DNA of 56,546 nt from Clostridia bacterium (GTDB taxonomy: Bacteria > Bacillota > Clostridia > Oscillospirales > Acutalibacteraceae), in NCBI GenBank assembly GCA_017387475.1, contig JAFOFE010000034.1, forward strand, positions 1 through 56,546, written 5' to 3'. The first letter of the stretch is position 1, and every line of letters starts with the position of its first letter. The notes beneath the pieces were generated by a model that was given only the letters and a program-made list of their open reading frames with translations, was not told the DNA's origin and made no database searches. A program made the position numbers and the translations under genes. Shown piece after piece: positions 1-56,546 of the stretch.

Positions 1-105
1 GATTTTGACGGCATCAATGCCTATATTCCAAGAACAGATAATGAGTTGGATGAAATGTTTGTGTTTAATGCAGAAACAAGAAAGATGATCAGTAATCTGT
101 GGTAA
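1..105 (+). CDS. 3' end of an unidentified CDS entering from the left edge (…DFDGINAYIPRTDNELDEMFVFNAETRKMISNLW*)
   Basis: Frame 1 is open from nt 1 to TAA at 103-105. No motif recognised. It overlaps the 3' end of the minus-strand ORF 89..1249 by 17 nt. Confidence 0.3.
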   Translation, partial: DFDGINAYIPRTDNELDEMFVFNAETRKMISNLW

Positions 106-1249
106 TACCTTCTGGTGACAAAAATTCATCGATAAAAGCTGGAGTGATTTTAGTATAATCTGCAAATGAATCTTTTAAAGTTTGAAGTTGAATTTCAATT
201 TCTGTAAACGAAGAAATTGCGTTTTCAGAAATCTTTTTAACTTCTGCTTCTGAATAATTTCCAATGTTGATAAAATCAGAAAATAAATTTTTTCTACCAG
301 AAACAAGAATTGAAATTTGTGCCAAAAGATGATTGATATTTTCTTCTGCTTTTTCACGAGCTTGAGAAGAATATCCAGCGTCCTTAAGTTTAGAATCCAA
401 CTCTTTTACAATATCTTCTGTAATTGCTTCCAATTGAACTTGAAATTCTGAAATTTTTTGATTTATCTGTTCAATTTGTTGATAAATTTGTGTTGTGTTG
501 TTTTTATTTTCTGTAATTTGATTTTCTGCAAGTAAAATATTCTGATTAAAGTCAGAAATATTTTTTGCAACTTCTGCAAGTCGCTTATTCAAATCGTGCA
601 AATTACTTTCTTGTTCACTAATATCTTCGTTTAATTGTTCAATTTGTTCTTCGATATTAGATTTTCTACCTTCAAGTTGTTGAACTTTCAATTTTGCTTC
701 TTTTTGGCGTTCAACAAGTTCCTTTGCAGTATCAGATTTTGCTTTTTGTTCAATAGCTAAACCGTAAATTTCAGTTTGAATACTGTTTACTTGTTTTTGC
801 ATTGCATCAACTTCGTCTGTATGTTCAACGATAGTTGCATTGATATTATCAATTTCCTGACGAACTAAATCTCGTTTTGCAGAAATTTCTTTAATTTCAT
901 CTTCTTTTTGAGCTTTATTTTGAGAAAATCCTTTTAAACGTAAAAGTTGAATATCAAGTTCGTTATTAAAAATTTCTTCTTTGAGAGCACGATATTGTGT
1001 AGTTTTTTCAGCCTGAATTTTTAAAGAATCGTAGGATTTTTTTACTTCTCCTAAAATTCCTTCAACCTGACGCATATTTTCTTCTGTTCGTTCAAGTTTT
1101 CGTTCGGCTTCAGCTCTTTTTACTTTAAATCTAGTAATTCCAGCGGCTTCTTCAAAAGTACCCGTCTGCGCCGCTTTGGCTAAAAAACAGTACCCCGTAC
1201 TGTTTTTATTAACGCCAAACCCTCTCGGGTTCGCCCCCCAATAAAACAA
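89..1249 (-). pseudogene. Orphan SMC (chromosome condensin) coiled-coil fragment lacking the ATPase head, hinge and C-terminal head
   Basis: FEEAAGITRFKVKRAEAERKLERTEENMRQVEGIL matches the conserved SMC segment that follows the N-terminal head; about 350 aa of heptad-rich coiled coil follow. The first ~30 codons are non-SMC and contain a terminator-like hairpin (1183-1207). A full SMC is about 1200 aa, and there is no room for a head before the tRNA at 1285. Markedly AT-rich. Confidence 0.55.
1183..1207. terminator. Perfect 11-bp stem hairpin (aaaaacagtac ccc gtactgttttt) flanked by A/T runs; bidirectional terminator-like
   Basis: Read directly. It sits inside the nominal 5' end of the SMC-like ORF, which argues that part is not translated. 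Confidence 0.45.
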
Positions 1250-1280
1250 AAAGAACCAACCCTAACGGGCTAGTTCTTTT
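1241..1280 (-). terminator. Imperfect hairpin plus U-tract downstream of tRNA-Leu(CAA)
   Basis: aaaagaaccaaccc taac gggctagttctttt (two mismatches), followed on the minus strand by tgttttat. Confidence 0.4.
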
Positions 1281-1284
1281 ATTT

Positions 1285-1371
1285 TGGTGCCGGTGGCGGG
1301 GGTCGAACCCGCACGGTATCGCTACCAACGGATTTTGAGTCCGCCTCGTCTGCCAATTCCAACACACCGGC
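1285..1371 (-). tRNA. tRNA-Leu (anticodon CAA), 87 nt, encoded CCA
   Basis: The reverse complement reads GCCGGTGTGTTGGAATTGGCAGACGAGGCGGACTCAAAATCCGTTGGTAGCGATACCGTGCGGGTTCGACCCCCGCCACCGGCACCA. It has a 7-bp acceptor stem, anticodon loop CTCAAAA, a long variable arm (class II tRNA) and a GGTTCGA T-loop. Confidence 0.9.
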
Positions 1372-1395
1372 ACGGTGCCTAACTATTATATATAA

Positions 1396-2238
1396 TTATT
1401 TCTTAAAAATCAAGCCGAAAATTTTAATACCAACAAGAATTAGTGAAATTGTAGCCAGTACTAAAGAAATTACCACCGAAACAGTTAAAAAATTGTTAGC
1501 AAGTGCAGTTATAACGGCGTGTAAGGATTTAAGTGTAATACCAATTTTCGACATTTCGTTGGTTAAAAGTAAAAAGGCAGGAATAATTCCAAGCGAAAAA
1601 GATGCGCCTAAAAATGCAGAAAATAAATACTGAAGAAAAGCGCCTAGGTGGTTTAATTTAAACAACAATAATGCGCAAATAACGGTAAGTACAAGCGAAG
1701 CGAAAAGTACCATAACAACATAGTTGTTAACCGACACAAATATTTCAAGCGCATAGCTTAAAAGGGCAGGGTTAATGTAGGTTAAATAAATGCTTCCACA
1801 AGCGTCGGCAAAAGAAACTATGTCTTTTTTAGTTTCGTCGCTTAACTCGGTCGTTGCTTGCTCGGTGTATTCTCTTACCGTTGTTTCAACCATATTTTTA
1901 AAGTTGTCTAGGTTTACGGTATATTCACCACTTTTTGCCAATGTGCTTTCTAGGTTGCCGTAAAAAATATTTTCAAATTCGGCCGTATCAATTTTGCCGT
2001 TAAAAAAATCTTCGTCAAGCCCACTTGGAATGGCTAATTCGTTAAGTTCTTCGGTAAGACACTCTACAGCCAATTTGGTGTAATTAGAATTCTTTATACA
2101 GGTCGTTAGGTTGTTTTCTTTAATAAAATACAAAATACCTACCGATAGCGCAGAACAAAAAATTCCAAGGCTTACAAAAAAGGCAAAAACAAAGGAAATT
2201 ATGGCGCGAATTCTTTCTTTCGTGAAAAAACTTTTCAT
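1396..2238 (-). CDS. Polytopic membrane protein of unknown function, last gene of the sortase operon
   Basis: 280 aa. N-terminal TM, a ~130-aa soluble segment, then several C-terminal TM helices. GGAGA RBS before the ATG. Only 8 nt downstream of the sortase gene. Confidence 0.75.
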   Translation of the reverse strand: MKSFFTKERIRAIISFVFAFFVSLGIFCSALSVGILYFIKENNLTTCIKNSNYTKLAVECLTEELNELAIPSGLDEDFFNGKIDTAEFENIFYGNLESTLAKSGEYTVNLDNFKNMVETTVREYTEQATTELSDETKKDIVSFADACGSIYLTYINPALLSYALEIFVSVNNYVVMVLFASLVLTVICALLLFKLNHLGAFLQYLFSAFLGASFSLGIIPAFLLLTNEMSKIGITLKSLHAVITALANNFLTVSVVISLVLATISLILVGIKIFGLIFKK

Positions 2239-2246
2239 AAATTCTC

Positions 2247-2921
2247 CTAATTATATGGGTCTATCATTGGCCCTGTAATAAGGGTTGCAGTAACATAATA
2301 TCGGTTAACTTTATATCCAACCACATCGAACGGATAACAGGTGTAAAGCACCAAAGTTTCCTTTTCGGCTGCTAAATTATAAGCAGTTTTATCATTTTTA
2401 TGTTTTGGGGAAATATCGGTAATTTCGTATTTATATTTACCGTAGTTTGTGGTAATTTCAATGGTTTCGCCAACCTTGGTATATTTAAGGCAGTTAAAGA
2501 AATTTGTATTATGACCCGATACCAAAATGGTGGAATTTTCGCCCGGAAAATGACTTCCAATGTAATGGCCGGCGCCCACTTTAAGACAAGCGTTATTATC
2601 CCCGAAAATTAAGGGCATAGAATATACGGTGTTGTTAGTAAAAATTTCAATTTTGCCGTAAACAGTGCCAAAAGTAGGGAAGGTAATATCGCTTGCTTTT
2701 ACCGTTCCTTCATATCCAAGAAGGGTAGAATCGGTAAAAATATCGTTATAAATTTCAGTATCATCAGACCACCTGTCGCCCGAAATAGCAGACCAAGTAT
2801 TAGCTGCAATTTCAACGAACGGCTTAAAGGTACAATAAAGAAACAGAAGTGTAATAATGAAAAAAGCTAACGGCAACACAAGGTAACCAATTAGCTTTTT
2901 TGTAGCAAAATTATTTTTCAA
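2247..2921 (-). CDS. Sortase-family transpeptidase (class D/E-like)
   Basis: N-terminal TM anchor, catalytic His context LVSGHN, TLVLYTCYP (TLxTC-type catalytic Cys) and a downstream Arg (VNRYYV). TTG start directly abuts the stop of the upstream substrate gene. Confidence 0.85.
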   Translation of the reverse strand: MKNNFATKKLIGYLVLPLAFFIITLLFLYCTFKPFVEIAANTWSAISGDRWSDDTEIYNDIFTDSTLLGYEGTVKASDITFPTFGTVYGKIEIFTNNTVYSMPLIFGDNNACLKVGAGHYIGSHFPGENSTILVSGHNTNFFNCLKYTKVGETIEITTNYGKYKYEITDISPKHKNDKTAYNLAAEKETLVLYTCYPFDVVGYKVNRYYVTATLITGPMIDPYN

Positions 2922-3485
2922 TTATTTTACGAAAAGTGCGTTTTTCTTAGCAATAACAACAGATGCGCCAAGAAGTGTAACTGCAGCTAAAGTGATAATA
3001 GCAATTGCAGTAAAATCTACCTGTTCGCCTGTTTGCTTAATGATAGGAGCGTTCTTGAAAACAACCTTGCCGTTAGCATCGGTAATTGTTACGTTTTTAC
3101 CATCATAAGTAAGAACACCACCGGTAACAGCTACAGCCTTTTGACCTAAAGAAAGAATTTCGCTCTTAACGTCGTCTTTAAGAACTTTAAGGTCGGTAGT
3201 AGCAGTAATTTTTTGGGCCACTACAAGCTTTTCGCCCTGAGCAATGTAACCAAGAATTTCTTTAGCCTGAGCTTCGGTAACATCGATAGTTTTGAAATAG
3301 TTTTCAGCTTGATTAACATATTGAGCAGGAACTGCAAATGTCTTTTCGCCAATTTTAACTTCTTTTTTAAGTTCAGAAATAATTTTTTGTTCGTTCGCAT
3401 TAAGGTCGCCTGCAGCAGAAACGCTAATGGTCAAGGGAACGATTAAAAGAACTAATGCAAGAATAACAGCACAAATTTTTTTCAT
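2922..3485 (-). CDS. Small secreted cell-wall-sorted protein (putative sortase substrate)
   Basis: The start is taken at MKKICAVILALVLLIVPLTISVSA (signal peptide) with an AGAGG RBS; the longer ORF-track start at 3581 is rejected. The C-terminus is IIKQTGE + 23 hydrophobic residues + KKNALFVK, a tripartite sorting signal with a non-LPXTG motif. Confidence 0.8.
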   Translation of the reverse strand: MKKICAVILALVLLIVPLTISVSAAGDLNANEQKIISELKKEVKIGEKTFAVPAQYVNQAENYFKTIDVTEAQAKEILGYIAQGEKLVVAQKITATTDLKVLKDDVKSEILSLGQKAVAVTGGVLTYDGKNVTITDANGKVVFKNAPIIKQTGEQVDFTAIAIITLAAVTLLGASVVIAKKNALFVK

Positions 3486-3600
3486 TGTGAAAACCTCTTT
3501 TTCAAAGTATTTTGCGTGCATATAAGTTACAATAATTATATGCCGAAAAAAATAAAAAGTAAAGCCTTTTTTGTCGCACAAATAAAAAATATTTTATCTC

Positions 3601-3629
3601 TTGATTAGTTGGCCCTTTTAAGTTATAAT
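3601..3629 (+). promoter_or_regulatory. SigA-type promoter for miaB (TTGATT-N17-TATAAT)
   Basis: Hexamers at 3601-3606 and 3624-3629 with a 17-nt spacer, counted by hand. Confidence 0.45.
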
Positions 3630-3659
3630 ATATTAAATTATGCTAATATGGAGTTTTAT

Positions 3660-5057
3660 ATGCAGAATATTAATTGCAAAAATATTATGCTTTCGTTTGA
3701 CGAATACATTTCAAAGTTAAATGTAATTCTGCCACAAATATATGGAAGAAAACCACTTGCCTGTGTTAACACCTTCGGTTGCCAACAAAACGTGTCCGAT
3801 AGTGAAAAGATGAAGGGCATTTTAGAAGCTGCAGGTTACCAAATAACCGAAGATGACGAAAATGCCGATTTTGTTATATTCAACACCTGCGCTGTGCGAG
3901 AACACGCTGAAGACCGTGTTTTTGGCAACATCGGCAGAATGAAGGCGCTTAAAAAACAAAGACAGGGAATGCTTGTTGCAGTTTGTGGCTGTATGTCCCA
4001 ACAACAAATAATTTCCGACAGAATTAAAAACAGTTACCCTTATGTCGATATAGTTCTTGGCACAAGACATTCACACAAACTTCCCGAATACATCTACAAG
4101 CGCCTTACAGGTGCTGCCAGAATATTCGATATTTCGGAAGACTTTAACCACATTCTTGAAGGCTTACCTGTACATCGCGACGGCAAGCTTAAAGGTTGGC
4201 TTCCCATTATGTACGGTTGCGACAACTTCTGTACCTACTGTATCGTACCACATGTAAGGGGACGTGAACGTTCAAGAAATTCTTGTGAAATTGTTAAAGA
4301 AGCAAAGGCTATGGTAGCTGCAGGCTTTAAAGAAATAACCCTGCTTGGTCAAAATGTTAATTCCTACGGCAAAGGGCTCAACGAAGATATAAACTTTTCG
4401 GGTCTGCTTAAAAAGATTAACGATATCGAGGGCGATTTCAGAATTAGATTTATGACTTCTCACCCAAAAGACTGTACGGTAGAATTGCTCGACACAATAG
4501 CACAGTGCGAAAAGGTCGAAACCCATTTGCATCTGCCTTTCCAGTCGGGAAGCGACAGGGTGCTTAAAACAATGAATCGCAAGTACAACAGCGAAGGCTA
4601 CTTAAACCTAATAAAAGAAGCTAAAAAGCGCATACCCGGTGTTTCCTTTACAAGCGATATCATCGTTGGCTTCCCGGGCGAAACCTATGAAGATTTCAAA
4701 GAAACGCTTCGTGTTGTAAAAGAAGTTGAATTCCAAGCGCTGTTTACCTTTATCTACTCAAAAAGAAACGGTACACCTGCAGCAGTTATGCCCGACCCTG
4801 TTACAAGGGCAGAAAAGGGTAAATGGTTTAACGAACTTTTACTTACACAAGAAGAAATTTCCAAAAGAAATTACGCTTCTTATGTTGGACAAGTACACAG
4901 GGTACTGTGCGACGAAGTTAAAGAAAACGGCAAGATTTCGGGCAAAACCCTTTCTGCCGTTGAAATAGAGTTTGAAGGCGACAAAACACTTCTTGGTGAA
5001 TTCGTAGAAGTAAGGGTAGATCGCTTTACAAACATTCTTGAAGGAACAAAAATATAA
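3660..5057 (+). CDS. miaB: tRNA-i6A37 methylthiotransferase MiaB (radical SAM)
   Basis: FGCQQNVSDSE N-terminal MTTase motif, radical-SAM CDNFCTYCIVP (CxxxCxxC) and a C-terminal TRAM-like region. The start moves to ATG 3660 (TGGAG RBS), because the predicted -10 lies inside the ORF-track extension. Confidence 0.9.
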   Translation: MQNINCKNIMLSFDEYISKLNVILPQIYGRKPLACVNTFGCQQNVSDSEKMKGILEAAGYQITEDDENADFVIFNTCAVREHAEDRVFGNIGRMKALKKQRQGMLVAVCGCMSQQQIISDRIKNSYPYVDIVLGTRHSHKLPEYIYKRLTGAARIFDISEDFNHILEGLPVHRDGKLKGWLPIMYGCDNFCTYCIVPHVRGRERSRNSCEIVKEAKAMVAAGFKEITLLGQNVNSYGKGLNEDINFSGLLKKINDIEGDFRIRFMTSHPKDCTVELLDTIAQCEKVETHLHLPFQSGSDRVLKTMNRKYNSEGYLNLIKEAKKRIPGVSFTSDIIVGFPGETYEDFKETLRVVKEVEFQALFTFIYSKRNGTPAAVMPDPVTRAEKGKWFNELLLTQEEISKRNYASYVGQVHRVLCDEVKENGKISGKTLSAVEIEFEGDKTLLGEFVEVRVDRFTNILEGTKI

Positions 5058-5069
5058 AGGATGATAAAA

Positions 5070-5471
5070 ATGGATATTATTGAACTTACTCGTGAACTCG
5101 GTGCAGCAATTCAAAACACCGAAGAATACAAAAGATTTATGGCTGCTAAAGAAAAGAACGATAACGACGAGCAGCTTCAAAAACAAATTGGAGATTTCAA
5201 CCTTCTTAAAATGCAGTTAGACGCAGAATACGAAAAAGAAGAAAAAGACGAAGCAAAGCTTCTTGAAATCAACGAAAAAATCGTAGCACTTTACAACGTT
5301 ATTATCGAAGGCGAAGCAATGAGCGAATACAATGCAGCGTTCGAAGCTTATCGTGCCTTAACCGATAAAATTTCTAACATTCTCTTAATGTGCGAAAACG
5401 GAGAAGACCCCAAAACCTGTCAGCCTTCAAATTGTTCGGGCAATTGTTCGTCCTGTGGTGGTTGTCATTAA
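5070..5471 (+). CDS. YmcA/YlbF (RicA/RicF)-family regulator with a Cys-rich C-terminal tail
   Basis: Helical protein of about 133 aa, with KRFMAAKEKNDNDEQLQKQIGDFNLLKMQL typical of the YheA/YmcA/YlbF family. It sits between miaB and mutS, as ymcA does in Bacillus. The tail is CQPSNCSGNCSSCGGCH. ATG 5070 is preferred over 5061 on RBS spacing. Confidence 0.7.
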   Translation: MDIIELTRELGAAIQNTEEYKRFMAAKEKNDNDEQLQKQIGDFNLLKMQLDAEYEKEEKDEAKLLEINEKIVALYNVIIEGEAMSEYNAAFEAYRALTDKISNILLMCENGEDPKTCQPSNCSGNCSSCGGCH

Positions 5472-5503
5472 TTTTTAAAAAAACTATGAAAGGAATGGTG
5501 TAA

Positions 5504-8101
5504 ATGTCAGAGCTTTCCCCAATGATGCGACAGTATATGGAAATTAAAAGCCGTAATACAGACAGCATAGTATTCTTCCGCCTTGGAGATTTCTATGAAA
5601 TGTTCTTCGAAGACGCTAAAGTTGCATCCGAAGAGCTAGACCTTACACTTACCGGCCGTGATTGCGGTCAGGAAGAACGTGCCCCAATGGGCGGCGTTCC
5701 TTTTCATAGCTGCGAAGGTTATATTGCACGTCTTGTAGAAAAGGGCTATAAGGTTGCCATTTGTGAACAAATGGAAGACCCTGCTTCTGCAAAAGGTATC
5801 GTTAAAAGAGATGTTGTAAGAATTATTACACCCGGTACTGTTATTGAAGACAGTATGCTTAAGGAAGACCGTAATAATTATTTGGCATCCTTGTTTTTCG
5901 ATAAAGATGTAACTGCTGTATGCTTTGCCGACGCATCTACGGGTAAATCGTACGTTACCGAAATTTCGGGTGCCGGCAGAGAACAAATGGTAATAAATCA
6001 GTTGGCTCGTTTTGCGCCGTCTGAAATAATTACAACTAAAGAGCTAGAGCTTAACCCAAAAATTATTGAATTTTTAGATAATATGGCAAGCTGTATGCTA
6101 ACCATAAAAGAAAAAACTGCCTTTAACGTAAACGAAGGCGAAGAACTTATTAAAAACCATTTTGGCGTAGTAAGTCCCGAAAACCTTGGTATAAAATCAA
6201 TGTCGCCTGCAGTAGCAGCGCTCGGTTGTGCGCTTTCCTACATTTACGAAACAGGTGGCAACAAAAGTATTTCAATAGGCGAAGTAGAATATTATTCCAT
6301 TTCGGAATATATGAACCTAGACTATACAGCCGTAAGAAACCTTGAACTTTGCGAAACAATGCGCGCAAAGTCTAAAAAAGGTTCGTTACTTTGGGTTTTA
6401 GATAAAACTAAAACTGCAATGGGTAAAAGAATGCTTCGAAGCTGGGTAGAACAACCACTTATAGACCTTTTTGCAATTGAAGAACGTCTAAATGCCGTGG
6501 CAGAACTTTCCGAAGATGTTATTCTTCGTGGCGAACTTACCGAATATTTAAGTGGCATACGCGACCTTGAAAGACTTCTTACCCGTATAGTTTATAAAAC
6601 TGCAAACGCTAAAGATCTTAATACGGTTGCAGGCACCTGCGAAAAGCTTCCCTTAATTAAGCAAACTTTAGCTTTAGCAAAATCGAAACTGCTTACAAAG
6701 CTGTATAACAGTTTAGATACACTCGAAGATATCTGCTCGCTTATTAAATCTGCAATAGATGAAAACCCACCTGCAATAATTCGTGAAGGTGGAATGTTTA
6801 AAAAAGGCTTTAATCCCGAACTGGACGAGCTTATATACATTATTGAAAACGGCGCAGATGTAGTAGCAGAAATTGAAAACCGTGAAAAAGAAAGAACAGG
6901 CATTAAAAACCTTCGTATTCGCTTTAATAAGGTTTTCGGTTACTATATCGAAGTAACAAATTCGTATAAAGACCTAGTCCCCGAAGACTATATGCGCCGT
7001 CAAACATTAGCTAACTGCGAAAGATATATAACCAACGAACTTAAAGAGTTGGAAGCAAAAATAATTGGCGCAAAAGACAGAAGAGAACAGCTTGAATACG
7101 AAATGTTCGAACAAATGCTTAAAACAATATCAGGCGAACTTTCACGCTTCCAAGCCTCGGCCGAATCGGTTGCAATTTTAGATACACTTTGTTCTCTTGC
7201 CGAAACTGCTGTCAGAAACGATTATGTAAGACCACGCCTTAATACCGAAGGCATAATAAATATTCGTTCAGGCCGTCATCCTGTAGTCGAAAAGGTTATG
7301 AAAACACCCTTCGTAACCAACGATACATATTTAGACCTTAAAGATGACCGTTGTGCCGTTATAACAGGTCCCAATATGGCAGGTAAGTCTACCTATATGC
7401 GACAAGTAGCGTTAATAACATTGCTTGCACAAATAGGCTCCTTCGTTCCTGCCGAATCGGCAAACATCAGTATTGTCGACGCAATCTATACCCGTGTAGG
7501 TGCGTCTGATGACCTGGCAAGTGGACAGTCTACCTTTATGGTTGAAATGAGCGAAGTTGCAAACATCATTAAAAACGCCACTTCACAAAGCCTGCTCATA
7601 CTCGACGAAATCGGTCGTGGTACATCTACCTTCGACGGTATGTCAATTGCTCGCGCCGTGCTTGAATATGTGGCAGATAAACGAAAACTTGGCGCTAAAA
7701 CCCTTTTCGCAACCCATTATCACGAACTAACCGAAATGGAAAACGAAATAAAGGGTATAAGAAACTATAACATCGCCGTTAAAAAACGTGGCGACGATAT
7801 AACCTTCCTTCGCAGAATTGTTCGTGGTGGGGCAGACGAAAGCTACGGTATAGAAGTAGCAAAGCTTGCAGGAATTCCGTCCACAATAACAAACCGTGCG
7901 AAGCAAATCTTGCAAAAAACATTAGAAGAAGGTGTAACGGTTACAAAAACCGTGGTTGAAGATAGCTTGCAAATACCTTTAACATTTGGTACAGGAAGCG
8001 AAATTATAGATGAACTTAAAGCTATCGACGTAAATATCTTAACCCCAATCGAAAGTATGAGCTTACTTTCAGAGCTTTCTAAAAAAGCAAAAGAACTTTA
8101 A
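5504..8101 (+). CDS. mutS: DNA mismatch repair protein MutS
   Basis: 865 aa. N-terminal MMRQYMEIK…FFRLGDFYEMF, Walker A GPNMAGKST, STFMVEM and DEIGRGTSTFDG. Confidence 0.97.
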   Translation: MSELSPMMRQYMEIKSRNTDSIVFFRLGDFYEMFFEDAKVASEELDLTLTGRDCGQEERAPMGGVPFHSCEGYIARLVEKGYKVAICEQMEDPASAKGIVKRDVVRIITPGTVIEDSMLKEDRNNYLASLFFDKDVTAVCFADASTGKSYVTEISGAGREQMVINQLARFAPSEIITTKELELNPKIIEFLDNMASCMLTIKEKTAFNVNEGEELIKNHFGVVSPENLGIKSMSPAVAALGCALSYIYETGGNKSISIGEVEYYSISEYMNLDYTAVRNLELCETMRAKSKKGSLLWVLDKTKTAMGKRMLRSWVEQPLIDLFAIEERLNAVAELSEDVILRGELTEYLSGIRDLERLLTRIVYKTANAKDLNTVAGTCEKLPLIKQTLALAKSKLLTKLYNSLDTLEDICSLIKSAIDENPPAIIREGGMFKKGFNPELDELIYIIENGADVVAEIENREKERTGIKNLRIRFNKVFGYYIEVTNSYKDLVPEDYMRRQTLANCERYITNELKELEAKIIGAKDRREQLEYEMFEQMLKTISGELSRFQASAESVAILDTLCSLAETAVRNDYVRPRLNTEGIINIRSGRHPVVEKVMKTPFVTNDTYLDLKDDRCAVITGPNMAGKSTYMRQVALITLLAQIGSFVPAESANISIVDAIYTRVGASDDLASGQSTFMVEMSEVANIIKNATSQSLLILDEIGRGTSTFDGMSIARAVLEYVADKRKLGAKTLFATHYHELTEMENEIKGIRNYNIAVKKRGDDITFLRRIVRGGADESYGIEVAKLAGIPSTITNRAKQILQKTLEEGVTVTKTVVEDSLQIPLTFGTGSEIIDELKAIDVNILTPIESMSLLSELSKKAKEL

Positions 8102-8127
8102 TTTTACAATGTTTGGAGATGAAATAA

Positions 8128-10086
8128 GTGGCAGATATAAGGCTTTTACCCCAAAATATAGCAGAGCAAATAGCAGCAGGCGAAGTTGTTGAACGTCCTG
8201 CATCTGTTATTAAAGAGCTTGTCGAAAACTCAATAGACGCCGGCGCCGATAAAATCACTGTTGAAATTCAACGTGGTGGCATCGCATTTATGCGAGTTAC
8301 AGATAATGGCTGTGGTATAAAGCATAATCAGGTAAAAACTGCATTCTTGCGCCACGCTACAAGTAAAATCCAAACCGAAAACGATTTATATAGTATTGCA
8401 ACACTTGGCTTCAGGGGCGAAGCACTCGCATCAATAAGCACCGTGTCCCGAGTAGAGCTGCTTACAAAAACTGCCGAAGCCGAAAGTGGAAGCCGTTATG
8501 TAATTGAAGGTGGGAATGAAGTCAGCTTCGAAGAAATAGGTTGCCCACAAGGCACAACCATCATTATAAGAGATTTATTCTTCAATACCCCTGCAAGAAT
8601 GAAGTTCCTTAAAAAAGATGCATCCGAAGCTACTGCCGTTGCTACTGTGTTAGATGCAATTGCACTATCACACCCCGAAATATCCATTCGTTTTATAAAA
8701 GATTCTAAATCTGCCCTTGTTACTTCGGGCGACGGAAAGCTTTCATCTGCCATATACTCTGTTCTCGGCAGAGAGTTTTCTTCGGGTCTAATAGAAGCCG
8801 ATTCTACAACAACAGGAATCAGGGTTTCGGGTATGATTTCAAAGCCCGTTTATTGCAGACCTACAAGAAGCGCACAGTACTTCTTCTTAAACGGACGTTT
8901 TATCCGTTCGGGCGTGGTTGCTAAAGCGTTAGATCAGGCGTATAAAAATACAATTATGGTTGGCAAATTTCCTGCCTGTGTTTTAAATATTGAAATACCG
9001 CTTAACAGGGTAGACGTAAATGTGCATCCTGCAAAAACAGAAGTGCGCTTTTCCGACGAAAGAGCCGTGTTCGAAGCAGTGTATTATGCAGTTAAAAACG
9101 CCCTTTTGGCAGGGGATACACGCCCACAGCTTAACCTAGATACAAAACCACCCAAAAAGGAAGCCGAACCATTTACAAGAATGAGCGTGGCAGAATTTAA
9201 AAAGCTAAATTCTACCGAAACCGGCAAACCAACTGTGGCAGAACAGGTTTATAATATTGGTCAAACACCAAAATATCAACAGCCGGCTACTACATCTTTC
9301 AAAGATTTTGGTAAAACATTGGTATCCAATAAAACGGTTAACATTAGCTACACCGAAGAGCCTAAAAAACCTGTTTTAGAAACAAAACAGGCAGAACCAA
9401 AGCCTGCTTTTATTAAAATAGAAGAACCTCCAAAAACCGAAAAGCCTTATCAGCAAATTTTAGATATTGTTTTAGACGATGAAACAAAGTTCGAAAATGC
9501 AACCTTTATAGAAGAAAACGAAATTGAGTTTAAATATATCGGCGAAGCGTTCAGAACATATCTTATGGTTCAAAAGAAGGGCAGTATTTGGTTTATAGAT
9601 AAGCACGCAGCACACGAAAGACTGCTTTACAATAAGCTTAAAGCCGAAGGTGTAACCGAAGTGCAAACCCTGTTATCACCCGTATCGGTTACCTTATCTC
9701 GCGAAGAACACAGAGCAGTGCTCGATAATCTTGACCTTTTAAAGAAAAGTGGCTTCGAAGTAGAAGAATTCGGCACAGCATCGGTTCTTGTTCGTGCTGT
9801 ACCTGCTTCGCTGGTTAAAACAGATGTAATGTTCTTAATGTGTGATATTGCTGCAAATCTAGTTAAGTTCGGCAAAGCCGAAACCGATATATTAGATGAC
9901 CTCTACCACAATATTGCTTGCAGAAGTGCAGTCAAGGGTGGAAATTCACAGTCGGCAGCAGAGCTTGAAGAATTTGCAAAAAAAATATTAAGCGACAATT
10001 CCATAATGTATTGTCCACACGGACGTCCTGTGGCTTTCGAACTTAAAAAGAGCGAACTCGAAAAGCAGTTCGGCAGAACAAAGTAG
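8128..10086 (+). CDS. mutL: DNA mismatch repair protein MutL
   Basis: GTG start after GGAGA. IAAGEVVERPASVIKELVENSIDA GHKL ATPase motif, a Pro/Lys-rich linker and a C-terminal dimerisation/endonuclease region (FIDKHAAHER). Confidence 0.95.
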   Translation: MADIRLLPQNIAEQIAAGEVVERPASVIKELVENSIDAGADKITVEIQRGGIAFMRVTDNGCGIKHNQVKTAFLRHATSKIQTENDLYSIATLGFRGEALASISTVSRVELLTKTAEAESGSRYVIEGGNEVSFEEIGCPQGTTIIIRDLFFNTPARMKFLKKDASEATAVATVLDAIALSHPEISIRFIKDSKSALVTSGDGKLSSAIYSVLGREFSSGLIEADSTTTGIRVSGMISKPVYCRPTRSAQYFFLNGRFIRSGVVAKALDQAYKNTIMVGKFPACVLNIEIPLNRVDVNVHPAKTEVRFSDERAVFEAVYYAVKNALLAGDTRPQLNLDTKPPKKEAEPFTRMSVAEFKKLNSTETGKPTVAEQVYNIGQTPKYQQPATTSFKDFGKTLVSNKTVNISYTEEPKKPVLETKQAEPKPAFIKIEEPPKTEKPYQQILDIVLDDETKFENATFIEENEIEFKYIGEAFRTYLMVQKKGSIWFIDKHAAHERLLYNKLKAEGVTEVQTLLSPVSVTLSREEHRAVLDNLDLLKKSGFEVEEFGTASVLVRAVPASLVKTDVMFLMCDIAANLVKFGKAETDILDDLYHNIACRSAVKGGNSQSAAELEEFAKKILSDNSIMYCPHGRPVAFELKKSELEKQFGRTK

Positions 10087-10094
10087 GGACAGCC

Positions 10095-11030
10095 ATGGAA
10101 AAAATACCGGTAATAGCAGTTGTAGGACCTACTGCATCGGGTAAAACAGGTCTTGCAATAGAACTTGCAAAAGAACTGGATGCCGAAATAATATCTTTCG
10201 ATTCAATGCAAATATATAAGGGAATGCATATAGCATCTGCAGCACCCGACACCGAAGAAATGCAGGGCGTTGCACACCACCTTATAGAATTCTTAAACCC
10301 CGACCAAAGCTTTTCGGTTGCCGATTTTGTAAAAATAGCAAAAGAAAAGGTGCAAGATATTTTATCAAGGGGTAAAAGGGTAATTATCGCAGGTGGAACG
10401 GGGCTTTATGTAAATTCTTTCCTTAATAACATAAGCTTTAGCGAAGAAGAACAAAACCCCGAACTTCGCCAAAAACTTAATAATGAGTTCGATACTGTAG
10501 GTGGCGAAGAAATGCTTAAGAAATTAAGCGAGTTCGACCCTATAACAGCAGCAAGCTTACACCCCAACAACAAAAAAAGAATTGTAAGAGCCTTCGAAAT
10601 TTATATTTCAACAGGTACTACAATGGCTGAACAAATAGAAAAATCTACTTCAGAAGAAAGTCCGTACAAGCCCTTCATAATAGGCTTAACCTACGAAAAC
10701 AGGGAAGAACTTTACGGCAGAATAAATAAAAGAGTAGATATTATGCTTCAAAACGGGCTTTTAAATGAAGCCTTGCAAATGTATAATAGCAATAACAGTT
10801 CTACTGCCGTTCAGGCTATTGGACACAAAGAATTCTTCCCATATTTTAAAGAAGAAATTTCTTTAGAAGAAGCAGTAGAAAACCTTAAAAGAGAAACAAG
10901 AAGATACGCTAAAAGACAGCTTACTTGGTTTCGCAGAGATGAGCGTGTTAATTGGATATATCGCGATAAAGAAAGCGATATTCTGTTAGCAGCAAAAAAA
11001 ATACTTGAAAGGAATGGTTATTTTGGATAA
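10095..11030 (+). CDS. miaA: tRNA dimethylallyltransferase MiaA
   Basis: P-loop VVGPTASGKT, SFDSMQIYKGMHIASA, and RRYAKRQLTWFR near the C-terminus. Confidence 0.95.
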   Translation: MEKIPVIAVVGPTASGKTGLAIELAKELDAEIISFDSMQIYKGMHIASAAPDTEEMQGVAHHLIEFLNPDQSFSVADFVKIAKEKVQDILSRGKRVIIAGGTGLYVNSFLNNISFSEEEQNPELRQKLNNEFDTVGGEEMLKKLSEFDPITAASLHPNNKKRIVRAFEIYISTGTTMAEQIEKSTSEESPYKPFIIGLTYENREELYGRINKRVDIMLQNGLLNEALQMYNSNNSSTAVQAIGHKEFFPYFKEEISLEEAVENLKRETRRYAKRQLTWFRRDERVNWIYRDKESDILLAAKKILERNGYFG

Positions 11031-12231
11031 ACGTCGCAAACTAATAAGCTTTGCATTAATTGTCGCAATAATTATGTTTTTGGCTTATCAGTATTATGTA
11101 AGTGTCTACGCTGCAGTTAAAACCGAATCGGCAGAACAATTTAAATATACCGAAGGCGTAGAAACCGTAGGCACATTTATCCGAAGCGAAATGACCATTA
11201 CTTCAAATCATATCGGCACAGTTCACTTTGTAGTTTCTAATGGCGAAAAGGTGGCAAAAGACGGAACGATTGCTAAAATATATCAAAGCGATTCTGCATC
11301 TGCTGCTGCATCCCGTATAAATGAAATAGATGAACAGCTAGCAGTTATTGCCGAAATCGAAGGCTATAACGATTCAACAGCAGTAGATGTCGATACTATT
11401 AATGAAAGAATAACAAAGCACCTAAATAACTTCGTTTATACCGTGCAAGACGGCAGATTTTCTGACATTGGCAACAGCGTTTCCGACCTTCTTACCATGA
11501 TGACAAGAAAACAGGTTGCAACAGGTGAACAAAGCGATTTTAGTTCTTTAAAACTTGCCCTTACCGAAGAAAAGCAAGCCCTTTCTGCCAGTATGGGAAC
11601 TGCACAAGGGAGTATAATTTCTCCAAAATCAGGTTATTTTGTATCCGATGCCGATGGATATGAAACAGTTTTAGATGTTAAAAATATAGGCGAATATACA
11701 CCTGAATTTTTAAAGGAACTAAAACCCCAAAACATAGAAGAAAATGTTATAGGTAAAATAGTTTACGATTACGAATGGTATATTGCAGCACCTGTAAGTA
11801 TTAGCGATTCGATGTTCTACAAGGTAGGACAAACCGTTACACTTAAAACCGATACCACAGCTTCACCAAGAATTTTGGCAACGGTTGAAACAATTAATCT
11901 TTCAAAAAAAGGTAACGATGCTACCTTAATACTTAAGGTTAGCGAAATGAATAGCGAGCTAGCTTCAATGAGAAGTGGAAACATCACAATAATTAAAGAT
12001 GAGTACGAAGGCATTAAGGTTAAAGGCTCGGCGCTTCGTGTGGTAGATTCCGTAACAGGCGTTTATGTAGTTTCGGGTATGGAAGCAAAGTTTGTTGCAA
12101 TCGATATAGTTTACTCTACCGAAGACTATACAATTTGTGCCTTAAACACTTCCGATACATCTAAACTCAGGCTTTACGATGAAATTATAGTGAAAGGTAA
12201 AAATCTTTACGATGGAAAAATCATTTATTAG
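11014..12231 (+). CDS. Membrane-anchored HlyD-like (barrel-sandwich / membrane-fusion fold) protein, function unknown
   Basis: One N-terminal TM, a lipoyl-like GTVHFVVSNGEKVAKDGTIAKIY hairpin, a short coiled segment and a beta-rich C-terminus. The start is ambiguous (TTG 11005, ATG 11014, TTG 11023) and overlaps the end of miaA. Confidence 0.6.
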   Translation: MVILDKRRKLISFALIVAIIMFLAYQYYVSVYAAVKTESAEQFKYTEGVETVGTFIRSEMTITSNHIGTVHFVVSNGEKVAKDGTIAKIYQSDSASAAASRINEIDEQLAVIAEIEGYNDSTAVDVDTINERITKHLNNFVYTVQDGRFSDIGNSVSDLLTMMTRKQVATGEQSDFSSLKLALTEEKQALSASMGTAQGSIISPKSGYFVSDADGYETVLDVKNIGEYTPEFLKELKPQNIEENVIGKIVYDYEWYIAAPVSISDSMFYKVGQTVTLKTDTTASPRILATVETINLSKKGNDATLILKVSEMNSELASMRSGNITIIKDEYEGIKVKGSALRVVDSVTGVYVVSGMEAKFVAIDIVYSTEDYTICALNTSDTSKLRLYDEIIVKGKNLYDGKIIY

Positions 12232-12919
12232 TTTTAATGAAAACTATAAAGAAATTGAAGAAAACATAAAAAAGGCTGCCGAAAAGTCGGGAAGACGCCG
12301 TGAAGATATAATACTTCTTGCTGCAACCAAAACCGTTTCGCCCGAACTTATAAATCATGCAATTTCTTCGGGTATTAACTATATTGGCGAAAACCGTGTG
12401 CAAGAATTTCTTTCTAAAGAAGATGCCTTGTCTACAGATGCTCACAGACATTTTATAGGACACCTGCAGTCAAACAAGGTAAAAGATATTGTTGGTAAGG
12501 TTGAAATGATACAGTCGGTGCATTCTGTAAAGCTTGCAAAACTTATTGGCAAACTTTCAAACGAAAAGGGAATAGTAACCGATATCTTGCTTGAAGTAAA
12601 CATTGGCAAAGAAGAAAATAAAAGTGGTTTTTTAAAGGAAGAACTGCAGCAAGCAATAGAAGAAGTTTCTAAAATTGAAGGCGTAAAGCTTCGTGGACTT
12701 ATGACAATTCCACCTGTTTGCGAAAATTCTTGCGATGCAATACCTTTTTTTGAAGAAATGTATAAACTGTTTATTGACAACAGGGACAAAAAAATAGATA
12801 ATGTTAGTATGGACTATCTGTCTATGGGAATGTCGTCTGATTATGCCGAAGCCATAATGTGTGGAAGCAATATTGTAAGAATAGGCACATCCCTTTTTGG
12901 CGCACGTAATTATAATTAA
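12212..12919 (+). CDS. ylmE: YggS/YlmE-family pyridoxal-phosphate homeostasis protein
   Basis: LLAATKTV (PLP Lys), IGENRVQE, HFIGHLQSNKVK, LSMGMSSDY. Confidence 0.9.
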   Translation: MEKSFISFNENYKEIEENIKKAAEKSGRRREDIILLAATKTVSPELINHAISSGINYIGENRVQEFLSKEDALSTDAHRHFIGHLQSNKVKDIVGKVEMIQSVHSVKLAKLIGKLSNEKGIVTDILLEVNIGKEENKSGFLKEELQQAIEEVSKIEGVKLRGLMTIPPVCENSCDAIPFFEEMYKLFIDNRDKKIDNVSMDYLSMGMSSDYAEAIMCGSNIVRIGTSLFGARNYN

Positions 12920-12940
12920 CATATATTAAGGAGAATGAAA

Positions 12941-13396
12941 ATGGCACTTAAAGACATTTGGAATAATTTGGTTAACATTAATGAAAACGACCTTGACGAA
13001 GGTTATTCCGAAGAAAATAACGAAGAAACTACCGAACCCGAAGTTCGCGTTAAAAGAGAGCCTGTTCAAAGAAGAAGCTTTGTAGAAAGACGCAGCAACA
13101 CAGCACAAACCACAACAGGTGCTATGAAGGTTGTAATTGTACGCCCCGAAATGTTCGATGAAGTTGCAAACATTGCAGACCATCTTGTACAGGGCAAAAC
13201 AATTGTATTAAATCTTGAAACTGCAAACAGAGATGTTGCGCGCCGTATAGTAGACTTTATGAGTGGCGCAGCTTACGCTCTTGCTTGCAAATTAAAGAAA
13301 ATTGCAAACAACACATTTATCATTGTTCCCGAACAAACCGACATTGCAGGAGAACTTATGCTCGACGATTTCAGCGAGCAAAACTATTATGAATAA
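12941..13396 (+). CDS. sepF: Cell division protein SepF (YlmF)
   Basis: Conserved C-terminal domain VVIVRPEMFDEVANIADHLVQGKTIVLNLE…RIVDFMSGAAYAL. ATG 12941 has the best spacing from AAGGAG. Confidence 0.9.
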   Translation: MALKDIWNNLVNINENDLDEGYSEENNEETTEPEVRVKREPVQRRSFVERRSNTAQTTTGAMKVVIVRPEMFDEVANIADHLVQGKTIVLNLETANRDVARRIVDFMSGAAYALACKLKKIANNTFIIVPEQTDIAGELMLDDFSEQNYYE

Positions 13397-14133
13397 TGGA
13401 AAGCCTAATAGCATCCAGAATTCAAGATGCGTATAAAATTTGCAATAATGCATCTATACCAAAATTTGTTGGTTTTTTAAGACCGGAAGAAACAGCAGTG
13501 GTTGCTTCGCAAACGGTACACTATAACCTAAAACACCTTTTATTCGGTGGCTATGAAAATGCCGAAAGGGTGTTTTTCGGCGTTTTCCCAAACTGGTGCG
13601 AAGAAGATACTACACTGTTTCCAATAACGGCTTTAACCTTTACTTACCGTAAGGTAGATACCCTTTCACATCGCGATTTTTTAGGTTCCTTTATGGCACT
13701 TGGCATTACAAGAGAATCGGTGGGAGATATTCTTATAGAAGAGGGTAGGGCAGTTGCTTTTTTCACAAAAGAAGTAGCAGTTTATGTTAAAGAACAAATA
13801 AGAAAAATCGGTAGGGTCGGCGTAGATATTCAAGAAGGCTATACAGGCACCCTTCCCGGAAGGTCAAGCTTTGCCGAAGTTACCGATACTGTGGCGTCAG
13901 CAAGACTAGACTGTGTAGTGGCAGCCCTTGCAGGCGTTTCAAGAAACACGGCAGCAGAATTAATAGAACAAAAGCTAGTAACACTTAATTCTGTATGTGC
14001 CGAAAAAACCGTAACAATTATCAAGAATGCAGATACGTTAAGTATTCGTGGTAAAGGTAAATTTATAATAGATTCTATAGACGAACAAACAAAAAAAGGT
14101 CGTCTTAAAATAAAGGCTAAAAAGTATATATAA
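13396..14133 (+). CDS. ylmH: YlmH-like S4-domain RNA-binding protein
   Basis: Position after sepF (TAATG overlap). C-terminal S4-like ARLDCVVAALAGVSRNTAAELIEQKLVTLN. Confidence 0.8.
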   Translation: MESLIASRIQDAYKICNNASIPKFVGFLRPEETAVVASQTVHYNLKHLLFGGYENAERVFFGVFPNWCEEDTTLFPITALTFTYRKVDTLSHRDFLGSFMALGITRESVGDILIEEGRAVAFFTKEVAVYVKEQIRKIGRVGVDIQEGYTGTLPGRSSFAEVTDTVASARLDCVVAALAGVSRNTAAELIEQKLVTLNSVCAEKTVTIIKNADTLSIRGKGKFIIDSIDEQTKKGRLKIKAKKYI

Positions 14134-14146
14134 TGGGGGTAAAATT

Positions 14147-15064
14147 ATGTTACTAAACGCAAAAAACATTAAAGATGCAGTATTTGCTACATCTATGAGT
14201 GGCTACAAGAAAGATGAAGTAGATGCCCTGCTCGATAAAATTTATGAAGATTACAGACTTTTCGAAGAAAAACTTGTAGAAAAGCAAAACAAAATAGCAG
14301 AGCTTGAAAAGGAACTTTCCGAAAAGTCAAGTTCAATGAACAGCATTAACACTGTTTTATTAAGCGCTCAAAAGCTTGCAGACGAAATAGTTGAAAAGTC
14401 AAAAATAGAAGCTAAAGAGGTTGTAGACGCTGCTAATATCGAAGCCGAAAACATTAAGCTTCGCACCAAAAAGGCGCTCGAAGAAATCGATTCCGTTTTA
14501 ACCGAACAAAGAAACAGCGCACAAGCACAGGTAGATATTATGCTTGAAGAAGCTGCAAGAAAGTCCGAAGGAATGATTCTTGCTGCTAAAGACTCTGTTA
14601 CAAGAGAACAACTTCTTTTCGATAAGTTAAAGTCCGAAGTTGCAGAATTTAAGCACGAAATTAAGGAAACCTACAAAAAGCACCTTGAATCTTTATCTAA
14701 GCTTCCCGAAGAGGTAGTTTTAAACCCCGAACTTGCCGCTTCCACTATTGAAGACATAATTAATAAAGAACCCGACCTTTTAAGATTTATAGAAAAAACT
14801 CCGGTTGTTGTACCCGAAGTAGTAACTGAAGAAAGCACCGAAGAAGAAACCGAAACTGCCGAAGAAGAAACCGATATGGATATGGCAAAAACACAGGTAG
14901 TTGAACTTCCTTCTTCACTTTTCGAAACTAGCGATAAAGAAGAAAACACATCAAAAGGCTTTGTAATTGAAACAGTAGAAGACGATGACGCCGAAGAAGA
15001 CGACGATGATGACGACAACGACGGTCCTACCTTTTCAAAAGGCTTTTTTGCAAAAAATAAATAA
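14147..15064 (+). CDS. divIVA: DivIVA-domain cell division/polarity protein with an acidic tail
   Basis: N-terminal I.DAVF…SMSGYKKDEVDALLD DivIVA motif, long coiled coil, C-terminal EDDDAEEDDDDDDND. Confidence 0.85.
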   Translation: MLLNAKNIKDAVFATSMSGYKKDEVDALLDKIYEDYRLFEEKLVEKQNKIAELEKELSEKSSSMNSINTVLLSAQKLADEIVEKSKIEAKEVVDAANIEAENIKLRTKKALEEIDSVLTEQRNSAQAQVDIMLEEAARKSEGMILAAKDSVTREQLLFDKLKSEVAEFKHEIKETYKKHLESLSKLPEEVVLNPELAASTIEDIINKEPDLLRFIEKTPVVVPEVVTEESTEEETETAEEETDMDMAKTQVVELPSSLFETSDKEENTSKGFVIETVEDDDAEEDDDDDDNDGPTFSKGFFAKNK

Positions 15065-15085
15065 TTCTTTTAGGAGATAAACATA

Positions 15086-17887
15086 ATGCAACAGCAAGAT
15101 TACAACAAAACTTTAAACCTGCCCGTAACCGAATTCCCAATGCGCGCAGGACTTCCCACTCGTGAGCCCGAAGCTTTAAAGCAGTGGCAAGACGAAGACG
15201 TTTATGGCGAGCTTTTAAAGCTCAACGAAGGCAAACCCGAATATATCCTTCACGATGGCCCTCCATACGCAAACGGAATTATTCATATGGGTACAGCTCT
15301 TAACAAATCTCTTAAGGACTTTGTAGTTCGTTATAAGAATATGACAGGCTTCAAAGCACCCTTTGTTCCCGGTTACGATACACACGGTCTTCCTACCGAG
15401 CTTAAAGCAAGAAAAGCTGCAGGTATGAAATCTAGTGAACGTGTTTCTGCTTTAGAACTTCGCAAAATGTGTAAAGAATTTGCAGTTAACTTTGCAGAAG
15501 ATCAAAGAAAGCAGTTCGAACGTCTTGGCGTACTTGGCGAATGGGATAACCCATATTTAACCCTTAAAAACGAATATGTAGCAAAGCAAATCGAAGTATT
15601 CGGCAAAATGGCAGAAAAAGGCTATATTTATAAAGGTCTTAAGCCTGTTTATTGGTGCTCCGACTGTCAAACTGCACTTGCAGAAGCAGAAATCGAATAC
15701 GCAGAAGATCCTTGCTATTCCATCTATGTTAAATTCCCCGTTAAAGAAGACAAGGGCGTTCTTTCGGGCCTTGGTGTAGATCCTAGCAAAACCTACTTTG
15801 TAATTTGGACAACAACAACTTGGACCTTACCTGCAAACCTTGCTATTTGCGTAGGACCCGAGTATGAATATTCTGTTGTAAAATATCAAGACGAATATTA
15901 CATTATGGCAACCGAACTCGTAGAAACTTCTATGGCTGCAGCCGAAAAAGAAGGCTACGAAATCGTGGCTAAAATCAAGGGTTCCGAACTTGAATATATG
16001 GTTGCTCGCCACCCCTTCATCGATCGCGATTCTTTAATTATCGTTGGCGACCACGTTACACTCGAAAGCGGTACAGGCTGCGTTCATACAGCTCCCGGCC
16101 ACGGTGTTGACGACTTTGAAGTTTGCCGTAAATATAAAGAAATCGGTATGGTAGTACCCGTAGATAACAAGGGTATCCTAACCGAAGAAGCAGGTATGTT
16201 CTCCGGTCTTTCTACCGACGATGCAAACAAGAAAATTGCTGTTTGGCTCGACGAAAACGGCTACCTCTTCGCACTTAAAAAGATTATCCACCAATATCCT
16301 CACTGCTGGAGATGTAAGAACCCCATTTTATTCCGTGCAACTGAACAGTGGTTCTGCTCAATTTCTTCCTTTGCCGACCAGGCAGTAAAAGAAATTGAAA
16401 AGGTACGTTGGGTTCCCGAATGGGGCGAAGGCAGAATTACAGGAATGGTTAAAGACCGTAGCGACTGGTGTATTTCTCGTCAGCGCACATGGGGTGTTCC
16501 TATTCCTATGTTCTATTGTGAAGATTGTGGTAAGGAATACATTACTACAGACTCTATTGCAAAGGTTGCAGACATCTTCCGTAAAGAAGGTGCAGATGCT
16601 TGGTATGCAATGGATGCAAATGACCTTATCGTAGAAGGCGCTAAATGTTCTTGTGGCTGCACCAAGTTTAAAAAGGAAACCGATATTATGGACGTTTGGT
16701 TCGATTCCGGTGTTTCCCATGCTGCAGTACTCGATAACCGTGGTTATTTAAGCAAACCTGCAGACCTTTATTTAGAAGGTGCAGACCAATATCGTGGTTG
16801 GTTCCAGTCTTCACTCTTAACCTCTGTTGCAACCGACGGAATTGCTCCTTACAAAACCGTTGTTACACACGGTTGGGTTGTAGACGGCGAAGGCAAGAAG
16901 ATGTCTAAATCTCTTGGCAACACCATCATCCCCGACGATATCGTTAAGCAGTACGGCGCAGATATCCTTCGTCTTTGGGTTGCTTCCAGCGACTATCATG
17001 CAGATATCCGTGTATCAGGCGATATCTTAAAGCAACTTTCCGAAATTTATCGTAAAATCAGAAATACTGCAAGATTCATTCTTGGTAATATTTCCGACTT
17101 TAATCCTAATACCGATATGGTAGCAGATACTGCACTCGAAGAAATTGACCATTGGGCATTAATGCGTCTTGACGAAGTTGTTAAGACCTGCCGTGAAGCT
17201 TATGAAAACTTCGAATATCATATCATTTTCCACGCTATCCACAACTTCTGCGTTATCGATATGTCTAACTTCTATCTTGATGTATTAAAGGATAGACTTT
17301 ATGTAGAAGCAAAAGACAGCGCAACAAGAAGAGCAGCTCAAACAGCAATGTACAAAATACTCGATACAATCGCTCGTCTTGTATCTCCCATCTTGGCATT
17401 CACAGCCGACGAAATTTGGCAGTTTATGCCCCACACCGACGATGTAGATGCACGTCACGTTGTTTATAACTCAATCCCCGAAGCAAAGGGCGAGTATGAC
17501 GAAGAATTTATGGCTCGTTGGGCAAAAATTCACGAAATGCGCGACGACGTTAAGAAGGCTCTCGAACTTGCTCGTGCCGAAAAGGTAATAGGCGCTTCTC
17601 TTGACGCTAAAGTTACCCTTTATGCAGAAGGCGAACTTTATAACTTCGCTCAAAGCGTAAAAGATATCCTTCCCACCGTATTTATGGTTTCCGATTTTGA
17701 ACTTGTTGAAGGTCAGGGTGGAAGCTTTAATGGTGAAGTTGAAGGTATGAGCGTTACTGCCGTTCACGCAGATGGCGAAAAGTGCGCTCGTTGCTGGTCC
17801 TTCGGCAACACCGTAGGCAACAATGCCGATCATCCTGCTATCTGTGCACGCTGTGCAGAAGTTATTAAAACAATAGATTTCAACTAA
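15086..17887 (+). CDS. ileS: Isoleucyl-tRNA synthetase
   Basis: 933 aa. HIGH-type PPYANGIIHMGT, KMSKS (KKMSKSLGN), CP1 editing domain, C-terminal Zn-finger CARCW…CARC. Confidence 0.97.
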   Translation: MQQQDYNKTLNLPVTEFPMRAGLPTREPEALKQWQDEDVYGELLKLNEGKPEYILHDGPPYANGIIHMGTALNKSLKDFVVRYKNMTGFKAPFVPGYDTHGLPTELKARKAAGMKSSERVSALELRKMCKEFAVNFAEDQRKQFERLGVLGEWDNPYLTLKNEYVAKQIEVFGKMAEKGYIYKGLKPVYWCSDCQTALAEAEIEYAEDPCYSIYVKFPVKEDKGVLSGLGVDPSKTYFVIWTTTTWTLPANLAICVGPEYEYSVVKYQDEYYIMATELVETSMAAAEKEGYEIVAKIKGSELEYMVARHPFIDRDSLIIVGDHVTLESGTGCVHTAPGHGVDDFEVCRKYKEIGMVVPVDNKGILTEEAGMFSGLSTDDANKKIAVWLDENGYLFALKKIIHQYPHCWRCKNPILFRATEQWFCSISSFADQAVKEIEKVRWVPEWGEGRITGMVKDRSDWCISRQRTWGVPIPMFYCEDCGKEYITTDSIAKVADIFRKEGADAWYAMDANDLIVEGAKCSCGCTKFKKETDIMDVWFDSGVSHAAVLDNRGYLSKPADLYLEGADQYRGWFQSSLLTSVATDGIAPYKTVVTHGWVVDGEGKKMSKSLGNTIIPDDIVKQYGADILRLWVASSDYHADIRVSGDILKQLSEIYRKIRNTARFILGNISDFNPNTDMVADTALEEIDHWALMRLDEVVKTCREAYENFEYHIIFHAIHNFCVIDMSNFYLDVLKDRLYVEAKDSATRRAAQTAMYKILDTIARLVSPILAFTADEIWQFMPHTDDVDARHVVYNSIPEAKGEYDEEFMARWAKIHEMRDDVKKALELARAEKVIGASLDAKVTLYAEGELYNFAQSVKDILPTVFMVSDFELVEGQGGSFNGEVEGMSVTAVHADGEKCARCWSFGNTVGNNADHPAICARCAEVIKTIDFN

Positions 17888-17903
17888 ATTCGGAGGCTTT
17901 GTT

Positions 17904-18380
17904 TTGTCTTTCGTTTTGGCAATAATTACGGCGGCGATTTTTCTCGCCGCCGACCAGATAACCAAATACATTGTTATTTCAAATATGGAACTTGGGCAGT
18001 CCATCGATTTTATCGACGGTCTGCTTGATTTTACCTATATTCATAACGACGGTGGCGCTTGGGGCATCTTCGGTGGCAGCCGTTGGTTCCTAATAGCCTT
18101 TACTGCTATCATTATGGTTGTGTTCCTGGCGCTTTTAATTAAAAACAAAACAAAAAACGCTCTTTTCTTTTGGGCAGGCACATTAATACTTTCGGGTGGA
18201 ATAGGAAATATGATAGACCGTGTTTTCAGGGACGGTAAGGTTATAGATTTCCTTCATGCCACCTTTATAAACTTCCCCATATTCAATGTGGCAGACTGTG
18301 CCGTTGTAATAGGCGCAGGGCTTTTAATCCTTTACTTTGTTCTCGATATGAAGAACGATATTAAAAAGGAAAAAGAATAA
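17904..18380 (+). CDS. lspA: Lipoprotein signal peptidase II
   Basis: TTG start after GGAGG. NDGGAWGIF, GGIGNMIDRV, FNVADCAV. Confidence 0.9.
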   Translation: MSFVLAIITAAIFLAADQITKYIVISNMELGQSIDFIDGLLDFTYIHNDGGAWGIFGGSRWFLIAFTAIIMVVFLALLIKNKTKNALFFWAGTLILSGGIGNMIDRVFRDGKVIDFLHATFINFPIFNVADCAVVIGAGLLILYFVLDMKNDIKKEKE

Positions 18381-19279
18381 TGGAAAAACTAGTACTTATC
18401 TGCGAAACTAATTTCGATAGATTAGATGCTTTCGTAGCCGAAAATACCGATATTTCCCGTTCTCGTGCTGTTAAGCTTATCGAAACAGGTGATATTACTG
18501 TAAACGGTAGTTCGGTTAATAAAAAAGCTTCCCTAAAGGTAGGCGATAGGGTAGAGATTTTAGTGCCCGATGCTGTACCACTTGAAGCCAAAGCAGAAGA
18601 TATACCACTTGATATTCTTTATGAAGATAGTTTCCTTTTGGTTGTGAACAAGCCAAAGGGAATGGTGGTTCATCCTGCTGCAGGCAATTTCGATGGAACG
18701 CTTGTAAATGCGCTTTTATCCCACTGCAAAGGCTCGCTTTCGGGCATCGGTGGCGTAATGCGACCCGGTATTATCCACAGAATAGATAAAAACACTTCAG
18801 GTCTATTAATGGTGGCAAAAAACGATAATTCGCATCAGCATCTGGCAGCGCAAATTAAGGAACATTCCTTTGTCCGTGAATATGAAGCTGTTGTGTATGG
18901 TAACGTTAAGAATGACGAAGGAGTGATTAACGCTCCCATAGGTCGCCACCCTGTAAAACGCAAACAAATGGCTGTTACCGATAAAAATTCAAAAGAAGCC
19001 GTTACTCATTATACCGTTATACAAAGATATAACGGCTTTACCCATGTAAGATGTCGCCTGGAAACAGGTCGTACACATCAAATTAGGGTTCATATGGCTT
19101 ATATCGGACATCCTTTGGCAGGGGACGATGTTTACGGGCCTAAAAAAGTTATTAAAGAACTTGAAGGTCAATGTCTGCACGCTAAAAAGCTCGGCTTCAT
19201 TCATCCAAACGGACAATATTTAGAGTTTGAATCTGAACTTCCTAGCTACTTTAAAAGCTTTTTGGCAAAATTAAAATAG
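18380..19279 (+). CDS. rluD: RluD/RluA-family 23S rRNA pseudouridine synthase
   Basis: N-terminal S4 domain. HRIDKNTSGLLMVAKN catalytic Asp motif; GRTHQIRVH. Confidence 0.9.
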   Translation: MEKLVLICETNFDRLDAFVAENTDISRSRAVKLIETGDITVNGSSVNKKASLKVGDRVEILVPDAVPLEAKAEDIPLDILYEDSFLLVVNKPKGMVVHPAAGNFDGTLVNALLSHCKGSLSGIGGVMRPGIIHRIDKNTSGLLMVAKNDNSHQHLAAQIKEHSFVREYEAVVYGNVKNDEGVINAPIGRHPVKRKQMAVTDKNSKEAVTHYTVIQRYNGFTHVRCRLETGRTHQIRVHMAYIGHPLAGDDVYGPKKVIKELEGQCLHAKKLGFIHPNGQYLEFESELPSYFKSFLAKLK

Positions 19280-19333
19280 AAAATTTTCAGCAATGCTGAT
19301 AATATATAACTTCCAAGGAGAGAAGGAGAAAAA

Positions 19334-20173
19334 ATGGAACAAAACAAGAAAAAGCAACTAGAACTAACTGCGCTTAAGGTTAGAAGAGGAATCGTAGATT
19401 CCATTCATGCTGCAAAAGCAGGACATCCGGGTGGTTCTTTATCAATTGCAGATCTGCTTACATATCTGTATTTCGATAAAATGAATGTAGATCCTAAAAA
19501 TCCCAAAATGGCAGACCGCGACAGATTAGTTCTTTCAAAAGGACATGCAGCACCTGCACTTTATTCTGTACTCGCACATAAGGGTTTTTTCCCCACAGAA
19601 GAACTTATCACCCTTCGTAAAACAGGCTCACGCCTTCAAGGACATCCCGATATGAAAAACATCCCCGGTGTAGATATGTCTTCCGGCTCTTTAGGTCAGG
19701 GCATTTCTTGCGCTGTTGGTATGGCTCTTTCTGCTAAACATTTTGGCGATAGCTACCGTGTTTACGCTATCCTTGGCGATGGCGAATGCGAAGAAGGTCA
19801 GGTTTGGGAAGCTGCAATGTTTGCAGGCAATAAGGGACTTTCTAACCTTACCGCTTTTGTAGATTTCAACGGCCTTCAAATCGACGGTTCTGTTGAAGAA
19901 GTTAACTCTCCGGCTCCACTCGATAAGAAGTTTGAAGCTTTCGGTTGGAATGTAATTGTTATCGATGGACACAATTTCGATGAAATTGAAGCTGCTACTT
20001 TAGCTGCCGAAAAGGTAACCGATAAGCCTACTGCTATTATTATGAATACCACAAAAGGTAAGGGTGTTTCCTTTATGGAAAACAAGTGTGGCTGGCACGG
20101 TAAAGCGCCTGGCGACGAAGATTACGAAAAAGCAGTAGCTGAACTCGATGCTGCTCTTGCAGCGCTTGCATAA
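19334..20173 (+). CDS. Transketolase, N-terminal (TPP-binding) subunit
   Basis: GHPGGSLS, LSKGHAAPALY, GDGECEEGQVWEA. The split form is common in Clostridia. Confidence 0.92.
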   Translation: MEQNKKKQLELTALKVRRGIVDSIHAAKAGHPGGSLSIADLLTYLYFDKMNVDPKNPKMADRDRLVLSKGHAAPALYSVLAHKGFFPTEELITLRKTGSRLQGHPDMKNIPGVDMSSGSLGQGISCAVGMALSAKHFGDSYRVYAILGDGECEEGQVWEAAMFAGNKGLSNLTAFVDFNGLQIDGSVEEVNSPAPLDKKFEAFGWNVIVIDGHNFDEIEAATLAAEKVTDKPTAIIMNTTKGKGVSFMENKCGWHGKAPGDEDYEKAVAELDAALAALA

Positions 20174-20187
20174 GGAGGGTTAATATA

Positions 20188-21135
20188 ATGGCTGATGTAA
20201 AGAAAATTGCTACAAGAGATTCTTATGGCGAAGCTCTTGTTGAATTAGGTAAAGAACGCGACGATTTTATAGTAATGGATGCCGACCTTGCCGAAGCTAC
20301 CAAAACAGGTGCTTTTAAAAAGGTTTTCCCCCAAAGATTTTACGACTGTGGTATTGCCGAAGGTAATATGATTAGCATCGCTGCAGGTATTGCTGCAACA
20401 GGTAAAAAGGTGTTTGCAAGCTCTTTTGCTATGTTTGCTGCAGGCAGAGCGTTCGAACAAATCAGAAACTCGGTTGCTTATCCACATTTAAACGTGGTTA
20501 TCGGTGCAACCCACGCTGGTATTTCTGTTGGTGAAGACGGCGCTACTCACCAGTGCTGCGAAGATATCGCAATTATGCGTAGCATCCCTGGTATGACAAT
20601 CATTAACCCTGCAGACCATATCGAAGCAAAAATGGCTGTAAAGGCTGCAATTAACCACGACGGTCCTGTTTATTTAAGACTTGGTCGTCTTGCAGTTCCT
20701 GTTGTTTTCGATGAAGATTATTCCTTCGAAATCGGCAAGGGCGTAGAACTTAAAGAAGGTACAGATGTAACCATTATTGCAACAGGTCTTATGGTTGCAG
20801 AAGCTTTAGAAGCTTACGAAATCTTAAAAGCAGAAGGTATTTCTGCTCGCGTTATCAATATAGCAACAATTAAACCACTCGATACCGAAATTGTGCTTAA
20901 GGCTGCTAAAGAAACAGGCGCAATTGTTACTGCAGAAGAACACAACGTTATTGGTGGTCTTGGTTCTGCTGTTTCTGAATACCTTTCCGAAAACTATCCT
21001 ACAACCGTTGTTAAACTTGGTGTGAACGATACTTTCGGTATGTCAGGTCCTGCAAACGAATTGCTCGATAAATTCGGTCTTCGTGCTAAAGACATTGCTG
21101 AAAAAGCAAAACAAGCTATAGCAAAAAAAGCATAA
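20188..21135 (+). CDS. Transketolase, C-terminal (pyrimidine-binding) subunit
   Basis: RFYDCGIAEGNM, GEDGATHQ, TIKPLD. Confidence 0.92.
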   Translation: MADVKKIATRDSYGEALVELGKERDDFIVMDADLAEATKTGAFKKVFPQRFYDCGIAEGNMISIAAGIAATGKKVFASSFAMFAAGRAFEQIRNSVAYPHLNVVIGATHAGISVGEDGATHQCCEDIAIMRSIPGMTIINPADHIEAKMAVKAAINHDGPVYLRLGRLAVPVVFDEDYSFEIGKGVELKEGTDVTIIATGLMVAEALEAYEILKAEGISARVINIATIKPLDTEIVLKAAKETGAIVTAEEHNVIGGLGSAVSEYLSENYPTTVVKLGVNDTFGMSGPANELLDKFGLRAKDIAEKAKQAIAKKA

Positions 21136-21145
21136 TAATATAAAG

Positions 21146-21188
21146 AAAAAGCAACTTTTTTGTAATTAAAAAAGTTGCTTTTATTTTT
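21146..21188 (+). terminator. Rho-independent terminator after transketolase
   Basis: 15-bp stem aaaaagcaacttttt(t) / aaaaaagttgctttt, loop gtaatt, T-tract. Confidence 0.75.
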
Positions 21189-21233
21189 TGTCCGTGTTAT
21201 AAAGGAATTAAATTAACACAAAGGGGTAAATGT

Positions 21234-22922
21234 ATGGAAAAGTTATACTTTTTAGCAGATTACGGTATTTTGGAAGATACAGATAAAGATTATACAAAAG
21301 AACTTCAAGAACTGTTTGACAAATTACCAAACGGTGCTGTTGTTCAGTTTAAAAAGGGCAATTATAATATTTTTGGAACTATTGAAGTTAATAATAAAAA
21401 AGATATACAAATACTAGGTAATTGTGCAACCATAACGGCATTTTTTGACCCCACAGGTCCAATTAAAAATAATAACAATGTGTTTAATTTTTCAGGTTGC
21501 TCTAACGTTATAGTTCAAGGCTTTTTCTTTACCACAAATAATAATATCGGCGCAACTGGCGAAGTTGTTGCCATAGATAAAGAAAATAGTAGCTGCGACC
21601 TTTTGTTTTCTGACGAATTTAAGTGGACGGGTTTTGAACATATAGTAGGCACTAACTCTTTTAATGAAAAGGGTTCGCCCGATTATGCAATTGCCACCTA
21701 TGATCATAATCTGGTAGAAGAAGCCTACCAAGACAAAACTCGCCTTGTAGGCAGAGATTACGAAGTTTTAGCTCCAAACCTAATTAGACTTAAAGGAATA
21801 TATTCAGGCGACCCCATTAATAAACTTAAAATAGGGCATAAAATGAACATCAGATACGAAATATACGGCACTTCTGTATTTAATTTCATTTCTTGCCATA
21901 ATGTACTGTTAAAGGATATTGTTATCCATTCTGCTGCATCATTCGGCGCAACAGTAAGACCTAGAAGCAGCAACTTTACTTTTGACAACTTCTCTATGCG
22001 CCTGCCAAATGGCACCGAAAGGGTATTCTGCGCAAATGCCGACGGTGTTCATATATTAGGCCTTATGGGCAAGCTAATCTTTAAGAATTGCAATATCGAA
22101 GGACTAGGGGATGACACCCTAAACATTCACGGAATAGCAGCAAAAACCGAAAATTTAGACACAGAAAACAGAACATTATTTGCTGCATACGCCAGAAATA
22201 AAGAAAGGCCTTTGCCTGATTTTTGGGCTTGTGAAGGGGATATTATACATGTTTACGACCCCAAAACCTTTCTAAAAAAGGCAGAATTTACGGTGGAAAC
22301 CATAGATAAAAACTACAATATTCGCTATAAAAACCTAATTGGTAACATAGAAAACGATGACGTTTTATCCAATTCTGTCTACTATGCATCTGTGCATATT
22401 GACGGATGTACCCTTAAAAACACACGCGCAAGAGGCCTTCTAATACAGTCTCAAAACGTGCTTATAGAGAACAGTTATATATACGGAATGTCCCTTCCTG
22501 CCATGCTTTTTGCCCCTGATATTAGGGTCTGGTACGAGGTTGGACCTGTACAAAATGTTGAAATTCGGAACAATGTAATTGAGTATTGTGCACATACTCA
22601 TTATGGCGCAAATGTGGGTGCAATTGTCTTTAAATCTTGCCACGATGTAGGTGGAAACGACTATCCTTCAGGGGTGCATAGCAACATAAATATCCACGAT
22701 AATTTGTTTATAGATTGCGCTAACAGCGCTATATTTGTGTCTGCTGCAGACCACGTAAAAATTCAAAATAATAGGTTCAAAAACTGCTGTTTTGACCCAC
22801 AAAATAAGGAACTTTCTTATGCCAATTATGACATAGTTACCATCAATTGTACCGATATTTTAGTGTCTGGAAACACATCAGACAGGGCAGGCGACACAAT
22901 ACACATAAATTTGACCGAATAA
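21234..22922 (+). CDS. Right-handed parallel beta-helix glycoside hydrolase-like protein (GH110-like?), no signal peptide
   Basis: 562 aa. Repeated ~23-aa rungs (NVLLKDIVIHS, NVLIENSYIYG, NVEIRNNVIEY, NINIHDNLFID, VKIQNNRFKNC). Acidic residues on consecutive rungs (ANADG … GDD, 23 residues apart). No N-terminal hydrophobic signal. Confidence 0.6.
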   Translation: MEKLYFLADYGILEDTDKDYTKELQELFDKLPNGAVVQFKKGNYNIFGTIEVNNKKDIQILGNCATITAFFDPTGPIKNNNNVFNFSGCSNVIVQGFFFTTNNNIGATGEVVAIDKENSSCDLLFSDEFKWTGFEHIVGTNSFNEKGSPDYAIATYDHNLVEEAYQDKTRLVGRDYEVLAPNLIRLKGIYSGDPINKLKIGHKMNIRYEIYGTSVFNFISCHNVLLKDIVIHSAASFGATVRPRSSNFTFDNFSMRLPNGTERVFCANADGVHILGLMGKLIFKNCNIEGLGDDTLNIHGIAAKTENLDTENRTLFAAYARNKERPLPDFWACEGDIIHVYDPKTFLKKAEFTVETIDKNYNIRYKNLIGNIENDDVLSNSVYYASVHIDGCTLKNTRARGLLIQSQNVLIENSYIYGMSLPAMLFAPDIRVWYEVGPVQNVEIRNNVIEYCAHTHYGANVGAIVFKSCHDVGGNDYPSGVHSNINIHDNLFIDCANSAIFVSAADHVKIQNNRFKNCCFDPQNKELSYANYDIVTINCTDILVSGNTSDRAGDTIHINLTE

Positions 22923-22947
22923 TTGTACAATATGCATAAAAAAATAG

Positions 22948-23004
22948 CAAAAATATGGAAAAGACGTCAAAAAGTGTGGAGTATAGTTACAAAAATACGG
23001 AAAA
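22948..23004 (+). promoter_or_regulatory. Three phased direct repeats CAAAAA-N2-3-TGGA upstream of the GH16 / giant-protein genes
   Basis: caaaaatatggaaaa (22948), caaaaagtgtgga (22968) and caaaaatacggaaaa (22990), spaced 20 and 22 nt. They are followed by an extended -10-like tgtgttacaat (23029-23039, with tacaat at 23034-23039). Confidence 0.3.
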
Positions 23005-23138
23005 TTTTTACTAGTTTTTTTAGCTAAAGTGTGTTACAATACTTTAAAATAGTGCGATTATTTTTATTTTTTAAATAATAAATAATATATACGCACCAAA
23101 ATTTTAGAATAATTTTGTTTAAGTAAAGGAGAAAAATT

Positions 23139-24608
23139 ATGAACCAATTCAAGCGCATTCTAACTTTGGTTTTGGTTGTGATTTTTGCACTGGCTTGTGT
23201 CGGCTGTACAGGATCACAAGGTGGTTCCAATACTACTGGCGCATCAGAGCATCGTCCTCCGTACGTTGACGAATCTGCAGTAGAAGTTGTCGATTACGAA
23301 GACAACGACCATCTCTTCGACTACAAAACCGAAAAGTGGGACGGACCTGAAGGTTATACCATCGTCGTTCCACAAGGCAACTCCGAAGCTATGAATTCTG
23401 CGAAGTACTTACAAAAGTATTTCAAAGATGCATTTGGTGTAAGCCTTGCTATCGCTACCGATGCTACCGAAGTTCAAGATAAAGAAATCTTAATCGGTAA
23501 AACCAATCGCGAAGCTAGCAACACCACAATGGCAGAAGCTGAAATGAAGGTTTCGCTCAAAGGCAAGACACTTGTCTTCGACGGTGGACACGACGTAACA
23601 GTCGATTCTGCTGTTAAAAAGTTTACTCGTGTTACCACAAATGTAAACGAAGCTGCAACCTTCAGCCTTACAACCGATTTCGAATCTACCCTCGACAACA
23701 AGTACGAAGGTCAGTACGCTGGCTACAAGTACGTTTGGGGTGAAGAATTCGAAGGCGAAGGCATCGGCTCCTCTTGGTTCCAGCTCATAGCTAAAATGGC
23801 AGGAAGCGATAAAGCAGAAGTTTCCAAAGAAAAGAACGTTGTAGACGTTAACGAAGGTCGTTTAAAGCTCCACGCTCTTTCTTACTTCAACAACAACCGT
23901 GAAGGTACCGAATATCGTATTCCTTGCTCACCTGTAACACACGAAACAATGAACTTCAAATACGGCTATGCTGAAATCCGTGCAAAAGTTCCATACAAGC
24001 CCGGTTGCTTCCCATCTTGGTGGACACAGTCAACTGCTGGTGTTTGTGGCTACAGAACTGAACACGTAATGTTCGAAGTTGATATTTTCGAAATCTTCCG
24101 TACTTGGGAAAAGACACCTAACATCATCTCTTGGTACGAAGCAGATTTCAACTATGCAGGAAAATATCCTAACTGTCCTGAAATGAAGCGTCTTAACATT
24201 AAGGCTAAACCAGGCGAACACGTTTCTCTTTGCGACCAGTGGGTTGGTTCTAACCAACAGTCTTACCATTGGGAAGAAAGAGATGAACTCAACAACGAAT
24301 ATCATACATACGGTTACGAGTGGACACCCACCGAAATCAATATGACAATCGACGGTAAAGTTCACGCTGTTTACGACATTTCCAAGTCAAGAGATTCTAA
24401 CCCTTCTACATCTCACTATCACGATCCTCAGGGATTCATCTTCAACAACCATATCTTCTTAGAAGGTGTATCACTTGCTTGCGTATCTGTTGCTAAGCAT
24501 CCTAAGTCATTACCAAGTGAATACTATGTAGACTGGATTAGACTTTATCAAAAAGACGACAATGGCAGCAAAATTTATTTTGATGACCAGCGCGATTATT
24601 TAAGTTAA
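23139..24608 (+). CDS. Lipoprotein with a C-terminal GH16 glycoside hydrolase domain (beta-glucanase/laminarinase-like)
   Basis: Signal plus Cys region LVLVVIFALACVGCTGS. GH16 catalytic signature EVDIFE (ExDxxE) within a beta-jelly-roll-like region. The ~170-aa N-terminal domain is unassigned. Confidence 0.8.
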   Translation: MNQFKRILTLVLVVIFALACVGCTGSQGGSNTTGASEHRPPYVDESAVEVVDYEDNDHLFDYKTEKWDGPEGYTIVVPQGNSEAMNSAKYLQKYFKDAFGVSLAIATDATEVQDKEILIGKTNREASNTTMAEAEMKVSLKGKTLVFDGGHDVTVDSAVKKFTRVTTNVNEAATFSLTTDFESTLDNKYEGQYAGYKYVWGEEFEGEGIGSSWFQLIAKMAGSDKAEVSKEKNVVDVNEGRLKLHALSYFNNNREGTEYRIPCSPVTHETMNFKYGYAEIRAKVPYKPGCFPSWWTQSTAGVCGYRTEHVMFEVDIFEIFRTWEKTPNIISWYEADFNYAGKYPNCPEMKRLNIKAKPGEHVSLCDQWVGSNQQSYHWEERDELNNEYHTYGYEWTPTEINMTIDGKVHAVYDISKSRDSNPSTSHYHDPQGFIFNNHIFLEGVSLACVSVAKHPKSLPSEYYVDWIRLYQKDDNGSKIYFDDQRDYLS

Positions 24609-24625
24609 GGAGGGAATAAGGTAAA

Positions 24626-27600
24626 ATGTTATCTTTCGTAAATATGTTCAAGAAAAATAACTTCGGCCGTTCAGTGCTATCTGTAATTCTTGCAGTAGCG
24701 GTTCTTTGTTCAACCTTATCAATGGTAGCCTTAATTCCTACCTTTGCTGAATACGAAGTTTGGGACGGTACAACTCAAACTGCCCCTGTCGATTCCGATA
24801 GCGACGGCGTTTATGAAATTACTAATGCCGACGAACTTGCTTATGTTGTTTATAACGACGGTACAATCAATGGAACAGCTGCTTGCTCTTTCATCCTTAC
24901 CGACGATATTTACATCAACGATCCTAGCAAGGTAAATTGGACCACCGGTGAAGCTATTGGTAGCTACACCATCAATTCTTGGTTCCGTTATTGGAAATAT
25001 GGCAATACCTATAGTAACTTCTCTGGTACTATCGATGGTGATGGCCATACCGTTTACGGTTTATATTTCAAAAATACAACCCAAGGCGCTACCCAGTACG
25101 ATGCAGCAGCTCTTATCCCTGGTGCAACAGGAAATGTAGTTATTGAAAACCTTGGCGTTGACAATGCTTACGTTAACTATACCAACGGTGTTTCTGCATT
25201 TGTAGGTTACGCTACAAACGATACAGTTCTTAACATCAGCAACAGCTTTGCCGGTGCAAATGTTACACTTATCGGTAACGATGCAGGTGTATTCCGTGCA
25301 GTAGCAAGAAACAATGTAGACTGCGTTTTAGAAAACTGCTATTCTCTTGCAACTACTACTGGTACAAAAACTTATGGTCTTATCGGCTTTAACTGGGATA
25401 ACACCAAGTTCACATTCAAGAACTGCTACAATGCAACAGGTCCTTTAAACTTTGGTGGTGGCCCAGGTTGGTACTGCGTATCTCAAAACAGCTATGCTAT
25501 TTCCGATAGCACAGATGCTGGCGGTGGAAACTGGTTATGGGATGGCGTTACCGTTATTACTGCTGATAAAATGCAGGGTCAAGACGTATTCACCGACGCT
25601 GCTAAAATGCCTAACTTAAATCTCGACGGCGTGTACGAAGCAACCGATACATATCCCGTTCTTAAGATTTTCGTAAAAGCAGTAGTTCCTGCTCCCGTTG
25701 TTGAAGTTTGGGACGGTACAACTCAAACTGCCCCTGTCGATTCCGATAGCGACGGCGTTTATGAAATCACTAATGCCGAAGAACTTGCTTACGTTGTTTA
25801 TAACGACGGTACAATCAATGGCAACGCAGCTTGCTCATTCATCCTTACTAACGATATTTATATTAATGATATCAATAAGGTAAACTGGGCAACCGGTGAA
25901 GCTATTGGTAGCTACACCATCAATTCTTGGTTCCGTTACTGGAAATATGGCAACACTTATAGTAGCTTCGCAGGTACTATCGATGGTGATGGCCACATTG
26001 TTTACGGTTTATACTTCAAGAATACCGAACAAGGCAAAACACAGTACGATGCTGCAGCGCTTATTCCTGGCGTAAAAGGCACAGCTGTTATTAAAAACCT
26101 TGGCGTTGACAATGCATACGTTAACTATTCTAACGGCGCATCTGCTTTCGTAGGTTACGCTTTAACCGATTCTACTGTTAACATCAGCAACAGCTTTGCA
26201 GGCGCAAACGTTACAATTATTGGTAACGATGCAGGTGTATTCCGTGCAGTAGCAAGAGACAATATCAATTGCGTTTTAGAAAACTGCTATTCTCTTGCAA
26301 ATACAGTTGGTTCTGCTACCTATGGTCTTATCGGATTCAACTGGGAAAAAAATAGCAAGTTCACATTCAAGAACTGCTACAACGCAAATGGTCCTTTAAA
26401 CTTTGGTGGTGGTCCCGGTTGGTACTGCGTATCCGAAAACAGTTACGCAACAGCTGATAGCATAAATGCAGGTGGCGGCAACTGGTTAGGCGACGGTGTT
26501 ACTGTTATCACTGCTGATAACATGAAGGGTCAAGATGTATTCTCAAATACAGCTAAAATGCCCAACTTAAACACAAACGATGTGTATGAAGCTACCTCTG
26601 GTTATCCTATTCTTAAGTTGTTCAAACAAGCCGCAGGTAATGAACCCGGCGACGACAATACCGAAGTCGATATTTGGGACGGTACAACCACAACTGCTCC
26701 TGCCGGCAACGGTACACAAGCTTCTCCTTACTTAATTACTAACGGTGCAGAACTCGCTTACATCATTTCTAATGGTGGTGGCGCAGACACCTATTATAAA
26801 TTAACAGCAGATATTTACCTTAACGATATCGCTAAAATCGATTGGGCAACAGGTAATGCTATTGCAGAATATACTCCTAACACTTGGTACGATAACGTAG
26901 CTTTCCAAGGTAATATCGACGGTGACGGACACGTAGTTTATGGTCTTTACTTCAAAACACCTTCTTCTACAAGCTGGTCTATCTGGGGTAACGGTCTTGT
27001 TCCTAAGGTTGCCGTTGGCGCAAGCGTATCTATCACCAAACTTGGTGTAGATAAGTCTTATATTTCTGGTAAACACGGCGTTTCTGCTTTCGTTGGTTGC
27101 GCTGGCGATAACATCAGCACATCTGATCGTGCAAACGTTACTATCGACCAATGCTATGTTGGTGCTAATGTAACCTTAAAGGGTCACGATGTAGGTGCTT
27201 TCCGTGGTACAACCAGAAACTCTAACACTACAATTAAAAATTCTTACTCTCTTGCAACTATCATTGCAAACGGTTCCTACGGTCTTGTTGGTAGTATGTG
27301 GACAGTAAGCCTTGATATTGATAACTGCTACATTGTAGGCGCAGGCGTAACAACTGACGTTTGGTCTGCAGGCGTTTCCAATATCTACGCTACACAAGAA
27401 GACAAATACACAGGCGAAGTTGAAGTACTCACTGCCGAAAATATGAAGGGCACTTCTGCTTTAACTAATATGCCTAACCTCAATACAGACGACGTATTTG
27501 TTGCTACAGATTCTTATCCTGTACTTAAGGTATTCGTTAAGGAACAAGATCCTGGCGAAAATCCTGATCCTGGCGAAGATCCAGACCCAGGCGAAACACC

Positions 27601-30600
27601 CGATCCAGGTCCTGGCGAACAACCCGGTGGCACAGTAACCGTTCCCGATTATGTATGGGACGGCACCGAAGTTGCACCTACCGAAGGTGACGGTTCTAGC
27701 GCTAACCCATATCTCATTAAAACAGCCGAAGAACTTGCATACATCATTGCAAACGGTGGTGGCGCTAACACATATTATAAAATAGTAAATGATATTTACT
27801 TAAATGCTACCGAATATATTAATTGGGAAACTGGTGCTGTTACAAACGGCTACACAGCAAGATCTTGGTACGATAACGTAGCATTCCAAGGAATTATCGA
27901 TGGTGACGGACACACCGTTCACGGTCTTTACTACGATGCAAAGGCTAGTGCAAGCTGGTCAATTTGGGGTAACGGTCTTATTCCAAGAGTTGCTGCTAAC
28001 ACAACAGTTTATGTATCTAAACTCGGTATCGACAATGCTTACGTTTCAGGTAAGCACGGCGTTTCTGCCTTCGTAGGTTGTGGTGGCGACAACGTATCTA
28101 CCACAGATTCTACTCGCGCAAAAATTAACATCGACAGATGTTTTGTTGGTGCTAATGTAGTACTTAAGGGTTATGACGTAGGTGCTTTCCGTGGTGCAAC
28201 CAGAGGCTCCGATACAGTTATTTCTAACTCTTACACACTTGCAACACTTAACGGTACAATGACCGGTATCGTTGGTGGCGAAACTTGGGATGCTTCTGTT
28301 GAAATTAGCAACACTTATAACGCTAAGGGCAAGCCCACATCTCAAGCTTGGCATCCTGACTATTCTTTCTTAAACGTATATGTTACCGATGGTGGTAACT
28401 TTGCAAACGATGTTACTGTTCTTACTGCCGATCAAATGAAGGGCACAGATGCATTAACAAACATGGCTAACATAAATGCAGACAATGCATTTATCGCAAC
28501 CGATTCTTATCCTGTTATTAACTTCGCAGGTGGTACTGGTCCCGTAGTTCCAGATAATCCTAGCGATGAAACAGTAACTGTACCCGATTATGTTTGGGAT
28601 AGAACCGAAGTTGCTCCTACAAAGGGCGACGGTTCCAAGAAGAATCCTTACTTAATTGGTACTGCAGAAGAACTCGCTTACGTTATCGCTAACGGCGGTG
28701 GCCAAAGCACATATTATAAATTAACAGCAGACATCTATCTTAATGCTATCGAATATATCGACTGGGCAACAGGCGAAGCTGTAGACGGCTACGTTCCTAG
28801 AACTTGGTACGATAACGTAGCATTCCAAGGCACCATCAATGGTGACGGTTATATGGTTTACGGTCTCTACTTCAAGACCACAAAGACTGCTAAGTTCGGT
28901 TATTGGGGCGAAGGTCTTATTCCTCGTGTTAACCCGGGCACAAGCGCAACCGTTACAAAACTTGGTGTAGATTATGCTTATGTATCATCCGAAAACGCTG
29001 CTTCTGCATTTGTTGGTTTTGCCGGTGCAACAAGCGCTAGCGATTCAAACAACGCAATGGCAAACGTTTCTATCGACAAGTGCTTTGTTGGTGCTAACAC
29101 AACCATTAAGGGTTGGGACGTTGGTGCTTTCCGTGGTGGTACAAGAAGTTCTAACACTTCAATCGTAAACGCTTACTCACTTGCTACTTTAGACGGCGGC
29201 TCTACAAAGGGTCTTATTGGTAACATTTGGGATGCTAGTGTTGCTATTGAAAACGCATACAATGCAAACGGCGCAATCGTTTCTGACATGTGGCTTTCAA
29301 ACATCGACTCTGGTCTTAAGAACGTATATGCAACCGATAAGGGCTTATATGTAGATAAGGTTGTTGGACTTACAACAGACAACATGCAGGGCCTTGATGT
29401 ATTCACAAACGAAGCTAAAATGCCTAACATCAATGTAGACGATGCTTTCGTTGCACAAGATGGCTATCCTGTACTTAAGGTATTTACCGACTTACAGACC
29501 GATACAGTTGTTGAAACTCCCGGTCAAGTATGGACAGGAACAATTGCAGAAGAATTCGCACAAGGCGAAGGTACTGAAGACGATCCATACATCATTTCCA
29601 CTGCTGCTGAACTTGCTTATGCAGTTAAATACAACGGCTTCGGTGGTAAGTATTTCGAACTTTCACACGATATCTTCCTTAACGATATTTCCAATAAACT
29701 TTGGTATCGTTCAGCAGACTGCAACGAATGGTTTGCAGATTCTGCAGGCTTCAACGGTCATATCGATGGTAAGGGCCACATCGTTTACGGTATCTGGTAT
29801 CCTAACGGAAACAAGAATAAGGCTTCTGGTCTTATCCCTGTATTCATGAGTGGTACTATTAAGAATATCGGTGTAAGAAACGCTCAAATCAACGCAGAAG
29901 AATGCGCTGGTGGTATCGTTGGTAAGACAGTTAGAACTGGTATGAAGACTGTTGAATCTTGCTTCGTAGATGAAACAGTATTTGTTGCAACCAACCATAC
30001 AGACTACGCATCCGGTGGTATCGTAGGTATGGCTTACGACACTACAAACGCTGCAGAAATCACATTATTAATTAAGAACTGCTACTCTAAGGCAAGTCTT
30101 TCCGGTATGGATGACGACCGTAAGAACGGTATCTTAGGTGGCTCTTGGAGAACTCCTTACTCCATCATTAACTGCTACTCTGTTGGCTATCCTGTATATA
30201 ATGCACAACACGCAGCAGAAGCAACATCTGCATTCTGGAACTATCATCCTTCAAACGATGCAGAAGCTAAGAACGAAATCCGTGATAAGAACGTTCAACT
30301 CACAGCATTCATTTACAACAACTATTCAGATGTTGGCGTAATTAACCAGTGGACAAATCAAATTGTTATTGCCGATGCAACAACTATGAGAGGCGACGCT
30401 GCTCGTACTTCAATGCCTGAACTCGACTACGTAAATGTATATCAAGTAGTTGAAGGTGGTACACCTAAACTTAAGATCTTCACCACTATCGATGGTAAAG
30501 ATATCTTCTCTTCACAAGATGCCGACTTCTTCGGCGCAGGCAGAGGTTCTATGGATGATCCTTTCATCATCAGAACAGCAGAACATCTCCGCTATGTTGT

Positions 30601-33232
30601 AGAAAGCTTAGATACAAAGGGCAAGTACTATAAACTTGGCAACGATATCTATGTAAACGATACAACCGATCCTAACTGGATGAACAACAATCCTGCAACT
30701 TGGTATTCAGAAGAACATCATCACAGCTTCGCAGGTCACTTCGACGGCGCTGGCTACAAGATCTATGGTCTTTATGTAAATGAAGAATCTCCCAAATATC
30801 AAGGTGCAAACTACAAGGGTACCGGCAAAGAAGCTGAATGGATCAACCATGGTACAGGTCTCTTCCCATACATCGATCCTGAAGCATCTGTTCGTAACAC
30901 CCACATCCGTAATTCTTACCTTGCAGGTAAGGGTACCGTTGGTGGTATTGCTGGTAACTTAACACTTGGTAACGAAGCTGCAAGACTTCAAATTATTGCT
31001 TGCTCGGTTGATGAAACCGTAACACTTAAGGGCTTTACCGTTGGTGGTCTTATCGGTGCTTCTCATACTCGTGGTATCGATCTTACCTACTGCTATGGTT
31101 CAGCTAAAATGTCCAACACTGGTCCTGAAAATCGTGTAAGTGGTCTCGTGGGCGATATCTGGGGCGCAAAACTCAGTGCATTCGAAGCTTACACAACCGA
31201 ATATCAGGTTGCTTTCGGTAGCCTTGTTAATACAACTGCTCTCTATGGTCCTGTTGACCAGTTTGGCGTAACCGTATTAAACAAGTCCGATATGATCGGC
31301 GCTAAGGCTAAGAACAACATGAAGTTCACTTGGGATAAGGTTTGGTACACAGTAGACGGCAAAACACCACAACTCAATGTTGTTAAATACGGCGAAGAAG
31401 AATCTCTCTACGACGAAGGTGTTGAAGGTCGTGTATGGTCCGGTAAGGTTGCTAACAACTTTGGCGGCGGTAGTGGTACTAAGGAAGATCCTTACCTCAT
31501 CTACACACCTGAACAAATGGCTCGCATCTTCGCACTCCAGTCCGACAAGTTTACTTATTACAAGTTAATGGCAGACTTAAAGCTTAACAACACAAGCAAA
31601 GAAAATTGGGAAGACAACGCTAAAATGTGGTATGCAGGAGATTATACCTTCCGCGGTGAGTTCGATGGTAACGGCCACGTAGTTTCGGGTCTTTACTACA
31701 AGAACGAAAACAATACCGATTACTCCAAAGCAGGTCTCTTCCAAAAACTTGGCCACAGCTCCACAATTAAGAAGCTTGGCGTAACCAATTCAACCGTTAT
31801 TAATAATGGTCCTATTGCCACCTATGCTGCAGCAATCTGCGCATACCTCGAACACTGGGCACCCGAAGATAACAAGGATGGCTCTAAGAAGGTTCCTCAA
31901 ATTATCGAATGCTTCGGTTCAGATTCTGTTTACCTCGAAGCAAACGCAGTTGCAGGTATCCTTGCTGCAACCCAGACCGAAGTTATCATTAAGAACTGCT
32001 ACTTCACAGGCGAACTTACAGGTGCTACCTATTCAGGCGCAATGGTAGCCGATAACTGGGCTGCATCCGGCCACGGACCTACACTCATTAACTGTTACGC
32101 TGCAACCTTAGACGCTGACCCACTTGGCGATGGCTATGGAGATTGCGGATTTAACGATGACTCTGTTGCAAACAAGAGAACATTCATCACAGATTGCTAC
32201 ATTGCAGGTTCTTCCAGAGCAGCAGCAATCACTCCTATCAGCGTAATGTATATGAAGGGCGCAGATGCTAAGAAGTATATGCCTAAGCTTGACTTCAAGA
32301 ACGTTTGGATGACCGTTAACGGTGGTACACCCGTTCTTCGTTGCTTCGGCAGCAATGCTTCCAAGTATTCAAGCACACGTAATCCTAAGGAAGTTGTAAT
32401 TAGCTTCGGTAACCTTGGCGATGCAGTAGTTGAGCCACTTCGTGGTTACCCAGGATACACACCTATCTCTAAAGATGAACTCCCAGTTCCCGAACGTCGT
32501 GGCTTCATCTTCAACGGTTGGCATCACTTCAACCCAGATGGTTGTGAATTCGAACTCGAATTATTCCCCAACTACGACATCACACTTTATGCTAACTGGA
32601 CCGAAGTTGGATTTACTCAAAACTTCGATAAAGAGCTTAACGAACAGTATGACTACAACGAAGGTATCGAAATCTTCAAGCCAGGTCTTGCACACTATAA
32701 CACCAAGTATGTTCATAGTGGATGGCGCTCACTCCACACCTTAAAGGATAGCTCCGTAGATCCTGAATTCCTCGTTTCTTACGAAGATACTTTACTTGTT
32801 GGTTACGAATATGAAATTTCCTTCTGGATGACCACCGATACCGATGGCACATCAGGAAAACTCTACTTCGAACAGTCTAACTACGGTGATGTTAACGATG
32901 AAATCGTTGGCTATCAAGAAGCTCTCACATTCTCCGACCTTAAGGATGGCGAATGGAAGCAATACACAGTTAAGATTGTTGCTAACGCTCCTTACTTAAT
33001 CGTTCGTGCTGAAAAGGGAACCAGCCTCTATTTCGAAGACTTCGAAGGCATCCCAACCGGCGCTAAGGGCGAACTCGGCAACCTCTTAGGTTACAATCCT
33101 GGCGCAGCAGGCAACGGCTCCGGCTTATTCGGACTCGCTCCTTGGCTTGTAGCTATCATCATCGGCGGCGCAGTATTAGTACTTGGTGGCGCAGCTGTAG
33201 TGGTTATCGTTGTAACCAAAAAGAAGGCATAG
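24626..33232 (+). CDS. Giant (2868 aa) cell-surface protein: signal peptide, 8 GLUG-like beta-helix modules, Listeria-Bacteroides repeat, CBM-like domain, C-terminal TM anchor
   Basis: Modules start near 24755, 25703, 26663, 27650, 28589, 29525, 30518 and 31430. Each has a cap W(D/S)G…(P/D)(Y/F)xIxxxxELAYxxxxxG…Y(K/E)LxxDI(Y/F)LN…F(x)GxxDGxGHx(V/I)xG(L/I)(Y/W), three GxxG rungs (SAFVG/GAFRG/GLIG or GGIVG/GGLIG/SGLVG) and a tail …MxGxxA…MPxL…YPVLKxF. RGFIFNGWHHFNPDG is a Listeria-Bacteroides repeat. The protein ends LAPWLVAIIIGGAVLVLGGAAVVVIVVTKKKA. Confidence 0.85.
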   Translation: MLSFVNMFKKNNFGRSVLSVILAVAVLCSTLSMVALIPTFAEYEVWDGTTQTAPVDSDSDGVYEITNADELAYVVYNDGTINGTAACSFILTDDIYINDPSKVNWTTGEAIGSYTINSWFRYWKYGNTYSNFSGTIDGDGHTVYGLYFKNTTQGATQYDAAALIPGATGNVVIENLGVDNAYVNYTNGVSAFVGYATNDTVLNISNSFAGANVTLIGNDAGVFRAVARNNVDCVLENCYSLATTTGTKTYGLIGFNWDNTKFTFKNCYNATGPLNFGGGPGWYCVSQNSYAISDSTDAGGGNWLWDGVTVITADKMQGQDVFTDAAKMPNLNLDGVYEATDTYPVLKIFVKAVVPAPVVEVWDGTTQTAPVDSDSDGVYEITNAEELAYVVYNDGTINGNAACSFILTNDIYINDINKVNWATGEAIGSYTINSWFRYWKYGNTYSSFAGTIDGDGHIVYGLYFKNTEQGKTQYDAAALIPGVKGTAVIKNLGVDNAYVNYSNGASAFVGYALTDSTVNISNSFAGANVTIIGNDAGVFRAVARDNINCVLENCYSLANTVGSATYGLIGFNWEKNSKFTFKNCYNANGPLNFGGGPGWYCVSENSYATADSINAGGGNWLGDGVTVITADNMKGQDVFSNTAKMPNLNTNDVYEATSGYPILKLFKQAAGNEPGDDNTEVDIWDGTTTTAPAGNGTQASPYLITNGAELAYIISNGGGADTYYKLTADIYLNDIAKIDWATGNAIAEYTPNTWYDNVAFQGNIDGDGHVVYGLYFKTPSSTSWSIWGNGLVPKVAVGASVSITKLGVDKSYISGKHGVSAFVGCAGDNISTSDRANVTIDQCYVGANVTLKGHDVGAFRGTTRNSNTTIKNSYSLATIIANGSYGLVGSMWTVSLDIDNCYIVGAGVTTDVWSAGVSNIYATQEDKYTGEVEVLTAENMKGTSALTNMPNLNTDDVFVATDSYPVLKVFVKEQDPGENPDPGEDPDPGETPDPGPGEQPGGTVTVPDYVWDGTEVAPTEGDGSSANPYLIKTAEELAYIIANGGGANTYYKIVNDIYLNATEYINWETGAVTNGYTARSWYDNVAFQGIIDGDGHTVHGLYYDAKASASWSIWGNGLIPRVAANTTVYVSKLGIDNAYVSGKHGVSAFVGCGGDNVSTTDSTRAKINIDRCFVGANVVLKGYDVGAFRGATRGSDTVISNSYTLATLNGTMTGIVGGETWDASVEISNTYNAKGKPTSQAWHPDYSFLNVYVTDGGNFANDVTVLTADQMKGTDALTNMANINADNAFIATDSYPVINFAGGTGPVVPDNPSDETVTVPDYVWDRTEVAPTKGDGSKKNPYLIGTAEELAYVIANGGGQSTYYKLTADIYLNAIEYIDWATGEAVDGYVPRTWYDNVAFQGTINGDGYMVYGLYFKTTKTAKFGYWGEGLIPRVNPGTSATVTKLGVDYAYVSSENAASAFVGFAGATSASDSNNAMANVSIDKCFVGANTTIKGWDVGAFRGGTRSSNTSIVNAYSLATLDGGSTKGLIGNIWDASVAIENAYNANGAIVSDMWLSNIDSGLKNVYATDKGLYVDKVVGLTTDNMQGLDVFTNEAKMPNINVDDAFVAQDGYPVLKVFTDLQTDTVVETPGQVWTGTIAEEFAQGEGTEDDPYIISTAAELAYAVKYNGFGGKYFELSHDIFLNDISNKLWYRSADCNEWFADSAGFNGHIDGKGHIVYGIWYPNGNKNKASGLIPVFMSGTIKNIGVRNAQINAEECAGGIVGKTVRTGMKTVESCFVDETVFVATNHTDYASGGIVGMAYDTTNAAEITLLIKNCYSKASLSGMDDDRKNGILGGSWRTPYSIINCYSVGYPVYNAQHAAEATSAFWNYHPSNDAEAKNEIRDKNVQLTAFIYNNYSDVGVINQWTNQIVIADATTMRGDAARTSMPELDYVNVYQVVEGGTPKLKIFTTIDGKDIFSSQDADFFGAGRGSMDDPFIIRTAEHLRYVVESLDTKGKYYKLGNDIYVNDTTDPNWMNNNPATWYSEEHHHSFAGHFDGAGYKIYGLYVNEESPKYQGANYKGTGKEAEWINHGTGLFPYIDPEASVRNTHIRNSYLAGKGTVGGIAGNLTLGNEAARLQIIACSVDETVTLKGFTVGGLIGASHTRGIDLTYCYGSAKMSNTGPENRVSGLVGDIWGAKLSAFEAYTTEYQVAFGSLVNTTALYGPVDQFGVTVLNKSDMIGAKAKNNMKFTWDKVWYTVDGKTPQLNVVKYGEEESLYDEGVEGRVWSGKVANNFGGGSGTKEDPYLIYTPEQMARIFALQSDKFTYYKLMADLKLNNTSKENWEDNAKMWYAGDYTFRGEFDGNGHVVSGLYYKNENNTDYSKAGLFQKLGHSSTIKKLGVTNSTVINNGPIATYAAAICAYLEHWAPEDNKDGSKKVPQIIECFGSDSVYLEANAVAGILAATQTEVIIKNCYFTGELTGATYSGAMVADNWAASGHGPTLINCYAATLDADPLGDGYGDCGFNDDSVANKRTFITDCYIAGSSRAAAITPISVMYMKGADAKKYMPKLDFKNVWMTVNGGTPVLRCFGSNASKYSSTRNPKEVVISFGNLGDAVVEPLRGYPGYTPISKDELPVPERRGFIFNGWHHFNPDGCEFELELFPNYDITLYANWTEVGFTQNFDKELNEQYDYNEGIEIFKPGLAHYNTKYVHSGWRSLHTLKDSSVDPEFLVSYEDTLLVGYEYEISFWMTTDTDGTSGKLYFEQSNYGDVNDEIVGYQEALTFSDLKDGEWKQYTVKIVANAPYLIVRAEKGTSLYFEDFEGIPTGAKGELGNLLGYNPGAAGNGSGLFGLAPWLVAIIIGGAVLVLGGAAVVVIVVTKKKA
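24755..26662 (+). repeat. In-frame tandem duplication (948-nt period) forming modules 1 and 2 of the giant gene
   Basis: The first 65 nt of both copies (24755-24819 and 25703-25767) are identical. The remainder is roughly 80-90% identical by eye. Confidence 0.85.
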
Positions 33233-33266
33233 TCCTTATAAAACTATAAATAATAGTTAACCTAAA

Positions 33267-33313
33267 GAAAGGCAATAGAGTTTTGAAAAAAAGTCAATTC
33301 TCTATTGCCTTTT
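33267..33313 (+). terminator. Rho-independent terminator after the 2868-aa gene
   Basis: aaaggcaatagag … ctctattgccttt stem followed by ttt. Confidence 0.7.
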
Positions 33314-33374
33314 TCATTTGTTTGTTGTAAAATAACTAATGTACAAATTTTATCATTAAATGAGGTGTTGATTT

Positions 33375-35315
33375 ATGAAATTTTACAAATTCGGAGAAGA
33401 AAAAGTTTTAAATTTAAAACTTACAACTGCCACTAATATCGATGCTGTGCCTGAAGTTACAAAAAAGGTAATTGCTCGCTTTGCGTCGGTAAAAACATCT
33501 GCTAACGACATTGCTGCAATTTTGGTTAAACCTCTTTGTCCGGCAACCGTTGCATTCCTTGAAGAAAAAACAGGAAACAAGTACGAAGCACACGATGAAG
33601 CTTTTGTAATTAAAGCCGAAGACAACAATATCGTTATCTACGCTAACGACGATTCCGGCGTTCGTTGTGGTTTAATGACATTCCTTCGCTTACTTAACAA
33701 TAAATCTTGCTTCAACTATACATATATCTACGACTATCCATTTAGCGCTTTCCGTGGCGTAAAAATTTATATGCCCGGCACTAATGAAATTCAAGATTAT
33801 AAAGATTTTGTTGACATGATGATGTATTATCGCAGCAACAAAATTATGATAGAAGTAGGTGGTGCTATGGAATATAAGCGCCATCCCGAAATCAACGAAG
33901 GCTGGGAAGCATTCTGTAAAGAAATGACCGAATATTCGGGTAAAGCTAATAAGGTTCAAGACTGCACTTATCCTTGGCGTAAAAATTCTATGCACGTAGA
34001 TAACGGCGCAGGTTCATACATTTCACAAGAACAGGTTAAAGAACTTGTTAAATATGCAGAAGATCGTGGTATTGAAGTTATTCCCGAAGTTCCATCATCT
34101 TCTCACTGTGACTACTTGTTAACACGTCATCCAGAACTTGCAGAACGTTGTGAAGACCCATATCCCGATACATTCTGTCTTTCAAACCCTGCTTCTTACG
34201 AACTTCTTTTCGACGTGTTCGACGAAGTTATAGAAGTGTTTAAGCCTAACGTTATAAACGTTGGACACGATGAATTCTATTCTATCAACGTTTGCGACCG
34301 TTGCCGTAAAAGACTTATGGACACACACGACCTTTTCGCTGAAGATTTAACCAAAATTCACGACTATCTTGCAGAAAAAGGCGTTAAGACAATGTTCTGG
34401 TGCGATAAGCTTCTTAACGTTCTTACAGAAAATGGTTCAAACTTCGGTGGCGCTATTAACTATGTATATCTCAATTGGGACAGAAATGCTAAATTCCTTG
34501 GCGTAATTCTTCCCACATGGCAAGCAAGAGATATCTTACCAAGAGATATTATTTGTATGAACTGGTTCTGGTCATTCGGCGAACAGTACGATGAAGATTT
34601 AAGAGAATATCCTGTTGTATTCGGTAACTTCAATGGTACCGGAATGAAGGGCTTCCGTAAACGCTGTGGAAACAATACATCGGGTGGTATGTGCTCCAAC
34701 TGGGGCGGAACCAATCCTCGTTGCTTACAAAGAAATGATATCTATTTCACTATGGCGTTCAACGATAACCTTTATTGGAATACCGAATATGACGATACCG
34801 ACGAGCATTTCACTCAGGTTACCGATAAAATCTTCGAAGATCTTTTCGCATATAATAACGGACCCGAAGATAACTATGGTAACCAATATATCGAACTACT
34901 CCATACAACCGACCTTTACGAATTGTATCATCCTTTCTTCGATGGCGAACTTGCTTATGGACCTAAGTACGAAGAAGACTACTATCTTGGCGATTATGTA
35001 ATTAAATATACCGACGGTACAACCGAAAACAACAGACTTTACCTTGGTGAATCTATTGCAGCGTCCAACCTTGAATGGTATGGTAAGCTTATGGTTAAAG
35101 AGGGAACAAGTGATGCCCCCGGTACCATTGGCTCCAGAATCGACAGTCGCTTAAAAGAAATTTGTTATTCCACCATTCCCGTTAAGGCAGATGACAAAAT
35201 TTTCTACAAATACCTGCTTAAAAACCCCTGCCCCGAAAAGACAGTTGAAAGCGTTGAATTCAAACTCGCAGAAGGTGCAGATTGGACAGTAGAAGTTAAA
35301 GACGTTAAGTTCTAA
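33375..35315 (+). CDS. GH20-like (beta-N-acetylhexosaminidase-type TIM barrel) hydrolase, no signal peptide
   Basis: 646 aa. FRGVKIYMPG … NKIMIEVGG … RGIEVIPEVPSSSHCDY … NVGHDEF parallels the GH20 pattern RGxMLD / IPEID-PGH / HxGGDE (D-E catalytic pair retained). GAGGTG RBS. Confidence 0.6.
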   Translation: MKFYKFGEEKVLNLKLTTATNIDAVPEVTKKVIARFASVKTSANDIAAILVKPLCPATVAFLEEKTGNKYEAHDEAFVIKAEDNNIVIYANDDSGVRCGLMTFLRLLNNKSCFNYTYIYDYPFSAFRGVKIYMPGTNEIQDYKDFVDMMMYYRSNKIMIEVGGAMEYKRHPEINEGWEAFCKEMTEYSGKANKVQDCTYPWRKNSMHVDNGAGSYISQEQVKELVKYAEDRGIEVIPEVPSSSHCDYLLTRHPELAERCEDPYPDTFCLSNPASYELLFDVFDEVIEVFKPNVINVGHDEFYSINVCDRCRKRLMDTHDLFAEDLTKIHDYLAEKGVKTMFWCDKLLNVLTENGSNFGGAINYVYLNWDRNAKFLGVILPTWQARDILPRDIICMNWFWSFGEQYDEDLREYPVVFGNFNGTGMKGFRKRCGNNTSGGMCSNWGGTNPRCLQRNDIYFTMAFNDNLYWNTEYDDTDEHFTQVTDKIFEDLFAYNNGPEDNYGNQYIELLHTTDLYELYHPFFDGELAYGPKYEEDYYLGDYVIKYTDGTTENNRLYLGESIAASNLEWYGKLMVKEGTSDAPGTIGSRIDSRLKEICYSTIPVKADDKIFYKYLLKNPCPEKTVESVEFKLAEGADWTVEVKDVKF

Positions 35316-35324
35316 AAACAATTC

Positions 35325-35361
35325 AAAACAGCAGAAGTCAAACACGGCTTCTGCTGTTTTT
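35325..35361 (+). terminator. Rho-independent terminator after the GH20-like gene
   Basis: 13-bp stem aaaacagcagaag / cttctgctgtttt plus a T-tract. Confidence 0.8.
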
Positions 35362-35469
35362 GTTTTATGGTTCTACGCATTAGTGGAATAAAATTACAAA
35401 TTGTGCACTTTAAACAAAATGCACCTTCTTATTTATATAAACTAGTGTATATGTTTTTAAAAATTACTA

Positions 35470-35545
35470 TGTTATAATATAACAGAATGGTGGAATATTG
35501 TCTTTTTGCACATAATGTTCCATAAACTAAAGTCTTGGCAAGACT
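35470..35545 (+). promoter_or_regulatory. Putative promoter/operator region of the 1955-aa gene: two 7+1+7 palindromes
   Basis: tgttata-a-tataaca (35470-35484) contains an extended -10 TGtTATAAT. agtcttg-g-caagact (35531-35545) lies 40 nt upstream of the ATG. Confidence 0.3.
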
Positions 35546-35585
35546 ACAAAAATTGCCGAATTTTAATTCGAAAGGGAGAAATACC

Positions 35586-38500
35586 ATGAGAAACTTAAAG
35601 AAATCTTTAAGCCTAATTCTCGCGCTCGCACTTATGGTGTCAAGTGTTTTTGTTGGTGGTCTTACTGCTTCTGCAGCACTCGACCTTTATAGCTCAACAA
35701 TGACATTCGACGAACCCGACGTTCCATACATTAATCATACCGATTGGGACGGTCAAAAAGGAACAAACATAACAGGTCGTTACGGCTGGGACCACTTTGC
35801 TGTATGGAATGCAGAAGTAGCTCAAAGTCCTTTATCTAGCGAACAAGACTATGCCGGTCACTTCGTAAGATCAAAACAAGAAGGACACGACTATGCTGCT
35901 ACCCTTAGCCTTTATAAAGAAGGAACAACCTATCTCGACAGATATAAGGCAAAAGCAAATACTACTTACGAAATTAAGTTTAAGTATTATGTAGAAACTG
36001 CAGCTAATAAGCCTTTCACTGTTCAGGTTCGCCTTGTTAGCGATATGATGTATCGTTGTGGCACAGCCGGAACACTTATGTGTGATGTCGTTACTATCGA
36101 AAATACTACTGATGGTTGGGTATGGGCTTCTGCCAAATTCACAACACCCGATACATTAGTACAACCCGACTTCGCACTTGTTACAACAAACTCTGTTAAG
36201 GGCGAAGAAGTTATATCTCTTTATGTAGACGATATTACTTTAAGTGAATGCGCAGCTGTTACTGCATATAATTTCGATGGCGAAAACGAAAAAGAAGTTT
36301 ACGCTTCCGAATACACAACCCTTGCTGAACTTGAAATTCCTCAGCGTGACGGTTATATTTTAACAGGCTTCTTTGCTGACGAAGAGCTCAACAATAAGCT
36401 TAACGCTTCCGATCTTGCTTTAAACTATATCGATAGTGGCATTTACTATGGTTGGTACAAACTCGCTGCCGGTGAATACTATGCAGGCTTTGAAAATTAT
36501 AAAGCAGACGCAAACGGCGTTCCTTATAATTCTGCTACCACTTCTATTGTTAGTGGTAACACCTATGCAGGTGGCTACAACATTAAGGTAGATGCAAACG
36601 ATAACGCTTTAAATGCTTTCGAACTTCGCGACAGTGAAGCTTTCGAAATTAAAGCGGGCACCAAATACGTTGTTTCCTTCCATTACCGTGCTTCTGCCGA
36701 TGCAAAGCTTTATGTAGGTACTGCATATGCAAGCAATGTTCCTGCAACTGCAACTGCAGTTAAAGCTGCAAACCTTGTTGCTGCTGCCGATTGGACAGCT
36801 GCTTCTGTTGAAGTAACTTTAGATAAGTCTTCTAAAGAAGGCTTCGTTCCTGTATTTATGGTTCAGGCTGCAGATTCTGTAGTTGAATTCGACCATATTT
36901 ATTTAACATACCCCGTTGAAGAAACTCAAAATATTGAAAATGGTTTTGTAACCAATACAAACTGGTATCCTGTTCTTAACTATGCAGAAGATAGTGAAGA
37001 ACCCGAAGAAGAACCGGAAAGTCAAGCAAGCGATGTTTGGAAAGGTGACCGCGTAGCTCCCACAGCAGGCGAAGACGGTATTTACATTATCGATACTGCA
37101 GAAAAGCTCGCTTACATCGTATATAATAGCGGTAAAATGATTATTGGTTCTACCACAACACAACAACCCGTAGTTGGTGAAGATGGTACTCCTGTTCTCG
37201 ATGCAGAGGGCAATCCTACCTATGAAGACGTTACTACTTATGAATACGATACCAACTGCACATTCAAACTTACAAAAGATATTTATCTTAACGACGTAAC
37301 TAAGTACGACTGGATGTCCGGCGTAGCAGCAGGTTCCGGTATCAGAAGCTGGTATGAAGGCAAGTCCTTCAACGGTACCATCGATGGTAACCACCATACA
37401 ATTTATGGTTTATACTTCTGGTATAAATGGAGTCTTTATCATTCCAATAGTGGTGGATATGGCTTCATTCCCGAACTTAAAAATGGCGATAAAGTAACAA
37501 TCAAGAATCTTACAATCGATTATGCTACCGTTAGAGGTGGTACAAATGCCGCAGCATTTGTAGGTGGTGCTAATGCAAGTACTGCTGTTCTCGATTCTTG
37601 TATTGCAGGTGCAAATGTATGGGTTGAGGCGTTCCGTTCTGCAGCATTTGTAGGTGGCGCTAAACAGCCTAAAGCTACTTTAACAAACTGTGCTTCTTTC
37701 GCTACTACTGTTTATCCTGAAGGAAGCAGCAATGCTACTACCGGTCTTGTTAGTGATTATTATGTTAGCAAAACTGTTGTTAAAAACTGCTTTAACGCTA
37801 ATGGTCCTATAGCTACCGGCGCTAGTGGAAGTTTAACTGTTACCAGCAGCTTCGAAACCGTTCCCGGTGGCGAAACCGACGGTGTAACAGTTCTTAAAAA
37901 AGAACAAATGCAGGGCAAAAATGTTCTTAAAGACGGTGGCGCAATGGCAGCTCTTAACGCTACTGCTAATTACTGGACTGCAACCGAAGGCTATCCAGTT
38001 TTAACTGCTTCTCTCGGTAAAGAGGTTATAGTTAAAGAAATTTGGGATAAAACACAACAGGCTCCCGTAGATAAAAACGGCGATGGTGTTTATGAAATTA
38101 ATTCACCAAAAGAACTCGCTTATGTAATTTACAACGGTGGTACTATGACTGTAGATGAAGTGGCAGTTGAAGGCTGCAGCTTCATTCTTACAAGAGATAT
38201 TTATTTAAACGACCTTTCTAAATACGATTGGACTTCTTTCACAAGACTTCCTAAAGGTCAAACCACCCTTAACGAGTGGTATGACACCTCATCATATGGC
38301 GCTGCATTCAGCGGTACTATTGATGGTAATAATCATACAGTTTACGGTTTATACAGCTGCTATGACTGGACCGACACTTATAATGGTTATGGCAAGGGAC
38401 GTGGACTTATCCCTGCCATTGCAAACGGCAAAACAGCAACCGTTAAAAACTTAAATCTCGACTGTTTCTATGTTTCTAACGAAACTATGGGTTCGGGCGC

Positions 38501-41453
38501 ACTTTCTGGTGTTGTTTATGGTACATTAAATGTATCTAACTGTTCTTTCGGTTCTAAAGTTTACGTTAAGGGCTCATACGCAGGTCTTGCGTATGGTTGT
38601 ACCAACGATGCCGATGGCGTTACTATAACAAACTGCTACTCACTTGCAACCACAAATGCTTGGAATGCCGCAAACGCCACAACAATACATAGTGGTATTG
38701 CTACAAACCATTGGATAGAAGGTGGCGGTAAGGTTTTAATTAGCAACTGCTACAATGCAAACGGTGCAATAACCACCGACGTTACCAGCTATGCTACACT
38801 TTCAAACTGTTATGAAACTGCAGAATCTGGCGAATCCGAAGGCGTTGAAACCTTAACTGTTGAAGAAATGAAGGGCGAAAATGCTCTTAAAAACATGAAA
38901 AACCTCAACTCTACCGGCGCATATACACTTACTGTAGATTTAGGTTATCCGGCTCTTATTTCCTTCGTTCCCGAAGATGAAAGATTAGTTATCGAAGAAG
39001 AGGAAGAAGAAACCGAAGAAGAAATCGTTTACGACATTTGGGATGGCGAAACCAAAACAGCTCCTTCTGTTGGTGAAGGTACCGAAGATAAACCTTTCCA
39101 CATTACAAACGGTGCCGAACTTGCTTACATTATTGCAAATGATGGTGGCGCAGGCGTTTACTATCAGTTACAAAATGATATTTATCTAAACGATATTTCA
39201 AAGATTAACTGGCAAACAGGCTCCGTTGCCGATGGTTACACCTTAAGAACCTGGCGCTACGGTGGCAGCACTAAATTCCAGGGCAATGTAGACGGTAACG
39301 GTTATGTTGTACATGGCCTTTATGCTCACGATGCAACTACCGGCCCTGCAACTGCACCTACATATTCTATGGGTCTTTTCTCTACCGTTAAGGGAAATAC
39401 TACAATTAAAAATCTTGGTGTAGATCACGCATTCTTCCATCACGAAGCAACAGCAGGCGCGTTAATTGGTTGTGTTTACGGTACAGATGTTGTTGTAAAC
39501 ATTGAAAACTGCTTTGTTGGCGCAAATGCAAATGCCGAAGCAAATCTTGCAGGTGGCTTTATCGGCTGTGTAGCAGGTGGTGGCTCTGTAGTTATCGATA
39601 AATGCTATTCTCTTGCAACCAGCAAGGGCTTTATCGGAAGTCTTTACTACAACAGCAAACCTAAGGACATCACAATTTCAAATTGCTACTATCCCGGAAA
39701 ATTCTTTACAAATATGAACTATTCCGGCACACGTACAGTTGCAAACTGCTACGAAGGAGTTAAGGGTAGTGCATGCACAGGCGTTACAACCATTACTACT
39801 GCCGACAATATGAAGGGCGAAGACGTTTTAACAAATACTGCTAAAATGGCAGGACTTGGTAAATACTTTAAAGCAAACACTGCAAACTTCGCAACTGTAA
39901 ACTACAATAACTATGTATATCTTCCCGCAGGTACTACAATCGAAGCCGACTTTGCTCCATTATTCTTCGATACACGTATGGCACCTCTTTCTGCCGAAGA
40001 CGTAATGTTTGTAGACAGAATGATTCGCGGCGCTTATGTTAAGTTCCAAAAAGAAGTTGACATTACAAAGATCAATGTTCCTGTTTCTAAAGCGCATCAG
40101 GTAACATTTGGCACTGCTAAAGATTTACTTGCAACAGGTTATTTCGACATTGAAACAACCCTTGTTTCCGAAAACCTTGTAAACCAACCCGATACTGCAG
40201 TTAACTATATCTTCGTTACCGACCCCCACTTCGATACAGGCTCGGCTATCTACAAGCAGAATTCTGCTAAACAGTTCGCACTTGCTATCGAAATGGCAAA
40301 CGAAATGGAAGAAATCGATTTCGTAGTTCTTGGTGGCGACCTTTCAAACGGTGGCTATGGCTCTAGCGAAACTTGGGGTCTTGGTGCTTACAACGATAAG
40401 GGCGATGTTACAACAAATGGTATGGCTCAATATCTTGCAGCAATCAACGATTGCACAAAGCCTGTATTCGTACTCGCAGGTAACCACGACGACAACACCT
40501 ACGGTGAAGTTAAAGACAGCGTAACAGTTGAACAACTTTCCGACAGAGCAATCTCTCCTGATGAATGGAACGAATATATTATTAACAAGTTCGTTAACCG
40601 TACTCTTGCAGACGGAACCGAAATCAAGGTTACACAAGATAAGGATCCTCATAAGGACACTGTTAACTCTAAGTATTATTACTACGATTTAGACGGCAAG
40701 AACACCCGTGTAATCTGCCTCTTCGCTTCCGATTATGAATACACCTACGACGAGAATGGCAATTACAGCCTTATCGTTAAGAATGAAAACGAAGTAAATG
40801 CACGTTCAAAGACATATAACGGTTATAACTTCTGGGGTTACAGCAACTATCAGATGAAGTGGCTTGCTGAAGAAGCACTTGGTAACCTTCCCGAAGATTA
40901 CAACGTAGTGGTATTCTCTCACATGGATATTCTTGGCGAAACCACATCCAGCGGCACCTTCAGAGCATATAAGAACGGTCAGGTATTAAGCGACATCTTA
41001 TCTGCTTACCAGAACAAGACCGCTTATACTAACGAAAGCCTTGGCATTACTTCTAACTTCTCCGATACCGGCAGAATTATGTCCTATCAGTATGGCCACG
41101 AGCATACATCCTACAATGCTTACGATCAGGACGTTTCCGTTTGGAAGATTACTTCTTCTACAACTAACCCACACTCAAAGGGAATTGGTGGAAGAATTAA
41201 TAACGAAGACGCTGCAGCTGTTGAAGCAGTTTCTGTAACCGAAAGCTATGTTTACAAGCAGGTTGTAGGCCACGGCGACACTTCATTCTTAATTAACAAG
41301 TTCCCCGTATATGAAGGCGACGTAACTCTCGATACTACTGTAGATATTTGCGACCTCGTTGCTCTTAATAACTTAAACAACGCAGGACTTGTAACCGGCG
41401 TTATGCCAACAGGCGATATCGCAAAAATGCGCAAAATTATTATTGGCGCATAA
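35586..41453 (+). CDS. Giant (1955 aa) secreted protein: CBM-like x2, Listeria-Bacteroides repeat, 3 GLUG-like beta-helix modules, calcineurin-like metallophosphoesterase, dockerin-like C-terminus
   Basis: Start at MRNLKKSLSLILALALMVSSVFVGGLTASA (GGGAGA RBS). Modules start near 37032, 38040 and 39036, with the same cap motif as the 2868-aa protein. Metallophosphoesterase motifs: VTDPHFD, LGGDLSNG, LAGNHDDN, FSHMD, YGHEH (about 40200-41115). The C-terminus has GDVTLDTTVDICDLVALNNL (about 41314-41453). Confidence 0.85.
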   Translation: MRNLKKSLSLILALALMVSSVFVGGLTASAALDLYSSTMTFDEPDVPYINHTDWDGQKGTNITGRYGWDHFAVWNAEVAQSPLSSEQDYAGHFVRSKQEGHDYAATLSLYKEGTTYLDRYKAKANTTYEIKFKYYVETAANKPFTVQVRLVSDMMYRCGTAGTLMCDVVTIENTTDGWVWASAKFTTPDTLVQPDFALVTTNSVKGEEVISLYVDDITLSECAAVTAYNFDGENEKEVYASEYTTLAELEIPQRDGYILTGFFADEELNNKLNASDLALNYIDSGIYYGWYKLAAGEYYAGFENYKADANGVPYNSATTSIVSGNTYAGGYNIKVDANDNALNAFELRDSEAFEIKAGTKYVVSFHYRASADAKLYVGTAYASNVPATATAVKAANLVAAADWTAASVEVTLDKSSKEGFVPVFMVQAADSVVEFDHIYLTYPVEETQNIENGFVTNTNWYPVLNYAEDSEEPEEEPESQASDVWKGDRVAPTAGEDGIYIIDTAEKLAYIVYNSGKMIIGSTTTQQPVVGEDGTPVLDAEGNPTYEDVTTYEYDTNCTFKLTKDIYLNDVTKYDWMSGVAAGSGIRSWYEGKSFNGTIDGNHHTIYGLYFWYKWSLYHSNSGGYGFIPELKNGDKVTIKNLTIDYATVRGGTNAAAFVGGANASTAVLDSCIAGANVWVEAFRSAAFVGGAKQPKATLTNCASFATTVYPEGSSNATTGLVSDYYVSKTVVKNCFNANGPIATGASGSLTVTSSFETVPGGETDGVTVLKKEQMQGKNVLKDGGAMAALNATANYWTATEGYPVLTASLGKEVIVKEIWDKTQQAPVDKNGDGVYEINSPKELAYVIYNGGTMTVDEVAVEGCSFILTRDIYLNDLSKYDWTSFTRLPKGQTTLNEWYDTSSYGAAFSGTIDGNNHTVYGLYSCYDWTDTYNGYGKGRGLIPAIANGKTATVKNLNLDCFYVSNETMGSGALSGVVYGTLNVSNCSFGSKVYVKGSYAGLAYGCTNDADGVTITNCYSLATTNAWNAANATTIHSGIATNHWIEGGGKVLISNCYNANGAITTDVTSYATLSNCYETAESGESEGVETLTVEEMKGENALKNMKNLNSTGAYTLTVDLGYPALISFVPEDERLVIEEEEEETEEEIVYDIWDGETKTAPSVGEGTEDKPFHITNGAELAYIIANDGGAGVYYQLQNDIYLNDISKINWQTGSVADGYTLRTWRYGGSTKFQGNVDGNGYVVHGLYAHDATTGPATAPTYSMGLFSTVKGNTTIKNLGVDHAFFHHEATAGALIGCVYGTDVVVNIENCFVGANANAEANLAGGFIGCVAGGGSVVIDKCYSLATSKGFIGSLYYNSKPKDITISNCYYPGKFFTNMNYSGTRTVANCYEGVKGSACTGVTTITTADNMKGEDVLTNTAKMAGLGKYFKANTANFATVNYNNYVYLPAGTTIEADFAPLFFDTRMAPLSAEDVMFVDRMIRGAYVKFQKEVDITKINVPVSKAHQVTFGTAKDLLATGYFDIETTLVSENLVNQPDTAVNYIFVTDPHFDTGSAIYKQNSAKQFALAIEMANEMEEIDFVVLGGDLSNGGYGSSETWGLGAYNDKGDVTTNGMAQYLAAINDCTKPVFVLAGNHDDNTYGEVKDSVTVEQLSDRAISPDEWNEYIINKFVNRTLADGTEIKVTQDKDPHKDTVNSKYYYYDLDGKNTRVICLFASDYEYTYDENGNYSLIVKNENEVNARSKTYNGYNFWGYSNYQMKWLAEEALGNLPEDYNVVVFSHMDILGETTSSGTFRAYKNGQVLSDILSAYQNKTAYTNESLGITSNFSDTGRIMSYQYGHEHTSYNAYDQDVSVWKITSSTTNPHSKGIGGRINNEDAAAVEAVSVTESYVYKQVVGHGDTSFLINKFPVYEGDVTLDTTVDICDLVALNNLNNAGLVTGVMPTGDIAKMRKIIIGA

Positions 41454-41465
41454 CTTCTAAAAATT

Positions 41466-41498
41466 AAAAGGATGAACCGAAAGGTTCATCCTTTTTTT
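41466..41498 (+). terminator. Rho-independent terminator after the 1955-aa gene
   Basis: aaaaggatgaacc gaaa ggttcatcctttt plus a T-run. Confidence 0.8.
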
Positions 41499-41571
41499 AT
41501 GTAATGGGGAACAATAGGCTAAAAATTTGTACTTCAAAATAAAAAAGAGAACAACCTGTTGGTTGTTCTCT

Positions 41572-41658
41572 TGGTGCCGCTAATCGGACTTGAACCGATA
41601 CGGTATCGCTACCGAGGGATTTTAAGTCCCTTGTGTCTGCCTATTCCACCACAGCGGC
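41572..41658 (-). tRNA. tRNA-Leu (anticodon UAA), 87 nt, encoded CCA
   Basis: The reverse complement reads GCCGCTGTGGTGGAATAGGCAGACACAAGGGACTTAAAATCCCTCGGTAGCGATACCGTATCGGTTCAAGTCCGATTAGCGGCACCA. Anticodon loop CTTAAAA, long variable arm. A downstream hairpin agagaacaacc tgtt ggttgttctct sits at 41546-41571. Confidence 0.9.
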
Positions 41659-41714
41659 GTGCAATAGAATTTTATTACATTTTAGCTGCTATGTCAAGCA
41701 TTTTTTTATTAATT

Positions 41715-42545
41715 TTATAATTCATCCCATTTTTCTAGGTAACTGTGCTTTTCACCATTATCTTTATCGCGCCAACCAACAATAGAAGCCAAATTTACAT
41801 TGTGAATACTTCTAAATAAATTATCATCTACAGCAGGGTTGACCTTTTTAATCTCTTTAATAAGCGCCTTAATTTCTTTGCGTTTAGATAGTTCTTCGTT
41901 GTGTTCACTTTCGGCAGTAAAACGACAAGCACACTGTAAAAACTTAAGTTCGTTAAAATTTGCCCACGCAATAATATCTTTTTCTTTAACCTTGTAAAGT
42001 GGACGAATAAGCTCCATTCCTTCAAAGTTGGTAGATTTAAGTTTAGGTAGCATTGTCTTAACTTCAGAAGCGTAGGTCATATTTAAAAGCAATGTTTCTA
42101 TCATATCATCAAAATGGTGTCCAAGCGCAATTTTGTTGCAGCCAAGTTCTTTAGCTTTAGAATAAAGGCAACCTCTTCTCATTCTGGCGCATAAATAACA
42201 GGGCGCACCACCTGCATCTGTTACAACGTCAAAAATATTGCTTTCAAATACCGTAATAGGTATGTTCATTATTTCGGCATTATGCTTAATAAGGTCGGCA
42301 TTTTCTTTGTTGTAACCGGGGTTCATAACAAGGAAAACAAGCTCAAAAGGGTATAGGCTGTGTCGGCAAAGCTCCTGCATACATTTAGCCATAAGCATAG
42401 AGTCTTTTCCACCCGAAATACAAACTGCAATTTTGTCGCCTTCTTCAATAAGCTTATACTCGTTAACAGCGCCAACAAAACAGTTCCAAATAGTTTTTCT
42501 GAATTTTTTTATAATACTTCTTTCAATTTCCTTATATCTTTCCAT
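41715..42545 (-). CDS. ttcA: PP-loop ATPase of the TtcA family (tRNA 2-thiocytidine synthetase-like)
   Basis: SGGKDS PP-loop (CISGGKDSM), CYLCARMRRG and LQCACRF Cys pairs, GHHFDD. Confidence 0.8.
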   Translation of the reverse strand: MERYKEIERSIIKKFRKTIWNCFVGAVNEYKLIEEGDKIAVCISGGKDSMLMAKCMQELCRHSLYPFELVFLVMNPGYNKENADLIKHNAEIMNIPITVFESNIFDVVTDAGGAPCYLCARMRRGCLYSKAKELGCNKIALGHHFDDMIETLLLNMTYASEVKTMLPKLKSTNFEGMELIRPLYKVKEKDIIAWANFNELKFLQCACRFTAESEHNEELSKRKEIKALIKEIKKVNPAVDDNLFRSIHNVNLASIVGWRDKDNGEKHSYLEKWDEL

Positions 42546-42671
42546 AACATTCCTAAATCTTGTTTTTTTATTTATTATATTTGTTTAAAGCGTATTTTTC
42601 AAGTAAAATCATACTTGTAAATTTAAAGGTAAAATGGTAACATATATGTATACTAATTCGGGGGTGTAAAT

Positions 42672-44207
42672 TTGGTTTCAAAAATCAAAAGTATAGGTCT
42701 TTTCGGACTCGATTCATATATGATAGAAGTAGAAGCCGATGTAACCAAAGGCCAACAGGCTTTCGATATTGTGGGTTTACCCGACTCTGCTGTAAGAGAA
42801 TCGCGCGATAGAGTGCGTGCAGCAATTAAAAACTGTCAATACAAATATCCTACAGGCCATATAACAGTTAACCTTGCCCCTGCAGATGTTAAAAAAGAAG
42901 GCTCGGCGTACGACCTTCCTGTGCTTTTAGCACTGCTTATTGCAAGTGGACAAATCAATTCTAAAATTAATTTAGATGAATGCTTGTTTATTGGGGAAGT
43001 TTCGCTCGATGGAACCTTAAGGGGCGTTAATGGAATTCTATCAATGGCTATTGGCGCTAAAGAGCAGGGAATAAAGCACTTTTTTGTTCCAAAATCAAAC
43101 GAACTTGAAGGTTCAGTTGTAAACGATATAAATATTTATGGTGTTAATACTATAAGTGAGGTAATTTCTCATATCGAAGGCAAACAGAGCCTTGCACCTG
43201 CACAACCTTACGATATAAGCAGTGTTCAAAATAGTAATCACTTTTTAGATTTTTGCGAAGTCAAGGGTCAAACCGTTGCCAAAAAAGCGCTTGAAATAGC
43301 AGCGGCAGGTGGCCATAACGTGCTGCTTATTGGCAGCCCGGGTGCAGGTAAAAGTATGCTTGCTAAAAGGCTACCCACAATTTTGCCCGAAATGACCTTC
43401 GATGAATCTATAGACACTACTAAAATATATTCTGTGGCAGGGGAACTCGATAGTAAAACACCAATTATTCTTGGTCGACCTTTCCGTAGCCCACACCACA
43501 CCGTTTCTGCGCGTGCAATTTCGGGTGGTGGCGCCATTCCCAAACCGGGCGAAATTTCTTTGGCTCATAACGGAGTTCTGTTTTTAGATGAGCTTCCCGA
43601 ATTTAATCGTGATGTTATGGAATCTTTGCGCCAACCTGTAGAAGATGGTAGGGTAACAATATCTCGTGTGGCAGGTTCGCTTACATATCCCAGCGCATTT
43701 ACGTTGGTTGCTGCAATGAACCCTTGCCCTTGTGGTTTTTATGGTCATCCTACAAGAAAATGCACCTGTTCGCCAAACGCTGTGCGCAAATATTTAAATC
43801 GCATTTCAGGCCCAATGCTCGACCGACTCGATTTACATATTGAAGTTCCACCTGTAGAGTATCAAGCGCTGAAATCAGATAGCAAAGAAGAAACTAGCGC
43901 TAGCGTCAGAGAACGTGTTAACAAGGCAAGAGAAATTCAAAACCAAAGATACAAAGGCACGGGAATTACTTGCAATGCAAGACTGCTTCCGGGTATGCTT
44001 TCAAAGTATTGTGTTTTAACGCCCGACGCCGAAAAAATGCTGTCATCCTCATTCGAAAGGCTAGGTCTTTCGGCAAGAGCATACGACAGAATTTTAAAGG
44101 TTTCACGAACAATAGCAGACCTTGAAGGCAAAGAGTTAATAGAGCTTTCACACGTTGCTCAAGCAATACAATTCAGAAGTTTAGATAGGAAATATTGGGA
44201 GGGGTAA
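42672..44207 (+). CDS. comM: YifB/ComM-family Mg-chelatase-like AAA+ ATPase
   Basis: TTG start. Lon-like N-domain (GLPDSAVRESRDRV), Walker A GSPGAGKSMLAKRL, Walker B LFLDELPEF, C-terminal ChlI_C. Confidence 0.9.
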   Translation: MVSKIKSIGLFGLDSYMIEVEADVTKGQQAFDIVGLPDSAVRESRDRVRAAIKNCQYKYPTGHITVNLAPADVKKEGSAYDLPVLLALLIASGQINSKINLDECLFIGEVSLDGTLRGVNGILSMAIGAKEQGIKHFFVPKSNELEGSVVNDINIYGVNTISEVISHIEGKQSLAPAQPYDISSVQNSNHFLDFCEVKGQTVAKKALEIAAAGGHNVLLIGSPGAGKSMLAKRLPTILPEMTFDESIDTTKIYSVAGELDSKTPIILGRPFRSPHHTVSARAISGGGAIPKPGEISLAHNGVLFLDELPEFNRDVMESLRQPVEDGRVTISRVAGSLTYPSAFTLVAAMNPCPCGFYGHPTRKCTCSPNAVRKYLNRISGPMLDRLDLHIEVPPVEYQALKSDSKEETSASVRERVNKAREIQNQRYKGTGITCNARLLPGMLSKYCVLTPDAEKMLSSSFERLGLSARAYDRILKVSRTIADLEGKELIELSHVAQAIQFRSLDRKYWEG

Positions 44208-44219
44208 CCCTCCCTTTTT
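44197..44219 (+). terminator. Short GC hairpin plus T-run overlapping the comM stop codon
   Basis: gggaggg gtaa ccctccc ttttt. Confidence 0.6.
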
Positions 44220-44222
44220 GCA

Positions 44223-44251
44223 TTGACAAAAAAGATTTATTGTTATATAAT
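44223..44251 (+). promoter_or_regulatory. Consensus SigA-type promoter (TTGACA-N17-TATAAT) for the cps module
   Basis: Hexamers at 44223-44228 and 44246-44251. The spacer was counted as 17. Confidence 0.6.
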
Positions 44252-44285
44252 ATAATTTATAATATTATGTCTATGGGAGTCGGTT

Positions 44286-45002
44286 ATGGAAGAATCAAAA
44301 TCTTTTATCTCACGAACAGTTGACTATGTTTATCTGTCTCGTGTTCTTTTAAATAATTGGTTAGTAATTTTATTAGCAGGCATACTTACTGCAGCTATAG
44401 GTTTTACCTATTCTGTGTATTTTGTTACCCCTGAATATAAGGCAAGTACTACTATGTTAGTAGACCTTCGCAACTCTGTTCACGATGACCTATCTTACGA
44501 ACAGGTAAATGTGGCTGCTAAATATGTAACTACATTGGCATACGTTATGAAGACAAACACTGTGCTAGACCCTGTAATAGAAGAATTAGAGCTCGATGAA
44601 ACAGCATCAAGCCTTGCATCTAAAATTCAGGTATCCACATTAGACGACACACTTCTTATTCGTGTTGGTGTAAAACATTCCGACCCAAAAGTTGCTTTAA
44701 AAATAGTTAAAACAATTGGCAAAATAGCTCCCGATGTTATAAATCAAAAAATCACATCAGGTTATATTACAGAAATAGAATCACCAACCGTTTCGGCAAA
44801 ACCTGTAACACCTAATGTGGCACGCAATACTGTTTTCTTCGGCATTGCCGGCATTTTCCTTGTCGTTGTTATTGTATTTCTAATCAATCTTTTCAACAAC
44901 AGAATCAGATCTGTTGATGAACTTCAAACCACTATTGACTTACCACTTCTTGGTGTTATTCCCACATTAAATACTAAAAAAGGTAAAGGAGCAAAGGCAT
45001 AA
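44286..45002 (+). CDS. cpsC: Wzz/CpsC-type polysaccharide chain-length / tyrosine-kinase modulator
   Basis: Two TM helices flank a periplasmic-type domain. VTPEYKASTTMLV motif near TM1. Confidence 0.85.
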   Translation: MEESKSFISRTVDYVYLSRVLLNNWLVILLAGILTAAIGFTYSVYFVTPEYKASTTMLVDLRNSVHDDLSYEQVNVAAKYVTTLAYVMKTNTVLDPVIEELELDETASSLASKIQVSTLDDTLLIRVGVKHSDPKVALKIVKTIGKIAPDVINQKITSGYITEIESPTVSAKPVTPNVARNTVFFGIAGIFLVVVIVFLINLFNNRIRSVDELQTTIDLPLLGVIPTLNTKKGKGAKA

Positions 45003-45727
45003 TGAAAAAGCATATACATTCTGCAGATACTTTTGAAGTTTTGTCCGATAAAACTCCTTTTACATACCTTGAAGCATTTAAAACCTTTCGTACAAATGTA
45101 GAATTTGTGTCATCGCTTGAAAACCATAAAGCAATTATGCTTGTAAGTTCACTATCGGGCGAAGGCAAAACTACAGCTTCAATCAATTTAGCTATTGCAC
45201 TTGCTCAAAACGGCAAAAAAGTAGTCCTTTGCGATTGCGACCTTCGCAGACCTAAAGTACAACGCTATTTAAGAATTAAGGCTGCATCACAAAATGGTGT
45301 CAGCACCGTTCTTGGTGGAGAATGTTCGGTAGATAACGCTATCGGTTATGTAGAAGACTTCGGCATTTACGTTATGCTTTCGGGCCATACACCACCAAAC
45401 CCGGGTGAACTTTTAGCGTCTGAAAGAGCAAAAGCTATGATAGATGAACTTAAAACCAAGTTCGACTATGTAATTTGCGATACACCACCTGTTTCTGTTG
45501 TATCCGATACTTTAGCATTCAGTAAACATACAGACGGCGCTGTTATGGTTGTGCGTCAAAACTACGCTTCCAGAGCAGAAATTCAAGAAGCTGTTGCAAA
45601 GTTAAAGAATGTAGAAACTAAAATGCTTGGTATGGTATTAAACGACTACGACTCTAGAAAAGATATTAACTATAAATACGACAAGTATTATAGTTACAAG
45701 AACTATTATGTCAAATATAAGTATTAA
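45002..45727 (+). CDS. cpsD: CpsD/YwqD-type BY-kinase (protein tyrosine kinase)
   Basis: Walker A SGEGKTT, Walker A' VVLCDCDLRRP, Walker B ICDTPP, C-terminal Tyr cluster YKYDKYYSYKNYYVKYKY. Confidence 0.9.
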   Translation: MKKHIHSADTFEVLSDKTPFTYLEAFKTFRTNVEFVSSLENHKAIMLVSSLSGEGKTTASINLAIALAQNGKKVVLCDCDLRRPKVQRYLRIKAASQNGVSTVLGGECSVDNAIGYVEDFGIYVMLSGHTPPNPGELLASERAKAMIDELKTKFDYVICDTPPVSVVSDTLAFSKHTDGAVMVVRQNYASRAEIQEAVAKLKNVETKMLGMVLNDYDSRKDINYKYDKYYSYKNYYVKYKY

Positions 45728-46424
45728 CGGCTTCGCCGATATACACACCCATATTTTACCTAATATGGATGATGGCGCATCTTCGCCCGAAGAATCTTTA
45801 CGCTTACTTATAGAAGAACAAAAGCAAGGTATAACAGATGTTGTTCTAACGCCACATTTTAACCCTGCCGGCGAAAGCGTAGAAGACTTTTTGGCTAGAA
45901 GACAGGCTGCATTTGATATTCTTTCTAAAGAAATTAAGGAAAGTAGTTTGCAAATTGACCTTAATTTGCATCTTGGCGCAGAAGTAAGGTACGACCCTAA
46001 TCTCATTTATTCCGATGTGTTTAGTCTTTGCATAGGCAATACATCTTATATGCTTTTAGAACTTACCAACACCTATCCCTTTAATTTCGAACAAACAATC
46101 AATTGGCTTATATCTCGTGGTATTAGCCCTGTGCTTGCTCACATAGAAAGATATGACTTTTTAATCTCAAACAAAAAACTGCTCGACGAGTTGCTTTACA
46201 CAGGCGTTGTTTTCCAGTGTAATGCATCAAGTCTTTTTAGCAGATACTATGCTAGACGTGTAAAAAAACTTATGAAAAATGGTTACGTACAGGTTTTAGC
46301 ATCAGATACACATAATACTAAAGAACGTCCACCAAGACTACAAGAAGGACTTAAAAAAGTTTCTAAATTTTCTGAACAATTAGCGAAAAACTCTATTAAA
46401 TTAATGGAAAATCAGCTAGTATAG
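45708..46424 (+). CDS. cpsB: CpsB/YwqE-type PHP-family phosphotyrosine phosphatase
   Basis: DIHTHILPNMDDGA N-terminal metal motif; later HIERY and SDTHN. Confidence 0.9.
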   Translation: MSNISINGFADIHTHILPNMDDGASSPEESLRLLIEEQKQGITDVVLTPHFNPAGESVEDFLARRQAAFDILSKEIKESSLQIDLNLHLGAEVRYDPNLIYSDVFSLCIGNTSYMLLELTNTYPFNFEQTINWLISRGISPVLAHIERYDFLISNKKLLDELLYTGVVFQCNASSLFSRYYARRVKKLMKNGYVQVLASDTHNTKERPPRLQEGLKKVSKFSEQLAKNSIKLMENQLV

Positions 46425-46454
46425 TCTTGGTAGACACGCTTTTTCGGAGGCATT

Positions 46455-48392
46455 ATGATCAAATCATCATTTATTCGCAGACTAACTTTAATTTTAATAG
46501 ATTTAGCCTGCTTTGTTGCAATATTCACTGCTTCGTTTGTTATATCGGAATATTTTTCTTCAACAAGCGTAAAGCTAGATATTGCTGCATCTTACTTCAT
46601 AACAGGCTGCATTTTTGGTGGAATACTACTGCTTTCGCGTTTGGTATTCTCGGTATATACAAACGTGTGGCGTTATGCAAACTCAAAAGCCTACTTAACT
46701 ATGGTTTTTTCCGATATTGTCGGTGGTTTAGTAGCTCTATTCGTTTCCTACGCTCTAGACGATTATTCGCTTTATATGGGCGTATGGCAAAGTGTTGTTA
46801 ACGTAGCTTTGTATTGTCTTGCAACCCTTACACTTCGTTTCGGTTATCAGCAATATTATCGCCACTTCAACCTTAATCTCGACTATCTCAATAAAATCGG
46901 TGTTGCAATTGTTGGTGCAGGTCAAGTAGGTACACTTCTTGCCGAAGAACTTAAATATAATAAAACTTCGCACTATCGTCCTATTTGCTTTATCGATAAA
47001 AGTGCCGATAAAATCGGTGGTAAAATTGCCGATTTAAGAGTATATAAAGAAGATGAACACGTAATAGATAAAATCAAAGATTTACCTGTTCAAGAAATCT
47101 TTATAGCGCTTCCTAATATCGATGGCGAAACAGCAAAAAAACTTCTCGATTTTTATTCAAAAACAGGCTGTAAAGTAAAACTTTATGACTTCCCAATAAA
47201 CCAAAAAGAAGGGGAAGAAAACTCTAAGCGTGTGCTTCGTCCCTTCAATATCGAAGACCTTCTTTTCCGTGATGCATTAAAAATTGCAGATAACGGAATG
47301 AAAAACTTCTATAAAGACAAAACCGTTCTTGTTACAGGTGGTGGTGGTTCAATTGGTAGCGAACTCTGCCGTCAGGTTGCAAAGCGTTCTCCAAAGCAAC
47401 TCATCATACTCGATATTTACGAAAACAATGCTTACGAAATTCAGCAAGAACTTTTAAGAAAATATCGTGATAAGTTAGACTTGCGTGTAGAAATTGCTTC
47501 TGTTCGCGACCCCGACAGATTAGATGCAATATTCAACCATTACAAACCCGAAATTGTCTTCCACGCTGCTGCACATAAGCACGTTCCCTTAATGGAGCAC
47601 AGCAGTTGCGAAGCGGTTAAAAATAACGTTTTCGGCACTTATAATGTTGCAAATGCTGCCGAAAAACATTCGGTAAAAAGGTTTATTTTAATCTCGTCCG
47701 ATAAGGCAGTTAACCCAACAAATATTATGGGTGCTACCAAACGCCTTTGCGAAATGGTAGTTCAGTGCCGTGAAAACAGTAACACATCGTTCTCTTGTGT
47801 TCGTTTCGGAAACGTTCTTGGTTCTAACGGTTCGGTAATTCCTCTCTTTAAATCGCAAATCGAAAAGGGTGGACCTATCACCATTACCGATAAGCGTATC
47901 ATCCGTTACTTTATGACCATACCCGAAGCTGCGCAACTTGTTATGGAAGCAGGCTTCTTGGCAGAACGTGGAGAACTTTTTGTTCTCGATATGGGCAAGC
48001 CTATTAAAATAATAGACCTTGCCGAAAATATGATAAAACTTTCGGGTTACAGACCTTACGAAGATATCGATATCGTTGAAGTTGGTCTTCGTCCGGGCGA
48101 AAAACTTTATGAAGAGCTTCTTATTAAAACCGAAACTCTTGATAAAACCGAAAACAACCTTATCTTCATTGAACGCGATCAACCTTTATCACGTCGCGAT
48201 GTAGATAAAAAGCTTTCGGCACTTAAAAAGGTTTTAGATTCCACAAAGGGCGAAATCAATAGCGAAAAAATTAAAAAAGCTATGAAAAAGGCAATTTCAA
48301 CCTATCACGATCCCGAAGAAGTAAACTGCAAAGCTGAAGAATCTGAAGAAATGAATAACATTAAAGATGTCAGCGAAACGGTGAAGATTTAA
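46455..48392 (+). CDS. capD: CapD/WbpM-like membrane-bound NDP-sugar 4,6-dehydratase/epimerase
   Basis: 4 N-terminal TM helices, Rossmann motifs GAGQVG and VTGGGGSIGSE, SDKAV, YxxxK-type region. Confidence 0.9.
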   Translation: MIKSSFIRRLTLILIDLACFVAIFTASFVISEYFSSTSVKLDIAASYFITGCIFGGILLLSRLVFSVYTNVWRYANSKAYLTMVFSDIVGGLVALFVSYALDDYSLYMGVWQSVVNVALYCLATLTLRFGYQQYYRHFNLNLDYLNKIGVAIVGAGQVGTLLAEELKYNKTSHYRPICFIDKSADKIGGKIADLRVYKEDEHVIDKIKDLPVQEIFIALPNIDGETAKKLLDFYSKTGCKVKLYDFPINQKEGEENSKRVLRPFNIEDLLFRDALKIADNGMKNFYKDKTVLVTGGGGSIGSELCRQVAKRSPKQLIILDIYENNAYEIQQELLRKYRDKLDLRVEIASVRDPDRLDAIFNHYKPEIVFHAAAHKHVPLMEHSSCEAVKNNVFGTYNVANAAEKHSVKRFILISSDKAVNPTNIMGATKRLCEMVVQCRENSNTSFSCVRFGNVLGSNGSVIPLFKSQIEKGGPITITDKRIIRYFMTIPEAAQLVMEAGFLAERGELFVLDMGKPIKIIDLAENMIKLSGYRPYEDIDIVEVGLRPGEKLYEELLIKTETLDKTENNLIFIERDQPLSRRDVDKKLSALKKVLDSTKGEINSEKIKKAMKKAISTYHDPEEVNCKAEESEEMNNIKDVSETVKI

Positions 48393-49028
48393 ATGAAAAT
48401 ATGTTACATTATAGGGGCAGGGGAACTGCCCCTGCTTTATATCAAAAAAGAAAACAGTATGGTTATTGCAGCCGATGGTGGTTTTTCTAAATTAGAAAAT
48501 ATTACACCGGATATTACGGTTGGCGATTTCGATTCACTCGGTTTTGTGCCAAACGGAAATACAATAACCCTGCCAACTAAAAAAGATGTAACCGATATGA
48601 AATATGCTACCGAAGTTGGCATAGAAAAAGGTTTTAATACCTTCGTTATCTACGGTGGCACGGGTGGCAGACCCGACCATACCTTTGCGAATTATGCACT
48701 GCTTGCATCGTTGGCCGAACAAGGCTGCACAGCATATCTAATAGGCGAAGGTTTTGTTGCAACAGCAATATGCAATTCTAGCATCCTGCTGCCTACAAAG
48801 AATTCGGGCACAGTATCGGTCTTTTCGGCAAGTTCTGTGTCTAACGGCGTTACCATTGAAGGCCTTGAATATACACTTCAAAACAGTGATTTAACCTTTA
48901 GTCAACCACTTGGCGTAAGCAATTCTTTTATAGGTGCTAAAGCGAAAATATCTGTCAAAGACGGAACTCTTCTTATAATGTGGGAAGAAGAAAATATTAA
49001 AGATTTTATTGACAATCTTTATAACTAG
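48393..49028 (+). CDS. thiN: Thiamine pyrophosphokinase
   Basis: VIAADGG, GDFDS, KDVTDM, GGTGGRPDH. The ATG immediately follows the capD stop. Confidence 0.85.
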   Translation: MKICYIIGAGELPLLYIKKENSMVIAADGGFSKLENITPDITVGDFDSLGFVPNGNTITLPTKKDVTDMKYATEVGIEKGFNTFVIYGGTGGRPDHTFANYALLASLAEQGCTAYLIGEGFVATAICNSSILLPTKNSGTVSVFSASSVSNGVTIEGLEYTLQNSDLTFSQPLGVSNSFIGAKAKISVKDGTLLIMWEEENIKDFIDNLYN

Positions 49029-49064
49029 TTATATAATCTTCTTGCCAAGCAGAAAACTAAATAT

Positions 49065-49146
49065 TAATCAGGGGTGCCGCAAGGCTGAGATGAGTGTTAC
49101 TCAAACCCTTTAACCTGATATGGATAATGCCGTCGTAGGGAGATTA
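49065..49146 (+). promoter_or_regulatory. TPP (THI-box) riboswitch
   Basis: GGGGTGC…GCTGAGA…ACCCTTTAACCTGATATGGATAATGCCGTCGTAGGGA matches the THI-box consensus. P1 pairs taatc with gatta. Confidence 0.88.
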
Positions 49147-49165
49147 GCTTTGTTTCAAATAATTT

Positions 49166-49201
49166 TTACCGCACGGAATTTTCTGTGCGGTAATTTTATT
49201 T
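49166..49201 (+). terminator. Riboswitch expression-platform terminator
   Basis: ttaccgcac … gtgcggtaa stem followed by ttttattt. Confidence 0.7.
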
Positions 49202-49216
49202 GAAAGGAGAAAAAAT

Positions 49217-49786
49217 GTGAAAAAGTCAAACACCAGAAAAATTGCCGTAAGTGCCATGCTTATTGCTTTGGGAGCAGTTCTGAGCTTAATCAAAATCTGG
49301 ACAAATCCCTGGGGTGGAAGCGTTACAATGCTTAGCATGGTGCCCATAGTTTTAATTTCTGTTATGTTCGGTACACCGTGGGGTCTGTTTTCATCTTTTG
49401 TATATGCCCTTGTTCAAATCGGTGTAGACCTTGCCGGTATGATGGGCTGGGGTATGGACGTAAGAATGTGGGTAGGCGCCATTGTTTTCGATTATCTTCT
49501 GGCCTATACTGCTATTGGCCTTGCAGGTGTATTTCGTAAAAAAGGCGCTGCAGGTGCATGTGTGGGAACGGTTATTGCGCTTTGTGTAAGGTTTGTAAGC
49601 CACTTTATTTCGGGATATATCTTCTTCGATATCTGGATGCCCGAAACATTTTCTAACCCTGCAGTTTATTCTGTGGTTTATAACGGTACCTATATGTTGC
49701 CCGAACTTGTGTCAACTGCAGTTGTTGTCGTTGTTCTTTACAAGACTAACGCAATTAAACGAATACTAAACCAAATTGAAAAATAA
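49217..49786 (+). CDS. thiT: ECF-type thiamine transporter S component ThiT
   Basis: GTG start 7 nt after AAAGGAG. 6 TM helices. N-terminal TRKIAVSAMLIALGAVLS…PWGGSVT typical of ThiT. Directly downstream of the TPP riboswitch. Confidence 0.85.
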   Translation: MKKSNTRKIAVSAMLIALGAVLSLIKIWTNPWGGSVTMLSMVPIVLISVMFGTPWGLFSSFVYALVQIGVDLAGMMGWGMDVRMWVGAIVFDYLLAYTAIGLAGVFRKKGAAGACVGTVIALCVRFVSHFISGYIFFDIWMPETFSNPAVYSVVYNGTYMLPELVSTAVVVVVLYKTNAIKRILNQIEK

Positions 49787-49790
49787 AAAT

Positions 49791-49817
49791 AAAGGGCTCG
49801 AAAGAGCCCTTTATTTG
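49791..49817 (+). terminator. Rho-independent terminator after thiT
   Basis: aaagggctc gaaa gagcccttt atttg. Confidence 0.75.
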
Positions 49818-49881
49818 TTGCAAATTTTGTCCTTATGTGGTAATATTATCTATTAGAAGTTGAAATTTCTTTGGAGGAAAT

Positions 49882-50589
49882 ATGTTAAAACTTGAAAATA
49901 TAACCTATAAGGTTGAAAATAAAACCATACTCGATAATATATCACTCACAATAGACGAACGCTTTGTTGCGATTACAGGCCCTAACGGCAGTGGTAAGTC
50001 TACCCTTGCAAAAATTATTGCAGGCATTATTCCTGCCACTTCGGGTAAAATTTATCTCGACGGCGAAGATATAACCGACCTTTCTATTACAGATAGGGCA
50101 AATAAAGGTATAAGCTTTGCTTTCCAACAACCTGTTCGTTTTAAGGGTATAACCGTAATGGATTTAATTTCGTTAGCTTCGGGTAAAAAACTTTCGGTTG
50201 CCGAAGCTTGCGAATTTTTAGCCGAAGTTGGTCTTTGCGCAAGAGATTATATTAAGCGTGAAGTAGATGGTTCACTTTCGGGTGGCGAACTTAAAAGAAT
50301 TGAAATTGCAATGATAAATGCAAGGGGTACAAAGCTTTCGGTGTTCGACGAACCCGAAGCAGGTATTGACCTTTGGTCTTTCCAAAACTTAATTAAGGTT
50401 TTTGAAAAAATGCACGAAAAAAATCGTGGTTCAATTCTAATTATTTCACACCAAGAAAGAATACTCGATATTGCCGATAAAATTTTAGTTTTAAAGGCAG
50501 GCAAAATAGATAAAATAGGCACAAAAAATGAAATTATGCCCTCACTTTTAGGCATAGACTCAGGTTGCCGTTATGTGAAGGAGGGTTAA
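49882..50589 (+). CDS. sufC: SufC-like ABC ATPase
   Basis: Walker A GPNGSGKST, signature LSGGELKR (SufC-like SGGExKR), Walker B LSVFDEPEAGID, H-loop ISH. Confidence 0.75.
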   Translation: MLKLENITYKVENKTILDNISLTIDERFVAITGPNGSGKSTLAKIIAGIIPATSGKIYLDGEDITDLSITDRANKGISFAFQQPVRFKGITVMDLISLASGKKLSVAEACEFLAEVGLCARDYIKREVDGSLSGGELKRIEIAMINARGTKLSVFDEPEAGIDLWSFQNLIKVFEKMHEKNRGSILIISHQERILDIADKILVLKAGKIDKIGTKNEIMPSLLGIDSGCRYVKEG

Positions 50590-50593
50590 ATAA

Positions 50594-51511
50594 GTGGATG
50601 CAATTCAAAAGAATTTGTTAGAACAAATTACCGGTCTTCACGAAGTGCCACAGGGCGCATATTCGCTAAGAATAAACGGCTCGCTTCACGGCAAAAATTC
50701 TTCCGAAAACATTGAAGTTGTAAAAAAGGAAGACAAACCCGGAATAGATATTTATATTAAAGCAGGCACCAAAAACGAAAGTGTCCACATTCCCGTTTTG
50801 CTATCAAGCACAGGCCTTAAGGAACTCGTTTATAACGATTTCCATATTGGCGAAGACTGCGATGTTACAATAGTTGCAGGCTGTGGTATCCACAACGGAG
50901 GCGATGCCGATAGCGAGCATAGCGGAATTCACGCTTTCTATCTTGCTAAAAACGCTAAACTTAAATATGTAGAAAAGCATTATGGCTCGGGCGAGGGAAG
51001 CGGCAAAAGGGTTATGAACCCAACTACCATTATAGACCTTGCCGAAAACGCTTATATGGAAATGGATACTGCACAAATTAAGGGTGTAGATGATACCATT
51101 AGAAACACCAAAGCAACTCTAGCAGCAGGCGCTACCTTAAAGGTTGGCGAAAAGCTTATGACGCACGGCAACCAATATGCAGAAACCCGTTTCGAAGTAG
51201 ATTTAAACGGCGAAAATTCAGGTGTTCACGTAGTTTCCCGTTCGGTTGCTAAAGAAAACTCAAAACAACTTTTCGTTTCCCGTGTGAATGGAAATAATGC
51301 TTGTTCGGGGCACACCGAGTGTGATGCTATTATTATGGATAACGCTTCGGTTTCTGCCGTTCCCGAAATTATGGCAAACCATACCGACGCACAGCTCATT
51401 CACGAAGCAGCTATCGGAAAAATAGCAGGGGAACAGCTTATAAAACTTATGACACTGGGTCTTACCGAAAGTCAGGCCGAAGAACAAATCATTAACGGTT
51501 TCTTGGTATAA
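50594..51511 (+). CDS. SufB/SufD-domain protein (short, SufD-like)
   Basis: GTG start after GGAGGG. Beta-helix-like repeats; C-terminal HEAAIGKIAGEQLIKLMTLGLTESQAEEQIINGF resembles the SufBD C-terminal motif. Confidence 0.7.
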   Translation: MDAIQKNLLEQITGLHEVPQGAYSLRINGSLHGKNSSENIEVVKKEDKPGIDIYIKAGTKNESVHIPVLLSSTGLKELVYNDFHIGEDCDVTIVAGCGIHNGGDADSEHSGIHAFYLAKNAKLKYVEKHYGSGEGSGKRVMNPTTIIDLAENAYMEMDTAQIKGVDDTIRNTKATLAAGATLKVGEKLMTHGNQYAETRFEVDLNGENSGVHVVSRSVAKENSKQLFVSRVNGNNACSGHTECDAIIMDNASVSAVPEIMANHTDAQLIHEAAIGKIAGEQLIKLMTLGLTESQAEEQIINGFLV

Positions 51512-51516
51512 AAAAT

Positions 51517-51821
51517 AAAACCACGACAAAGGGACACACTCCATAGGGCAATGTCGCTTAAAAACGTGAAATTTTTGCGGTATTATGTGTTAAAAACCCA
51601 CGGCACGCGTCAGCGTTGCCGTGGGTTTTCGCCTTTACTACCACTAAAAATTTTCGTTTTTAAGTGCTTCGCAGTTTTGTAATCTTCAAATTTATATTCG
51701 AGACGAAGCCGAAAAATGCAGGAATACTTCCGTATTTCAAGGCTTTTCGGCAAGTCTTCGGATTAAATTTATTTTCCAAAACCGATACTGCTCTATGGAG
51801 TGTGTCCCAAGTCGTGGTTTT
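51517..51821. repeat. ~305-bp element bounded by inverted repeats, highly structured and non-coding (MITE-like or structured RNA)
   Basis: The reverse complement of IR-L (51517-51546, aaaaccacgacaaagggacacactccatag) matches IR-R (51793-51821) over 16 + 10 bp, with a 3-4-nt internal mismatch. A nested long imperfect hairpin (about 51554-51668) is centred on a 13-bp terminator stem. Confidence 0.5.
51593..51629. terminator. Bidirectional terminator hairpin inside the IR-bounded element
   Basis: aaaacccacggca cgcgtcagcgt tgccgtgggtttt, a 13-bp stem with A/T flanks. Confidence 0.7.
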
Positions 51822-51827
51822 TCTTTT

Positions 51828-52103
51828 CTATTTATCAGCTAAAGCTCTTTCTAACCAAGTAACAGCAAACTGCATTGCTTCTGCAAAACCGTTTTTCTCG
51901 GTAGATTTTGTAATATTGTCAAGCTTTTCAGAATCATTTTTAATGAGCATAACTTTAATTTTGTCAGCCACTTCAAGTTCACCTTCGGTGTGAGAAGTTA
52001 AAATTTCAAGCTTAATAACATACTTTTCACTCATATCGCCGTAATACACGGTGTTTCCTTTGCGTACAAGGGGTTTGTCTTTATAGTTTAAAAAATCACT
52101 CAC
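51828..52103 (-). CDS. Hypothetical 91-aa soluble protein
   Basis: AAAGGAGAAG RBS and a consensus promoter upstream. No motif recognised. Confidence 0.7.
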   Translation of the reverse strand: MSDFLNYKDKPLVRKGNTVYYGDMSEKYVIKLEILTSHTEGELEVADKIKVMLIKNDSEKLDNITKSTEKNGFAEAMQFAVTWLERALADK

Positions 52104-52144
52104 TGTGCTTCTCCTTTAAAGTAATCTAGTTTAAATCTCTATAA

Positions 52145-52173
52145 ATTATATACTAAATATTATATACTGTCAA
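52145..52173 (-). promoter_or_regulatory. Perfect consensus SigA promoter (TTGACA-N17-TATAAT) for the 91-aa gene
   Basis: The minus strand reads TTGACA gtatataatatttagta TATAAT (plus-strand tgtcaa at 52168-52173, attata at 52145-52150). Confidence 0.6.
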
Positions 52174-52183
52174 GAGTTGGCCC

Positions 52184-52212
52184 TTGACAAGTTGTAGTTT
52201 TTTTTGTAAAAT
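52184..52212 (+). promoter_or_regulatory. SigA-type promoter for glyQS (TTGACA-N17-TAAAAT)
   Basis: TTGACA at 52184-52189, TAAAAT at 52207-52212. Its -35 is the inverted-repeat partner of the divergent promoter's -35. Confidence 0.5.
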
Positions 52213-52245
52213 TGTTTAGTATATAATTATATGGAGGTTTTCTTT

Positions 52246-53619
52246 ATGAATAACAGTGAAAAATCTATGGATACCGTAGTTGCTCTTGCAAAAGCTCGTG
52301 GCTTTGTTTATGCAGGTAGCGAAATTTACGGTGGACTTTCAAATAGCTGGGATTACGGTCCGTTAGGTGTCGAATTCAAAAACAACGTTAAACGTGCTTG
52401 GTGGAAGAAATTCGTTCAAGAAAATAAGTATAACGTTGGGCTCGATTCTGCTATTATAATGAACCCTGAAACTTGGGTTACATCAGGTCACGTTGGTGGC
52501 TTCTCCGATCCTCTTATGGACTGTAAATCTTGCCACGCAAGACATCGTGCCGATAAGCTTATAGAAGATTTTGGTGGTCACGCTGAAGGTATGACCTTCG
52601 AACAAATGAGCGAATACATAAAAGAAAACGGCATTAAATGTCCCGAATGTGAAAGCCAAGATTTTACTGATATTCGTAAATTTAACCTTATGTTCAAAAC
52701 TTTTATCGGTGTTACTGAAGATGCAAAGAATGAAGTTTATCTTCGTCCTGAAACAACACAGGGCATCTTTGTAAACTATGCTAACATTCAGCGTTCTACC
52801 CGTAAAAAATTACCTTTTGGTGTTTGCCAAATCGGTAAATCTTTCCGTAACGAAATCACCCCCGGTAACTTTATCTTCCGTACCCGTGAATTCGAACAAA
52901 TGGAATGTGAATTCTTCTGCAAACCCGATACCGACCTTGATTGGTTCTATTATTGGAAAGATTTCTGCAAAAACTGGCTTCTCGATTTAGGCCTTAAAGA
53001 AGAAAATCTTCGTCTTCGTGACCACGAAAAAGAAGAACTTTCTTTCTATTCTAAAGCTACTACCGATATCGAATTTTTATTCCCATTCGGTTGGGGTGAA
53101 CTTTGGGGTATTGCCGACCGTACTAACTATGACCTTGGTCGTCATCAGGAAGCAAGTGGTAAATCTCTTGAATATTTTGACCAAGAAACAAACGAACATT
53201 ACGTTCCCTATGTAGTTGAACCTTCTCTTGGCGCAGACCGTGTAGCACTTGCATTCCTTTGCGATGCTTACGACGAAGAAACCGATGAAAAGGGCGAAAC
53301 CAGAGTAGTTCTTCGCTTACATCCTGCACTAGCACCCTTCAAGTGCGCAGTTCTTCCTCTTTCTAAAAAGCTTGCAGAACCTGCAGGTGAAGTGTTCGAT
53401 ATGTTAGCAAAACACTTTATGGTAGATTATGACGATGCAGGTTCTATCGGTAAGCGTTACCGTCGTGAAGACGAAATCGGTACACCTTTCTGCATCACTT
53501 ACGATTTCGATTCGCTCGAAGATGGCTGTGTAACCGTTCGCGATCGTGATACTATGGAACAAACCAGAGTGAAAATCGACGAACTTAAAGATTACATCGC
53601 TGCTAAAATTGAATTCTAA
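52246..53619 (+). CDS. glyQS: Glycyl-tRNA synthetase (class II, alpha2 GlyQS type)
   Basis: [14 protein letters not shown]…[47 protein letters not shown]. The start is set at ATG 52246 after GGAGG. Confidence 0.95.
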
Positions 53620-53623
53620 TAAT

Positions 53624-53656
53624 AAAAGCACCAAACTTAATGTTTGGTGCTTTTTC
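53624..53656. terminator. Bidirectional terminator between the convergent glyQS and apgM
   Basis: aaaagcaccaaac ttaat gtttggtgctttt. Confidence 0.85.
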
Positions 53657-53658
53657 TT

Positions 53659-54873
53659 TTAATTGTTTTCAAGAAGTCTATCCATTATAGAAGGACCGTG
53701 TTCAATAAAGTTTCCGGTAGAAGCAGCAGTAGCTTCGGTAAAGGTATCAACACCGTTTAAAGCCTTTCTGCTATCGTAAATTAAATAGGGAACAGGGTCG
53801 GATGAATGTGTCTTTGTAATAAGTGGTGTTGGGTGGTCGGGGCAAATAAGAATTCTAAAGTCTTCGCCCGAAGAAACTAAATAATCTTTAACCCTTTTAA
53901 GAACCAACTCATCAATAAGGCCAATAGCCTTAACCTTGTTTTCAGGTTCGCAACGGTGTCCGCATTCGTCGGGGGCTTCTACGTGAATATAAACAAGCTC
54001 TGTGCCTTTTTTGAATTCTTCAATTGCTGCGTCTGCCTTACCAACAAAGTTAGTGTCAATATATCCGGTTGCGCCAACAACTTCGGGTGTGGACATTCCT
54101 GCGCAAATACCAATACCTTTAAGTAGGTCAACTGCCGAAATTACTGCGCCACTAACACCGTTCTTTTGCTTAAAGTTTTCAACAACGGGCTTTGTGCCTT
54201 CGCCCCAAAGCCATATAGAGTTTGCAGGTCTTTCACCCTTTTGAATACGCTTAATATTAACAGGGTGATCCTTTAAGAAATCGTAACTTTTCTTCATAAG
54301 CTCAATAAGTGGTTTTGCGTTTTCGTGACGGCTTAAATATTCGCCAACAACTCTGCCACTAATGTCGTGGGGAGGTGTCATATTACCAAGTTTGGTAGTT
54401 CCACCGTCTACAACAAGGCAGTGTCTGTAGCTAACGCCCGAATAGAAACGGTAAATATCGTTGCCAAGCTTTTCTTCAACTGTCTTTATAATCTCGCGTG
54501 CTTCTTCGGTAGAAATATCGCCTGCGCAGTAATCTACCATAGTTTTATCTTCGTAATTTTCTTCGTCAGACAAAGTAACAATGTTGCAACGAAGTGTAAC
54601 GTCGGTATCCTTAAGGTCGATACCAATGCTTGCAGCTTCAAGTGGGGAACGACCTGTGTAGCTTACTAGTGGGTCGTAACCCATAACAGAAAGGTTAGCA
54701 ACGTCGCTGCCGGGCTTTAAGCCTGCTGCAACTGTCTTGCAAAGACCAACTTCAGAAATTTTAGCAAGAGCATCCATATTAGGCTTTTCTGCTAATTCCA
54801 TTGGAGTTTTGCCGTTTAAATAATCAGACGGAGTATCTGCCATTCCATCGCATAATACAACTAAATATTTCAT
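53659..54873 (-). CDS. apgM: Cofactor-independent phosphoglycerate mutase, archaeal-type (ApgM family)
   Basis: MKYLVVLCDGMADTP N-terminus, PGSDVANLS, HVEAPDECGH, CPDHPTP. Confidence 0.9.
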   Translation of the reverse strand: MKYLVVLCDGMADTPSDYLNGKTPMELAEKPNMDALAKISEVGLCKTVAAGLKPGSDVANLSVMGYDPLVSYTGRSPLEAASIGIDLKDTDVTLRCNIVTLSDEENYEDKTMVDYCAGDISTEEAREIIKTVEEKLGNDIYRFYSGVSYRHCLVVDGGTTKLGNMTPPHDISGRVVGEYLSRHENAKPLIELMKKSYDFLKDHPVNIKRIQKGERPANSIWLWGEGTKPVVENFKQKNGVSGAVISAVDLLKGIGICAGMSTPEVVGATGYIDTNFVGKADAAIEEFKKGTELVYIHVEAPDECGHRCEPENKVKAIGLIDELVLKRVKDYLVSSGEDFRILICPDHPTPLITKTHSSDPVPYLIYDSRKALNGVDTFTEATAASTGNFIEHGPSIMDRLLENN

Positions 54874-55002
54874 TTTTGTACCACCTTTTAGAAATATAGT
54901 TTAATTATATTCCTAAAAGGAGTAGTTGTAAAGAAAAAACACTTTATTATTTTATAAAAATGTTATATTATATAAAATATAGTTAAAAAAGGTGGTGATA
55001 AA

Positions 55003-56546
55003 ATGCAAAAAGTAGAGGTGCTTTCTCCCGTAGGCAATAGCGAAATGCTTTTGGCTGCTGTAAGAAGTGGCGCAGATGCCGTTTATTTAGGTCTTGAAAA
55101 TTTCAATGCCAGAAGAAATGCCGAAAACTTTACTATCGAATCTTTAAAGGAAGCAGTTGCATTTTGTCATATCCGTGGTGTTAAGGTGTATTTAACCCTT
55201 AATATAATGCTTAAAGACGACGAAATAGAAAACGCCGTAAAAGAAACCGTACTAGCTGCACAGTGTGGAATAGACGGCGTTATAACTGCCGATGTTGGCT
55301 TTGTGTCGCTTCTTCATAAAACCCTGCCAACACTTCCAATTCACGCTTCAACCCAAATGACGGTTCATTCTGTTTCTGCAATAAAGCCACTTAAAGAAAT
55401 GGGCTTTTGCCGTGTTGTAGTATCCCGTGAAATGAGCAAAGCAGAACTTACCGTATTTTGTCAAGAAGCCAAAAAACAAAATATGGAAGTGGAAGTTTTC
55501 GTTCACGGCGCGCTTTGTATGTGCATGTCGGGTCAATGTCTGCTTTCGGCAATGCTTGGTGGCAGAAGTGGTAACCGTGGTCTTTGCGCAGGTCCTTGCC
55601 GTTTGCCTTTTTCTGTTATCGGTGGCGAAAATTACGATTTAAGTCTTAAAGATTTATCTCTTGTTGAATACTTAAATGAACTAAAAGATATGGGGGTTGC
55701 ATCCCTTAAAATAGAAGGTAGAATGAAACGACCCGAATATGTTGCTGCTGCAACTGCAGCCTGTCGCCAAATGTTAGATTGTGGCAGGGTAGACCCCAAT
55801 ATCAACGGTGCGCTTTCGGCAGTCTTTTCGCGTTCAGGCTTTACCGATGGATATTATAAAGGCAACCTTGACAAAGATATGTTTGGCATTAGAACAAAAG
55901 ATGACGTCATTGCTTCGGACGAAGCCTTTAGTGTTATCCACGAACTTTATCGAAACGAACGCCAAAGTGTTGAAATAAACGGTCAAGTTACCATTGCAGA
56001 AAACACCCCTTGCACCATCACGGTTACCGACGGGGCAAACACTGTAACAGTTTGTGGCGATATTCCCGAAAAAGCAATTAACCGTCCGTTAGATGCAAAC
56101 TCGGTTAAGGAAAGAATAGAAAAAACGGGTTCAACACCGTACTTCTTTAAAAACCTTGATATACAGCTTGAAAACGGTCTTGTTTTGCGTGCATCTGCAC
56201 TTAACGCGCTTCGCAGAGATGCACTCGACAAACTATCGGAACTTCGTGCAAAAACAAAAGAATATGCGCCCAATTATTCTAGCCTTTCTAAAGCAGAAGG
56301 TGTAAAATCAAAAGAACTTAAAACCTATGTCCGTATAGATAATATTTCGCAGCTAACACCTTTAGCTAAACAGGCAGATATGCTGATTGTGCCGATAGAT
56401 ATAAGCATAGAAGATTTACCAAACAACGTAAACCTGGCTGTTGAATTGCCACGTGGCATTTCGAACGAAGATTATGTAAAAAATCGCCTTACTGCCTTTA
56501 GGGAAAAAGGCATTACCGTTGCTTTTTGCAGCACCCTTTCGGCAAA
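55003..56546 (+). CDS. Peptidase U32 family protein (collagenase-like / RNA hydroxylation family), 3'-truncated by the window edge
   Basis: Absent from the ORF track because it runs off the end. ATG 55003 follows AAGGTGGTG. VEVLSPVGN…AAVRSGADAVYLG, VKVYLTLN, EVFVHGALCMCMSGQCLLS (U32 signature), SLKIEGRMK. Confidence 0.9.
   Translation, partial: MQKVEVLSPVGNSEMLLAAVRSGADAVYLGLENFNARRNAENFTIESLKEAVAFCHIRGVKVYLTLNIMLKDDEIENAVKETVLAAQCGIDGVITADVGFVSLLHKTLPTLPIHASTQMTVHSVSAIKPLKEMGFCRVVVSREMSKAELTVFCQEAKKQNMEVEVFVHGALCMCMSGQCLLSAMLGGRSGNRGLCAGPCRLPFSVIGGENYDLSLKDLSLVEYLNELKDMGVASLKIEGRMKRPEYVAAATAACRQMLDCGRVDPNINGALSAVFSRSGFTDGYYKGNLDKDMFGIRTKDDVIASDEAFSVIHELYRNERQSVEINGQVTIAENTPCTITVTDGANTVTVCGDIPEKAINRPLDANSVKERIEKTGSTPYFFKNLDIQLENGLVLRASALNALRRDALDKLSELRAKTKEYAPNYSSLSKAEGVKSKELKTYVRIDNISQLTPLAKQADMLIVPIDISIEDLPNNVNLAVELPRGISNEDYVKNRLTAFREKGITVAFCSTLSA

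Follow-up and report, generated by a model that had tools for sequence, protein, structure and literature searches.

Organization of the locus

The window analyzed here is a stretch of 56,546 nucleotides from a Clostridia bacterium. ORF analysis showed that five same-strand genes, g1 to g5, span positions 21234-41453 (+) and fully occupy the block, in the order GH110-like protein, GH16 lipoprotein, 2868-aa giant, GH20 and 1955-aa giant, which agrees with the five co-directional genes of the original prediction. Split transketolase genes (tkt) and lspA lie upstream of the block, and a Wzz/CpsB/capsule-type cluster lies downstream. Neither an ABC transporter nor a regulator was found in the block. 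The genes and signals are listed below.

2922-3581, minus strand: ORF with an atypical KQTGE + TM + KK tail, adjoining a sortase-like gene
21147..21182, plus strand: bidirectional terminator hairpin after tktC; 15-16 bp stem, T-run on both strands
21234-22922, plus strand: g1, 562-aa GH110-like right-handed beta-helix protein (alpha-1,3-galactosidase family)
23139-24608, plus strand: g2, 489-aa GH16 lipoprotein; signal peptide with lipobox-like ...FALAC
24626-33232, plus strand: g3, 2868 aa; signal peptide, eight modules, Flg_new-like segment, CBM4/9-like sandwich, C-terminal TM + KKKA tail
33375-35315, plus strand: g4, 646-aa GH20 beta-N-acetylhexosaminidase-like protein; GH20b-like N-domain, catalytic part at aa 140-350 with GHDE
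35325..35360, plus strand: terminator after g4; 15-bp stem, 6 GC pairs, T-run
35586-41453, plus strand: g5, secreted array protein of 1955 aa from ATG
41470..41497, plus strand: terminator hairpin after g5, reading aaaaggatgaacc-gaaa-ggttcatccttttttt
41572-41658, minus strand: tRNA-Leu(UAA), right-hand neighbour of the block, conserved in relatives

The tktC terminator marks off the block from the housekeeping operon. Terminators were found only after tktC, g4 and g5, and no comparable signal was present between g2, g3 and g4, the g2 stop being 17 bp from the g3 start. This arrangement, with a terminator after g4 and none between g2, g3 and g4, implies that g2-g3-g4 would form a single transcription unit and g5 a separate one. 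A hairpin matching the g5 terminator also follows g5 orthologs. The ORF finder gave an alternative TTG start for g5 at 35535, which would yield a product of 1972 aa.

The repeated beta-helix module

The two giant proteins had been predicted to share one module type of about 310 aa in 11 copies. Exactly eleven modules were found, eight in g3 and three in g5, each of 284-327 aa, with pairwise identities of 22-82% and a DNA repeat period of ~920-1000 bp. The AF2 model of the module was a right-handed beta-helix (pLDDT 89, pTM 0.91). The module profile matched PDB entry 3N6Z (E=3.8e-11) and 60,336 protein clusters, and Foldseek with the module gave 3N6Z (prob 1.00) and the S. pneumoniae IgA1 protease (prob 0.94). 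The modules of the window itself scored under the Pfam thresholds, and those of the P0117 homolog matched Peptidase_M26_N (PF05342) at 47.5 bits (cutoff 27.7). The module, whose role had been described as unknown, is a member of the very large GLUG/Peptidase_M26_N beta-helix superfamily, in which the structure of 3N6Z is solved. The pneumococcal IgA1 protease is the only member with a characterised function of the helix, which there serves substrate binding and not catalysis. In that enzyme the beta-helix, which covers about residues 781-1070, binds Fab and gates the active site, and the catalytic residues come from the MD and CTD (PMC7695701).

Residue conservation was analyzed over 351 non-redundant modules. 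The conserved positions were mainly Trp, Gly, Pro and hydrophobic residues and were densest in the N-terminal cap, while Asn and Cys recurred in the helix-body consensus. Such a pattern is that of a structural core, and, together with the single characterised relative, it suggests non-catalytic modules. Against this reading count the many catalytic beta-helices known and the conservation of D47, N51 and D84 in 80-98% of the modules.

The positions of the modules and of the other domains of the two giants are as follows.

24755-25681, 25703-26629, 26669-27541, 27650-28525 and 28589-29491, plus strand: g3 distal modules M1-M5, a single subtype
29525-30487, 30503-31387 and 31430-32350, plus strand: g3 membrane-proximal modules M6-M8, three distinct subtypes
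32393-33214, plus strand: g3 C-terminal region; Flg_new-like ~32393-32605, CBM4/9-like sandwich ~32609-33055, TM anchor ~33131-33214
37032-38012, 38037-38972 and 39033-39884, plus strand: g5 beta-helix modules, three copies
~40209-40928, plus strand: g5 metallophosphoesterase domain (Pfam Metallophos, 32.6-35.9 bits)
~41316-41450, plus strand: g5 dockerin-like tail with one recognisable Ca-loop

Domain searches detected no catalytic domain in g3, and g3 has no separate adhesive tip domain. Modules M1 and M2, which are 82% identical in amino acid sequence, are a recent duplicate, and the DNA repeat families D1-D5 correspond to the distal region M1-M5. Module orthology matrices showed no 1:1 ortholog of M1-M3 even in the closest relative. 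All relatives examined had 1:1 orthologs of M6, M7 and M8, always on the matrix diagonal, with identities from 85-87% (to P0002) down to 53-57% (in P0009). The C-terminal region was 74-94% conserved in close relatives, and g3 orthologs had 6-8 modules and 48-70% identity.

The predicted TM tail anchor of g3 was located, its TM helix being read directly from the sequence. The Listeria-Bacteroides repeats assigned to both giants were sub-threshold (18-20 bits, cutoff 27; Flg_new in g3, E=8e-4, 19.9 bits), although the orthologs do carry PF09479. As for the CBM-like beta-sandwiches, the assignment passed the threshold in g5 (CBM_4_9, 29.3 bits) and was weak in g3 (E=0.025). The CBM-like domain of g3 adjoins the membrane anchor, a strange position for a capture domain.

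Catalytic domains of the block

The GH16 lipoprotein call for g2 was borne out. A ~150-aa N-terminal alpha/beta domain is followed by GH16 at aa 194-472 (Pfam 36.7 bits, cutoff 22), and the catalytic motif EVDIFE (aa 313-318, nt 24075-24092) is intact and was invariant in five orthologs. The g2 ortholog profile matched the structure 6t2n best (1.9e-17); a beta-glucan is also a possible substrate of g2, because laminarinases (6e-17) scored essentially as well. GH16 domains at the C-terminus of arrays of 5-6 modules share 31-33% identity with that of g2.

For g4, the predicted GH20 assignment passed the Pfam threshold (73.8 bits), the catalytic motif GHDE is intact, the PDB GH20 matches reached 5e-16, and the C-terminal ~300 aa are unassigned. 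This gene was the most conserved of the block, with 90-92% identity in relatives in which g3 had 58-60%. The beta-helix hydrolase-like protein g1 could be specified as GH110-like: it matched Pfam Beta_helix at 40.3 bits, and aa 215-543 matched the GH110 PDB entries 7jw4 and 9beh (E=3e-21). Since no signal peptide was found in g1 or g4, both are probably cytoplasmic and not surface enzymes.

The protein g5, which had been described without an enzyme, carries a C-terminal metallophosphoesterase domain that was overlooked. Its order is signal peptide, CBM4/9-like, Flg_new-like, CBM4/9-like, three modules, metallophosphoesterase and a degenerate dockerin-like tail. All phosphoesterase motifs were invariant. 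Orthologs of g5 were up to 92% identical. The fold was nearest to 2nxf (ADPRibase-Mn-like), GpdQ and purple acid phosphatase, the model being of moderate quality (pLDDT 69). The substrate class of this phosphoesterase is a guess.

Four surface-retention strategies had been proposed for the window, and two of them, the lipobox-like end of g2 and the TM anchor of g3, were retained as proposed. The dockerin-like segment of g5 keeps one Ca-loop but has lost the second, and the tails of g5 homologs, which have two Ca-loops, came near the Dockerin_1 threshold (22.7, cutoff 22.9). The sortase signal at 2.9 kb does adjoin a sortase-like gene, but the tail is atypical.

Conservation in relatives

Comparison of the interval from tkt to tRNA-Leu(UAA) and of related loci showed co-conservation of four of the five genes. 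The core of GH16, giant, GH20 and giant (g2-g3-g4-g5) recurs in at least seven relatives and in two genomic contexts. All of these relatives are uncultured Clostridia, from ruminant hindgut where the sample is named. The gene order is found beside tkt in L001, L002/L003, L006 and L010, and in another neighbourhood, with an AraC/PocR regulator, a GH2, a small Metallophos protein and a polysaccharide deacetylase, in L004/L005 and L007. Gene g1 lies outside this conserved core as an accessory gene: L001 has it, and L002 and L004 do not. The number of g5 paralogs varies from 1 to 3.

The ends of the arrays followed their enzyme content. A TM tail ended 74 of the 91 enzyme-less arrays, and a dockerin-like segment ended seven of the eight phosphoesterase arrays; GH16 arrays had no anchor. 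Arrays with an enzyme thus lacked the membrane anchor at their end. Other arrays carry SASA/SGNH esterases. A second array locus in the L001 genome (L092) has five consecutive GH16 genes, two of which are GH16-array fusions, and no GH20, so the arrays are not tied to one substrate.

Comparison with known systems

The modules share the fold and the N-terminal cap motif DIxLN ... FxGxxDGxGHxIxGL with 3N6Z (Bacteroides ovatus) and with the IgA1 protease helix (6XJA), which is also of similar size. However, that helix is single-copy, whereas 3-8 tandem copies occur here, and the M26 catalytic domain is absent here, the partners being CAZymes, phosphoesterase and CBMs.

The block resembles Gram-positive polysaccharide utilisation loci and the multimodular surface glycoside hydrolases of gut Firmicutes in its co-oriented genes, extracellular GH16, CBMs, anchoring and putatively cytoplasmic GH20 and GH110-like enzymes. 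It differs in lacking an ABC transporter and regulator gene and in that arrays judged to be non-catalytic take ~70% of the coding capacity and one giant is enzyme-less. GH16 endo-acting O-glycanases are known from mucin degraders (Crouch et al. 2020, PMC7419316; PDB 6T2N). The ExDxxE motif is common to them and g2, 6T2N is the best g2 structure match, and the GH20, GH110-like and GH2 (L004) neighbours match the exo-enzymes needed for LacNAc-type glycans. In contrast, the identity of g2 to them is low, g2 carries a long insertion and an additional N-terminal domain, and its laminarinase matches are nearly as good.

As in cellulosomes, g5-type tails have a dockerin-like duplicated Ca-loop segment and a membrane-anchored enzyme-less protein (g3) is encoded beside enzyme carriers. 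However, domain searches detected no cohesin in g3 or elsewhere in the window, the g5 tail in the window has lost its second loop, and the repeat unit is a beta-helix and not a cohesin. Fibrillar adhesins and adhesin-like proteins share the long repeat stalk, the membrane or wall anchor, GLUG with Flg_new, rapid evolution and the animal gut (PMC9210967, PMC9723798), but their units are Ig-like and of ~100 aa, whereas those here are 300-aa beta-helices with conserved linkage and fusion to hydrolases.

Function of the locus and alternative explanations

We consider it probable (about 0.6) that uncultured animal-gut Clostridia have in this block a lineage-specific chromosomal locus for a surface apparatus that binds and degrades a complex glycan. 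Points against it are the missing transporter and regulator, which Gram-positive polysaccharide utilisation loci typically have, and the place of the g3 CBM-like domain beside the anchor. The original prediction in its broad form, an uncharacterised apparatus at the cell surface that captures or degrades glycans or serves adhesion, fits the enzyme calls, the co-conservation of g2-g5 and the GH16-array fusions.

The term island was an overstatement, since relatives retain both flanks, the tRNA among them (the tkt flank in L001/L002, the tRNA-Leu/PP-loop/YifB/Wzz flank in L094/L095) and no integration signature was seen. Horizontal acquisition of a genomic island integrated at the tRNA-Leu gene is hardly credible, even though the tRNA borders the block with its 3' end facing it in the window, gene content varies in relatives (g1 and the g5 paralogs), and the cassette sits elsewhere in more distant relatives. 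The tRNA-Leu(UAA) is 100% identical in four relatives, but its orientation is inverted in the window, and in all four its 5' side points towards the block. No repeat of the tRNA 3' end or att repeat was found. As had been predicted, none of the five block genes has integrase or transposase homology, and GC, GC3 and codon usage are those of the core genome, with no shift. The locus is old and plastic, not an insertion. Remodelling of the cell's own envelope (teichoic-acid-like or secondary wall polymers, capsule), with g5 as a glycerophosphodiesterase-type enzyme and GH16/GH20 trimming wall glycans, is quite unlikely. It would agree with the nearness of the phosphoesterase fold to GpdQ glycerophosphodiesterase and 2nxf, with the place of the block between lspA and the capsule-type cluster, and with the polysaccharide deacetylase and small Metallophos protein adjoining the cassette in L004. 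However, the flanks are conserved housekeeping genes with no functional link to the block, nutrient acquisition is the typical setting of CBM4/9-like domains and GH16 endo-glycanases, the lack of signal peptides in the GH110-like and GH20 proteins points to the breakdown of imported sugars in the cytoplasm, and the L004 cassette is accompanied by a sugar-type AraC/PocR regulator and GH2.

A more serious alternative, though still an unlikely one, is that the giants are mainly adhesins or colonisation factors whose arrays bind mucus, plant particles or cells, the hydrolases being supporting or unrelated. An adhesin role has been proposed for GLUG + Flg_new membrane proteins of gut archaea (PMC9723798), a Peptidase_M26_N/3N6Z-like cluster emerged from a survey of fibrillar adhesins (PMC9210967), and the L. 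reuteri SRRP beta-solenoid was among the fold matches, weakly (prob 0.2-0.4). The distal g3 modules turn over fast, as exposed adhesin tips do, and g3 lacks a catalytic domain. Against this, fusions of such arrays to GH16, esterases and phosphoesterase recur, g2 and g3 are tightly spaced in a g2-g3-g4 unit conserved across two genomic contexts, and a distinct tip is missing from g3; adhesion and glycan capture are also mutually compatible, and the two readings overlap. It is very unlikely that the single modules are enzymes in their own right (polysaccharide lyases, glycosidases or peptidases) and the giants are tandem multi-enzyme polypeptides. The right-handed beta-helix is the catalytic fold of PL1/3/6/9, GH28, GH110 and others, pectate lyases were among the fold matches, 3N6Z bears the deposition name 'putative IgA1 protease', and D47, N51 and D84 are conserved polar positions. 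However, these residues lie in the N-terminal cap motif common to the non-catalytic IgA1-protease domain, the helix body has no evident conserved acidic pair, and the lyase/hydrolase matches were weak (E >=0.03, TM <=0.36). The routine fusion of arrays to recognised catalytic domains suggests that catalysis is supplied elsewhere.

In the glycan-binding and degrading apparatus that we favour, g2 would be a membrane-tethered GH16 endo-beta-glycanase and g3 a long surface protein on a C-terminal TM anchor, with eight modules in series on a Flg_new-like and CBM-like base and its variable distal end exposed. The g5 protein would be secreted, with N-terminal CBM4/9-like domains, three modules, a dimetal phosphodiesterase and the dockerin-like tail. 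The modules would be non-catalytic and may act as rigid spacers or as platforms for binding, by which CBMs and enzymes are held past the cell wall and contact is made with the polymer or particle. The polymer would be cleaved outside the cell by g2, phosphodiester-linked groups would be removed or cleaved by g5, and the oligosaccharides would be imported via a transporter encoded elsewhere and trimmed in the cytoplasm by the GH20 beta-N-acetylhexosaminidase g4, and by the GH110-like alpha-galactosidase g1 where present. The combination of GH16, GH20 and GH110-like proteins in the block, the GH2 in L004 and the origin of 6T2N in a mucin O-glycanase study hint at the substrate, and the favoured but unproven class would be a host-type Gal/GlcNAc glycan, e.g. 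poly-LacNAc or a mucin O-glycan with alpha-Gal caps.

Gene organization of the block

The block contained five open reading frames in one direction, and these lay exactly where the original prediction had placed them. The genes (g1 to g5, of which g3 and g5 encode giant proteins) and the adjoining tRNA gene were as follows.

Genes of the block and the adjoining tRNA gene
21234-22922, plus strand: g1, 562 aa
23139-24608, plus strand: g2, 489 aa
24626-33232, plus strand: g3, 2868 aa
33375-35315, plus strand: g4, 646 aa
35586-41453, plus strand: g5, 1955 aa counted from the ATG
41572-41658, minus strand: tRNA-Leu(UAA), downstream of the block

The ORF finder gave an alternative g5 start at a TTG (35535), which adds 17 residues before a canonical signal peptide. 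Upstream of the block were the genes for IleRS, LspA, RluD and a split transketolase, and downstream were tRNA-Leu(UAA), a PP-loop ATPase, a YifB-like protein and Wzz. Terminators were found only after tktC, g4 and g5, and the g2 stop codon was 17 bp from the g3 start; these positions suggest the transcription units g1, g2-g3-g4 and g5. A capsule/exopolysaccharide-type cluster, conserved in relatives, was also located downstream (44286-52000), with Wzz followed, by synteny with the related locus L094, by a CbiA/ParA-like kinase, CpsB and a Polysacc_synt_2 epimerase/dehydratase. At the other end of the window, the small surface protein encoded by ORF 2922-3581 (minus strand) ended in IIKQTGE, a TM helix and KKNALFVK, and the adjoining ORF 2247-2921 (minus strand), which contains LVLYTCYP, had a sortase-like appearance. 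This tail is the sortase signal predicted at 2.9 kb; its motif was atypical and non-canonical in comparison with LPXTG.

The repeated module of g3 and g5

The two giants had been predicted to share a module of about 310 aa in 11 copies. The data confirmed this: eight copies were present in g3 and three in g5, with lengths of 284-327 aa, pairwise identities of 22-82% and a period of about 920-1000 bp at the DNA level, and an HMM built from the 11 modules found no further copy elsewhere in the window. Searches of Pfam and NCBIfam with the giants and the single modules returned almost nothing. None of the 11 modules matched Peptidase_M26_N (PF05342), two matched GLUG (PF07581) below the gathering score (best E=0.015), and matches to COX5B and Sat4 were judged to be spurious.

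The profile of the 11 modules matched PDB entry 3N6Z, a "putative immunoglobulin A1 protease" of Bacteroides ovatus (E=3.8e-11), and the alignment covered the helix rungs and an N-terminal cap motif common to both (DIxLN ... FxGxxDGxGHxVxGL). The AlphaFold2 model of module 1 was a right-handed beta-helix (pLDDT 89, pTM 0.91). Foldseek ranked 3N6Z first for this model (prob 1.00, TM 0.56) and the IgA1 protease of S. pneumoniae, 6XJA, second (prob 0.94), with pectate lyases and the L. reuteri SRRP adhesin far below. In the homologous array protein P0117, the modules scored 47.5 bits against PF05342, above the threshold (cutoff 27.7). The profile match, the model, the Foldseek ranking and the P0117 score clearly place the module in the GLUG / Peptidase_M26_N beta-helix superfamily, as a divergent member. 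The placement of the window modules in the curated Pfam families is indirect, since these copies are sub-threshold and the modules of P0117 are above the PF05342 threshold. The module thus has a known family, in which functional data exist for a single streptococcal protease, and its novelty had been overestimated.

Against protein clusters at 50% identity, the module profile had 60,336 matches at E<=1e-3, 31,565 at E<=1e-10 and 5,575 at E<=1e-30, and some module-bearing proteins had up to 21 copies and lengths of up to 7,824 aa. In the pneumococcal IgA1 protease, the homologous helix binds the substrate Fab and gates the active site, which is built by the other two domains, MD and CTD (PMC7695701). 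Elsewhere the motif has been termed "of unknown function" and possibly adhesive (PMC9723798, PMC9210967), and our literature search on GLUG, PF05342 and 3N6Z yielded no paper on the function of tandem arrays. An M26 IgA1-specific metalloprotease has the Peptidase_M26_C catalytic region with its HExxH zinc site, whereas no match to this region was obtained in g3 or g5; on this comparison, g3 and g5 are not IgA1 proteases.

Architecture and evolution of g3

In g3, the eight tandem modules (M1 to M8, from the N- to the C-terminus) form a stalk. They are followed by a Flg_new segment that scored below threshold, then by a weakly matched CBM_4_9-like sandwich and finally by the anchor, a TM helix with a KKKA end. 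The first module begins directly after the signal peptide, which leaves no room for a separate tip domain at the N-terminus. Orthologs of g3 had 6, 7 or 8 modules, and g3 was compared module by module with four of them.

Conservation of the g3 modules in four orthologs
M6-M8 (membrane-proximal): one-to-one orthologs in every relative; identity 85-87% in the closest and 53-57% in the most distant
M4-M5: one-to-one ortholog in the closest relative only; identity 82-84%
M1-M3 (distal): no one-to-one ortholog; identity at most 58%

As the anchor is C-terminal, the fast-changing end of g3 is the one furthest from the cell. M1 and M2 were 82% identical at the amino acid level, which marks them as a recent duplicate, and their nearest resemblance was to module 3 of the homologous array protein P0003. 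The linker between M3 and M4 (window 27541-27650, g3 aa 973-1008) was of low complexity and rich in Pro, Glu, Asp and Gly (EQDPGENPDPGEDPDPGETPDPGPGEQPGG); the linkers between the other modules were mostly only 5-21 residues long.

Predicted enzymes encoded by g1, g2 and g4

In the g2 protein, a GH16 domain (PF00722, 36.7 bits, cutoff 22) was preceded by a signal peptide of the lipoprotein type and an additional N-terminal domain. The catalytic ExDxxE motif of the GH16 domain, EVDIFE, was invariant in five orthologs, and g2 is assigned to GH16 by this motif and the Pfam score. The signal peptide, MNQFKRILTLVLVVIFALAC, reads as a basic n-region, a hydrophobic core and A-L-A-C; in the orthologs, Cys23 (...VGC) was invariant and Cys20 was variable. 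From the signal peptide and lipobox Cys, g2 is predicted to be a bacterial lipoprotein. The profile of the g2 orthologs matched 6T2N at 1.9e-17 and the laminarinases 8xph/8xpk at 6-8e-17. The former, the best structural relative, comes from a study of mucin O-glycanases (PMC7419316). The profile did not separate this O-glycanase from the laminarinases, so it could not be used to tell the specificity of g2, and the GH16 data fit beta-glucans just as well.

The g4 protein scored 73.8 bits against GH20 (PF00728, cutoff 22.3), matched GH20 structures down to 5e-16 and had an adjacent Asp-Glu pair (GHDE, aa 297-300) that was invariant in its orthologs; g4 is placed in GH20 on these grounds. Its N-terminus was conserved and had no signal peptide. 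The g1 protein, also without a signal peptide, matched the GH110 alpha-1,3-galactosidase structures 7jw4 and 9beh over about 325 aa (E=3e-21) and is, by clear homology, GH110-like.

Domains of g5

Besides its three modules, g5 had a CBM_4_9 domain that passed the threshold, another sandwich resembling it and a Flg_new segment scoring below threshold. The domain list of the original prediction had overlooked a C-terminal metallophosphoesterase, which scored 35.9 bits against PF00149 (cutoff 21.5) and whose metal-binding motifs (DxH, GD, GNH(D/E), H, GH and GxH) were all invariant in 8-9 homologs. A sequence search of the PDB with this domain gave no matches. Its model (pLDDT 69) was matched by Foldseek to 2NXF (8.7e-8), to the glycerophosphodiesterase GpdQ (3e-6) and also to purple acid phosphatase. 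By its motifs and Pfam score the domain is a calcineurin-like metallophosphoesterase, and the fold matches of this pLDDT 69 model give the broad class only.

A type I dockerin has two duplicated Ca-binding loop-helix segments and a cohesin partner, whereas the g5 tail had one Ca-loop (DVTLDTTVDICD), lacked the second and had no Pfam match; no cohesin was matched by Pfam in any block protein or elsewhere in the window. The tail was therefore rejected as a type I dockerin. In the g5 homologs, the tails had two Ca-loop segments and scored 19.2-22.7 bits against Dockerin_1 (cutoff 22.9). The dockerin-like segment named earlier thus held as a likeness, with homologs near the cutoff, but the window copy has a single loop and no cohesin.

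Enzyme-bearing and enzyme-less arrays in homologs

Every g3 homolog was a giant protein of uncultured Clostridia. Among the genome records with a named host were ones from water-deer rectum and dairy-cattle colon, and a Clostridia MAG was labelled HGM. Among the 120 best homologs, tandem beta-helix arrays carried a C-terminal GH16 domain in 15 proteins, a phosphoesterase in 8 and SASA/SGNH esterases in 6. The GH16 domains fused to arrays were 31-33% identical to g2 over the full length. The type of C-terminal end was compared among these proteins.

C-terminal ends of the array proteins
Enzyme-less arrays (g3 type): C-terminal TM tail in 74 of 91
GH16 arrays: no C-terminal anchor
Phosphoesterase arrays: dockerin-like C-terminal end in 7 of 8

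The genome carrying the related locus L001 had a second locus, L092 (GCA_054288765.1, contig JAZPDG010000011.1, 2968-21257), with five consecutive GH16 genes, two of which are array-GH16 fusions. Its products were 303, 1978, 2320, 292 and 1064 aa long, and the 1978-aa and 2320-aa proteins were the beta-helix arrays with C-terminal GH16. From this arrangement, GH16 and arrays appear to have expanded in a lineage-specific manner.

Conservation of the cassette in relatives

The order GH16, giant, GH20, Metallophos-giant recurred in two settings. The cassette was located behind ileS-lspA-rluD-tkt in L001 and L002, with partial loci of the same type in L003, L006 and L010; L004/L005 and L007 had it in another neighbourhood. 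There, in L004/L005, the genes preceding the cassette were those for an AraC/PocR regulator, GH2, an aminotransferase and an oxidoreductase, and those following it encoded a small Metallophos protein and a polysaccharide deacetylase. The upstream region in L004 (1-8313) comprised a divergently oriented AraC/PocR gene, a LacZ-type GH2, a DegT aminotransferase, a GFO/IDH/MocA oxidoreductase and a PIG-L deacetylase; the downstream Metallophos protein, of 269 aa, and the polysaccharide deacetylase were at 25470-27140. These flanking genes are possible partners in amino-sugar glycan catabolism. Two further loci, L008 and L009, were set aside: their g4 homologs were 53-60% identical and no module protein adjoined them. 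L009 had many overlapping ORFs on both strands and looks like a different organism.

The gene g1 was present in L001 and absent from L002 and L004, so we regard g2-g5 as the core and g1 as accessory. Co-conservation thus held for g2-g5 but not for g1. In relatives with only 58-60% identity for g3, identity was 90-92% for g4; the giants change far more quickly than the g4 enzyme. The window had one copy of g5, L094 and L095 had two, and L093 and L096 had three in tandem (L093:1-15856, L096:1-15793, L094:3824-15894, L095:697-13135). The g5 of the window was the counterpart of the copy nearest the tRNA (65% versus 49% identity). A small DUF559-type gene was located upstream of the two tRNA-proximal copies in L095 and L096, in the latter between the first and second copies.

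The block had been described as an island with core-like composition and without integrase or transposase, bordered by a tRNA. Homology searches indeed found no integrase or transposase in any block gene, and GC, GC3 and synonymous codon use were like those of the neighbouring housekeeping genes, in agreement with that description. No second copy of the tRNA 3' end, such as an att-type repeat, was found elsewhere in the window. The left flank (tkt) was kept in L001 and L002, and the right flank (tRNA-Leu(UAA), PP-loop, YifB, Wzz, CpsB and others) in L094 and L095. The tRNA-Leu(UAA) was 100% identical in four relatives but was on the opposite strand there, and in these relatives its promoter side, not its 3' end, faced the block. 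The whole unit (window 41500-41700), consisting of a promoter-like TTGACA...TAATAAAAT, the tRNA and a terminator hairpin, was inverted in comparison with the four relatives (compared: L093:15900-16060, L094:15940-16100). A TktC scan of metagenome contigs for an empty tkt/tRNA-Leu site gave 80 loci, all from distant lineages (at most 79% identical), and no empty site; the cassette, tRNA-Leu(UAA) and PP-loop gene were all absent downstream of tkt in them. A tRNA-integrated genomic island was rejected and the island character had been overestimated; we consider it extremely unlikely that the block is a mobile island. The conserved flanks, the core-like composition and the absence of an integrase and a repeat argue that the locus is old in the clade and has changed by internal duplication and loss, not by insertion.

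Proposed function of the locus

We propose, with a probability of roughly 0.6, that the locus encodes an apparatus at the cell surface that binds a complex glycan and breaks it down. The original reading of a glycan capture, degradation or adhesion apparatus was reasonable in its breadth and accurate as a description. In this apparatus, g2 would be a membrane-tethered endo-glycanase, g3 an enzyme-free, membrane-anchored rod of eight beta-helices, and g5 a secreted or loosely attached rod bearing CBMs at one end, with a phosphodiesterase close to the opposite end. Breakdown of imported oligosaccharides would be completed in the cytoplasm by g4 and, where present, by g1. The modules would most likely be non-catalytic spacers or binding surfaces. 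As to the substrate, two observations speak for a Gal/GlcNAc glycan of host type: the enzyme set of GH16, GH20 and the GH110-like protein, to which L004 adds a neighbouring GH2, and the fact that the relatives come from animal guts. We put forward alpha-Gal-capped poly-LacNAc as a tentative candidate of this type. A Gram-positive polysaccharide utilisation locus has glycoside hydrolases, a transporter and a regulator, whereas the block (21234-41453) has glycoside hydrolases with no transporter or regulator; the cassette in L004 adjoins the AraC/PocR regulator.

Other explanations were also considered. That the giants are primarily adhesins overlaps with the glycan apparatus and is considered unlikely. 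Of the parts of a fibrillar adhesin, a repeat stalk and a cell anchor are present in g3, and a separate tip domain is absent. A role of the locus in turnover of envelope polymers appears improbable. Catalysis by the modules themselves is highly improbable. Among 351 non-redundant modules, the strongly conserved positions were mostly Trp, Gly, Pro and hydrophobic residues concentrated in the N-terminal cap, the helix-body consensus had recurring Asn and Cys (NCY), and D47, N51 and D84 were the only polar positions that stood out, a pattern that suggests a structural scaffold and not a conserved active site, although it is no proof of non-catalysis.

A more far-reaching reading, which we regard as quite unlikely, is that the beta-helix arrays are a so far unrecognised surface-display scaffold of uncultured gut Clostridia, a cellulosome analogue built from GLUG helices and aimed at host glycans. 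TM-anchored enzyme-less arrays of the g3 type would form a cell-bound platform, onto which anchor-less arrays with GH16, esterase, or phosphoesterase plus dockerin-like tail would dock through helix-helix or dockerin-like contacts. The fast-evolving distal modules might bind host ligands, by analogy with the homologous domain of IgA1 protease that binds antibody Fab.

Multimodular surface glycanases are familiar systems, as are repeat adhesins. The parts of the locus are all of known kinds (GLUG/M26_N beta-helix, GH16, GH20, GH110-like, metallophosphoesterase, CBM4/9, Flg_new and dockerin-like tail), and as a system the locus does not represent a new kind. In the literature searched, we found no account of tandem arrays of this beta-helix as CAZyme carriers, of the split between TM-anchored enzyme-less and anchor-less enzyme-bearing arrays, or of the conserved GH16-array-GH20-array cassette. 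The module family has more than 60,000 clusters, yet Pfam and NCBIfam essentially miss the window copies and functional data come from the one streptococcal protease. The locus offers an entry point to this family, as a compact conserved four-gene cassette with both an enzyme-less and an enzyme-bearing array, with natural GH16-array fusions in related genomes and with a g3 whose membrane-proximal modules are conserved and whose distal ones are turning over. Once known, the function of the arrays would shed light on the way in which the abundant uncultured Clostridia of the hindgut attach to complex glycans and break them down, and would improve the annotation of thousands of giant "hypothetical" proteins.
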